From: Eledone cirrhosa | Lineage: Eukaryota | Direction of reading: 5' to 3' | Length of the DNA stretch: 64,000 nucleotides | Assembly: GCA_964016885.1 (NCBI GenBank) | Contig: OZ024740.1 | Location: 285,324,001-285,388,000, forward strand | Notes under the pieces: generated by a model | What the model was told of the DNA's origin: nothing | Database searches by the model: none | The model's input: the letters and a program-made list of their open reading frames with translations, nothing else | Part shown: piece after piece, positions 1 through 64,000 of the stretch | How positions within the stretch are numbered: the first letter of the stretch is position 1 | How the letters are laid out: each line of letters starts with the position of its first letter | Program-made: the position numbers and the translations under genes

Positions 1-1115
1 TTTTGTCCACAAATGAATGCCTTAAAGATGGAGGATGAAAGGTTGCACTTTCATCATATTATGCTCTATGAATTTCGGAAAGGAGTAAGCATTAGAACTG
101 CAATAAAAAACATTCAGAAGGTTTATTTGGATTATGCTTCAGCTCTTCGGATGGTCGAAATGTTGCTTGACTGATTTCATCAGGGTAATTTTAACTTAAA
201 TGCTCTATGCAGCCTTCCAGCATCAATGAAGATACTCTGTTTGCCATCGTGGAGAATAAACTGAAGATTTTGATGGAAGAAATTGCTAAAAATTTGAAAA
301 TCGATATCTCGGCTGCCTTTCGCCATTTGAAGAAACTTGGGTCATTTCAAAACTCGACATGTGGGTGTTATATTCTCTGACGGAACAGATTAAGCTCAGT
401 CATGTTTCTGTGGCGATTTCTTTGCTGTTACACCACAAAAAGGAGACATTCTTGATCAGAATTGTCACAGATGATGAAAAATGGATTGTTTATGATAATG
501 TCTGAAGCAAACAGAGCTGAAAACAAGCTTGTGAAAGTGCAGAACCAATGGCTAAAGCCGGCTTGCATCCAATAAAGGTGTTGCTGTCTGTTTGGAGGGA
601 TTGTAGAGGGATAATTCACTTTGAGCTTCTTCCAGCCAGTGAAACAATAACTGCAAAGAAGTATTGCGACCAACTCACCAATCTCAATGCAGCTATTCAA
701 GAGCAGACGATTTTGGCAAATCAAAAAGATCCCATTTTCCACCACGACAACACAAGACTATATGTTGCAAAACAGACCTTGCAGAACCTTACAGAGTTGA
801 AATTGGAAATTCTCCAGCACCTACCTTATTCTCCTAACTTGGCTCCTTCATATTTTCATTTATTCTTGTCACTACAGAACAATTTAAATGACAAAGACTT
901 TGACTCTGTACAGTCAGTCGAAAACTACCTCACAACCGTCTTTTTACAAAAGACACAAAATTTCAATAAAAATGGCATCAACAAGCATGTAGAATGATGG
1001 GAGAAAGTTGTTAAAAAGAATTGACTCTAAGTACTTAACTAATATGTTTTTTTATATATTAAGTTTAATTTTTTTAATTCTCTAATCTAGCACAAACTTT
1101 TGCAATGATTCAATA
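1..1115 (+). mobile_element. Decayed mariner DNA transposon (transposase pseudogene); left end outside the window
   Basis: ATG at 28 gives MEDERLHFHHIMLYEFRKG. RIVTDDEKWIVYDN lies near 458-500. ORF 548-997 has HHDNTR and HLPYSPNLAPSYFHLF (mariner DD34D motifs). Stops and frameshifts are present; TIR-like gcacaaacttttgcaatgattcaata near 1090-1115. Confidence 0.9.
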
Positions 1116-1230
1116 TCTTGAACTAAAAAAGATGCTATATAATGTTTATATTTAGCTTAACCCTTTCATATTTTTAGTTTTAATTCTTATACTGTTTATA
1201 AACCGATTTAAGTTTTGTTTTCATTTATAG

Positions 1231-1330
1231 TTTACAACAGAATACAATGACTTATTTAGGAAAACTGGTCTTCCCCCTAAGCGTAAGCTTGCAAGGTTTC
1301 TGGTGACACCAAATGCTGCTATACAACCAG
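1231..1330 (+). CDS. MRPL3: MRPL3 internal exon (FTTEYNDLFRKTGLPPKRKLARFLVTPNAAIQP-G)
   Basis: Acceptor tcatttatag, donor gtaag, phase 0 to 1. Resembles the GLPPK...NAAIKPG segment of metazoan MRPL3. Confidence 0.93.
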
Positions 1331-1589
1331 GTAAGAAATTGTTTTTCAAAGAATCTATTTTCTGATAGTTTGAGTCTTATTCATTCACGCTTGAATATTA
1401 TATATATATTTCTTTTCTGTGTGGAATGAAAAACTGATTAGAATTTTAATAAATACTCTTAAGACTTATTTCAACTTCATTCTCCTTTTTTCCAATAATA
1501 TACAACATTTCTTAGCAAATAGTCTTCGAAATGTGCCTAGTGATAATGATAGGAGACTAGTGGTAAATCATTTCTGGAAAGGGGATGTC

Positions 1590-1850
1590 TCACATTCACA
1601 GCATAACAAAATCTGAGTCCCAAAGAGTAGCCTTCTTTTTTTCTTTTTTCCGAACCAGAAAATACTTTACTTCAAATCAGTTACTGACTTTCTACAAGGC
1701 TCAAGTTAGATCCACAATGGAATACTGCTTCTATACATGGGACAGTGTCACTACTACACATACAGACTAAATTCCGATTATGAGATTATGAAAATATCAA
1801 GCACCTCTCCTTGACTTGGGCCACTTTTGTCTAGGTTTGAATTTCTTCAA
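1590..1850 (+). mobile_element. Degenerate non-LTR retrotransposon RT C-terminal fragment (CR1/L2/Jockey-like)
   Basis: Translation LLTFYKAQVRSTMEYCFYTW resembles the LY...RP.LEY...W motif after RT. Confidence 0.55.
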
Positions 1851-2728
1851 CACATCTTCAATTGATATTAAACATTATAATGCCAATTTTTGACAGCAGA
1901 AAGAAATAACTCACCTACAGAACTCAAACCATGTATCCATTATTTGGTCTGTTTCAAATTAGTATATATAATGTCTAATAACAATTACATTAAAATCTTA
2001 ATAGTTAATTCACACCTTTGATTAATTCAGTAATGAGAACCAGTTCATTTTTGTACTGAAATTTCTGTTTTATCCAATCAAAGATGATCATAACGGTTTT
2101 CAAGGACAATATTCTAGAGAAGAAAGCTTAAAAGTATCTTAATATTCTGCTTTATATTAAGAGTGTGCAGAGCTGTAGTGGATTTCACTGGTTGGCACTG
2201 GATGGTCTTTTGTGGCGAACCCGTGTGTCCCAGTTTCAGTTCACCATGCCATTCAGCAAACTGATAGTGGGCAATATATGTTCATTCAAGCTGAGTACCT
2301 AGCCTTTCTCAGTTTGAAGACTGACCTGTGTGGCAAAAAGCCACATCCTACATGAGATGCCTCTGCTATGGCTATCATAGGATAGTCTAGCAGAACAGGT
2401 CGGATCTAGAGGAGTAATCCTTGATAAAAATCCTGCTTGTCTCATAGTTAGCAGTAGCTCATGCAACGACCCTCAGTTTAATTAGTTGTCCTTGACATCG
2501 GGAACACCAGTGGCTTCGCAGATGATTGACTATGGGTTAGCACAGTTACTCCAGTTAGTGGAGAAATCTATGAGTGTACAGGTGTGGCGAGCTACATATA
2601 TTCTAGCCATTAGAAAAAGTGAAATGAATGCTTCACCTTCAAAGAGGGATGACTCAAGAAGATATTTACTATCAGTTTCTAAACTACTATGACTATTATT
2701 ACTTTGTCTTTTTGTTTTGTTTTTTTAG

Positions 2729-2789
2729 GAACCCCTTTGTCATGTCTACATTTTAGAGTTGGGGATTATGTAGATGTCCAAGGCAGAAC
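2729..2789 (+). CDS. MRPL3: MRPL3 internal exon (G-TPLSCLHFRVGDYVDVQGR-T)
   Basis: Polypyrimidine acceptor ttttttag, donor gtaagt, phase 1 to 2. Has the uL3 motif HFxxGxYVDV. Confidence 0.95.
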
Positions 2790-4051
2790 GTAAGTAACCA
2801 TTGACTTATTTTTCAAAATTGTTATAATATCTATTTGTGAAAAAAATTTTTTGAATTTATTACTTTAGTTAGAGAAAATGAATAATGAAAAAATACACCC
2901 AGTACACTATGTAAGGTGGTTGGCATCAAGAAGGGCATTCAGCCATAGAAACCATGCCAAATATGGAATGAATGAGCAAGATGAGGTCTCTCCAATTCAT
3001 CTGGTCTTGGACCATGACAACCTATCCAACCCATTGAGCATGGAAAGCAGACTTAAAAGGATGATGATGATAATGATATAAGATTTATTTGTGACATTGT
3101 GCTTATGAAATAACTATCAAAAAGACCCTCATATTATTTGTGGACAATTCAACAAATCTTTTTTAAAATGTCTTTATCAGGGACACTCTAATAATAGGAT
3201 ATTATGACTTTTCAGTTGGTAGGGCAATTACTGTATATACTGATATATAAGATACACTGGTAGGTGTACACCTCTATTTTACATACAATATTTACAATGT
3301 ACCATATGTTTTAAATTAATGTTTTGTAGGAACAGTAGATATGTCATATGCTCGTTTTTCACATAGTATTTTCATGGGAAAAAGTGTGACTTCTACATAA
3401 GTCTATATGGTAATCAAGGAAAATGTGAAGTCAGGACATGTTACTGCTTCTCTGTCATATATGTTCATATATATTTTATATTTATTTTATTTCATGGATT
3501 TTGTTAAGAATAGCATTGTTGAATATAGGTTTCCAGCAGAGCAACCACTGGTTCAATTCATCTAAGCTTGCACGAATGAGATTCTGTGCAACTCAGACAA
3601 AATAAAAACAAAGTTTTAAGCTTTTATGCTTTTATCTTTGTTGAACACAGTAGTATTTAGTAAACATTAAAAAACTTGTGAATATAAATGAAATACCTCC
3701 AATATATTTTATTAATTATAATTAACTATGGAATTAGAATATTTTAAAATAATCCATGTCCTCCTATAGAATGATGATTCAAATAAAAATTGTTAGCAAA
3801 GTTATTGCATCATACTATATTTGAATAGGAAACTAAATTGACTTGGGAGGATTTTAACTCAAAATAACAGACAATTGAGTCACTTGTCGATTGTTTGATC
3901 TCATCCAACATTTTAAAGCTCATCTAATTATCTTTCCTTATAGTGATGTCAACAAAGTTGACAGTCTTTACTCCTTAAATGAAGTTGTTTAATAAATTTT
4001 ATTTTTGTGTTCTTAATTATGATTTTCATGATGTTTATACTATTCTTTCAG

Positions 4052-4163
4052 GAAAGAACATGGTTTTCAAGGTGTAATAAAACGATGGGGAATGAAGGGT
4101 CTTCCAGCTTCACATGGAGTTACCAAAGCTCATCGGCGTATGGGAAGCATTGGAGGTCGACCA
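4052..4163 (+). CDS. MRPL3: MRPL3 internal exon ([38 protein letters not shown])
   Basis: Acceptor ttctttcag, donor gtatgt, phase 2 to 0. Has the hallmark uL3 signature GFQGVxKRWG...HG...HRRxGSIG. Confidence 0.97.
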
Positions 4164-5119
4164 GTATGTTAAATCTTAATTTAAATTTTGATCAGTGAAT
4201 CTGGAAGTTTGTATAACCATGTAATTGTTGATGAAAGAACTCTTGTTACAGATCTTACACAGAAATTAGATGATATGATCCTGGGTTTTAGAATAGGCAC
4301 ACCGTATCCCTGTGTGTCATATAGGTTGGTGTCAGTAAGGTCACCTGGCTGTAAAACATTGTCTCATACCATGTCGTCCAAACCCATGTATGGGTTTGAT
4401 GCAGCCTTCTGAAGCCCTTGTACTCGAATGCCTGGATTCTTTGTTCCATGTTGTAAGAGAGTCCAACTCTCACACATGTAGAGAAAGATAAAAGTCACCT
4501 GGGACTTGTACAATTTGAACATCAATGGAAAACTAATGGAGTTGCTTTACTGTATGATGTTCAGCAGCTATGGTAAGTGTCATGTAGTATAATCAAACCT
4601 GGAACCATGTTATGAAGTAGACTTCTTAACTATACAGCTTTGTTTGTACTTTTGAAGGCCCTGGTGCAGCTGCAATGAAAACAGGTGAGCTGTTCAAACA
4701 GTGTTTCATTATCATCATCATCATCTTACACCTGCTGGCGGGGGTTGGTGGCTTGTCACTGTCTAAGACCAGAGTGGGGGTGGGGGCACTTTGTCTTGCT
4801 CATATAGTCCATATTTGGCATGGTTTCTATGGCTAGATGCCCTTCTAAATGCCAGCAACTTCAGAGAATATACTGAGTGTTTTTTTTTCATGGCACTAGC
4901 ACTACCACTTTACAGAGTGCATTGGTTGTGTTTTATTGTAGCACCAACACCAACATTTTACAGGGTGTACTGAGTACAGAATATTGTGACACTAGCACTA
5001 GAGAGGTTGTCACATACATGCTTATCCAGACTGAAGAGTTCTCTAAAACTCTAGATAGTTTCTATTTGATCACCAACACTGTAACCTTCAGTCTCCATGC
5101 ATTTACTTTTAGTGCCTCA

Positions 5120-5258
5120 GTGCTTGTACTGGTGGACAGGTCTTTTGTATTATAGCATATCACCAGTGCTTGTACGATTGGACAGGTCTTTTGTATTATA
5201 GCATATCACCAGTGCTTGTACTAGTGGACAGGTCTTTTTCATTATAGCATATCACCAG
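5120..5258. repeat. Three tandem copies of a 46-bp unit
   Basis: gtgcttgtac..tggacaggtcttttgtattatagcatatcacca occurs three times. Confidence 0.85.
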
Positions 5259-5849
5259 TCTGCTCAGTCTTGTGAAATCACCTTTGTGAGGATCAGTTTC
5301 TTGAAATCTTAATTGAATCTTAATCCTTTAACTCTTTAGCATTTACATTACTCTATATATACTATTGTATTTTAGTGGTAAAGGCTTTATCTTACATAAT
5401 TATCTCACATAATATCGAAGCTATGTGATTTTGATGTTATTTATTTTGAGAACAATACCTTAACGTCAGTATGAGCAGCCAGTTTGAACAGAAAGAGGTG
5501 AGAGAATTCTGGCTAGATATGGCCAGTTTAAATGCTAAAGGGTTAAGATAATTTGGAGGCAATAGATAATAGTTTATACCCACGAGAGTAATTGATATTA
5601 CTGCTATTTCAGTGTATATCTTTATTATAACTATAAGCATCAATTAAACAAATCTACACTAAACTAATGCTATCCATGAACTCAAGCAAAAGGAACCCAT
5701 AAATCTACACTCAACCCCACTCATCAAACACATACCCCACAAGACAGAAAGTAAGAATTAATCACAACCCTCCCAACTATTTTTGTTGTTTTTTTATCAT
5801 TATTTAAAATAGTGCAGCAAAAGAATAGAACTTCTAATCTATCAGCTAT

Positions 5850-6380
5850 TCAAAATATGCATATTATCATTACTTTTAACCTTTATCATTCAAGAAAATA
5901 TCTAACTCCATCTGCAATTTTGTATCTTTACAAGAGTCAAATTAGACCGAAAATGGAGTAATGTTGCCACATCTGCTGCGGTGTTGCTCAGAACTCCCTA
6001 TCCTACCTAGATAGAGTTTAGAGTTGCTTGTGTTAACTTATTGAATATGAGCTCTTCTTATCTATCAAGCCACTCTCTCACAGATGTGATGTCACAAGTC
6101 TGGCATTACTTTGTTGTTATTTCCATCGGAAATACTCTGATGAACTTTACTCTCTAGTACCCAAAACTCAGACTTTCTCCATTGGAACCTGCCTCACTAA
6201 GTCCATTGAGGCAAACTTTCCACACTTTCTTCATATTCCTAACATCAAATTTATGCTTCTTGGAAACAGTTTCATTCCTAGAACCACATCTCTACGAAAC
6301 AAACTGCCTAGGGATTGCTTTCCTTATGACTACAACTTTGATCTTTTTAAGAAAAGGGTCAATAAGTACATCACCATGTC
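5850..6380 (+). mobile_element. Degenerate non-LTR fragment of the same type as 1590-1850
   Basis: LYKSQIRPKME*CCHIC near 5925-5975, and NSFIPRTTSLRNKLP...FKKRVN in ORF 6253-6465. Confidence 0.6.
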
Positions 6381-6382
6381 AC

Positions 6383-7205
6383 ATAATAATAATATAATAA
6401 TGAAATTATTGTGTAAAGTGCTCAGGTGCACTACAACTCGTCAAAGGTGTATGTATAGTACATAGAATAATACACAAATGTCAGGGAAGTACATGTGTGT
6501 ATGTGTTAGTTGTAGTGTTGGCGGATTTCGGGAAGCATGGAGGCCTTAAAGGATGCAGTGTCTCGACAGCTAACAACTGATGCAGGTAGTTTGTTCCATG
6601 CTTCAGCAACTCTGAGCGTGAAAAAATGTTTCCGAAAGTCATGGGAACTGTGCTGTTTTCTTCCTTTGTGGGCATGTCCACATGTGTTAGACACATGGAA
6701 ACCAAAAAGGTACTCAGGGTTGTTGTTGGCAACATGGTTAACAATTTTGTGGGTGTTTACCAAGTCAGTTGCCAGGCGTCGGAGCTTCAATGTATCCATG
6801 CCCAGGGAAGCAAGGCGCTCAGAGTATGGTAGATGCCTGATGGAGGGTATTCGCTTGGTTGCACGTCTCTGAACAGTTTCCAGGCGGTAAATGTTCTGAG
6901 CAAGATAGGGGTTCCAGACTGGTGATGCAAATTCTAAGTGTGGTCGCACTGTATACAGCCTTAAATAGATATCTGGAGAGCGGCTGACAAAGGTCTTGCT
7001 GAGTGATGCTAAGACACCCTCGGCCCTCTTGACAATTTTAGAGACGTGCCTCATCCAACGCAAATCACTGCTGACCGTAATGCCCAGGTCACGTTCACAA
7101 GAAGACTTCTTGATATTAGTGCTGTGGAGGGAGTATGTGGACGCTGGGTTTTTACTCCCAAAATGCATGGTGGTGCACTTGTCCACAGCTAGCTTGAGAT
7201 CCATT
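6383..7205 (-). mobile_element. 5'-truncated CR1/L2-like LINE (RT C-terminus plus 3' UTR)
   Basis: ORF 6506-7204 has ERDLGITV, RPHLEFASPVWNP, LETVQRRATK and FFTLRVAEAWNKLP. (TTA)n-like tail near 6383-6400. Confidence 0.85.
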
Positions 7206-7639
7206 GTTGCATTGTGCCCAGGTCAGACTGCAAGCAAGATCTATACATGATTCATAGCAACCACTTTTCCATTTCCCCATATCATCCTTTTCTCTGTGTT
7301 CATCCTGTCATATAACCCATAAGCTTGAGTGGCTTTAAAGCCTTATGTGGTGACCTTTAGTACATAAAAAAAAAAAAAAATCATGTTTATTTTGCTGCAG
7401 TTGAAATTGCTGATTATCAGAGATGTGGATCTCTCAGTTCATCTTTTCACGTATCATACTTGGTGTAATACAGTTTTCCTTAGCTTCAGTCTCTTGAGAT
7501 GGAAATGGATCAGTGTTGTAAAACTGATCACCATGAAAATTAAAGAAGTTGCATTATGAACAATGTTAACTTGCACATGTATTTCTCTGCTAAGCTTGGC
7601 CAGTTAATTTATATAATTAGATTTTTAACTTTATACGGT

Positions 7640-8580
7640 ATACATAGCATGCAAAGAAGCTGAAAGGAGGAGGTTTGCCAATGTCTTGTGGCGTGAGGAT
7701 CAGAGACACGAGATGCAAAATAGTGTGTCAGTGAAAACTAAGATGTTGTTGACAAAAAAGTGTTTGAAATGACACCAGTGCACTTAGTATCACTGATCAT
7801 CATCGTCATCATCATCATCATCCAGTTTTTGATTATACAGGACACAATTAATCCCTGAGTAGGGGTGGGTCCTGCTTGACAGTGCTCCTGATAGTCAAAA
7901 GAATAGCCTAGAAATGCTATTATGATGAATGTGGAGAATGAGTGCAAGAAGAGGTTACCTCCAACTAACACAAGAGACGATCCAGCTATCAACATTGACA
8001 GTTATAGAATAATCAAAGAAGCAATCAAGGAGAAGGAAAATGGTAAAACTGCTGGTCCATCAGAGATAACCATTGACATGCTAAAAGCTTCTGGGGAAGT
8101 AGGAGTTGAACTAGTCACCCACATAATTATTCAGCTAAGAAATGATGGGATCATATCCAATGACTGTCAGCAGTATACTCATTAATTGTTACTAGGGAAA
8201 AGGTGATGCGCTAGAAAGCAGCAACTACATAGGCATAAAACTGATTGACTAAGTTATGAAAATGAAAAAAGAGTTTTGACATAGCTAATTAAGGAAAGAG
8301 TCAAATTAGATGAGATGCAATTCAGTTTTGTGCCAGTAAGGAGCACCACAGATGCCTTCTTCTTAATGAGACAACTATAGAAGTTCATAGCTAAATATAA
8401 GCCATTATACTAGCTTTTGAGGATTGGAACAAGGTCTTTGACAGAGTATAACAATCTGTTAACCAGTGGTCCCTAAGAAAACTAATCATAGAAGAATGAC
8501 TTGTGAGAGCAGTGCAAGCTATGTATAGACGAGCTGTCAGTAAAGTGAGAGCAGGTAATGAGTTTAGGTGTTCATCAGGA
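7640..8580 (+). mobile_element. Degenerate RTE LINE fragment, same family as 50215-52640
   Basis: Shared strings aggaggtttgccaatgt, KTAGPSEI..DMLKASGEVG and gatgagatgcaattcagttttgtgcc. Confidence 0.85.
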
Positions 8581-9645
8581 CTCAGTCTTCATTCCACTTT
8601 TTTTAGTTCTCCTGCCAGGGAACTTTTCATTCATTTAAAGTTGGTAAATAAGGCACTAGTCCAAGATGGTGAATTGATAGAATTGTTAAAGCATCAGACA
8701 AGATGCCTTGCATTATCTGTTTTAGCTTCATGCATTCCAGCCTCCTATCACTGGGAATATAGTGACATGATAGGATTGTGGATCCTATCATAAAAATACT
8801 GAAGAAACCTCCTGTAAGATGCATGCAACACCATAGGAGTCTGGCTAAACCTGTGTAGGTGCTAGCTGTAACAACAACAGTTCAGTTTCTACACCATTTT
8901 ATGGTTGAAGCACAGTCTAAAACTTGATGCACTGGAAAAGTAGTAAAATTAAACAACAAACTAATAATAAATATTTGCCCTACTCAGTAAAGGCTTGTGT
9001 AGTTTGTACCCATGCAACAGTTTACTCATGTTAAAAGAAATCAATTGTAGGTTTCTAGTCAATATCAAATGTCATATGAAAATCAACACAGAACTATAGC
9101 ATTTCTTTCAAAGCTTGCCCTTTTCCCATTCCCCTTGATTGCTTTCTCTCACTTTAACATGGTTAATATTTAATAAAACAAACAAACATTTTTTTTTATC
9201 TCAAGAAAAGAAAAATAACCACTTGTTAACGTAGTGTTATATAGCCAAGTATGTTGATAAATGTTTTTCTAACTAAAAATAAGACAACGGAAGAAAAACA
9301 TTTTGTCACATTTTCTAACCTGCTATATATTTTAATTTCTTATCAAACTTAGGAAAGAAAAATATACTTGTAATGTCTGAAGCTTATCTTTCTTGGAGTT
9401 GATTTCACTCTTGACACAAGAACTTCTATCTTATGTTGCTAATAATATATTTCAGGAATATATTCCAGGACAGAGCGAAGCAAGTGATTTTATCTTCAGC
9501 TATAATTGTACTTGAAGAATTTCATTATTAATTTGCTTTATATATAGTTTTTGTTTGATAAATATGTGTGTGTGTGTGCGTGATATTTTAATTTTTTGTA
9601 GAAACATTTCTTTAAATGCCATTTAATCTATTTTGTTTATCACAG

Positions 9646-9723
9646 GATCGTGCAGCCATTAAAAAAGGTAAAAAAATGCCTGGTCATATGGGAGGTGCTT
9701 GGAGAACTTTGAAAGGTTTGAAA
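9646..9723 (+). CDS. MRPL3: MRPL3 internal exon (DRAAIKKGKKMPGHMGGAWRTLKGLK)
   Basis: Acceptor tatcacag, donor gtaagt, phase 0 to 0. Has the uL3 motif GKKMPGHMG. Confidence 0.96.
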
Positions 9724-10384
9724 GTAAGTTGTTTCTTTGAGTCTATGTTAAAGGAAATTTTTCATTTCATCTTCTGAATAAAGAGAATTTTTTAGCAGCA
9801 AACATTTATATATTTATAACCCTTAGCCTTTGTGGTGAAGAGACGAACTGAGTTGAGGATAAGGTAATTAGCTAGAAGCTTATGTTATAAATTCAAATCC
9901 ACTGCAGGCATTTTATCTGTTGAAGGCAGGATAATTATTTTTATATGCCAGGTTATATGCCAACTGATCTGAATAGAGATATGATGTTTGTAAGGTGTCT
10001 AAACAATATGACCTTTTCCATTATAAAATCCCATACTTGTATCCAATTGCAAGATTACTAAATCCTGTCCATTTATTTCACTGGTACTTGCATGTGTGTG
10101 TGTGTGTAGAGGTACACACATACACTTAAATGAATTAAAAAAAATTTAGACAATATTCCCTCAAGTTTGATTTCAAATACTAGTTGTAATCAATTATTTA
10201 ATTTTATTAAATATCTGTTGCTTTAATTTCCTTTATAATTATAAGGGAATGCCTGCAAGTATGGATTTATTTATGTTCCAATACCTTGTCTACTTGGAGA
10301 TCGTGCACCACAGTTTGTGTGTGAGTATGTCTCTGTGTGTGTAATGCAGAACATATCTCTCTCTCTCTCTATATATATATATAT

Positions 10385-10510
10385 AGTTTTAATATAGATG
10401 AGATTCTACAGGACTAGAACTGTTTCATTCTTTAGAAATCATCAGATTCCTGAGGATTTCTAAAGAATGAAACAGTTCTAGTCCTGTAGAATCTCATCTA
10501 TATTAAAACT
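10385..10510. repeat. Perfect 56-bp inverted repeat with a 14-nt spacer
   Basis: 10385-10440 is the exact reverse complement of 10455-10510. Confidence 0.97.
10444..10494 (+). ncRNA. Type I hammerhead ribozyme-like motif (Penelope-like pseudo-LTR remnant) inside an MRPL3 intron
   Basis: Stem I AGAUUC/GAAUCU; core CUGAGGA; stem II U-UUC-UAAA-GAA-U; GAA; stem III ACAG/CUGU with loop UUCUAGUC; cleavage triplet GUA ending at 10488. Folded by eye. Confidence 0.6.
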
Positions 10511-10601
10511 TTTATACTCTGCAATGTATTGAGTACCTTACTTACTGTGGTTACCTCCGATTCAACCCGGAATAACGTATATATATATATATATATATCA
10601 T

Positions 10602-10633
<32 letters not shown>

Positions 10634-11129
10634 GTGTGTGTGTGTATGCATGTATGTATGTTTGTATTTATTTATGTATGTATGTATTTATGTATGAATA
10701 CGTATATATGATTGACAAAGGCATATATTTATATTTTCTCACAATTTGCTATAGAAACCGATTTTGTTTTATTTTTAATTGACATACTCCAGTCAAGAGA
10801 TATTTCCTATTTAATGAATCTAATGAACACAATGCTGTGAAATTTCATTTGCATCGTGATAATTTATTGAGAATATATACATTGTATGTATACATCATAT
10901 GTCATCAATTATATATAACATCTTTTTCATCCGAGAATAATGTTAAACCAAACCAAAAGCCGCGAAAACATATCTGAGTGAACATAATTCCCATTTATAT
11001 CAATCTTATCAACATTATTACTTATTTTCAAACAATTTACATCTTGAAAATAGGAAAGGTGTTCAAGTTATTTAGACAATATCTGAAAATTGTTAATAAC
11101 ATTAAATTAGTTAATAGATATTTTATTTG

Positions 11130-11480
11130 ATACTTAGGAATTCAGTATTCGTGCCAGCCCTTACCTATGGCCATGAATCTTGGGTAATGACCGAAAGAAT
11201 ACAAGCGCGAATACAAGCGACCGAAATGGGGTTCCTCCGAAGGGTCTTTAGAGTAATGTTACTTGATAGAGTGTGAAGCTTGGAGATCAGAGATTCATTC
11301 CAGGTTGTGCCACTACTTCTCTGAATTGAGAGATCACAGCTCCGATATTATGGGCATGTGGTTAGAATGTCTCAGGAAAGAATCATTGAACTGATTTTAT
11401 GGGAAAAACTGACCGGCAAGAAACCCAGGGGTGGGCCCCGAGCAAGATGGTTGGATAACATCCATGAAGACTCTGCCCCC
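11130..11480 (+). mobile_element. RTE-clade LINE 3' fragment, same family as 44830-47300
   Basis: Translation has LTYGHESW, EMGFLRRV, SQLRYYGHVVRM and KKPRGGPRARW. Confidence 0.8.
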
Positions 11481-12208
11481 ACGACCCTCTCAGGAATAAT
11501 TGGTCGAAGAAGAAAAAGAAGACTTGGGGAAATGATTAATAGTCAAAACAAAACGGAAAGTATTGTTAAATAGATGTAAATTTCTACTCTGTTATATCAT
11601 TGTATTCTGTAACATCGTCTTCTGATTCAAGGTACAAATATATATAGAAACATTGATATTCATTTTCCCAAGATATATATTTTGAATAGATTTTGAGAAT
11701 AAATATTTACAGTAATTTATTACATTCCATTGGCGTAAATCCTTAAATCAGATTCCCATTAGGATACTATTTTCTAACAAACTCTACATCTATATCAAAT
11801 AAAATTATATTTATGTCAACAATTACAATAACTTTTCTTGAACTATACAATAATGTAATTATTGACAGAAAACAATAGTTTCTTTCTTGCATGCCAATAG
11901 ATTCCATGGTGGCACTACTATGTCACCAAAGACAGTCTTTGTATTCATTTACTTGTATCACATTTCTGGCATTAAAAAAATAATATAATTATTTTCAAGG
12001 TTGTTGTGATTAAAAATGTCTTTTTATCTGCCTAAATATTAAAGAAGACATTGCAAATAAAATGTGTCAACCATCTTAATAAACCCCAAGTAAATTGTAT
12101 GAGAATAAAATTATCAAATAAAAATGGAATGGAAGTATATATGTTGAGAAATATCTTAGATTTTACAATTTCTGATTTTCCTTCCTTCTTTGATTTCCTC
12201 GTTTATAG

Positions 12209-12451
12209 ATATGGCGGATTAATACAAAATACAATGTTTTGTATGTAAGTGGAAGTAACATCCCTGGAGGTGTTCATTCATTCCTCAGAATCACAGACAC
12301 AAAATTACCTCATAAAGAAAAACCTGAAGATCCACCAAATATGCCAACATGTTTTTTTGAGGACCAAGCTGAAAATCTACCCGAAAATTTGTATGATGAT
12401 GATTTATTTGACTTCACAGAACCATCATTAATATTTCCTGATGAATCATAG
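12209..12451 (+). CDS. MRPL3: MRPL3 terminal coding exon (IWRINTKYNVLYVSG...EPSLIFPDES*)
   Basis: Acceptor gtttatag. WRINTK.N..YV.G and LPE.LYD resemble the MRPL3 C-terminus. TAG ends at 12451. Confidence 0.96.
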   Translation: MWRINTKYNVLYVSGSNIPGGVHSFLRITDTKLPHKEKPEDPPNMPTCFFEDQAENLPENLYDDDLFDFTEPSLIFPDES

Positions 12452-12478
12452 ACTCGATAAAGATGCTAGAAATTGTGG

Positions 12479-12484
12479 AATAAA
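12479..12484 (+). promoter_or_regulatory. Polyadenylation signal AATAAA of MRPL3
   Basis: AATAAA 27 nt after the stop, ATTAAA about 20 nt further on, then T-rich sequence. Confidence 0.65.
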
Positions 12485-13879
12485 ATTTTAGTTAGTTGTT
12501 TTATTAAATAATTTGTAAGAAATACTTTTTTATTTGTCTTTTTACTGGTTTCATTCATTGAACTAATGCTAAGTTGGAGCTCTGCTTTTAAAAGTATAAG
12601 CAAACATATCACCCATGCTAAGTTACAATACATAAACGAAGAACATTAGTTTTTAAATGGTGTCAGTGTAAAGACGTGTGTGTGTGTGAATGTATGTTTA
12701 TATATATATGTATACATAGACACACAAAATGTACCCAGTACACTCTGTAATCTGGTTCATCTTAGGAAGGGCATTTAGCCATAGAAATCATACCAAAAAC
12801 TGAAACATACAAGTAGGACATGATCCTCCCAGCTTGTCTTGGACTATAACTTTTAATAAAAACTGGCTTGGACCTTAACAACCCATCCAACCTGTTACCA
12901 GTATGAAAAATGGATATAAATGAGGATGATTATATATGATGGGCTTTTAGTTAGTTTGTTAAATTTCACTCTCAAGTCAGCTGGAAGATACTTGCCTATG
13001 GTGCCATGCAGTGAGGCTAAATCTGAAACGACATACTTTCAGACCAAACGTATTAATCACCCAGTCATGCCTACTTTTATTGATTATGTCTTACATACAT
13101 ACACCATCAACTTCATTAAAGTACTCACTAACTTGCATAGTTTTTATTCAAAGTTTCTGCTCTCCTAATCATATCTCTCCATTAGGTTGGCAGGAAGTTT
13201 GGCTAATAAGGGTCACTGAGAATAATACTTGTGATATGAAGGGAAGATTAATTATAGCTTGTACCTGGACTTACAGTTGCACTCTTTATGTGTACCACCT
13301 ACCTTGTGTACCAGGATCCTGCTCTGATTTGGATTCACTTCAACTTCCAGAGTCCTCTTCTCTATGCAATTTGGACAGAACCCTTTTCATATACTGCTGA
13401 GTTTCTTAGGTCAATTTCTACAGCTGAGATAGTATTATAAAGTCACAGCTTGGCATGGTATAAGGAAGGCTTAAGCTACCATGGGAGCTGTTGGTCTAAG
13501 GCTTCTGGTAGTTCTGCCTACGTTCTCAAAATCAGTTGAGAGGAGAGACATATTTCCTTACTAAGCTTATACTAGATTAATATTCATTAATTCTTAACAT
13601 ACTGTAATGATTTAGCAGAAAATATGTAAAAATGTGTGTGTTAATTCAAATGTTTATAGTATTTTTATTTGTAAACGGATCAATGTAAAAAAAATTGCAG
13701 CATTACAGTAAAGATTATAATTATTGATATGGTGCAATCATAGTGCTATTTTGTACTTTTCATGAATGTCTTGTTAATGTGGTTTAATGCTATAGGGGAG
13801 ATTAAAAATATATTCTCCTGATATGATCTCTCTTGCTCTGTCTGCCTGTCGCTCGGTATATATGTGTATGTGTATATTC

Positions 13880-14975
13880 TGCATTGAAACCTTTGAAGGT
13901 CACAGGCCTGTGGAAAGGTAATCTCACCATCTGCAGCAACTATAGAGGCATCTGCCTTACCCAAATTGCAGCATAGACTTACAATAGGATGATACAGAAT
14001 AGAATCAGATCATGCATTGACAACCTTTGTTCTAGCTAAATGGATTTCAGTCATTTCACTCTACTACTTCACATATCTTGACACTGAGAAGGGTTGTTGA
14101 GGAGTTATGGAATCACAAAAAGAAAGCAACAATCGTATTCATAGACTTCAAGAAGGCTTTTGATTCAATCGACCAAAAAAAGATTCTCAAAATTCTTCTT
14201 GTGTATGGGATACCCATCAGATTGTGAATGCTATGACTCATGTATGAGAATACTTCCACATTTGTAATGACCCCTGATGGAGATTCAGACTTATTCTCCA
14301 TCAATACCAGAGTCCTCCTGGGAGATCCTCTGGTTCCTTTCTTTTTTATGATCTGTTTTGATTATGCCATTGCACCATCAGACAGGATAATGCTGAAAAG
14401 TTGGCAAAGTATCAGACTTCTCAAGCAAGTGCTACCTAAACTGGCTTGTGTTGACCATCAAAGAAATTGAGGACAATTACACAGAGTAGAGGCTGCTGTG
14501 CAGTCCATTGAACTCTTTAAATGCTGACAAAACAAAATTCATACATCTCAATTTAACATCAAATGACCAAATGTATGTGCTAGATGGGTTGGAGATTGGA
14601 GAAGTAGATGACTTATACCTTGGCAGTTCCATGAACACAGACATAGAACATGATGTGGACACCAAGATAGGGCAGGCATAGGGGAACTCTCAACTCCTTA
14701 TCGATAGTTGTGAGTCATGGACATTAACAAAAAATTTGTCAAAGAAGATCAATGGTACATACATGCAAATGTTGAGAAAGGTCCAGAGAATCTTCTGGAA
14801 AGCACATGTAGCAAATAAATCACTCTACAGTTCACATTTTTGCTTTTCTCATATAAGGCAACAGAGGCTTACATTAGATGGACATGTGATACATCACAAT
14901 GAACCTGCTGGCAGAGTTGTTCTCTGGAAACTTGATGTATGCAGACGAGTTTGGAAATCAAACATGACACTGAGC
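13880..14975 (+). mobile_element. Degenerate RTE-like LINE RT fragment (second family)
   Basis: Translation has IVFIDFKKAFDSID, GVL.GD.L.PF.F-like, ESWTLT and RLTLDGHV. Confidence 0.75.
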
Positions 14976-16383
14976 AAAGCATAAATGAACTGAGAGAGAA
15001 ACTGGGCACAAGAGGAATCAGATGCAGTGTGCAGGAGAGGAGAATGCATTGGTATGGAGATGTGATGTGTATCACGAATGACAGCTGTATAAAAGGGTTC
15101 AGAGCACTGAAAGTTGACAGAAGCTATGAAGTAATAAAAGTTGACCTTGCACAATTGCACATCTCAAAGGCAGTGACACAAGATTGAGATTCCTGGTATC
15201 ATGCAGCAATACAGAAGACCTGCCTTCCCATATGCACAGGTTGAAACCCCTTACATCCCTACACTCCCACCCTTCACCAGACAAGTGCCCCACCTTAGAT
15301 TTAGCTCCAAAACCCCCACATACCTCCCCAACTCCAGCCCCCAGTCCACACTGTAGGTGTCATGACAAAAAGCACCCAGTTCACACTATAAATGTAGTTT
15401 GCTTTATGAAGGGCATTCAGCCATAGAAACCAAGCCAGAAACAGATCTGTATGAGCAAGACATGGTCATCAGATCTGGCTTGTTTCACAATGGGACAACT
15501 CATCTAACCCATGTTAGCATTGAAAAATTCATGTTAAACACCGCGATATATCTATATCATTCGTCATGTCTGTTTTCCCTGCTAGAAAGGGTTGGATGAG
15601 TCACCACAGACCAAACCAAGTCAGTACACAGGCGGAGCTACAAACCTCTCAGCTAGGTCAGGGACGTGCATCTTGCTGACTTACATTTTTAGACTATACT
15701 GGGTGCATTTATCATGTAGATCACCAATACTAGGGAGTTTGTTGTCTTTGACTCAGCTAAAAAGATCCTCCTGACCTTTTGTTTGGTAGGTTTTCTAAGG
15801 TTTAATGCCCTTCATATCACCAATACCTTTATAGGGTATATTGGGTACATTTATTGCGTAAATCACCAACACTAGGGAGGCTGATGTGCCTTTGACACAA
15901 TTAGAAAGTTTTCTCAACTCTTTTGGCATAGTTTCTACAGCAAGATACCCTTCTTCTCACCAGCCATCTCACAGAGTACACTGGGTACATTTCTTATGGT
16001 ACCAGCACTAGGGAGTTTTCAGCCCTACTCTACATAGTTAAGGTAAAAGGAGAGTTATGACTAGTGTGTTAGGATTTTTTTTTTTTTTTTTTTTTTGTGC
16101 AGATGAAATAGTATTAGACTGATAGCCAAAAGATTAATGATTTGTATAATTTGGGATACTATGTTTACTGCTTGTTCCATGGGAGGAAATGTTTTTATGC
16201 CCAGACTACCCTTGAAACTATCTTACTATTTAACTTGGAATTACTTTTCGAATTCAAAAGGTTGCAGTTTCCTGTAAAAGCTGGCTATACTATGTCCATA
16301 AATAAATGACAAGGACAAACTTGCTCTGTTGCTGGACTATAATTAAAAGAACATTGCTTCTTTTAGGGACAGGTTTATGTTGG

Positions 16384-16634
16384 CAGACCTGTCAACTCTC
16401 CCCGTCTGATGGGGAAATCTCCCACCCACTTTTGGATGGGTGAGAGAAGTCGTCTCTTGTGAAAATGGGGTTGATAAAATAAAGTACCAATAATACACTG
16501 AGTATTTGTGGCCTTGTGCCAAAAGTAGAAACAATTATGTAAAATATCCCCATTTTGCCTCATTTCTCCTCGTTTTGGGACACTTTTTCCCCCATGGTAC
16601 TCCCCGTTTGGGTTTTTAGAGGTTGACAGGTCTG
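16384..16634. mobile_element. Small TIR element (hAT-like MITE) with a SINE fragment inside
   Basis: 13-bp perfect TIR cagacctgtcaac / gttgacaggtctg. Flanks tgttgg / tgttga match at 5 of 6 (possible TSD). SINE tail at about 16467-16535. Confidence 0.55.
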
Positions 16635-17619
16635 TGTTGAGTGTATGAAATGGAAATTCATGCAACCTTTTTCTTTATACCCTTTCTGGATAAAAGACAT
16701 CACATTATTCAGAAGAAAGTTCTGGATTTACACTGAATTGTAAACAAAAGGTGACATATTGTCAGAATACACAAAGCGTATGAATAAATGATACGTGAAT
16801 TTGTATATAGCATAGCAAAAAAAAAACAAAAACGGGTGCATTTTCGTTTCAGGAGCGCTATAAAACAGAAATCTAGGGGAAGTAAAGTGAGTTATTGTGA
16901 AAATTAAGGTCAACTTTGCCTTCCATCCTTCCGGGACCTATAAGATAAAGTACCAGTTAAATATTGAAGGCGAGATAATCGACTTTCTTTCCCCCCAAAA
17001 TTGCTGGCCTCGTGCCGAGATTAGAAATTATTATATCCATAAGGAAGGCATAACTATTAGCTTCTCAAGTGTTTTCGTTATGCTTATGGATTTGAGAAAT
17101 TATATCATCCGCGTGTTATTCATTTACAAAAACTTTTATTTGTAGGAAAAAAAAAAATTACTTATCAGAAATCCCCTAATTCGACAGGTAAATGGTTTTA
17201 ATTTCATGGGGCCCCGGAAACGAATAAATGCTAATATATAACTTTCAGATCGTATAACACTGGATACCTTGCTGGTTTATATATTCATCGGTGATGTATT
17301 ATGATTGTTGTCAGAGCGTGTGCCCTTTGTGGTTGGTTATCGTAACGATAAAACCTGAAAACCTTTGCTGTTGCTTGAGGCGCTCTCTTGAAGCATTCCA
17401 AAATGTCTTGCGTGAATTACATCATTAATATGTATCTATTGAGATTGTATATAGCATTTAAAATAAACGTTAATAAATGCTGTCATATAAAATGCTAAAT
17501 TGACTACTGTAAACAACTGCTGATATTGTTAGCCTGCTTGCCATATTACTGCACCTATTGTACATTCATAGTTTACAGTAGGTGCACTATATGGAGTTTA
17601 TATAAATTCCTGTAGTTTT

Positions 17620-17775
17620 TGCTGTTTACTCAGAGATTCTGTGTTGATGCCAATTCTTCTCTAAATCATCCACAGATTCAGCTAGGTATTCCCACAGACA
17701 GCCTGTCTTAAACTCCGTACTATGACGTGGACAATATAATAAACAGAAGTGGTTTGAAAATGGAACCTTGATGGA
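17620..17775 (-). mobile_element. RTE LINE fragment
   Basis: Minus-strand translation EFKTGCLWEYLAESVDDLEKNW matches the RTE at 50215-52640. Confidence 0.7.
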
Positions 17776-18253
17776 CATCGATCTACCTGTTGACTTTTTC
17801 GCATAAAAGATATTAACAAAATAAAAATGATATAAATGAAAACCATCAGAATGCTGTAGTGATGTAAATTCATGAGGCGCTAACAGAATTTTAGGAATGC
17901 AAGGGTGGTTAATGAATGCAATAAATACGAATCTATACAGCTGCATACTGTTTGAAGACTGAAATGAAAATTTAAAAACTTGATAATGAGAAAGAAATTT
18001 TGGAGCGATGATAATGGGGACATGCGGTGGTTTTCTTTCTTCTTTTCTTTTTCTTTCCCTTTCTCCACTTTCTTTTTCTCTCTGATTTACATATTAGTAT
18101 TTTTACCCTGCAAGAAGTCACCCCCTCTACATCGTATTTTTTGTTGAAAATAAATTTATTTCATTCATTTCTTCTTTTTTCACTGGTTCACATCACTTCC
18201 CACTGTGGTTTTTCTATATAAACTGTCTCTATATTCTGAACATTTAGTTATAT

Positions 18254-18290
18254 CTGATGACTGTAAGTACTCAGGAGAAACTCCAGAGTA
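18254..18290 (+). ncRNA. Degenerate hammerhead-like motif
   Basis: CUGAUGA, CUG/CAG stem, extra GA, GAAA, then ACUC-CA-GAGU and A (GUA triplet). Stem I is not recoverable. Confidence 0.35.
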
Positions 18291-18924
18291 ACAAAATTCT
18301 AACTTGGCCTTAATATAGAAAATATTAATCTCTACTATGGTATGAAGTACTCATTCTCGAAACCGCCAATACTAAGCACCCCTTTTGGTAGTAAATCGTA
18401 ATAACGAATGTGTTTTCATAAATTTGTTAACGAATTAAAGTATGTCAACAAAAATTACGAATAAAAAAAGGAAACGAAGCATAATTACAGTTTAGTGACT
18501 CCACCTTGAATATGTTGGCTCATAACTTTCTTAAGAATGCATATTTTTAATGAAATTTTGCAGAAATACTTTTTCCACGACGTAGATTGCGATTATTTTA
18601 ATGGAAAAACAAACAAACAACAACAAAAAAGATTAACTAAATTGTAAGTGTCAATCGTTACTTCCACACTCTATGTTATAATTGTTGAGTTACGTAATTC
18701 TCTAAATGTTTGGAGCAATCCAAAACAATCACTGTATTACTATGGGGAATAGAGAGGTTAAAGCATTGAGATAGCGAAACACCCTTACGAACTTCATCTG
18801 ATAATTCAGTTAAGTCGAGCAGTCAACAATTACAAAAACTTTGTCAGCCGTCCAGCTTCCTCGAACATTACGAATGCCATAGGGTAAAAAAAAATATTTT
18901 ACAGAATGAAAATATCTACAATAC

Positions 18925-19830
18925 TTAATTACATAAAAATTTCACATAAAAATATAGAATCAAAATGAAAGAAAATATTAATTTAACACCAAGTGTATGA
19001 ATCACAGTCACACACCACAAGGGCTGCCGAAGCCTGCATCTAATACTTTTTGAAGTAACCAACACGCTGGCAGCATTACTCTGGGTGACAGCAAGGTTAA
19101 GGCGATGGAACAACAAAGCACCCTCACGGACATAACCTGACACTTCGGTAAAACGTGGCACCAACAATGGCAACAATTTCGTTATCGGCGGTCCAGCTCC
19201 CCCAAATGTCTCGAACGCCATAGGCTGGAAAAATAGTTTGCCGATAATTCCCGGTATGTTAGAATTTTATTGTTCGGCTACGGAAGCAATGAGTCTCACA
19301 TTTACCGCAACATCTAGAATGTGGGAAGGAACGAAAGAGTCACTGGCTGAGACGTCCCAAATGAGACACCTACCTCTTACCCAGGGACAAAGTGTTAGAC
19401 CACCTGGTCTCTTCCCATCAACTCTGGGCAATCCAGCCGGCTCAAGAATTGAGAGGATATTTACTCGAGCCAGGGCCCGCTTAATAGTTACATTTAGCTC
19501 GATATAGCGAGCAAACCGACCAGCATTCAGGCGACAAGACAAACCATGGAGACCTGTAGAGTCGAGGGGCCTACCACAACGATATTTCAATCTCCTACAG
19601 ACATCGGCTTCCACACTGAGAGTGCAATGGAGATGCGGCGCTCATCCAGATTGCATCGGCTTCTGATATTGGCATCGGGTAGGGTATCAATTCAATCCCC
19701 CGATGAATTAGGGTATTTCAGTAATATATTAAATTCGGTTATGGATGCAATGACCCATACTTCGCCGCTACATCCAGAACGTGTGATGGAGCTATCCACA
19801 GAGCCTCTTCCGATTGACTGGTTCCAAAAT
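18925..19830 (-). mobile_element. CRE-like non-LTR retrotransposon 3' part (restriction-like endonuclease region)
   Basis: CRCGRPLD..GLHGLSC-like zinc motif, EPAGL..DGKRP[G]GLTLCPW.RGRCLIWDV and MAFETFG are typical of RLE-bearing CRE-clade C-termini. Frameshifted. Confidence 0.75.
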
Positions 19831-20170
19831 TGAGGGTATATCAATTTAGGCTAGCGAAGTGAACTGCATTTAGTTGACATGGCAATGCATGAAAACAGTC
19901 GAAATCAAAGTGTGCCACATCTTTAATCTCCCACAGATATAGGTCTCGATAGAAATACGGAGCCAATCCGATGTCTGCCATAGGCAAATCAACTGAACCC
20001 CTCGAAATGTTAGCATTCGCAGAAAGTAGGTGATATCTTGAATGTTGATATGGGGTAATTTTCTTCTTTTCTATTCCACCGTGGTCAATTCTGCCTTCCA
20101 CCCTTCGATATAATCGACCCCACCCCCCCACACAATTTCTGGCCTTATGTCGAAATTAGAAATCATTATT

Positions 20171-20306
20171 AACGGCCCTTTATGGTCTGAGTTCAAATCC
20201 CGCCGAGGTTAACTTTGCCTTTCATCCTTGCGGGGTCGATAAAATAAAGTATCAGTAATGCACTGGGATAATTGCTGGCCTTGTGCCAAACGTAGAAATA
20301 ATTATT
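20171..20306 (+). mobile_element. tRNA-derived SINE (abundant family)
   Basis: B-box gagttcaaatccc and tail ggccttgtgcc..gtagaaa.aattatt. Other copies at about 16890(+), 20075(+), 20424(+), 22229(+), 23475(-), 24325(-), 33757(+), 36355(-), 36983(+), 52880(-), 56320(-), 59055(+). Confidence 0.85.
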
Positions 20307-20829
20307 ACGTTAAAAGACCAACGAGTGGGTCTTACTTTTAAGTTGGTACAGGTTACTTCTCGATAATATATTACCAATTAAAAAATAACCACAGGGATTA
20401 GTTACAATGACTAAGTACAATGGTCAACGCCGAGGTCAACTTTGCTTTTTATCCTTACGGGGTCGATAAAATAAAGTACCAGTAATGTACTGAGTATTTG
20501 CTGGCCTTGTGCCAAAAGTAGAAACAATTATTACGTTAAAAGATCATATGATTGAAATATCGATTCTATCGTCATCCTATATAGTTATAAAGGTTTAGAA
20601 AACAATTAAAATAAGGATTTTTTTTATTGTCAAGTATAGTATTTTGTAAACAGTAATATATATTTTAGACATTTGGCGTCGTATAAATAATCACTTATAT
20701 TCTATCTCTTTAGAACACCATGAAAATATTGCTGTCACATCATTAAGAAATTACGTTAGTAAACAAACGAAATAAAAACAAATCGTTATCTAGGAAATAC
20801 AACTCTGCAGGTTTTAAAATTACGTTTTT

Positions 20830-20892
20830 ATTGACCAATCAGCGACGTGTAGATATTTAGTGCATATTTTCATAATCTGACATGCGCAATAC
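20830..20892 (+). promoter_or_regulatory. Candidate promoter elements
   Basis: CCAAT box in gaccaatcagc, a gacgtg site and an NRF1-like catgcgca, in CpG-retaining sequence about 300 bp upstream of a candidate first exon. Confidence 0.3.
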
Positions 20893-21188
20893 CTTTGTAT
20901 AAGTAAGTCCAGACAATGTCAGACATGAAAAAAGCTAAACATTGTACTTAGTCATCGTAACTAATCCCTGTGGTTATTTTTTTAATTGGTAATATATTAT
21001 CGAGAAGTAACTGTATTTACACCACCTGTACCAACTTCAAAGTAAGACCCACTCGTTTTGGTCTAACAATAAGGAATTTAAGCTGTTTGGAAAACGCAAA
21101 TTTACCTTTCAAAGTGTTAGATGGTATTGGAAATGTACCCAGCAAACGAAAATAATTCGGGGACTGTCCCTGCATTTCTATCGAAACT

Positions 21189-21240
21189 ATGGACGTTAGT
21201 GGAAGATCGTGCCTACGACGACTTAATCAGTTGGGGAATG
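21189..21240 (+). CDS. Candidate first coding exon of an unidentified gene (MDVSGRSCLRRLNQLGN-)
   Basis: ATG in actATGg context, 17 open codons, donor G/gttagt, CpG-rich. No homology recognised. Confidence 0.25.
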
Positions 21241-21387
21241 GTTAGTATACTAACTTATTAACTCTTTTGTTGATTATGTTGTGTTTATAGCCCTTTTTTT
21301 ATTTGCTTTATTTCTTTGATTGCGTCTGTTTATATATATATATATATAAATTAAATGAGAAAAAACTCTAATTATGGGAGCATAAAC

Positions 21388-21437
21388 AATATATATATAT
21401 ATACATACATACATATATATGTATATATATATATATA

Positions 21438-21485
<48 letters not shown>
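21388..21485. repeat. (TA)n-based microsatellite
   Basis: Seen directly. Similar tracts at 10356-10384, 10578-10710, 22378, 36017 and 38097, plus (GA)n at 63360-63388. Confidence 0.9.
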
Positions 21486-21486
<1 letters not shown>

Positions 21487-21899
21487 CAGGCAGGCATGGC
21501 CAAGTGATCAAGAATTTTGCATGATGTTTTAGGTTCGGTTCCACAGTATGCCATCTTTGGCAAGTGGGTCGACGCAAAACTTGAGTATTTTATGAAAACG
21601 GAAACTGGAACCCGTGATGGTCAGTGATTCAGATGGATAGCCAGCCTTATGCTGATTCTGCCTAAAAATTACGTTAATGATACACGTGTTTGTTGAATAT
21701 TGAAACACACCCATATTTAATGAGTAGGTACTTCAGTTGATCGAACAACTAAATATTCATCGTCATTATATATATAAATTTAACTTCATAAATATATATT
21801 ATATGAGGGTATTGTAGTTTATTTATAGTTATACTTTAGGACGGCCATACTGCCAATTTTATTAGCAGCATGATCCCACCCCACAGAGTATAATAATAT

Positions 21900-22118
21900 G
21901 TATTTCAACATATCAGGAATGTTGCAAAACAAATACAAAAATAAAGAGGTTATTCTTCGATAGATTTTTCGTCAAGGCTGTGGCAGTGGAGACTTTCGGC
22001 GTTCATGCCTCCCGGACCGCATCCTACTCACTGTTCAGTACGGTGTTGGCTACCCGCAAATGCGAGCCCCTCGCATTGAAGTGGCTTTTGCAACGTGTCC
22101 CCTTGCCATGGGACAGGT
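21900..22118 (+). mobile_element. Second, divergent CRE-like RLE C-terminal fragment
   Basis: Translation DRFFVKAVAVETFGV...EPLALKWLLQRV parallels MAFETFG...REGALLFHRL of the 18925 element. Confidence 0.45.
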
Positions 22119-22532
22119 AGATTTATTTTTAAATGAGAGTGAAGTTGATTGTCAAACTTAGAGGAAAAGTTATTGTTGATCCTTGTGGGAGGTATTGACT
22201 TAACATCCAACACTTGTCATTATTATAGAGGTTAACTTTGCCTTTCATCCTTACGGGGTCGATAAAATAAAGTACCAGTAATGTACTGGGTAATTTCTGG
22301 CCTTGTGCCAATAGTAGAAACAATTATAATTTATTAATTTTTTTTTTGCTTCGGACCTAAAGATTTCATGTAGCACTGTATATATATATATATATATATA
22401 TATTTAAAAGAGTCGACTCTTTTATATCTATTTACAGCCGTAACACTGGTATAAAACCCAAACGAAACGGACCTCGTAACAGCATCGAGTGCTTCGAACG
22501 GCGCGCTGTCTGTAACTGTTGTTACACACACG

Positions 22533-22566
<34 letters not shown>

Positions 22567-23474
22567 AACATACATATGCAAAAAAGAAAGATGGTGCTTT
22601 GGTTGCCAGGCAGCTATTTCTTGCAATGATTATTTATTGCTATTCAGATCATTCTCTAATTTGGCTTTGTAGATATTTGCACAGTACACATTCCTCTTTT
22701 ACAAGCGTGGGTGCTGTGTTTCTTAATCAAAGCAATTTCGCACTTACACGTGACTATTATGTATTTTTACTTGTTTTGGTCAGTTAAAAGGAATTTGCTT
22801 AGATGTGGTTCATATGGGCAACGTTTGAGTGTTAACGTTTTATTTTACTTCTAAAAGATAAGATATCTAGCGTGTCGTTTAAAAGACTGACAGGTACTTC
22901 CCCATTTGTTGTTGGCCACATGGTGATCAGTTCTTGTTTTATACAGTTTACTTGGTTTTTCGTCTGTCCTATATCTATAATTACACACTCACACGCGTTT
23001 GCCTATAACTTGTAATTTATTCTCTACACCAATGGAAAAAAATTTCCACCGATTACTTTGTCTTTCGCGTAATATTTTCTTTAATATTTTCACCTCGATT
23101 TTGTTTAAAAACAACAAACTACAATCTGAAAAGTATTTATTCTTTTAACAAATATTTAAGTATGAAACGACAATAAAGAAAAAAAAATGTATATATATTT
23201 ATGAGGTTAAATTTCACCGATGAATTCTCGTAAGTCGCTTCGCTTATGTTTGCAGACATTGTTATTAAATTTCTATCCTATTATGACGTGCTCCTACTTG
23301 CCTTTTCTGTTATGTTTTTAATCAACAAAAACAAGTATAAACTATTTTGCCGGGACCGGCTACGTAACCCATTCCTTTAAAAAAAAGTAAACAAAACCAT
23401 CATCTGTATATCTTGTGTTCTGTTTCTAGATTTTATATTTTTTATCAATCTGTATCGAAACAAATCAATATTAA

Positions 23475-23657
23475 TTGTTTCCACTTTTGGCATAAGGCCA
23501 GCAAATTACCCAGTGCATTACTGGTACTTTATTTTATCAACCCCCGTAAAGATGAAAGGCAAAGTTAACCTCGGCGGGATTTGAACTCAGAATGGCAAGG
23601 GCCGTAACTCTATGCGTCAAAGCATGGCGTCGGACCCTCTACCGATACTGCCAATCA
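23475..23657 (-). mobile_element. Full-length tRNA-derived SINE
   Basis: Minus strand begins ttggcagtatcggtagag (A-box), has gagttcaaatccc (B-box) and the family tail. Confidence 0.85.
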
Positions 23658-24689
23658 ATAGTGATTTTATTGCCATCACCTTAACATGTTATTCTTTTTC
23701 ATTGTCACCTTCTGTGGTACAAGCAGATTTTACGAGCTTTTTATAAACTTGATCTACGAGTTACACAGCAAAAGGAAATTTATAATTGTCGATTTAAAGA
23801 CAACGCAATATACAAAAAATTACAGATGTTTGCAACTTAATAGCTAGCATGCGCACACACAAACACACACGCACGAGAGAGTGTTGGATACAGACTTCCT
23901 CAATAGCTATGTTTCAGGATAATTTTACAAAATACCTACTTGTTAAAAGTAAAAAAGAAAATTTACTGTAGCTTGAATGTGTTAATGTCAAATTTATTCG
24001 ACAGACTATTAGAAGTAGTTATAAAAAATGGTTGCAGTAACAATCCGCCAATCATGTTATATGTGAAGCCTATACCCCTGATGTTTTTTTTTTTTTTTCC
24101 TTTCTCAGCAACTCGTTGGGACTTGCTGGAATTTTAGGCGAACATCTGTAAAATGGTTTTAAGTTAAAAATTCATTTTCTAAGCTTTTTATTTGCTTCTT
24201 ATCTCGTAAAATATTATACGCTTAAGAGCATTGTGACAATAATTCCATTTCCGTTAACTAGATAACATGTGCTTTCTACCACGCTATATATGACTCTCTT
24301 CGCATTGTAACTTACTACTTCTACTACTTGTTTCTACATTTGGCACAAGGCCAGCGATTTGAAGGGAAGGAGAAAGTCTATTAAATGAACTGCAGTGCGT
24401 TACTGGTATTTTACTTTCATGCCGTAAGGCATGAAAGGCTAAGCTGACCGCAGCGGGATTAAAACTTAGAACGTAAAGGGACGTGACTAAATGCCACAAA
24501 GTATCTTGTCCGACATTGACCTTTGTCTAACTAGAACGTCAAGACTCTTGGGGCTTTGTGATGCAAATGACTTAATCATTTGTAATATACCATCTAATCA
24601 CCTACCAATCAATTTGAATACACAAACCAATTTGATTTTATTCTCACTAAGAATTGAGATATACTATTGGTTGTAATTGAAAGGCTTCT

Positions 24690-26830
24690 CCTTTGTAATG
24701 AATGCATCACCCAACATAGTTTAGTGATTAGTGACATCAGTGAGAGCAAGATGGATTCGGAAAGAGAAGACAATTTGGAACAGGAAGATAAGAAAGCTGA
24801 AAAAGACTACAATTGGGAGTTTCTACAAGACAATCTGCTCAATGCTACAGACCAGATCTGTGGCTAAGGTAAGATAGATGACATGGTAGTTTAAAGTTAT
24901 GAAGATTAAAAGTGCCATTATGAGGAGATTGTATGGGAGAGAGATGGTCTACTCTATGTAGACACAATGGAGGGACTAACAATATAGTAGACAAAACAAT
25001 TAAGGATATAAAAGCAAGGAAGGCAGCCTTAATCATCAGGTACAGTTACTTAGATACTGAAAATATGTCATGGCAGGGTGCTCACATATATATTTATTCA
25101 ATAAATTGGTACAAAATGGTGTCATATCCAATGACTGGCATAGTAGCATTGTCAACTGGTACAAAGGTAAAAGAGATACATTAGAAAAAGGAAACTATAG
25201 TATCAAATTATCAGAACATGGATATATGCATTAACTATCTACACATCATTGGTTAAGGTCAGAATTAATTTAGGATGCAAAAAATATCTAACCAGGACAT
25301 TTTACTGTTAGCTACTGGTGAGATCTGGAGCAAGGAAGTAGCCAGATAAAAGGTGACCTGGTGGAGCAGCACTATAGACTGGGCCATTAAAGATAAAGAA
25401 GCAGGCATGGAAGGACTGGAATAATTGGAGCAGCAAAGAACAATATCAAGTAATTTTAAAGACGCTAGATGGCATTTTTACATAGAGGCCGAAAGTAGGA
25501 GGTTTGTCAGTGTCCTACAATGAAAGGATTAGAAGTGTGAGGTTTCCACATTGCAAAACTGTATCGGTGTAAATCAGGATGGCTATTGAAGTTAACTGTT
25601 GCAGGGTCATAGAAGCAATCGGGATAAAAAGTGGAAAAACTACTTGCCCATCAAAGATAGCCGCTGAGATGCTGAAATTATCTGGTGATGTAGGAGTTAG
25701 GGCTAGTCAATAGCATAGTCAATCAGGCAATAGATAATGGTGACATACCCAATGACTGGCATAGTATAATCCTTAACTGTTACAAGAGAAAAGGAGATAC
25801 TCTAGAAAGGAACAACTACAGAGGTATAAAACTGATGGATCTCGTTACGAAAATGATAGAAATGGTGTTAATGCAACCAACTAGGGATGAGTCATATTAA
25901 ATGAGATGCAGTTTGGTTTCGTACCAGGAAGGAGCACCGTAGATGTCTTCTTCTTAGTGAGACAGACACCTACAAGCCATGTGTCAGCTACTATATCTAG
26001 CTTTTGTTGATCTGGAGAAGGCCTTTGTTAGAGTACCACGTTTGGTTATCTGGTGGTCCTTAAAGAAACTGGGTGTAGATAAGTGGCTTTTGAGCAGTGC
26101 TAGCCATGTACAGTGGGGCTGTCAGGAAAATGAGTTAAGTGAGGTATTTAATGTGCAGGTAGGTGTTCATCAGGGTTCAGTCTGTTTATGTTTATTATAG
26201 TCCTCCAGGCCATAACAGGAGTTTAAGACTGGTTGCCCATTGGAAGTTCGGTATACTGGTTCTTATTGTTGAATCTGTGGAAGAATTAGGAGAGAAATGG
26301 GCTTACAGTAAATTTAGCAAAGACCAATGTTTTAGTATGTAGGAAAGAAGACAGGACACTTGATCTGGATACACATAGATACACAAAAAGTATAATACGA
26401 TTGTAGGCAGACTAACAGAAAAGTTAAATTTATATGTGAGAGATACAGAGGGAGAGTTAGTTGTAAAAGCTCCAGTGAAGTATACTTTTTCCAATCCTGG
26501 GAAAGCTCTATAGAGGTAATTGATTGCTTCTGTTACTTCGGTGACCTGATTAGTTGTGTAGGAGGTTTCTCTGTAAGCATGGTAGTTAGAATAAGTACCA
26601 ACTAGAAAAAGTTCGGTGAGCATGATGCATATGGATGAGGATTGTTGGGTGAAGAAGTTCCCAGTGGAAGGAAGTTATAATAAAAGAAAACCAAGCAAGA
26701 CTTCAGCGGGAGCAGATCTCAAAACACTGAATCTCACAGAGATGATGATTAAACGCAGTGGAGAGAGGCTGTGCTGGAAAAGATGTCTAACCCATACAAA
26801 CATGGAAAAGGAGACATAAAAAGGATGATA
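24690..26830 (+). mobile_element. Highly degenerate, internally rearranged RTE LINE
   Basis: Translation has LYLAFVDLEKAF.RVP, QVGVHQGSV and MDEDCWVKK. 3' tail catggaaaaggagacataaaaggatgat. Confidence 0.8.
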
Positions 26831-26854
26831 AGCCTATCTAATTAGCATTTATTG

Positions 26855-27735
26855 ACTTAGAAGGCCTTTGACGGGGTACTATGCTCTGTAACCTGGTGGT
26901 TGTTTAGGAAACTTGGGGTCGATGAATGTCTTGCGAGGGCTGTGCATGCTATATACAGAAGGGTGAGGGTAAACAATAAAGTACATTGAGTAATTGAGTA
27001 TGCAGGTAGGAGTCCTCCAGGACTAGGCCCCCTGTCCACTTCTGTTCATTATAGTCCTGCAGGTTATAAGAGAATTTAAAACTTGATTGTCCATGGGAAC
27101 ATCTATTTGTTGATGAGCTAAAGAAGAAATTCCAAACATGGAAGCAAAATCTCAAATCAAGAGACTTCAAAGTAAACTTGTTAAAGATTAAATATCCAAT
27201 AAGTAGAAACAAACATAGGTCCTCGATACACTCAGTGAAATGGCTGGGTTCACTATGCAGAAAAAGAATAAGAAGCAATTCCATACTGTGCACCTAGTAT
27301 AATCTATGGATGCAAGAGAAATGTTGTGGGACCACAGGCAGGCTAATGAAGAATGTAGATTACACATGCACTAAGAGCACATGAAAAATGGACCCTCTCA
27401 AATGCTCATATGGCTTTATAGAAATAGTTGAGTTTTTGTTACCAAAGTGACCTAATGGGAGGTGGGTGTTCTGGATGCATAGTAGAACTACGAACTTTAG
27501 AAAAAAGTTCCTGCTAGCAACAAAGGGTTTCTCTCTTTGAGTGAAGGGCAGATTGTATTGCAGCATGATAGTGAGACATGGGCCATGAATGCAAAATATT
27601 TGTGCAGACTAGAAAGAAATGAAGCGAACATGTGTGTGTGTAATGTTAGTGTGCATGAATAACATAGTACTAATGAGCTAATGGCACTCGGAAGACCAAT
27701 GAAAAAAACATGGGAGGAAGTGGTGAAAGCCGAGG
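26855..27735 (+). mobile_element. Degenerate RTE LINE fragment
   Basis: Strings gacttagaaggcctttgacggggta, gaatttaaaacttgattgtccatgggaa and gcatgatagtgagacatgggc match the family. Confidence 0.75.
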
Positions 27736-29599
27736 ACCTATTTAATCCCCCTATCAGCTTCATTTTCACTGCACATCTACCCTATGAATGACACTGGATT
27801 TATCTAACAATCTTCACCGCCCGATGCCCCCTCTCACACTCCTATTTTCTCTGTAATGCAGACCTCTTAACGGAAAGTATCTTTAGTCCTGTCCATACGC
27901 CACCGCCTTTGTTTGCCTATTCTCTCTACGCTCTTAAATCTATCCATTGGGTCACGCTGCATTGATTGAACGTGGGATAGTGAGTACCTTGTAGGTTTGT
28001 TAGTTCCAAGGCACACTCCCTAGTGTTAGTGCCATAGTAAAATGCACCCTGTATACATTATCAAGTGATGACGATCTAACTGAAATCGTGTAAAGCTAAG
28101 AGGACCCTCTTTAGTCAGCCTGGGGTTGTATTTTCTCCTGTCCTGATAGCACATAAAAATGCACCATGTTCCCCCTGTAGAGTGGCAGTGCTACTGCCAC
28201 GATAAAAAGCATTCAGTAGACAATGTAAAGGGTTTGGAGTTAGGCAGAAGATCCTTCCGAAAAAGAAATACCAAGAAATGGGACATAGGAGCGAGATGAG
28301 GTACTCTGTATTCCCAAACAATGATACCTCCTCCATCCTAGCATAGAAAGTGGACGTAAAATAATTATGACGATGGAGGCTAGTTTACATTGCTCAAAGC
28401 CATTTTCACTAGCTAATACGTCCGTTATCTACATTTTCCTCGACCTGCTAAGAAGAGTTACCAGATCCCCCATCAAATCACAAACCACCGTCTTAAATAA
28501 AAGACACTGAATAGTTGCCAACCTAGATACAATATCTGAAAAAAAGATAGGATAGTCATGGCTGTATTATTCTGTATCCACATGTAGCTAGACATTTGCT
28601 ATTTAGTTCAATTGTTAATATTTATTTCTAGCTATTGCTTGCTCCTCGCAAGCATTCGTTATATATTCAAAAAAAAACAAGGTTTTTGAATATGGTGTTA
28701 TCAGACGCTGTGTTAACTCTCGTTCAACAACGTCAATCTATTCGGTTCTTGAATTTTGAAAACCATTTTATAGTCATTATAGTTCTGTTAAATAAACAAA
28801 TAAAATACCCAGTTATCTTCTTGTATTTGTTAACTCACTTCCTGTAAAATATGTATTGCTGATGAAATCAACAATTGTACGAACGAGAGTGAGAGTTTCA
28901 GCGTTATCACTTGACCTGCTAGAAATAACAGCTTAATCTTTATGAAGGAAAGACACATTAGATAATGTGTCGGCGATCTTTTATTTCATGTCGGTAAATT
29001 ATTTGAAATTAATAAAATGATTTACCGACAAAATAAAAACTTCAGAAATTACGAACTTATTTTTCCCCCCTTATTAAGTAGGGCGTACGAAGATAATGGT
29101 TAAAAGATTGGCTGAATAGATTAAACTAACCTAGGGTTGCTCTCGCATGATGATACATTATATTTGTTGTTTTGAGCTAAATGTTATTAAAGACATTCCA
29201 GCCGTGACTATTCCGTCTGTCTATATAGCCAGGGCTAGATTATCCAATGAAGACACCAGGGTATGATTTCAGGGAAATTTAGTTACTATTTATAGATGGT
29301 TAATCGCGTAGCGACTTCTTTGTTGGTTCGTTATTTAAATCAGCTGTCTTGTTTGACGCACGAACACAGTGCTTCCTTTGTAAAATGGTTCACTTATGTT
29401 GTTTTTCTTTGATAAAGCAAAAGTTTATTTTTAAAGTTAGAGTAGCTTATTATCATTCGTTCTGTTCTTAGCTATCGATATTAACAATCAAGTCGGTCTT
29501 ATCAAATATATCTTGACTGCTCCATATTAACATTATACAGTATATATATATATATAAATAAATATAAAAAGCCGTAGAGCAAATATTTATTATTTTTTT

Positions 29600-29650
29600 A
29601 ATTTCAGAAGATCCCGTTAAGGGTGAAAGCAGCGATTCTTTGCTTAAACT
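29600..29650 (+). ncRNA. Hammerhead-like motif with CAGAAGA core (copy 1)
   Basis: UUU/AAA stem I, CAGAAGA, U-CCC-GUUAA-GGG-U, GAA, AGCAG/UUGCU stem III, triplet CUU. Near-identical to 36600-36650. Confidence 0.4.
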
Positions 29651-30899
29651 TTAATCTTATCTTATATATATATATGTGTGTGTTATTTTTGCAGTGTGGT
29701 CGGACTATTTCCATCAGTAGTTGGCTACGTTTCACACACGCGTTTGGATATACAAACAAGAGAAAATGTACTCAAAATGCGTGCAGTGTATTTCTTCTTT
29801 AGAAGTAGATGGTTAATGCGTGATATAATGTGTAATCTTATTTAATTAATATACTGTTTGTAGTTATGTTTTGCTAGCTTTGTTTAATTTTAAGATATAG
29901 AAGGATACTTGTTTATAGGTACCAGTTGCACCGAAACAATTTAACATATTGAAATACTGTCGTATGAGACACCTGGTGTTAATAAAAATATTTTATTTAA
30001 TTTGATCACTTTTTTATGCTAAGATGTTTGAATTCCTCCCTATTGTCACTTCGGCCATCGCCTTTTTCATTTTGCATTAATTTTCTTTAATCATCATCAA
30101 ACATATATATACCCACTAAATTACGTTGATTTTGTTCTACTCATGTATCTATCTTCGAACTGGTATTTGCATTCGTATTTTGTTGTTGTTGCCTGAAGAT
30201 AGATACAGTTGTAAATATACATAAATAGTTAGTTATGGATAGACAGACAGCTCGGTAGACATACAAATGTGTTCTTCATATTTGATATTTTGTCTGTGTA
30301 TACATACATATATATATATATATATATAGGCTTAATGACTGCGACTATGATTAGTCATTGTCGAAAATGTAAATAGTTTGTTCTCAAATTCAAAATAAGG
30401 TTGGGAAATTTTATTGTTGCATTCCGTAGAGGCCTGCACCAGCTTAAAATTTTATTTTCGCATATCCTTAAATAGCGTGATTATATTTCATTTAACCAGC
30501 TATATCCTGATCAGCCCAGTTTTACAGTTTTTTTTATATGCACGCGCATTGTTTGCGATAGCTAGTATTACATTTAATAATGTTAATATTTCCAAAAACT
30601 CCCCCTAAAATTTATCCAATATTTAATTGACATTTTCTATTTGTTTTAAAGTACAGAATAAAGTCATACATGCGCATTCGTGTCTAGGCTAAATTTGTGA
30701 GGTCGACCATTACACGGATATTACTTTCGGGGGGCTGAAATTTAAATTGCAATCCCTAATATCGTTGTGAATAAATGTCAAATGATAAATTATAATACTG
30801 ATGTTTTTATGGATAAAAACACACTTCGTATTACTAAAACAGATAAAGCCATGCCGCTTTTATAAATATTTTCACTTGCATATATCAGGAAAAAACATG

Positions 30900-31650
30900 A
30901 TCTACAGATAAATGTTACCAAGACAGAGTACATGTCACTAAACCAAGAAGGTGGAAATTTTGTCACACTAGATGGCGGAATACAAAATAGAGTTGAAGAT
31001 TTTCTATATTTAAATGGACATGGACATTGGAATTTTTTAATTCAGGGCTGCAATGAACAAAATGGAAAGGATATAGAAGTCAGATTTACCCAGAAAAATC
31101 AAAATATTCTTGAGAACATCTGTTGAGTCAGTGTTGTATGGATCAGGTACATGGACCCTGACACAAGCATTTGTGAAACTAGACGGTGCATACACTAAAT
31201 GTTTAGGGTTGTACGAAACATAAACTGGCGTTAACGTATTACACATGAAAGTTTATACGGAAACTTGCCCAAGATAACAACTACAATTGCTCAAAGACGG
31301 TTACGATTTGCAGGACATTGCTGGAGAAGTAAACAGGAAGTTATACATAAGTTACTATTGTAGGAACCAAGTCACGGGAGACACAGCAGATGAAGACCTG
31401 TTCGAACCTTCATCGATTAACCCTCAGACGATACAAACCTCAATAGGGAACAGTTGTCAGGAGCAATGGAAAATTACTATTGTGGGAACCAACTCACGGG
31501 AGACCTAGCAGATGAAGACCTATTCGAATCTTCATCGTTTAACCCTCAGACGATACAAACCTCAATAGGGAGCAGTTGTCAGGAGCAATGGAAAATCGTG
31601 AATTGTGGAGAAACTTTGTTAGGAATGTTCGACTGTGGTCGCAAATGATC
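30900..31650 (+). mobile_element. RTE-like LINE 3' fragment with an internal ~122-bp tandem duplication (31352-31595)
   Basis: SVESVLYGS.TWTLT, LDGAYT and RLRFAGHCWR motifs; the duplicated block is visible directly. Confidence 0.7.
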
Positions 31651-31954
31651 ATGATATCGGGAAATAATAATTAATTTCTTCATAATAGCGTTTATGTCCA
31701 GAATAATACCTTCATTGACAAATCTTGGTCCGTAATGAAACGGGGTTGACTTTTACAAAAACGTGTGTATAAATATATATATATATATATAAATTTGCAC
31801 GTTAAACTGATCTATATTATATTTTATCTGTTGAAAGCACACCATAATTTAACTTGGTATCCTTGAAATATGTATAATGAAATAAATATGGTTTTATAAA
31901 TATAGTTTCCATTTGTTAATATATCGTATATAAATATATATATATATATGTGTG

Positions 31955-32190
31955 TGTGGCTTAGCGGTAAGGTCATGAGTTCGATACCACATTGCTCCAG
32001 TTCATTCAGCTAGAGAAAATGAATTGTATCTGTAATTCGAAGAACTAGCCTTGTCTCATTCATTGTCACGCTGAATTTTTCTGATAACTAATTAAGGGTA
32101 CACGTGCCTGTGGAATGCTCAGTCACTTGCACGTTAAATTTACGAGCAGGGTGTTCCGTTGATCGAATAAACTAAAAACTCTTAATCGTG
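31955..32190 (+). mobile_element. Second tRNA-headed SINE family
   Basis: A-box-like gtggcttagcggtaagg and B-box-like gagttcgatacc. Related heads at about 38640-38800(-), 59884-60000(+) and 62640-62760(-). Confidence 0.6.
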
Positions 32191-34416
32191 ACCGATAGAG
32201 TGCCAGTAATGGCTACCTGAATACGCAAATGTGTTTTTCACCCTCCCGTTCTTTCCTGAGATATACTGGTCTTTAAATTTGTGTTTGTAAACAGCTGGAC
32301 AGGAGTTGCCGTCCATGTTGTTGAAGCAGAAAATTTTCAGACTTGATTGACAATAAGCTGACATTTCCTTGACATATGTATTTATTAACTACATAGCATT
32401 TACTTCTGCTTTGCTACTTCAAATATTTTATTTTAATATCATTTTGACATTAATACAAATAGAATACTCACCACTGTAAATAAATACATTTGGAATATAT
32501 TTAGTCTTTATGTCACCACCACCGTAAATAAGTACTGTATTTATTTTTTGTTAATTAATTTTTGTTGTTGTTGCGTGAGTAACAGACATTTTGCAAGATA
32601 TCAACGTTATATATGACATAAGTACAGTGTCTGAGAGCAGCAATTCGTTTTCTCCACCAGCGATTGTTTACTAACATTGCTCATGCTTGCATTTGTTTTG
32701 ACCAGTCTTTACTTGCGTATTGATTTTATCGATGTTAGCATTTATCTTAACTAAAGTGTACATAATGTTGAATTTTTAAAAGACCCTGAGGTTGAAAATA
32801 TTTGAAGTAGAGAATTTCTGTGGTTAACTAATTGTAATAGTATCAAACACAGTTTAAACAATCTAGTCAGGTGAAATCATCTATTTGCTCTTGTTGCATG
32901 AATATTTTTTTCTGTAAACGAACAGTTGTATTCAAAATTTAATAGTGGATCAAATGTGGAAATAGATCCTTTAAATAAAAGTTTGAAAGATTTTATTTAC
33001 TTAATTCACTATTAAATATTACGGAAGTGGAGAATAGAGAAAATATAATTTAGTTGATTTAGAATATCTCTAGTCACCTATATTATTCAGTTAATTTTAA
33101 TACTCAATGTTTGATGTGGGAGAGAAAGTATATTATCAGAGCACTGTTTATTCAAAACCGAGATAACTTGTTATTACTGTGTTGGGAACCAGTTTAGGCA
33201 AATTCACACAATTGTGCTCGAGGGAATCTAAAGTCTGGTTCAGAATATAAGCAAATAGATGAAACAAAGACTATTCATAATAATATCTTGCTTTAACATT
33301 CTGGTATATGAGTTTATTATTTTCTAATTTTTACAAAGTTACAAAGGTTTTGAATATGAATATTCAGAATCATTAGTTTCTAATATAGACTTTCGTCCCA
33401 TTTCTGTATTTTTCAGATTTTAAGGACTAGTTCTCTTTTGAATTCACGTAGGTCTCTGTTGAAGTCCCAAGTTATCTTGATGGCCCCAAATCAGACGTGT
33501 TGCGTTTTGTTGATCTGAATGCTGATTTTGTGTTCGTGCTTCAACATAGGAAAATTGTTGATATATTTGTTATTTGTTTCTTTCCAGGAACATGTACTGG
33601 CAGATATCTTTTATTTTCTCTTTAGGAATAACATTCCACGTGTTAATGACTTCACTGAAAAAAAAAAAATTTCCATTGATAAAAAATAATCTTGTATTAT
33701 ATGGAATTATATTACATTTTTACCATCTTTCTATTTAGTATTTCCATTAATTATTATTCGAGTTCAAATCCCGCCGAAGTTAACTTTGCCTTTCATCCTT
33801 ACGGGGTCGATAAAATAAAGTACCAGTAATACACTGGGTAATTGCTGGCCTTGTGCCTAACGTAGAAACAATTATTATTCAAATCTATAATCTCGTCTAG
33901 TAGGCATAATTAAATTTCAGATTTGGTAAGATCAAAATATAAGCAATAACATAATCATAGCTGGTGATTTCAATGGCACACGGGTGTACAAGAAGCCTGT
34001 TATTATGTACAGACAGGCAACAAAACATGGTGGCTTGCTAGAAGTTGTAGGTATTTTCTTTTCCGTAGAAGATCTAATTAATTTTGGAAGAGGTGGATGA
34101 AGTTTTATTAGAAGTATTATTTAGTAGTTGGAACAAAAGGTTTTTCTTTCTGTAGAAAGCTGTGATGCTGAGGATTTGTTGAGATTGAATTTGATCCATT
34201 AGGTGAAACAAGTGGTAATATGCTAAAACAACAAACTCAACCAATCCATATTAGCATACAAAAACTAATGTTAAAAGGACGATGAATGTGGTAAAACGGT
34301 AATTAGAGTAAGTTAAATCAAGCCCAAATATTGGAAATAATTTTTTCTGAATAGAAATTATAGTTGAAGTAGAAGTACATAGCAATGCCTAAATATTGTA
34401 GCAAAGTAACAAGACA

Positions 34417-35635
34417 GTGGGTGGATTTTGAGGGAGACTTGTCTGTTATTTCTAACATGCCAAGCTATCACACAGAGGTCCTATTTATTGATTCATATAG
34501 ATGTACATACACAAGAGAGTAAAGTGTAGTTTGAGGGAAACTTTGCTGCTATTTTTAACATTGTAGAAGCTTCCTCGTTTGCTAATAGGGTGTGATTTGA
34601 AGAAGACTGCTATTTCTAGCAAAGCATGCTACCACATACAGGTTTCCCTATGCAAATATTACTCGAGTGGTGTTGGGGGTAACCACAGTTAAAAAAGGTA
34701 CTCATTAAGTTGGCAGACCGTAGACATCTTTATTAATGAAACAGTTCTAGCCCTGTACAAGAAATTTACACACACACGTGTATAAAAGGTAAACAGAAAT
34801 AAAGCAAACGACACCGTACAATGAAGAAACATAGTATGTAATACACCAAAGACTAAGGTAAAATTTAAGGGAGATTTAGCTGCTATTTCTCACATGCCTA
34901 TTCCATTGGCTGATAATGTATACAGAAGACGGTAGGGCGTGAATTTGATGATTTGGTTTCTATTTCTAACAGGCTGATATGTGTTAGAGGCTTCCTCGTT
35001 GGTTATACATATATAAACATAAAACAATGTGATTTAAGGGTGATTTGGCTACTATTTTTAGCAGATTGTGTTTTCACATAGAGCTCTATTTTACCGGCTT
35101 TAATAAAGACAAAATAAGGAAAATGTGATTTGCTATTCTATCAGCTTTAGCCCACATGCAATGTCCCCCCCCCCCCCCCCCCCGAATTAAACATTTATGA
35201 TGAAAGGTATTTTTAACCGTGACCACCCCACGCTTTCCCCAGACACTATGCAATGGGAACTTACGCCATGCATTTTTGTTTTTTCTTTCTGAAATAACTT
35301 CATATAGTATGGTTGTCTTCATTGTTGGGCTGATTATACTTATGTTTTTGATGCTGTTATCACTGTCGTTGTTGATGTTGTTTAGCTAGAATTTGGTAAG
35401 TCTACAGTTAAAAAGCCTTCCGATTGTGACCATACTATGTTTGCATTATCTATACCTGTTATTATGCAGTTGGCTGCTATTTCTAGTGCGTTGAGACATT
35501 TGCATATATGCTCTCTCGCTGACTCAATTTCATCTCTGATGGAGCAGACTTGTTAAATATGTTAAGATACTATGACATTTTTGGCTGGTATTTTTAGCAG
35601 ATTGAGATATTACTTAGAGGTTCTGACATTGGCTC
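34417..35635 (+). repeat. Cluster of about 8 same-orientation degenerate copies of a ~65-bp module
   Basis: Consensus-like gtgtgatttgagggagatttggctgctatttctagca...tagaggcttcctcgttggct at about 34417, 34523, 34588, 34857, 34935, 35027, 35468 and 35577. Confidence 0.7.
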
Positions 35636-35972
35636 GATAATAAGCAAATAAATTTAGAAAACTCTACAATTTGTAGAGTTAGGTAACTTTCCTTTTGTCT
35701 CTTAACATATTTTCGTTTTCTAATCTTAACCACTCTCTCTTTACACCCTTCTTTCCATGTGTGTCTCTCATTCTCTCTTATTTTCTCTTTTGTGTACTCT
35801 TCGCATTATTTTTTGTGTCTAACCACCTCTTTCCATAGAGAGCGGAGCAAGGGAGATAACTGTAAGACAACATTGTCAGATTTTTCAATAGGAAATACGA
35901 AAAATAAAACTTAATTTAAAACCATTGCTGCATTCATTATGTATCAAAATTATAAATACAAACCTTCCCTGT

Positions 35973-36011
35973 GAGATGGCTGATTTCATTATCGTCATCA
36001 TCATTATACGA

Positions 36012-36059
<48 letters not shown>

Positions 36060-36811
36060 TTATTTATTTATTAAAATAACAGATTAAAGTTTAAGCAAAG
36101 AATCACTGCTTTCACCCTGAAACTAAAAAAATCAAAAGAATTTAAATCTACGACTTCAGTTATACCATTTACGTGGTTTTGTTTTTGTGTGTAATTGTTC
36201 TCACCGGTCCACATATGACGTATTATCTTCGTTTTTTTCCGTTCATTGCCAGAGAACGTCTCCACGAACCACCTAAGAGAATATTAGTCTACGACTTCAT
36301 TTATTCCATAAACGTGGTTTTGTCTTTGCGTGTAATTGTTTTCACCGTTCCAAATAATTGTTTCTACTATTGGCACAAGGCCAGCAATTACCCAGTACAT
36401 TAGTGGTACTTTATTTTATCGACCCATAAGGATGAAAGGCAAAGTTAACCAAAGTTCCAAATAATGACGTATTATCTTCGTTTTTTTCCCGTTCTTTGCC
36501 AAGGAACGTTTCCACGGACCAAAGTATCGTCTTCCTGTCTTCCGTCGGTTGCAACGTTTTTCGAAATATTTACTTCTGCGTTCACAGATTGATTTTTTTA
36601 GTTTCAGAAGATCCTGTTAAGGGTGAAAGCAGCGATTCTTTGCTTAAACTTTAATCTGTTATTTTAATAAATATTTGCTCTACGGTTCTTATATATTTGA
36701 TATATATTTATCCTTATCGAACCCTCTTTGGATTTTAGTCTTCAAATTTATTATTATTACTATATATATATAATCGTATAATGATGACGACGATAATGAA
36801 ATCAGCCATCT
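35973..36811. mobile_element. Foldback remnant resembling a Penelope-like pseudo-LTR pair, with a nested SINE
   Basis: 35973-36013 is inverted to 36771-36811, and 36062-36133 is inverted to 36590-36672. Direct duplication 36146-36270 / 36288-36520. The SINE is flanked by 12-bp TSD gttccaaataat (36347-36358, 36454-36465). Confidence 0.65.
36584..36659 (+). ncRNA. Extended type I hammerhead-like motif with CAGAAGA core (copy 2)
   Basis: Stem I AGUUU/AAACU extended by ACAGAUUGA/UUAAUCUGU across a U7 bulge; CAGAAGA; U-CCU-GUUAA-GGG-U; GAA; AGCAG/UUGCU; triplet CUU ending at 36645. Confidence 0.5.
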
Positions 36812-36982
36812 TATATATATATATATATATATATAATTACATAAATGGAGAAAGCTAATAGCGATACTCTGACCAATTCCAACTCACTCAACAAACATTA
36901 GGAAATACCGGAGTATATTCCCAATTAAACGTTTGGAGTGCTAACTATATTGTATTGTGTGGATAATTGGCTGTATTATTTT

Positions 36983-37167
36983 GTGGATTGGAAGTATCGG
37001 TAGAGGGTCGGACGCCATGCTTTCCAGCATAGTTACGTCCCTTTACGATCTGAGTTCAAATCCCGCCGAGGTTGACTTTGCCTTTCATCCTTACGGGGTC
37101 GATAAAATAAAGTACCAGTAATGTACTGGGTAATTGCTGGCCTTGTGCCTAAAGTAGAAACAATTAT
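36983..37167 (+). mobile_element. Full-length tRNA-derived SINE
   Basis: A-box ttggaagtatcggtagag, B-box gagttcaaatccc and the family tail. Confidence 0.85.
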
Positions 37168-37635
37168 TTTATATGAGATATATTAAAGATCTCATTTCCC
37201 ATACGAATCGTTTCATTGTAAGATTTCTACATGGTGGGTGAAATTATACCAAGTTATGTAGAAACTTGTGTAAGATCAATGGATTCTTATGCAAGTGGGC
37301 TCTTACAAATCTTCGGTGGGTGCCCAATAATATTAATATTAATAACTAAATCAACATCAATATTTAGCGATAATCACCATCAGTGCTAGAAGGAGTTTTT
37401 AAGTTGTAAGTCCAGCAGTTCGAAAGAAAATCTCACACTGTCCCCAAAATGGGAGGAGGAGGCTACCGCGAAAAATAATACACACGCAGGTCATTGAACT
37501 CTGACAAGAATTCAAGCCTCGTGTGAAGAACTCAATTGGATATGAAAAAATAAATATGTGTGTACTGTTTAAGGACACATAGAAATATTTTCTCAGACAA
37601 AATATCAGATATGAGATACAGGAACAAACGATCAA

Positions 37636-37874
37636 TATTCATATAAAAAAATAAACAAAGAGAGTCATACCTTATATCAGGAAAGTTCATGTCTGGTGAT
37701 CCAAGAGTATATTACTTAATTACATAAACAGAGAAAGCTAATAGCGATACTCCGACCAATTCATATAAAAAAATAAACAAAGAGAGTCATACCTTATATC
37801 AGGAAAGTTCATGTCTGGTGATCCAAGAGTATATTACATAAACAGAGAAAGCTAATAGCGATACTCCGACCAAT
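37636..37874. repeat. ~120-bp tandem duplication with a partial third copy at about 36835-36880
   Basis: attcatataaaaaaataaacaaagagagtc...gaaagctaatagcgatactccgaccaat occurs twice. Confidence 0.85.
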
Positions 37875-37972
37875 ATATATATATAACAAAGAAGGTGTGG
37901 TAAGATACCAGGTGGACCATAACGCTCCAGAGTACTCGATACTTACGGTAGTAGAGTGGGTAATAGGAAAAT

Positions 37973-38090
37973 AGTCAGGACCCCGACGGCTGAAATCTGA
38001 ACCCGGCCATTTTGACAGCTAGATCCGAACTGATGGCTTAGTTCGGATCTAGCTGTCGAAATGGTCGAAGCTCAGCCGGCAGTCCTGACT
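37973..38090 (+). repeat. Long GC-richer hairpin: 30-bp inner stem plus outer stems
   Basis: 38004-38033 pairs with 38038-38067 (27 Watson-Crick, 3 G.U). Outer stems cggctga/tcagccg and agtcaggac/gtcctgact. Confidence 0.9.
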
Positions 38091-38092
38091 TT

Positions 38093-38142
<50 letters not shown>

Positions 38143-38364
38143 TTATTTATTTATATAAATTACAGAATAATCAAAACTATGTTCAAAACATTTTATTGCT
38201 GACAATCGTTTCTTCCAAACTTTCGTTTATTAATGCGTTGAAACACCCAGCAGACAATTGAAGAGGAGACCTGTCCCTTGTTTGTGGTTTTCTTTCATTT
38301 CTAAATACACTTTATCAGTAACCATACAGCACCCTGTTTCTTCTATATATGTATATATATATAT

Positions 38365-39066
38365 ATCATCATCACTGTTTTACGTCCGTTCTTCCACGCT
38401 AGCATGGGTTAGACAGGTTGTCCTGTTGTGGGCAGTGTCCGGTCGGCTGACCTTGTCTTGCTTATACAGGAACTGATTCTGGCTTGATTTCTACAGCTGG
38501 ATGCCCTTCCTAACACCAACCTCATTTACAGTGAGTGCTGGGTGCTTTTTTTCCGTGGCGCTTACACGTCCACTTTAAAGTGTGGGCTGGGTGCTTTTTT
38601 GCCGTGGCACCTCCACGACCACTTTGCAGTGGAATGATAGGGACCCCAGTCCTACCATCTCATTTCTACAGCTGAGTAAACTGGAGCAATGTGAAACAAA
38701 GTATCTTGCTCAAGGAAACACCACATCGCCCGGTCCGAGAATTGAACTCACAACCTTTCAATTACAAGCCCAATGCTCTAACCACTAAGCCATGCGCCTT
38801 CATATATATATAGTGTGTGTGTGTGCATGTATACATAAAAAGCGCCTAGTCAACACTGTAAAGTGGTCATGGAGGTGTCACAACAAAAAGTGCCCAGTAC
38901 ACACTGTAAATGTGGTTGGCGTTAGGAAGGGCATCCAGCCGTAGAAACCAAGCCAAAACCAGTTCTGTGTGAGTAAAACACGATCCTCCAACCTGGCTGT
39001 TTCACAACGGGACAACTCATCTAACCCATGCTAGCATGGAAAATGGATGTTAAACGATGATGATGA
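38365..39066. mobile_element. Two oppositely oriented SINEs with an RTE-type (GAT)n tail, flanking a tRNA-SINE
   Basis: aagggcatccagccgtagaaacc...acccatgctagcatggaaaatggatgttaaacgatgatg on + (38840-39066) and its reverse on - (38365-38600). Other copies at about 2890(+), 4710(-), 12730(+), 53720(-), 57120(+), 62940(-). Confidence 0.8.
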
Positions 39067-39070
39067 AATA

Positions 39071-39940
39071 CAAGGTGTGTCAGAAAAGTTCCAAAACTGA
39101 TGTCACAAGATTTATTTCAAACCCCAACTTCACACTAAGAGTTTTCTCCTTCAAAGTAATCCCCTTGGCGTCTAATGCACTTTTCCATCCTTTTCTGCCA
39201 TGCTTGCATGCACTCTTGGAAGAATTCTTCCGGGATCCTCCGCAGTTCTGTTGTCACAGCCTTTTTGATGTCGTCCACGTCTTCAAAATGGGTCCCCTCC
39301 GGGTCGTACTCGAAGATCCATGACTCATCACCAGTGATGACTGTCCCTAGCAAGTCTGGTTCGGTTTCAAGACGCTCGAGGATGTCCTGGCACACTTGTA
39401 TGCATCGACCCTTCTGGTCATCGTTCAGCAGTTTTGGCACCATCTTCGCGCAGACTTTCCGCATGTCCAAATCTTCAGTGAGAATCTTCCAGACGCTGTC
39501 CCGATTCATGCCCAGCTCATTTGCCATCAGTCGAACAGTCAGCCGACCATCTGCCTGACGCACTCAACGTTGACCTCAGTCCTGGTTGTTGAGGGCCTTC
39601 CGCTCCTGGGGTCATCTTGCACCACTCAAAAACATGTGAGCGTGACATCATCTCATCTCCATACACTTGCTGCAGCAATCCCAGTGCTTCTGACGGAGTT
39701 TTCCCCAACCGTACCAGAAACTTCAAGTTTGTTCGTTGCTCTGTGCTCATTGCTTGACGACCTGAAACAGAGGACATGTATATAAAATTATGAAAAAAAA
39801 AGTTGATCGTTGCAGAGAGCTAAGATTACAGTTACATACTCCAGGGGGATTACTTTGAAGGAGAAAACTCTTAGTGTGAAGTTTGGGTTTGAAATAAATC
39901 TTTTGTGATATTAGTCCTGGAACTTTTGTGACACACCTCG
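39071..39940 (-). mobile_element. Internally deleted mariner element with ~100-bp TIRs and TA TSD
   Basis: EQRTNLKFLVRLGKT, KVCAKMVPKLL, VITGDESWIFEYDPE and GDYFEG. 39071-39168 is inverted to 39841-39940, with TA on both sides. Confidence 0.93.
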
Positions 39941-39959
39941 TATATCATCATCATCATCA

Positions 39960-40660
39960 GAGAAGCTGAGTGTAGGAGGTTTGCCAATGTTCTGTGACGA
40001 GAAGATCAGAGACGTAAAGTGTTCCGCATTGCAAGACAGTGTGTCAGTGTAAATCAGAATGTTGGAGATAAGTGTGTCTGAAATGATGCTGGTGCACTTA
40101 GCGTCACTAATGCTGAGAAAAAGGAGGCCTAAAAATGTCATTATGAGAGACTGATGAATGTTGAGAATGAATGGATGAGAGAGAAACTAACCCCGACAGA
40201 CCCAACAGAGAGACCAGCTATTGAGGTTGATGACTATGGGGTCAAAGAAGCAATTGAGGAAAATGAAAAGTAGTATGGCTGCTGGACCACCAGGGATAGT
40301 TGCTGAGATGTTGAAGGCATCAGGAGAAGTAGGAACTAAACTGGTTGCATGCATAGTCAAGTTATATATGGTGGAGTCCTACCCAAAGACTGGTACAGCA
40401 GTATTTTTGTTAATTGCGACAAAGGTAAAGGGGGTGCTCTGGAGAGGAGCAATTACAGGGGCATAAAACTGATGGATCAGGTTATGAAACTGATAGAAAG
40501 AGTGATAGCACAACTAATTAGAGAAAGAGTCAAATTAGATGAGATGCAGTTTGGTTTTCTGCCTGGGAAAAGTACAACAGATGCCCTCCTCTTAGTGAGA
40601 TAACTAACTACAAGAAAGGTTCTTAGAGAAGAATAAGCTACTATATTTAGCTGTTGATCT
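39960..40660 (+). mobile_element. RTE LINE fragment
   Basis: Translation has AAGPPGIVAEMLKASGEVG, ERSNYRGIKLMDQVMK and DEMQFGFLPGKSTTDA. Confidence 0.9.
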
Positions 40661-43600
40661 AGTGATCATGGTCTTCTCGTATTAGCAATGTCAGTAAAAT
40701 GAATTCAGTTTAACTTGAAATCAAAATTAGGTTGCAGGCCTAGCTGGCTGGGAGTTTACCTCTTGGTCTATGGTTCTCACCAAAACATATTGATCAGTCC
40801 TAATCAATTATGCCTCATATCAATAATCAATCTGATCGTCTTGTCTTTCTTTCATGTCTAGTGTATCTTGGACTGCATTATCTAATGTGTACCCTTTTAA
40901 GATGTTTGTGATTTGAGGCAAATTTGATTATTTTTTTTGCAGGTTGAATAACTGTATAAACACTCCCTAATTGACTAGTTATATAAATGCAATGGTGCAA
41001 GTGTGTGCAGCCTGTACTTGCAAGATATGCACTCTGAAGGGTTGTAACAATTCTTTCTAATCAATACAGTTCAACACTAAAATTGAAATATTTTGAGCAA
41101 AATAGCTTAAGAGATCAGAAAAAGTTGTCAGATTTGTTCCTGAAATTCAGGTTGTTTGACTTCTCTTTTCTGTTTGTAGACTAATGTTTTGATTATGTAT
41201 TTTGAGGTAGAGAATGTGTCATTCAACCTATTGCATTATAATATGAACAACAAATAAAGGAATTAACTTTAAAAGAATTTGATAGAATGTTTTGCAAATT
41301 TGAAAAGGTCAAGCAACTGACATCAAAAAGGAGCATTCAAGTTCTGCAAAACTTCACCGTTACTTTCAGAGGCATAAAGAGAAAAGAGTGAAAAGTGTAG
41401 TATATATAATCTTGGATAAGTATTTTTTAAAGAAACAAATTTGTAAAAATATTATTTCGACTTCTTTTTTGTGCATTATTATTAGCAAGGCATATTTCAT
41501 TTCAAATAAACTGTTGAATACTGAATACATATCCACAGTCCTTTATAATTATATTATTTTGAAATATGGTAAAAAGTCCAACCAAGTATTTTGAAAGCTC
41601 TTGAACTAATTACTGTATTTCTTATATATCATTATGTTCAATTAGCACAGTTTCGATTAGCACCAAGCTTTCATGGAATTAATTAACCATGCTAATTGGG
41701 GTTTTGAAGTACTGTATTCCAATTAGTCTAGCACTCTACCATTTTTGCTAAGTCTACCTTCCTGATTGATTTCTTTTACAGATTTAGAGGAGAGAGAAAA
41801 TTAGATTGTATGGCATTTATATATATATATATAATTTTTTTTTTTTTTTGTGGTTAAAGTGAAGTGAGGTATACTTTTTAAATCAAGAAACCTTCTCACT
41901 TGAATTACTATATCTTACAATAAATTTCTGATATTTCCATAAAGTGCTTGTCTCACTAAGGCTGCTGATTTCTGTATTCAACTTTCATGAAACCAGTATC
42001 AACATATTTGCCATTTCTGGGGGGAATGTAATTCATCCATACAAAATAATATGGTACACTCACTATTCAGCATGATTATGACACATTTCTGTTTGTAAGA
42101 GCATATATGTTTATAATAACATATATTTAAAACATTTAATCTTGTCACAGAATAATTATATTGGAGTTATAACTACAAGTATTTTTAGCAAGTCAAAAGA
42201 TAATTTCTAATTTCAAGAATGCAAGGAATGGTAATGTGAGGGAGAGTGGTTCATGTCAACAAGTGATAGAGGGAGCATGCGAGCTGGGCGATAGTAAAGA
42301 GTGTAGTGGATGTAAATGAAAGTGATAGTAAAGTATCATGATGGAAGAGAAGTAGAGGAACTACAAATATTTTAATGACCATTTTGCCTGTTGGCACAGA
42401 TGGACAAGTTTTGTCCAGCACTGTGTGTTGGCACTTGCTGTGATTGGTCTCATTTTGTGAGTGACATCATCTATATGCATCACATGCCTGTGCCAGTGAA
42501 GTCTTCTCTGTGATTTCTCTTATAACGATGATGATGATGATCCATGCTTTTATTTTAGCTTATTTGTGTTCCATTATTTGTGTACTAACATAAATCCAGC
42601 AGAGCATGCTTGCTTCTTTTTTTTATAGCCATCACAGGTCTTCTGCACTCATGGCTCACCTCTTGCTACCATATAATACTATACCTCATACGCAAGCATC
42701 ATACAATCTTCCCTTTACTCTGAAAGAGAAACACTTTGTTACCACTCTGCTCTTACTGTAGCTACTATGCTTTTGGAACATGCATCTTCACTACTTATTA
42801 GGTCACTTTTGTAGAGGGTCAGAAGTTGAGAAGCTGAAGTAATTTTTGGCTCCAAAAAGAAGAACCAATCTTTTAGATTCAGTTCTAGCTATGTTTAGCA
42901 AATATGTTCACCATGAGAGATCCTCAGTGGTAGTGAATTCTATCATTTTGAATGAATGCAAGAGCTCTACTTGCTTGTTTAAGGGTGGTAACGTGTAGTG
43001 GTCTTGTTTTGCTTTTTTTTTGTTTGTATGTTTTTTAAAAAAAATTGTTGATTGAGATTAGCATGACTCCATTGGAGGATGCTCTTGAGCTCTCTCTTCA
43101 GGGTGTGAGTTGAGGAGGATATCTAGGTGGGGGAAGGTTATGGAAGAATAAAAGAGGGGCATCATTTTGTGTATGAGTGGGTGTAATTGTCAATAATGTA
43201 TTGGAGGAAGAGCATGGAGAGGGTTAAAACTGAACTCTGTTTATCAGTTTTTATTTTTTATTTATTTTCTCATTTAGTTTAATACTGAGTTTTATTTCAG
43301 TGGTGTGGTTTTAGTGTATTGTGTTTGAGGGTTGTTGATTCTGGTGTGTATTTGGGGCTGTACTCTTATGTTGTTTTTTAAATGACTTTATGATTATTTT
43401 GAATTTTTATATTACAATGTCTATGTTGGTGAGTGAGGTGTTCAATTCTAAAAACCTTGATTCTGTTTCTTGGTGGAACTTGTTCCACAATGTACTTTTA
43501 AAGTTTTTAAAATCATTTTATTTTCTTTGTTTATTTGTGAATATTTTGATAATAATTGTTAGGTAGCATGAGGAAAGCCAGGCAATTGTTTACCAAGTAA

Positions 43601-44042
43601 TTGTGGTAGCTATAGAAGTTGATGTCTGAGGAAGAGTTGTACTTGAATTAGTAAGGTATATGAGTGCATTGATGTAGATCGTTTAGGATATAAAGGGAGT
43701 TTAGTTGTGATGTTATGTTACCTCATTTGTCATCTGTACTATTTAGAACCAGGTGATGTTGAGGTGTGTAACCTGGTTAAATGGTTGGTGATATATGTGC
43801 GTGTGTTTATTATATTAATGTGTTTTATGTTGTTACTTTTATTTTGAAAGCCTGAATTTCTAGTCTAATGTCGTTTCCTCTTAGTTTATGAATTTCATTT
43901 GTGATATCTATATATATATATTGAATGCACTGTTGTTCATGATTGCTGGAAGAAATTCATAGTGCTCTACTTTCATTGACAACAAAAGAATGTTCTGTTT
44001 TAAATTTGTGTCAGAAGTATAATTCATGGTTTCTCTTCACAG

Positions 44043-44093
44043 GGTGTAAACTATGATTCTGATCTAAACCAGCTGGAAGATATATCTAAAGAG
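44043..44093 (+). CDS. Candidate 51-nt phase-0 exon (GVNYDSDLNQLEDISKE) of an unidentified gene
   Basis: Strong acceptor tttctcttcacag, donor AG/gtact, length a multiple of 3, only one open frame, not visibly repeat-derived. Confidence 0.4.
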
Positions 44094-44829
44094 GTACTTG
44101 TCTAGTTGATTGTCTTTCTTTCTCTTTCTCCCCTCTCTCTTTCTCTTGAGTAAGGCTATTTAAAGAATTACATTATCATTATGCAACTTTATTGTAATTG
44201 CTGTATTTTACTTGTGTAGTCTTTAATAACAAAAAGAAAGTAGATGAAGGATTTATTTGTACAGAATATTTTGAAACCTCTGTAATTGCAAAAAATATAC
44301 TACTAGAAAATTTTTTAAAATGTACAAACAAATTCTAGTCTTCTGTTTAGTAATTTATTTCACCTATGGATATTTCGCCCCGTGGATAGAATAACAAATG
44401 TGTTGCCATGAAGAATAGATAGTGATATCTGCTACATCACTCTACCCCATAGGGTTCTTTCCTGATGAGCAACACCTCCATCCCAATTTGATGGACTAGA
44501 GCAGCAATCTTGGGAATGAAGACACTGAAAATCTCAATAGTGACTGGCACGGAAAGAAATCTGTCTTCAATGATTTGTGCTTGGTCATCTTTCACAGCAT
44601 AGCAGGTGGCAGGCTCTGGATTTACGGTTGACATGACAAGGTTGGCACTGAGGAATATGTTACAATACATACTGAATCCTAAAAGAAACACTTTCCCCTC
44701 TGGTCACAGCCAATTGACTCAAGTTGTGACAAGAAACTGATAGTGTTAAGGCATCTCATAATATCATTCAGTGCAGTGAGGCATAGGAAGCAGTTCAAAT
44801 TCCTTAGTGGTAGCTGCTGCTTCTTCTCT

Positions 44830-47300
44830 TTGCCCACTTATTCCTAAGAGGGTTGTGGGGGCAGAGTCCTCAAGCACACCTTCCAGTGGGTCCTGTCAGA
44901 AACAACTGCTTGGGGTCTATCCCTGGGTCTTCGGCCAGTTGGTATTGCCTGTAAAATCTGTCCAGTGATTCTTTCCTTAGATATTCTGACCTCAAGTCCG
45001 TAGTATCGAAGCTGTGATCTCTCAATTTGGAGAAATAACGGCTCTACCTGGAACAACTCTCTGATCTCCGAGCTATACACTCTATTAAATGTTACTCCAA
45101 AGACCCTTCGGAGGAACCTTATTTTGGCTGCATGTACTTGTGGGCATGTTCTTTGTTATTTCCCAAGATTCATGACCATAGGTAAGGGTTGGCACAAATA
45201 CTGAATTGAAGATAGCAAGTTTGACTTTTTACACCTAGCTCTTTCTGATTACTGAATGTTGGAACTGGCACAATACTGCACCAACTCCTGCAATGTTTGC
45301 ACTAAATCCAGCCTCCTGCCTTCTATTATGCATGAAGATTGCCTCAAGATACTTGAACTTCTTCATCTGCTTCAGTGGTACTCCACTTACAATTAGAGTT
45401 ACTACGCAAGCTTCCTTGAGAGGACAAGTGTCTCAGTCTTCACAGCACTGATTTTTATTCTTACCATGTAGCACTTAGCAGCAAACCTGTCAACTGCATA
45501 TCGTCTGAAAATTTCAACTGACTGATCCTACGCCCACCAATCTTGATACTACTCCTCCCAACCCGATTGCACATATCAATCCTGTTCATGAAGAATATGA
45601 ACAACAGAGGTGATAGTACGCATTATTTGTGGAGTCTAATACCCACACAAATACTAGGGCATTCGTATAGAGACTTCAGGGCAACGAGAATCTGTCCATT
45701 AATCCCATTCTCCTGCTGAACCTTCTACAACAGGTCCCATGGAACATTGCCGTATGCCTTTTCAAGGTCTATAGAGCAAACACTTCTTGGCAATACTCCC
45801 ACAACTTTTTGAAGACTGCCGTTGTTTGAATATGTAGTCAGTTGTGCTGTGTCCTGGCCCAAAACCACATTGTTCATCAGTTAACTTTGACTCAATAATA
45901 TCCCAAAATCTCTTTGCCAGACACTTAGCATAGACTTTACCAGGAAGGCTTACCAAGGAGATCCCTTTTTGAAAATTGGGAATATCACTCCCAATTGCCA
46001 TTGCTTATGTGTCTTTCCAGAGATCCAGGCCACCTGGCACGCCATCTTTATTTAAAGTTTTTATCATCTTGGGCCGGATTTCATTTCCCCAGAGACCTTG
46101 TCCATAGTTCTTTAATTGCTCCTCGATGCACTTTGTGTACATCAGAAGATGCTGTTGTGACCGAGTTTAGGAGATCAGCAAACTATTCTCTCCACCCTGC
46201 AAGGATGTATCTCTCTGGAGAGAGAAGAACCCCAGGCATGTTCCATAGCAGGCATGGAAGGGGTTCTCTTATTATGAAGTCGGTGGATGGTCTGCCAGAA
46301 TACTTATTTGCTGATATGAAGTCGGATTCCAGCTTAACCCCAAAGTCTTCCCATGTCTTAACTCTGGATAGCTTCACTGTCTCTGCTGCAAGTGCAAGGA
46401 GCACTTAATTCCAACAGATGGCATCTTTGACCATATGATTAAACCAAGGAGTCCTCCTGCCACTAGGTGTCACACCTAGCCATTTTTGCCCACGGCATTT
46501 AACAGCTGAAGCAGAAACTGATGCACTGAACAGTCATCAGGGAGTTCTCTGAATTTGGATGCAATAGTATCCATATACCTGGTCCTGACCTCTTTATCCT
46601 GTAGGTCAAGCTGGATCTGCCAGTTTTGTGGTTTTTCTTGGCTTATGGTAATCTCAGGTTACAGCTCAACCCCTCTATTGACAAGAACATCTAACACAGA
46701 ATCAAAGAAATCAAGGACAATAACAAAATCAATTATTGATCTCTGTCTCTGATTTCTCTTATACCATGCATATTTATGGTTGTCTTTGTGCTGGAAGAAG
46801 GTTTTTAAGGCCTTTCCATTTACGTTTAGATCAGGAACATCATTCCTTCCAATCACTCCTTTCCATGTCAGATGGTCAATGCCAACATGTGCATTGAAGT
46901 CTCCCATTATGATATATGACTGTCTTAACTACATCTATCGTTTTAGTGACTTCATCAAAGCATTTGTTTGGGGCATAAACTTGCACCACCCACAGAGAAC
47001 TTTCTTTCAGCTTAAGCTTCACGAGGCAAATCCACCTTCCCAATGGGATTCAGTCCATATCACATTCTGACAGCCGGAGACTTATGAGTATCCGCACTCT
47101 CGCCTGTGCAGTCATTTTTGGCTTCACACCTGAATAGCGGAGTTTCCATCCTCCATCCAAATCTATAGTGCCAAGGCTACAGAACTTTGTTGAGGAAATC
47201 AGGACTATTTCTACCTGATAATATCTGTCCTCTTCCACTAGTTCCTGCTCTTTACTTGTAAGAGTGGCAACATTCTAGTTGCCAATTAAGATTTGCTCCC
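44830..47300 (-). mobile_element. Near full-length but degenerate RTE-clade LINE (APE endonuclease plus RT)
   Basis: Translation has MGDFNAHVG, RSIIDFVIV, GISLVSLPGKVYAK, EQCGFGPGHSTTD and QIERSQLRYYG...GRRPRDRP. Many stops and deletions. Confidence 0.88.
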
Positions 47301-48419
47301 TTCTGGATGTTTTGGGGTCTCAGAATATCAGAATACACTACTTTTGTGTGTCCATCCCTTGCTTCCTGGGACAGGTCACAAGTCCATCGCCAGTTCTCAC
47401 AGTGTTCGATGAAAACTGCAATATATTTTTCAAATAGGCCCTTCTACCTAAAGTCTGAGTGTGTCCCTTGTTACCTCATGTGAAGGACAATGTATGAATG
47501 CTTTTATTGCATCTAACCATATTGCAGTTTTTGGTGGTCTTATTCACTTATGTAGTTTACATGTGGAGATTGAGACACAGGACAATTCCAGTGCATGTAC
47601 ACACTTCATCAAGAAGGGTGCTGGTATTGAACCAGGTGCCACTGTTTGGTTGTAAGGCAGTTCAAAAGCAGTCAAAATGTTGTTGTTCAAGGGATGACTG
47701 GATTCTCATGCTGGTGGACTGACTATATTTGATACTCTCCTATTGTAATACTCGAACACATATCCTGACAAGCAGAATAATATTGTAGATTATTACAGTA
47801 ATGTCTTGTGTATCCTAACCCGTGCAATTGGAGTGGGGATTTTGTCTAGAATTGATGTTGTTTATCAGAAGTACGCCTGAGTAAAATTAAACCATATGAT
47901 CAGTCTGTTTTAGAGTTGTGTATTCTGACAATCTATTTAGATAATTCTTTTAATCATGACTTTGTTCTAATCAGTTTGTTTGAAACTGTTTTTGCTCATT
48001 ACCCTAGGATGAAAGGAAGCTGGCTTAAGGGCTGTTTTGAATGGTGTTGATTTAGACTGTAGTATGTATTGTAGAAAATATTGTTCAATTAGTATTCTAT
48101 TTGTATCACATTTAACAGGTCGAATAAAGGCAACAAACAAGTTCCTTTGTTGGCTAAGAAAGGCTTTCAGTTGAATTTTTATATAATGAAATTTATTTTA
48201 AGTTTATCATCATTACTACAACCACCCATTTATTTATAGCATTAGTTGGTGTGCCAGAATTCTCTCATCTCTTTCTGTTCAAACCGGCCATAACCAGCCT
48301 CTTATACTGATGTTAAAATATTGTTCTCAAAATAAATGTCAAAATCTCGTAGATTTGATATATATGGCCTTTACCATGAAAATACAATAGTAAATATAGA
48401 TTAATGTAAATGCTAAAGG

Positions 48420-48870
48420 GTTAAGCCCCTTTTGGCAATGAGTGGGGATGAATGAGTAAAATGAAAGGTCGGTTGTACGATGCCTGTGTGAGATGCATGA
48501 TGCTGCATGGTAGTGAGACATGGGCAGCAACTGCAGAGGATATGAAAAGGCTGGAGAGAAATGAAGCAATCATGCTCCGATGGATGATGGATGCAAACTG
48601 TAGTGTGCAGGAAAGAAGACTGCGTTGGTAAGGCCATGTGATGTGCATGGAAGATGACCGCTGGGTGAAGAAGTGCCAAGAAATCCCAGTAGAAGGAAGA
48701 CGCAGTAGAGGAAGACCATGAAAAACAGGCGGAAGTGGTGAGAGCTGACCTCAGATCACTGAAGCTCACAGATGAGATGACGAGGGACTGTGACGAATGG
48801 AAAGATACTGTGCTGAAAAGGACCCATTCCACCCTTCCAAGCAGGGAAAAGCAAACGTAAAATGATGAAA
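48420..48870 (+). mobile_element. RTE LINE 3' end fragment
   Basis: Close match to about 52160-52630, including the gcagggaaaagc..acgtaaaatgatg tail. Confidence 0.9.
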
Positions 48871-50214
48871 ATGGTGGTGTCCTTAGGTATTGTTGATTAC
48901 ATAATGGGCATGTGTGGAGATTTTAGCATGTAAAAGTGTGATCTTTGTATGGCGGATGTATTTATATAGAGATGTGATAATACAAAGTGAGAGATTTTAT
49001 GGTTGTAGATTGTTTAAGAATTTGTGTGGGTTTTTTTTCAGTATTCGTATTTTTATGTTGATATCAGTAAACTGAATGTTGCTTTTATATTCAGTGGAGC
49101 TGAAAATCTTCTTACTTCCCCAAGTGCTTCTCTTGAATTGCCTAATGTTTCCAATGCCTTATGTCTTTCTTATCCTACTTAATTTATCTTTAAGATTTAT
49201 GTTACTTATTTAGCATATAAAATATTGTTTGATAAGATCAGGCCTTGTTACTCATTTATCTAACACAATTATCAAGGAAAGTGTTACTTCTAATGTCTAT
49301 CATAGCAGAACTAATATTAACTACAATATTTTAAATTCTTAGTGAGGACTTAACACAAAAAGATTTGACTATGGTATTTTGAGAGATACACAGAGTTCAT
49401 GAAATAATATTGTAACAAGTTTTTATCAGCCAAGTAATGAGGCATAATTCTTACTATGTGGTTGTAATATCTTGCAGTTTTTTCAAGTGTATATACAGCA
49501 ATATCACATAGCCACGATCATAACAATCTATGAACTGACTGAGTAATGTTAGATATTTGTGTCTTCTTTGTTCAATGTTTACTTCATACTGTTAAAATAA
49601 TAAGCAGTTTAATTCTTAAATGGTTACATTCTGCATTGTGCCTAAAAAATACTCTTGTTCAATGATGTTAGAAGTCTCACACTGTCAGATTTTTTCATTG
49701 CAATATTTACACAGAAAATAGCTATTACAATTGTGATATAAAAAGAACAGTCTTTCTGTTTTGTTTTGTTTATAATATTGTATTCGCCAACTGATAAAAT
49801 CTTCCATATCACATTTTCTTGACTGATTGAATGATGAAGTACGTTTAAGTTTTGTGTAAGAAACATGACCTCACTCTGAAATTGCTATTCCCACTTTAAA
49901 GTGATTATGTGCCACCTTGAAGTTATATGAGCTCATTTTGAAATTTCTTTTCTCATTTCGATCTAATTGTTATTTTCATTTTGACACGATATGTTCTCAT
50001 TTATAACTATAAATACTGTACTACGTGGTAATGATACATGGGAGACAAAATTATAGGAGAACAATGTTGATAGGTAACCTGTGATATATTTGTAAGAGTT
50101 TTTCAGAAAATATCTAATTGTGTCTTACACATGTTGACAGAGAATGGATTTGATAAAGTTTCCTCTGTAATTAGAAAAAGCTAAATATGAATGAATTATT
50201 AATCTCAAAGGCTA

Positions 50215-52640
50215 TTCATAGTTAGGCAGCAGGACAGGCAGATAGTGTCTAATACCAAGGCATACCCTGGGGAAGAATGTACCCCACAGCATAGGTTAGT
50301 TGTTAGTGATATCTCAGTAAGCAAGAGATGGAATGAGACATATAGGAAGGTGTGGAGAAGAAAGGTCTGGAAGCTAAAAGACCTTTCACTAAAATACAAA
50401 TTTAGGAAAGCCCTTCAAGATGTATATGACGAAAAAGAAGACGATTTAGAGACGTATGACATAGATAATAACTGGAAGTTCTTACGTGACAACTTGCTGC
50501 AGGCTACTGATGAAACCTGTGGCTGGAGCAGAGCTCCAACCAGACAGAGAGTGACCTGGTGGTGGAACAGCACAGTAGATAAGGCTATTAGAGACAAAAG
50601 ACTAGCATGGAAGGCTTGGAAAAAGGGTGGGAGTAGGGAAGAATATACAGCCACTAAGAGAGAAGCTAGACGTCAGGTGTACTTAGCACGCAGGGAGGCA
50701 GAGAGTAGGAGGTTTGCCAATGTTCTGCGACGGGAAGATCAGAGGCGTGCGGTATTCCACATTGCAAGGCAGTGTGTCAATGCAAATCAGGATGTTGTTG
50801 GAGATAAATGTGTCCGGGAACTTAGTGTCACGAATGACCAGAAAAAGGAGGCCTGGAAATGTCATTATGAGAGACTGATGAATGTGGAGAACGAATGGGA
50901 GAGAGAGAAATTACCCTTGGTAGATCCGACTGAGGGATCAGCTATTGAGATTGACGAATATAGGGTCCAAGAGGCGATTAGGGAAATGAAAAATGGTAAG
51001 GCGGCCGGACCATCGGGAATAGTTGCTGAGATGCTGAAGGCATCAGGGGACGTAGGCACTAAACTGGTTGCACGCATCATCAATCAGGCTATATATGGTG
51101 GTGTCATACCCAAAGACTGGTGCAGCAGTATTCTCATAAATTGCTACAAAGGTAAAGGGGATGCTTTGGAGAGGAGCAATTATAGGGGTATAAAACTGAT
51201 AGATCAGGTTATGAAAGTGGCAGAAAGGATTTTAGCACAACTAATTAGAGAAAGGGTCAAACTAGATGAGATGCAGTTTGGTTTTGTGCCTGGGAAGAGT
51301 ACAACAGATGCCCTCTTCTTGGTGAGACAAATGCAAGAGAGGTTCTTAGAGAAGAATAAGCCACTATACTTAGCCTTTGTTGACCTAGAGAAGGCCTTTG
51401 ATAGGGTACCCTGACCTGTCATCTGGTGGTCCCTAGGGAAGCTAGGTGTTGAGGAATGGCTTGTGAGGACAGTGCAAACTTTGTACAGAGGTACTCTCAG
51501 TAAAGTCAGGGTAGGAATGGAGTTTAGTGAGGAATTCCAGATACAAGTAGGAGTACATCAGGGTTCGGTCCTCAGCCCGCTCTTGTTCATTATAGTCCTC
51601 CAAGCCATAAGAGGAGTTTAAGACTGGCTGTCCATGGGAACTTCTCTATGCTGACAATCTGGCTCTTATAGCAGAATCAGTAGAGGAGCTAGAGAATAAA
51701 TTCCGGCTATGGAAACAGCAGTTGGAAGCAAGAGGACTGAGAGTAAATCTAGCTAAGACAAAAGTGTTGATGAGTAGAAAAGAGGACAAAACCCTGATTC
51801 CGTCAGGGAAATGGCCATGTTCGATATGCAGAAAAGGAACTGGCATAAATTCTATAAAATGCACACAATGCAGGTCCTGGGTACACAAGAGATGTAGCGG
51901 GATAGCAGGCAAACTAACAGGTAGGGAGAAATATGTATGCAGTAGATGTACAGGGAAATTAGACAGTAGAAGTCGCACTGATAGACACATTTTTCAAATG
52001 CGAGAGGGCGCTATAGAAGTGGTGGATAGCTTCTGGTACCTAGGAGATCAGATTAGCATGGGAGGAGGGTGTTCTGAGGCCATAGTATCTAGAATAAGGA
52101 CGGGTTGGAAGAAGTTTAGGGAGCTGCTTCCTCTGTTGACGAAGAAGGGTTTCTCCCTGCGTACGAAAGGCCGGTTGTATGATGCCTGTGTGAGGAGCGC
52201 GATGCTGCATGGTAGTGAGACATGGGCAGCAACCACAGAGGATATGCGACGGCTGGAGAGAAATGAGGCAAGCATGCTCCGTTGGATGTGCAGTGTAAAT
52301 GTGTGTGAACGACCCAGCATAAATGTGTTGAGAGAGAAACTGTGTCTGAGAGGGATAGAATGTAGTGTACGGGAGAGGAGACTGAGGTGGTATGGACATG
52401 TGATGCGCATGGAGGATGACCGATGGGTGAAGAAGTGCCAGGAAATGCCAGTTGAAGGAAGACGTGGTAGAGGTAGACCACGAAAAACATGGGCGGAGGT
52501 GGTGAGAACAGACCTCAGATCATTGAAGCTCACGGTGGAGATGACGAGGGACCGTGACGAGTGGAGAGATGCTGTGCTGAATAAGACCCGTCCCACCCTT
52601 GCAAGCAGGGAAAAGCGGACGTAAAATGATGATGATGATG
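50215..52640 (+). mobile_element. Well-preserved 5'-truncated RTE (BovB-related) LINE
   Basis: ORFs 50245-51414 and 51722-52624 are separated by one TGA and one frameshift. RT motifs NYRGIKL, FVDLEKAFDRVP, GVHQGSVLSPLLF and YADN; (GAT)n tail; possible 6-bp TSD aggcta. Confidence 0.95.
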
Positions 52641-52879
52641 ATAGGCTAAAGATAAGATCAAAATTAAAAGTACATCCAGTGAGGATTTTAAGAATTTATT
52701 AAAGATCTTAATTCTGAAATTATCCAAGTTCTTGTGTTGCATATTTTATTAAATCAATTTAATACTTGCAGAGATAATAAAGTTCGAATGAATATGCCTC
52801 TGACTTAATTACATTATAATTTACTGATGGAAAACCTCACATTCCACTGTTTTACTTAAGCATATGGAGCCTAAACAGT

Positions 52880-53076
52880 TAATAATTGTTTCTACTTTTG
52901 GCACAAGGCCAGCAATTACTCAGTACATTACTGGTACTTTATTTTATTTTATCTACCCCGTAAGGATGAAAGGCAAAGTTAACCTCGGCGTGATTTGAAC
53001 TCAGAATGACAAGGGCCGTAACTCTATGCGTCAAAGCCTGGCGTCCGACCCTCTACCGATACTGCCAATCCACCGC
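52880..53076 (-). mobile_element. Full-length tRNA-derived SINE
   Basis: Same family as 23475 and 36983. Confidence 0.85.
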
Positions 53077-53880
53077 TGATGTTTGTATAGAGACCATAAT
53101 CTTCTATAATTTGTGCGTGAGAGAATCAGTCATAATAATATATTACGTGTGTTTCTATATATATATCTGTTCTTTAAACTTTACACACAAACATATACAC
53201 ATAATGCATTTCCTATCTTAGTTATGTTGCTACATTTGTCCCTGTAAATAATTATTTTTCCGTTACTTATACATTTAATCATGTTTGTACACACACGTTC
53301 AACATTTATGTAATTATATTCTAGAAATGAAGTATTAAAATATCATTTTTATTTTTAATCACTTCTACTTGTCAATAACCAATATAAGCTGTAAGGTTTC
53401 TCTTATGCAAACCATTATTTTATCAATACGCAAGTTTCCCAGTGTGGATGATTGTTCTTATATCCAATAATCCTGGTATAATGGCATACCAATCCTGGAC
53501 TCCCAAAATTAAAAAAAAGTTCAACATTGTTGAACTTTTTTTTATCGTTGTTATTATCGACAGCACTAGTTTGCTAGTTTTAAATGATTGAGGCACAGAT
53601 TCTACAGAAAATTTTAATTAAGAGAGCTAAGATTTATTAGCTGTGCAATGAGAATTTGAGTAATGGACTCAATGCAGGTATCAAAGGTGTGAGGTGTATA
53701 CTAGGGTGGATGCATGCACATGATTATCACTGTTATCCATTTTCCACACCAGCATTGGTTACACGAGTCGTCCCATTTAAGTCAAGTTAGGTCAGGTGAT
53801 CGTGTCCTGCTCATACAAAATTGTTTCTGGCTTGGTTTCTATGGTTGGATGCCCTTCCTACTTTTTGTGATACTTGCATT

Positions 53881-54803
53881 GACCACTGTACAGTGTGGAC
53901 TGGGCACTTTTTTGTTGTGTCACCAACATGACCACTTTACAGTGTGGACTGGGCACTTTTTTGTTGTGTCACCAACATGACCACTTTACAGTGTGGACTG
54001 GGCACTTTTTTGTTGTCACCAACATGACCACTGTACAGTGTGAACTGGGCACTTTTTGTTGTGTCACCAACATGACCACTGTACAGTGTGGACTGGGCAC
54101 TTTTTTGTTGTGTCACCAACATGACCACTGTACAGTGTGGACTGGGCACTTTTTTGTTGTGTCACCAACATGACCACTTTACAGTGTGGACTGGGCACTT
54201 TTTTTGTTGTGTCACCAACATGACCACTTTACAGTGTGAACTGGGCACTTTTTTGTTGTCACCAACATGACCACTGTACAGTGTGGACTGGGCACTTTTT
54301 GTTGTGTCACCAACATGACCACTTTACAGTGTGGACTGGGCACTTTTTTGTTGTCACCAACATGACCACTTTACAGTGTGGACTGGGCACTTTTTTGTTG
54401 TCACCAACATGACCACTTTACAGTGTGGACTGGGCACTTTTTTGTTGTGTCACCAACATGACCACTTTACAGTGTGGACTGGGCACTTTTTTGTTGTGTC
54501 ACCAACATGTGGACTGGGCACTTTTTTGTTGTCACCAACATGACCACTGTACAGTGTGGACTGGGCACTTTTTTGTTGTGTCACCAACATGACCACTTTA
54601 CAGTGTGAACTGGGCACTTTTTTGTTGTCACCAACATGACCACTGTACAGTGTGGACTGGGCACTTTTTTGTTGTGTCACCAACATGACCACTGTACAGT
54701 GTGGACTGGGCACTTTTTTGTTGTCACCAACATGACCACTTTACACTGTGGATTGGGCGCTTTTTGTCGTAGCACCAAAATGACCACTTTGCGGTGTGGG
54801 CTG
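53881..54803. repeat. Minisatellite of about 19 units of 47-50 bp, derived from a SINE-internal segment
   Basis: Unit gaccact(t/g)tacagtgtg(g/a)actgggcacttttttgttg(tg)tcaccaacat. It directly continues the SINE at 53720-53880 and has no spacers. Confidence 0.95.
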
Positions 54804-55549
54804 GGGAAGAGGGCTGTAAGGATGTGGGTGAAGGGTGGGGTGTTAGGACGTGGGTGGAGTGTTAGGGCATGGGAGGTTTTTGGAAGGAAAGGGGGGATAG
54901 GGGTAAAGTGGTGCATGTATCTTTCAACTCGTGCACATGGGAAGGTGGGTCTTCTGTATTACTGCATAACACTAAAGATCTTGATCCTGTGACATTGCCT
55001 GTGAGAGGTGCAATTGTGCAAGGTCAGCTTTCTATGATATGTTATAGAAAGTTTCTTGGGTGTTATAATGACAGATGCTCCAGATTTGTCTTGGCTTAAA
55101 AATTGTCTTGAAGAGAGAAAAAATGAACTATAAGTGTTTATGTTGCAAGGACATGTATCAAGGTTTATTTTAAGGAAATTTTAGAATTGCATGAATCTTT
55201 GAAGCAGGTGACATGACCCAGTATTTGATATTCTCTGAGTTTGAAAAGCATTTGTAATAGCTATTTTTAACATTTTATGAGTGTTGTAGATTTTTAACCA
55301 TTAGTTACCATGGAAGTGCATGTAGGAGTTGACACAAAATGTAAACTTACTGCACAGAATTAGATTTAGAACTATACAAACTGCATGTAAGAAAAAATCT
55401 CTGGCATGTAGAAATACCCAGGTTTGTTTGGGTGTAATGTAAGGCCACATGGAGAAAGAACATTTCAAAATCAAAGCCCTGGAAACTTGTGGGTATCCTT
55501 TTTTTTGAGGGGGGGGGGGGGGATTTAGAAAGCCCTCTGATACTAAACT

Positions 55550-55790
55550 TGAGATTGTTGTTCCCAATCATCTTACATACAAAGGAGCTAGTGACATTCA
55601 AGAAGGTAACAATCTCTGAATCTCTGTGGTTGGCAGTTAAGGTGACAAGAACAATAAACTTTTTCATTTCCTGTCAGATTTGAAGCTTCCATTTGGAGTT
55701 GAACAAAACAGAGATGCTGTTGGTTAAAATTTGGACGACGTTTGACTCTCTCTAAAGTTGTGTTCTCAAATAGCTGATGTACCCTGTTTA
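55550..55790 (-). mobile_element. Tc1/mariner-like 5' fragment
   Basis: HTH-like MKKFIVLVTLTANHRDSEIVTFLNVTSSFVCK; terminus-like acagggtacatcagctatttgagaac on the minus strand. Confidence 0.45.
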
Positions 55791-58369
55791 TATATGTATA
55801 CGTGTGTATTTTTTGTATATGTATACATGTGTGTGTTAATATTTACACACACACACGCACACACTTCTCTCCCTCGTGTGTGTGTTGTCATTTAAACAGC
55901 ATGCTCTCCAACTTAGTATCATCCAACTCTTTTCCTTATTTTTATTTTATTTTTTTCACTCTACTTTGATGAAGAGTTTTACCTAAAACGTCAGATCTCT
56001 CCCTCTCTTTCTATTTAGTATAGATATTTCCACTGTACATACATTGTTCATATTTTTCTGCATATACTTTGTAAACCATGTCTTCTTTTCTCACTTTTTC
56101 CATTTATTGTTTACTTTTAAACTCTTATGTCCTTTTGTGTTATCTTTACCCCTTCTCCCCCCTCAATTAGCAACAATTATATTGAAGAGACCACAAGGGT
56201 TAAAGTAGTATTATAATTCTAATTAATGAAAAAATATATTTATATTTGCAGCCTAAAGTACTGAGTACTTTAATTAGTTTACAAAAGTCTTGTTCCTATG
56301 ATGAAACATATACTACATATGAACTGGTACTTTATTTTATCAATGTTGAATTGATGAAAGGCCAAGTTGACCATGGCAGGATTTGAACTTAAAGCTCAGA
56401 GAGCCCGAAAAAATACTGTAAGGCATTTTGTTCACTTTGCTAATTTGCCATCTATACCTGGAACAAATGGCATTAGGCATATTATCGAAGACAGATAGCA
56501 AAGAGTAACATATTGACTGACTTTGGCCATATATTGTTTATTTTACATGGAATATCTTTGTGGTTCATCATAAAAAAAATATATCAAAATTATCAATAAC
56601 AGACTACAAGTTTTTCAGTGATCAATGTAATTTACAAATTCTTCAGAAAATTCAAAAGTTGTAAACTCCATGACTCTAACATTTATATTTGACATATAAT
56701 CACTACACTAGCTTGACAGTACTTATGCTATTGCAGCACATATTACACAAACAGAAACTAAATAGGAAAGAAAACAAAACATCACTTGATAACAATTCTT
56801 CTACATAGAGTTCTCTGTACATAGGAAAAGGATAAGAGAGTTATAACTGGGATGTATTTGATTATATGTTTGGTTGATGAAAGCTGGCTGGGGGCTCAAT
56901 AGCAACAACTACTAATGCAACTGCCTTGATGAAACTGTTTTTTTATTTAGCCATATGGAAGGAAGCCCATCTAAGAGAGCAGTTACTCCAAGTAAATAAG
57001 AGTGCATAGGGTAGGCAGAGGCTCTGTAAGCTGCAGCAAAAGCAGCCCTTCTAGGAAGGCAGTTATTCAAAATAAAAACTGATACAAGGTAGAGAGGACA
57101 CAACCTCTCTAGTGTTGGTTGCATGATAAAATACACCCAGTACATGCTGTAAAGTGGTTAGTGATAGGAACGATATCCAGCCAGAAAAAAAAAAACATGC
57201 AAAAAATTATGGAAAGCACAACATAATTTTGAAAAAAGGTTGAAAACAAACAATCATAAGAGAAACATCAAATGGACAGAAGTGTGTTCTTGCCATTATC
57301 ACTCACTCACTCACAATAAGCAGTGAAAAAGCGGACGTAAAAAATGAAATGAAATGAAACTATTACTGAAATTATTTCATCCAGAAATTAAGAGCTAAGA
57401 TAGTCTTGAAATGTTGATAAACACTGGATGTTTATTGTCCTAAACTAAAGTGGAAGCTGGAGAGTCTTGTACTCTCAGTTGCTTAACGCTACGTAAACTG
57501 GAATAAGAACCAACCTGACAAGCCTCCAGGCTTGAGTCAAACTTTAAAATTCTAGGTTGAGGAGAGGCAAAACACTAGAAGGTTCAGCTGGAATTTGGAA
57601 GGTGCAAAAGCTTCTATGTGTGTGATCCGCAAAGGCATCCTTTGTTTACTTGATTGTCATCTTCCACATTCCAACAGTGACTTTTCTCCCAGAATTTGTC
57701 AAGCAGTATTCTTCACCTGCAACACACGCACGCGCGCATACACACATTTTTTTAATGAGTATAATATGCATATTATTATATGCATACTATTATATACACT
57801 TGCATAAAGTATCAAATATCTGAATCATTAGTGGCACACTTTTCACTCTATAACACTGAATGGATACAGAATAATTTCTGCTTTGATGACACTATATGTA
57901 TAGTATATTTAATTTTTACTGTAGTTAAATGTATGGTACTCATTATTGAAAACTATATTACACATAAGCATAGTATACTGATTGAACTTGAAAGACAATG
58001 GAAATCATGCCTGTCTAACATTGAAAAATAGTAGCTATAGTTCTATTTCTGTAGACACTGATTACCTTGCCTACCCAGAAGTCACATTCCTGATATATAT
58101 ATATATATACATATATATTCCTGGTGTGTGTGTGTATATATATATATATTTTTTTGTGAGGATTCTTTCTAAATATTAGAAATATATTTGGAATGATATT
58201 ACTATGTTCATCTTTGCCAAGTGGCTAGCTGAATCACTTGACTTCACTCCTTCCTAGCATATGTGCCTGCTGCATTTAACTCTAATTATTATTTTTTTTT
58301 TTTTGTTTGCCAATTTGCATGTTGTGAAAGCAAGTACTTTTACAACTGTATTTTAAGTATTTAACTGTA

Positions 58370-58853
58370 CTAGCAGAAAAAAACCACCCTTCGGGTGGTT
58401 TTCTGCTAGCACGTGTTTTGTGTATATTGATATTATAATCCGCAAGTATATATACATGTAGATATGATCCGTCAAATAAAATCCTAATTGACAATATACA
58501 CAGAAATTGAACGAAGACTGTGATACACTGTCTTATGTAATCAGTAACATAATCCATGATACATTAAAAAAAGATGATATATATAAACTGCCTTAGGAGA
58601 AAATTAGTGACGGAAATATATGAATATTTATTTAAACGATCGCCACCGGAAGTGTTGACATTCGAAAGTTTTAAAGAAGTGAATCTTTAAATAAGTAATA
58701 AAATATATTTAATGAACAACCACGAAATTTAGTGGATAAATTATGTAATATTCATTCATTATTTATTCAAAGTAATCCAACTTATTTTACAAATGGGATA
58801 AAAAATTATAAACCGTACGCAGTCCTGCGCTTCTTACTTTATTATAGTTTAGA
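58370..58853 (-). mobile_element. Complete non-autonomous Helitron (484 bp)
   Basis: On the minus strand: host A | TCTAAACTATAATAAAG ... hairpin CCACCC-GAA-GGGTGG ... TTTCTGCTAG | host T. No TSD. Confidence 0.8.
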
Positions 58854-61149
58854 TACAGAAAATTTTGTCATTCAGATAGGCTGAGACATGCATAGTTATG
58901 ACTTAGTTAAAAGCATATATGTAACTGTAACCTTTTCAGCTTAGATCTTGCAAGTTTAGCCTGCCTTCACTGAGGTTGCATCTTAGATATTTGCTGCCCA
59001 TTGTTTCCTGTTAGCTATCAAGTCCTTGCAAAGTGAAAGCCATTGTCTGTGTCAATTGCTGGCCTTGTGCCAAAAGTAGAAACAATTATTGGAGGCTATA
59101 GACATTAGGTTCAGTTAAAGCCATTAACACAGATATGATTACATCCAGCCAGGTTTTCAGCTCTTCTCTTCTACACCAACGTAGACATTGTTGGAGATTA
59201 ATAGCAGCATTCATTAGTGCTTCAATTAAATGTATTTTAATTTTATTGTGTTAGCTTCAATCAGATAAGTTTTTCATCTCATCCGTAATCAGATTGAACC
59301 ATATCTGATTAATAACCTAATTCTTTAAGCACCTAATCTCAACTACCTCTGTATTATCACTATTTTCAAAGTTAGGTTTCTTCAATTTGATGTACTGATG
59401 TCTTTGTTATTTTATGTTTCAAATTCATTCTGTTGTGATGTCTTCTGTATCTCGTGTCCATTGATTAGTTGTGTTTTCAATGGAATGTGAATCACTGCCT
59501 TGTTTGAAGGAATGTCTTCTCTTTGTCATTGAAAGAGATCTGTTTATTGCTCTATTCTATAATGAACAGGAATGATGCTCTACCTCTACATCAACCTTGT
59601 ATGTCAATGATAGTGGACAACAGGCTCATTTTTTTTTAGTTTGAATTTATTGCAGGCATTTTGTTCTGTATTTGGGCAGTTCACTTAATGCTGTCTCAGT
59701 TCATCTAGCTAATACATGAATCCTCTGAGATTGACTGGCATTCTGTCCCAAATAAGAATATCTTATGTATTTCATGTTCTTAAAAGTAGAGTTAAGCATT
59801 GGCTTTTAAATACCCTTGCATTTTGATGAATCACCTTGCTCAAATATATCGTTTCTAATTAAGTTGTACCAGATAATGTGTGAAGGTGCATTGCCTAGTA
59901 GTTAGGGTGTTGGACATGCAATCATAAGGTTATGGGTTCTATTTCTATACTGAGCAGTGCATTATGTTCTTGAGTAAGATACTTCATTTCACCTTGTTTT
60001 TCCTGATAGGACTAGGGCTCTAATAAACATTTTGCATTCAGACAAATGTTTATCCTCAAATATCAAAATAGTTCCATATAGCTGGAACTATTTTTACAAC
60101 ATTGTTGCTTAAATACATAAAGATAATTCTAAAATGCTAATTGATGAGTTCACTAAAGCCTGTGAAACTGTACAAACAAAATGAATGATACTGACCTTTC
60201 ATTCATCCATCTTATCATTCTTGTATAAGAGAGACTGATAAGAGCAGTTCCCTTCATGTCTAAATTTACATATTTTGTTGTTTTGGTTAGCTGGAGGAAA
60301 GTATCATGATTTAGGTATTAATATTTTGTTGCTTTACAGTTTATCTTGATAATCCTTTTGTTGTTGGCTAAAAAATGTGGAGTAAATCTAAACTTAAAGC
60401 TATTAACATAGGTCTCTGTTTTCACTGCTTGATCTCTTATCTTGAGCACCCCCTTACTTTTTTTCTTACATGAATATCAAAATATTTATTAGAAATGTTG
60501 CCAGATTGTCATCTGGAATTTCATTCTCTTCAAATTCTATGGCATATTAATTACATTTCCATTTAATTCGAATCATTCAGAATTTCCTTCTTAAGAGATT
60601 AATTATTATGATTGCATTATTTCCCAATGTTGACTGACCTTCAATAGATTTCATAGCAAATAGGATTAGACAAAGTTTCTTTTATAACTTCCATTATAAC
60701 ACTTGTAAATACTTCCACATACCTTTTCCTTTTGTTAGTAAACATCAGTGCACAAATACTATTTTGAAGACTTTTTTCTTGAGACAACCAGATTCCCAGC
60801 AGATATTTTTATATCATTTGTATTAACATGGGGGAAAAAAAAAGAAGACATTTTCGTGAAACAACAAAATTATTTTACTAATAGTTGTTTTACAATCCCT
60901 ATTTTTTTCTAAAAATTGGTTTAGTTTGTTGAAAGGGGATGTACCTATGACTTTTGCATTGATAAGAGTGATGTCATTAGTTTTCCACCTGAACTGTTGC
61001 AAGTTGATGGCTGCAGAGAAAGTATGTGTAGGGAAGGAATTTGAGGGTTCTGAGGAGGAAGGCCTGAGCTCAATGGGTAGTGTTGGGCCTGGGAGCTGGA
61101 CACAATATGAGTGACAAGAAGAAGAGAAATGAGTGAGTTAGGAGTGCCT

Positions 61150-61560
61150 AGGTGGAGATGACAGAACTACCATGGTTGAAAAGTGATGGGATGAGAGATT
61201 CTGCTCAGTTGATGGAGATTCTCTTTGCAAAAAACTCCAAGTGGGTTGACTGCAGTTTTAACTTGCAGGTTGTATGATACACAGAGGCATCCAATATGGT
61301 TTTAGATGAGGGTCTTTTAGGTATTGCAGTGTTGGTTAAGATCTCTCTAGTTTGAATGAATGTGGGATTTTCTTGGAGCATTATTAACCATGTTATTTGC
61401 TGAGGTATAGTAGAAAATGTGAGCAAGCCGCTTGGAGCTGAGTTTGATATCTTGTCTTGCTGTTTATGATAGATCAGAGGTGAAATACATGTGCTTCCAT
61501 GGATAGTTAGCATAAAACTGATAAAGTTCCAACTAGTCAGCTGACTTGAAGAGCTATAGA
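61150..61560 (-). mobile_element. Highly decayed CR1/L2-like 3' fragment
   Basis: YHTTCKLKLQSTHLEFFAKR resembles the H..KL.....R..FF..R C-terminal motif. Confidence 0.3.
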
Positions 61561-63356
61561 GTCTGGCAAGCGGGCAGGCAGTGGATATTACTTTTCTTTC
61601 CTTGCTGTATATCGTCTCAGAATTTTCTTTACCTATTCTTTATCTGCGTTTAACATCTTTTGAGAGGTCACTGCAACTACAAACTGAATAATAATCTACT
61701 GCTATTTCTTACTAATTGTTTTGCATCTCGTTTTTTTTTTTGTTTTTTTTTGTAATCCTTTACAGGCATAATGTCTGGCCAACTGACTTTGATATCAGTA
61801 GCATAATCCCATCACTTGTAATGTGATAATCTTTTTAATCAATTAACTTCATTTCTTGAGTAGAAGTAAGCTGTTGTTTAGCATAACACAATATCTGAGT
61901 GAGCAAGTATGTTGTCACTCTCCTGACTGTAAACACATTTCCTACCTTCAATGAGTCATTCATTTTGGGCTAAACACTATACCTATCTCTCTCTTGGCAT
62001 CAGAACAAATATGAAAAATAGTGAGAATAATTTGATGGTTGAACACTGAACTTGGTTGATGTGTTGTACTGAGATCAAACACTCTGAAATATTTGACAAA
62101 AAGAAGAAAAAAAATCTCTGTTATGGCATGTAGTCTGTAATGCGTAGAGATTGATTGCTCTGTCAAGGTCATTGCATTTAACATTTCACTCTAACATTTA
62201 TAGGAAAAATAAAAACAATAAATGGTAAAGATTAATTTGTTAATTTCATAATGCAGTGTCTGCAAAGTTTCAGCTCCAAGGGAGTCTTAAGAGCTGAGGC
62301 TTATCTCTGGTTTCATGATTTTAAGCAGGTATAATGTAGATCTAATCTGGATAAGGCACCAAGTCTATTATAGGCAAAACTCCCAGATAATCAGGGAATT
62401 GTTAGGAACTGTAATACATGACATCCATTCAGCCATTTTGCATCTGTATTCCTCCAAATTAGAGGAATCTGCTAAATTTGAAATTTGAATCAAATTTTTA
62501 TATGAACAGGCACCTTTTTTTTAACACTAACAACTAGCTATATTGAAACAAATGGAAAAACGAAAAATGAAATTTAAACTCATATGTATGCAGGCTAAGG
62601 TGACTTTCTACAAGGTTGCATTTCATCGGAGGATCTCGGGTGTTTTAGATAGTGGCATTAGTCCTATAACGAAAAATAATGTGAAATAAAGCATCTTGTT
62701 CAAGAACACAGTGCACCACCTGGTCCATGTATCGAACCCGTGACCTTATGATTATGTGTCCACAGATTGAGACAAGTAATGTAATGAGATTTGCTAAGAA
62801 AAATCATAAAAATGTAAGTAGTTGAATGGGAACCCAAGATCACTTGATTGATTAAAACAACTTATATAAAATAATTTAGTAAAGTTTTCTTTTCTTTGGA
62901 TATGGTGTAGACTGTAGCCATAAGCATTATCAGTGTCCATGATGGTGGTGTTGATGATGATGATGTTATGTCTATTTTTACATGCTGCCATATGTTAGAT
63001 GGGCTAGGAACCTTGTGTCACACACATGGTACATTTTTGGCATGGTTTTTGTGTTTGGATACCCTTCATATTGTAAACTGCTTTACAGAGTGCATTTTAT
63101 CATGGATCCAACAGTTGAGATTATCTTGCTCTCAAATAAGACAATAAATAGAGGCCTCTCTATCTTACATTGTCTCCTTTCATTCACTGGCACAAAAGAG
63201 GTTGTCTGGCCACTGACAAGACTAAAGAGAATTCCTTTTCTGTTTTGTTTCCATTTGTTCATACCATTTTTTTTTCCCAAACATAAGAGCCAGAGTAAGA
63301 GAGCCAAATTGAATAAAATGGAATGGAAGAGAAAAGGTAAAGGAGAGTAATAGGAG

Positions 63357-63391
<35 letters not shown>

Positions 63392-64000
63392 AATAGGGAG
63401 TGAGTGATAGATGAGAATGTAGTGAAGAGAGGGTAAGTAGAAGATAATAACAAAATGGTTGGAGGCAGAGAGTCTTACTAAGTACATAATAGGTGAGATA
63501 TATTCATTTATAGGTATTATTTATCATAACCTCCATTTTCATCATTTTCCCATTTGTTCACATATATAGGTTAGGTGGGTCTAATCAAACACACTATTTA
63601 ACACCCTTGTCATACATGATCCTTTGTCATCTCATTTGTGAGGTTCAGTCTAGTGAAATACATTTTCATGCATGAATGTAATGAATATAAATAACATACT
63701 CAATTTTATTTTGCTTGTTCATTTTCATTCTGATTATTGTATCACCTTGTCATAATTTCTTTCTCTGAAAATTTGACTATCAGTGCTATATTTAATTTTT
63801 TTTCAAAATATTTTCAATAAATTTCTTTTGAAAGTACATTGATTGTTATTTAGCTCTTTATCATGAGTAGTCTCCTTCTCATTTCTTGGTGTTGGAATAA
63901 TTTGGAAAAAACCTTCAAATTCTATCATCATCTTTTATTATGTTTCTTCCAGATAAATTCTAAACAATACAACCTTAACTTTGTCTTAGTTTGCCTATCA

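Follow-up and report, generated by a model that had tools for sequence, protein, structure and literature searches.

What kind of repeat joins a hammerhead-like core to an inverted, truncated copy of itself and to a short downstream motif that is shared by otherwise dissimilar families? A preliminary description had noticed this module in a 64,000-nt stretch of the Eledone cirrhosa genome, here called the window. On sequence grounds, the loci are the hammerhead-plus-tail termini of several families of Penelope-like elements (PLEs) with Hydra-clade features, inserted in TA microsatellites. The four families A, B, D and E in the window (Table 1) are each a genome-wide repeat, and reversed-pattern control searches for repeat families and palindromes gave 0 matches.

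Table 1. Positions of the repeat features in the window.
Feature	Position	Strand	Remarks
Family A short arm, inverted pseudo-LTR (pLTR) copy	10385..10445	-	hammerhead lacking the 5' strand of stem I; stops in (TA)n ahead of the hairpin
Family A hammerhead	10444..10494	+	core 10450-10456; GAAA 10469; predicted cleavage after 10488
Family A tail hairpin	10516..10536	+	4-bp outer stem, 3-bp inner stem, TT bulge
Family A tail remainder	10537..10577	+	joined to (TA)n
Family B copy	18215..18377	+	about 80-85% to relatives; without inverted arm
Family B TATA-like box	18215	+	
Family B initiator-like sequence	18244-18249	+	
Family B hammerhead	18246-18298	+	
Family B hairpin	18329-18350	+	one outer pair broken
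Family B tail end	18377	+	
Family D fragment, inverted tail start	29548-29592	-	part of 29548..29657
Family D fragment, short arm with hammerhead	29594-29657	+	joined to the inverted tail start
Family F short arm	31801..31926	+	decayed core, between TA runs; overlooked by the preliminary description
Family A relative, inverted tail	34675-34717	-	degenerate hairpin; part of 34675..34760
Family A relative, stem III and stem I 3' piece	34735-34760	+	part of 34675..34760
Single family D insertion	36044..36760		short and long arm
Family D short arm	36044-36135	-	core deleted
Family D long arm	36137-36760	+	3' UTR broken by a SINE-like repeat at about 36352-36455
Family D long-arm hammerhead	36600-36649	+	
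Family D long-arm hairpin	36677-36723	+	degenerate
Family D long-arm tail end	36760	+	
Family E palindrome, tailed arm	from 37886 (tail end), within 37886..38095	-	hairpin 37932-37957
Family E palindrome, short arm	38030-38095	+	

Hammerhead-bearing families with Hydra-clade features

Most of the cores proposed earlier fold as type I hammerheads. In family A the fold comprises a 6-bp stem I, CUGAGGA, a U.U followed by a 3-bp stem II, a 4-bp stem III and a GUA site. Family B has a type I fold with stem I decayed in the window copy, and the folds at 29600-29649 and 36600-36649 belong to one family, D, with the core CAGAAGA. The exception is CTGATGG at 38030, rejected as a decayed family E core: among the first 100 listed matches (of 249), the site reads mostly CTGGTGG or CTGCTGG, and CTGATGG in three. 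The real 5' half-core of family E is to be found some 45 nt farther upstream and reads UUGAUAA in 7 of the 10 long copies that are readable; both arms of the window palindrome begin in hammerhead loop II, without this half-core. The 32 Rfam matches at E<=5 include no hammerhead. A relaxed core scan of the window gave 5 matches, compared to 0.9 +/- 0.7 in 30 local shuffles; four of the five are A or D, the fifth (position 261) is unexplained, and B was missed. The reported upstream inverted partial copies are borne out (Table 1; 37886-38031 in family E), and the family B copy at 18254 is preceded by the family's own promoter-like region, with no inverted copy.

A, B, D and long E are predicted hammerheads of PLE pLTRs. 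They had been compared with the minimal type, an assignment that does not hold for A, B and D, which have U.U or C.A at the stem II base and a stem III of 4-5 bp, as in the Hydra type. Like the minimal metazoan PLE hammerheads (Cervera and de la Pena 2014, PMC4209133), the present ones are type I folds in pLTRs; that study also noted pairs on opposite strands and a U3-A8 covariant core as in family E. Unlike the minimal forms, A, B and D are without G10.1-C11.1, and their stem III is not vestigial. For long E the hammerhead is the minimum-energy fold (-34.9); in A its energy is -4.3 against a minimum of -8.5, and in D -5.6 against -8.8. The hammerheads of A, D and E, with a real loop on a stem III of 4-5 bp, could fold as monomers.

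The description of these repeats as non-coding remnants applies to the window, where tblastn with two family ORFs gave 0 matches, and not to the families. Elsewhere in the genome an RT/GIY-YIG ORF adjoins family A (loci L226, L227) and family D (L233-L235, L038, L050), with intact 713-aa ORFs at L234 and L235, and 7 of 30 long E copies have a GIY-YIG C-terminus upstream on the sense strand. The suggested PLE link is thereby upheld for A, D and E; for B, no ORF match was found beside copies among the loci examined. At L226, a tandem copy, the family A tail runs on into the ORF start, the tail being 5' UTR to the unit that follows.

By eye, the A ORF and the 713-aa D ORFs contain RT motifs followed by IVY..YIG. 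Pfam returned a weak GIY-YIG match for A (E=0.022), none for D, and otherwise weak or irrelevant matches; a PDB sequence search with the family D ORF gave 0 matches. The ORFs have 1,176 homologues at E<=1e-20, almost all of them without a name, and their protein-atlas neighbours include RVT_1 and GIY-YIG clusters. In A and D, SDKT corresponds to the Hydra-clade change from DKG to DKT, a CxCX5C linker is present, CxxC and CxH flank E and N, and RWR stands in place of the N-terminal RWK of the clade. The C-terminal Hydra motifs are also visible in family E. A CCHH motif is lacking in the Hydra clade; between IVY and YIG, D has one Cys, which agrees with that absence, and A has two, nine residues apart. 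The Neptune and Naiad clades were considered and rejected: the endonuclease (EN) is C-terminal with a CxCX5C linker, as against an N-terminal EN in Naiad and CX2-5CxxC plus CCHH in both.

A, B, D and E appear to be new families of an already described clade. The Hydra clade (Craig et al. 2021, PMC8557442) shares with the present elements the C-terminal GIY-YIG, DKT, CxCX5C, CxxC/CxH around E and N, (TA)n targets, an inverted truncated copy and a tail, as in Hydra-1_Obim, which the ORFs resemble (judged by eye only), Hydra-2_Amil and Hydra-1/2_Ajap. The hammerheads in File S2 of that study have U.U at the stem II base and a stem III of ACAG/CUGU or ACUC/GAGU. A and B match this type, whereas D and E have variant cores (U4A and U3-A8, respectively) that are not in the table; File S2 includes one octopus family, and none of A, B, D and E matches any of its rows. 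The tails are also longer here, at about 70-90 nt compared to 30-40. The family D unit measures 3,259 nt from core to core (L235), Hydra-clade units being generally under 3 kb, and the A unit is longer than that of D owing to a microsatellite in its 3' UTR.

A bulged hairpin in the tail

The shared motif CTCTRC is present where it had been reported, as the 5' arm of a hairpin of the form RCTC, stem, loop, stem, 2-nt bulge, GAGY, RC. As a stand-alone motif it is rejected: the hexamer occurs 63 times in the window, and the signal is the whole bulged hairpin. The stems covary across about a dozen families. At least three inner pairs are formed in 15 of 27 motif clusters that are followed by (TA)n, compared to 2 of 22 without (TA)n, and 57 of 81 inner positions are paired, against a permutation mean of 41.6 +/- 3.3 (57 reached in 0 of 20,000), in clusters that are partly related and with outer CTC/GAG pairs that belong to the motif definition. 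In an alignment with 2 of 13 rows misaligned, two-sided changes occur in 4 of 7 pairs, and 82% of cells are paired versus 24-48% when slid. The suspicion of a second cis signal is thus supported by the covariation of the stems. The hairpin is a weak structure and not the minimum-energy fold in RNAfold for A, B, E, G or H; family D fits it loosely, with an alternative register, and families J and K have none (by eye).

Outside Eledone, the hairpin recurs in three of the six Hydra consensi in the literature, these three coming from coral and sea cucumber: Hydra-2_Amil, Hydra-2_Ajap and, twice at its 5' start, Hydra-1_Ajap (PMC8557442 supplement, by eye). A clear copy is absent from the examined ends of the other three. 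Among seven metagenome relatives, four loci (L242-L245) carry one element with an unbulged variant, and three have no readable ends. The literature searched on Penelope-like elements yielded no description of the bulged hairpin, and neither "hairpin" nor "stem-loop" occurs in the main text of PMC8557442.

The ends of short arms lie close to this structure. Counted from the first base of the hairpin, arms joined to TA end at -12 and -5/-4 in A, -2 in D, -10 in E, -9/-2 in F, -7/-4 in G and -4 in H, that is, 2-12 nt before the hairpin in the six families with measurable ends; two A ends and one D end lie inside it. In this tally 26 arms of A, 42 of D and 30 of E are not assigned to a class, and B has no usable ends (12 "other"); by eye, the spacing in B is about 4-9 nt. 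Every start site has a short TA-like microhomology to the target.

From these sequences, the hairpin likely tells the element's reverse transcriptase where copying starts. It is possible, if rather doubtful, that the hairpin acts in DNA or at another step, such as EN recognition of the tail or translation control in the 5' UTR, the cDNA start being set by TA-like microhomology only. The homology at every start site and the location of the hairpin in the 5' UTR fit this alternative, as does the requirement for the tail in EN recognition in D. virilis (work cited in PMC11167929). It is countered by the G.U pairs common in the inner stem, which suit RNA, and by the 2-12 nt at which ends in six families keep clear of the hairpin. 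PAc, a Poseidon element from Anolis, moreover depends on an RNA motif, and its starts lie in a stem-loop (PMC11167929).

Palindromes and their centres

Short head-to-head palindromes number at least 3,469 (2,024 in A, 864 in D, 509 in E and 72 in B; 0 in controls), and no description of them was found in the literature searched on Penelope-like elements. In family A, 49 of 50 consist of one tailed and one short arm. Such thousands of near-identical short copies could suggest non-autonomous units that propagate themselves in the manner of MITEs or retrozymes, each copied in full from one of a small number of masters, and a 78-bp family A hammerhead tandem array does exist (L232, contig C28). 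This is very unlikely: the unit of the array has no hairpin, junctions vary widely among 50 palindromes each of A, D, E and B, and short-arm ends vary too, which indicates formation at each insertion.

The two arms agree in subfamily, with 3 of 50 mixed B palindromes compared to about 21 expected (hand count), a concordance for which gene conversion, or activity of the subfamilies in separate periods, could also account. An apparent rule that assigned N7=G to one arm and N7=T to its partner proved an artefact of selection by a G-containing query; in the first 50 unselected palindromes N7 is T in both arms wherever readable, one junction insert excepted, and N7=G occurs in 2 of 100 long arms. 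Separately, read-contig depth over L235 (run X4, kind unrecorded) peaks over the short-arm region, which may mirror copy number only.

Palindrome centres sit on an initiator-like A, often with a non-templated G before it. Of 100 family D arms, 45 have their end exactly on the A of TTAGTTT, and no arm extends past it by more than 3 nt. At 36 of these 45 ends a G stands before the arm in place of the T of the template; 22 of these Gs are in the spacer, and the other 14 lie within the partner anchor and are also readable as partner-arm or fold-back sequence. For family A, the distance to the +1 A, which would be position 10444 in the window, is at most 1 nt in 49 of 100 arms, and one arm goes past it; of 13 arms ending at +1, 11 have a G before them, many A cases having the same second reading. 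The hot spot is not exclusive, since on contig C1, as far as 103 Mb, +1 is passed by 100 A arms and is the stopping point of 58. Family E arms end at TTAGTT inside loop II (by eye). The predicted start would be the A of CCAGATT in A, of TTAGTC in B and of TTAGTTC in E, with a minor start at -3 in D. TATA-like boxes lie about 30-33 nt upstream in A and B (by eye), and none stands at -30 in D or E.

The same ends might owe their position to the hammerhead, either because RT stalls at stem I or because the RNA is cleaved, or to a splice acceptor of the form YAG, instead of to a transcription start. In A, B and D the +1 coincides with the start of stem I, YAG is found at all four sites, with a pyrimidine-rich tract before it in A and D, and a D. 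virilis intron ends at helix I (PMC4209133). We consider this improbable, as no end falls at the cleavage site, E ends in loop II, the arms retain AG and there is no common upstream exon.

An alternative is that one nascent strand folds back or primes itself, perhaps on an antisense template as hypothesized in PMC3846280, with local structure fixing the centre. Junction inserts that copy nearby sequence (L107, L108, L151, L095, L100) and private variants common to both arms in 4 of 50 A palindromes (L111, L129, L141, L146) are in its favor. Nevertheless, the 3' ends of the two arms differ, are family-specific and are each joined to (TA)n, the family E centre lies in a loop and not at a stem end, and the extra G is found at two separate D start positions. 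Fold-back accounts for the joint and not for where synthesis stops, and is an unlikely origin of the palindromes as a whole.

A proposed model of two cDNAs from one mRNA

We give a probability of roughly 0.7 to the reading in which these PLE termini in TA microsatellites include palindromes that are likely two cDNAs of one capped mRNA, made from two internal starts likely positioned by the hairpin. The GIY-YIG domain would nick both (TA)n strands, and the two strands of the cut would prime both starts via TA-like microhomology. As judged from the sequence ends, one cDNA would begin 2-12 nt before the hairpin and the other about 30-65 nt after it. When the signal near the mRNA 5' end is used, each cDNA would reach +1 after 60-190 nt and run off there, often with one additional base copied from the cap, and microhomology or fold-back repair would join the two in head-to-head orientation; use of the signal of a downstream tandem unit would give long or full-length copies. 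The template would be uncleaved RNA, so that hammerhead cleavage would define no end. If the palindromes are such twin run-off cDNAs, their centres would map the transcription start of each family.

A precedent in vitro is PAc (Frangieh et al. 2024, PMC11167929), which shows two internal RT starts bracketing the tail, extension of both target strands, AT-rich targets and an uncleaved RNA template, cleavage being dispensable. PAc belongs to another clade and starts within the ORF at an AC-rich stem-loop, in contrast to the putative starts in the 5' UTR beside a bulged hairpin common across families and phyla, and the available part of that paper gives no account of cap-proximal palindromes. Non-LTR retrozymes (bioRxiv 10.64898/2026.07.22.740005) are likewise non-coding hammerhead repeats from PLE pLTRs, and the 78-bp A array fits them. 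The retrozyme-like label given earlier does not suit the window copies, which are single or head-to-head and not tandem, with coding parents.

These results bear on how Penelope-like elements choose the RT start and build inverted pLTRs and tails. Insertion junctions are available in the genome by the thousand, along with young ORFs that are naturally intact and a candidate cis element of about 20-45 nt that covaries across families, which opens the question to point mutations in vitro. Since PLE reverse transcriptases and telomerase are sister groups, a conserved RNA element by which the template start is set would be of wider interest. The hairpin and the palindrome centre would also help annotators to class ORF-less fragments and to locate promoters. 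For the broader proposal, that Hydra PLEs of molluscs, corals and echinoderms mostly share a hairpin that recruits and positions the RT, with palindromes as twin run-off cDNAs of one capped mRNA, we see about even odds. If true, a template-start element would have been kept across three phyla, and the head-to-head pLTR would be explained without an antisense template.

Hammerhead families and their coding parents

A relaxed core scan of the window (C1:285324001-285388000 of a 3.0-Gb animal genome) returned five cores versus 0.9 ± 0.7 in shuffled sequences (n = 30); the Rfam search, also suggested in the preliminary description, gave no hammerhead match in the window. For families A, B and D the cores sit where that description had placed them, as do the inverted copies and downstream motifs. 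The repeats of the window are probably similar to octopus repeats. The family E core had been misread: CTGATGG was rejected as a rare variant (3 of 100 among the matches listed), and the real half-core, which reads UUGAUAA in 7 of 10 readable long copies, lies about 45 nt upstream.

Long copies of the families show complete type I folds. Family A has a 6-bp stem I, a stem II of U.U plus 3 bp, a 4-bp stem III and GUA; family B has an 8-bp stem I, a stem II of C.A plus 6 bp, a 4-bp stem III with a 2-nt loop, and GUA; family D has the core CAGAAGA, a 5-bp stem III and CUU; and the long form of family E, with an 11-bp stem II, is predicted to adopt the hammerhead fold at -34.9 kcal/mol. The U4A core is fixed in family D, which is young and high-copy with intact ORFs; this points either to an active variant or to dispensable cleavage.

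Repeats and related features in the window and at loci elsewhere in the genome (L-numbers)
Feature	Position	Remark
Family A	10385-10577	relative at 34675
Family B	18215-18377
Family D	29548-29657, 36044-36760
Family D U4A core	36600-36611	CAGAAGA
Family E	37886-38095
Family F	31801-31926	additional hammerhead family, core decayed, overlooked in the preliminary description
SINE-like repeat	16479, 20180-20532, 22203, 33751, 36352, 37043, 52880, 59030	abundant, ~130-190 nt; often inside PLE termini (36352, L022, L046, L158)
LINE-type RT ORF	50203-52624	broken, PHD-like finger (Pfam RVT_1, PHD)
Pieces related to that ORF	8172-8529, 25763-26116, 40357-40606
Minisatellite	53861-54805	~48-49 bp; related copies at 4860 and 38525
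Further type I hammerhead families	L106:2156, L007:2881, L032:2659, L059:2193, L068, L021, L054, L027	about a dozen; they too lie nested within these TA microsatellites
Tandem array of family A unit	L232 (C28:30630000-30639900)	78-bp unit, spanning all 9.9 kb retrieved
C-terminal GIY-YIG element	L012, 1-1100, minus strand	long 3' UTR; minimal-type, GC-closed stem II; core variant
Fragments of a different PLE	L231:5630-6929	RVT_1 E=3.8e-05; CxxxxC between VVY and YIG

The expected linkage to Penelope-like elements (PLEs) was recovered for three families. An RT and GIY-YIG ORF precedes family D copies (L038, L050), and L235, a partial tandem of this family, has an intact 713-aa ORF whose C-terminal 193 aa show 93-100% identity in 150 of 150 scored genome matches. 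Family A is preceded by a related ORF (52% identity over 574 aa). For family E, 7 of 30 long copies (two of them apparent duplicates) have a similar endonuclease end upstream in sense orientation; no ORF link was found for family B copies among the loci retrieved. In L226 and L235 the tail continues into the ORF start, which makes it the 5' UTR of the following unit. The ORFs, weakly supported by Pfam, have their endonuclease at the C terminus and carry DKT, CxCX5C and CxxC..E..N..CxH. Craig et al. (PMC8557442) give these features as diagnostic of Hydra, and the Hydra hammerheads in their File S2 share the U.U and stem III sequences seen here. It is close to certain that the elements are new families of this known clade, which mostly explains the surprise of the preliminary description. 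They may already be in the repeat library of PMC13282606, which includes 31 recently active Penelope-like families.

The L232 unit has a hammerhead with both stem I strands, without the tail hairpin; the array is a retrozyme-like satellite derived from a PLE pLTR, and may explain the family A strand skew of 3,618 versus 1,232, i.e. some 2,400 units. Family A has a long TA/TG microsatellite within its own 3' UTR (L226:5700-6600; L012, L013, L023), the same sequence as its target, and copies are nested within each other. The L231 element probably belongs to another clade. At L172 and L173, two loci separated by 0.9 Mb, a variant family A hammerhead sits within identical larger flanks; it is probably part of another repeat or of a duplication.

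A bulged tail hairpin

The CTCTRC motif, proposed earlier as a possible second cis signal, is real as the 5' arm of a bulged hairpin with covarying stems, RCTC-inner stem-loop-inner stem-2-nt bulge (TT, TC or TA)-GAGY-RC. Among the mined loci, about a dozen unrelated families carry it, in a list chosen for at least two pairs, with inner stems including TGC/GTA, TACT/AGTA, CAA/TTG, CAGT/ACTG, CGGAGT/ACTTCG, TAAGG/CCTTG and TGT/ACA, and A-U or G-C as first outer pair. Without selection for pairing, 15 of the 27 clusters that run into (TA)n have at least three inner pairs, versus 2 of the 22 that do not; 57 of 81 inner positions are paired versus 41.6 ± 3.3 in permutations, some clusters being related. 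In a 13-row alignment (two rows misaligned) 82% of cells are paired, with two-sided changes in four of seven pairs. Family D fits loosely, with a second register possible; for A, B, E, G and H another RNA structure is predicted to have the minimum energy, and in J and K, two of the further hammerhead families, the bulged hairpin was not seen by eye.

Among six new Hydra consensi in the PMC8557442 supplement, with at least one end of each inspected, clear copies occur in Hydra-2_Amil (coral), Hydra-2_Ajap and Hydra-1_Ajap (sea cucumber), the last having two at its extreme 5' start. Hydra-1_Crog has a partial copy and Hydra-1_Amil an unbulged hairpin, as in L242-L245; none was found in the inspected end or ends of Hydra-1_Obim. 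Short arms, i.e. pLTR copies ending before the hairpin, stop 2-12 nt before it when TA-joined in A, D, E, F, G and H; only three arms end inside it, with many arms left unclassified by the measure. Literature searches, excepting most subscription papers and Repbase, returned no description of the hairpin or of cap-centred palindromes.

Palindromes and the inferred start site

An exact-pattern genome search for head-to-head arms separated by no more than 30 nt counted at least 2,024 palindromes in A, 864 in D, 509 in E and 72 in B, with none in reversed-pattern controls. Among the first 50 listed per family (A and D loci retrieved, E and B read by eye), one tailed and one short arm are paired in 49 of 50 for A; for D, a long arm faces an arm ending at -2 or -3 in 26 of 50, and 24 are irregular by the measure used. 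There are also longer inverted pairs: within C1 up to 103 Mb, 100 A arms go past the hot spot versus 58 stopping there. Both arms seem to derive from one template, given that in only 3 of 50 family B palindromes the arms differ at a subfamily site, versus about 21 expected (hand count), and that 4 of 50 in A have a private variant common to both arms.

Of 100 family D arms, 45 stop at the A in TTAGTTT, another 13 reach 1-3 nt further, none is longer than that, and the other 42 are shorter. G directly precedes this A in 36 of those 45, where the template has T; 22 of these lie inside the spacer and 14 are shared with the partner anchor. At the -3 start, G precedes in 4 of 7. For family A, 49 of 100 arms stop no more than 1 nt from the A in CCAGATT, and one goes beyond; G precedes 11 of 13 arms ending at that A, many being readable as partner sequence. 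Most family B arms stop at or before AGT(T)CTTGT, and, by hand count, about 5-6 of 100 in E overrun the A of TTAGTTC by at least 5 nt. A TATA-like box lies 30-33 nt upstream in A and B, and none at that distance in D and E. The palindrome-centre sites presumably match the initiator consensus, and an extra 5' G would mark a copied cap; we infer that the arms end by run-off at a capped transcription start (+1). The presumed start in family E lies inside hammerhead loop II, so that a complete ribozyme would exist only in read-through tandem transcripts.

A model for initiation

For a Poseidon element, Frangieh et al. (PMC11167929) showed that reverse transcription starts internally, at two sites on either side of the tail, that both nicked strands are extended and that uncleaved RNA is used. 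By analogy, the hairpin would control the start site, with cap run-off at +1: a hairpin-bound protein would prime from either side of a cut in (TA)n, with one start just before the hairpin and the other at the tail end. With a signal near the mRNA cap, both cDNAs would end by run-off at +1 and then be joined into palindromes; the signal of a downstream tandem unit would give long copies. The 29548 and 34675 loci, with inverted tail, forward hammerhead and no overlap, fit the use of both primers with the tail cDNA stopped early. What remains after the clade assignment is a covarying tail hairpin common to several phyla, and the large junction set makes PLE initiation directly testable.
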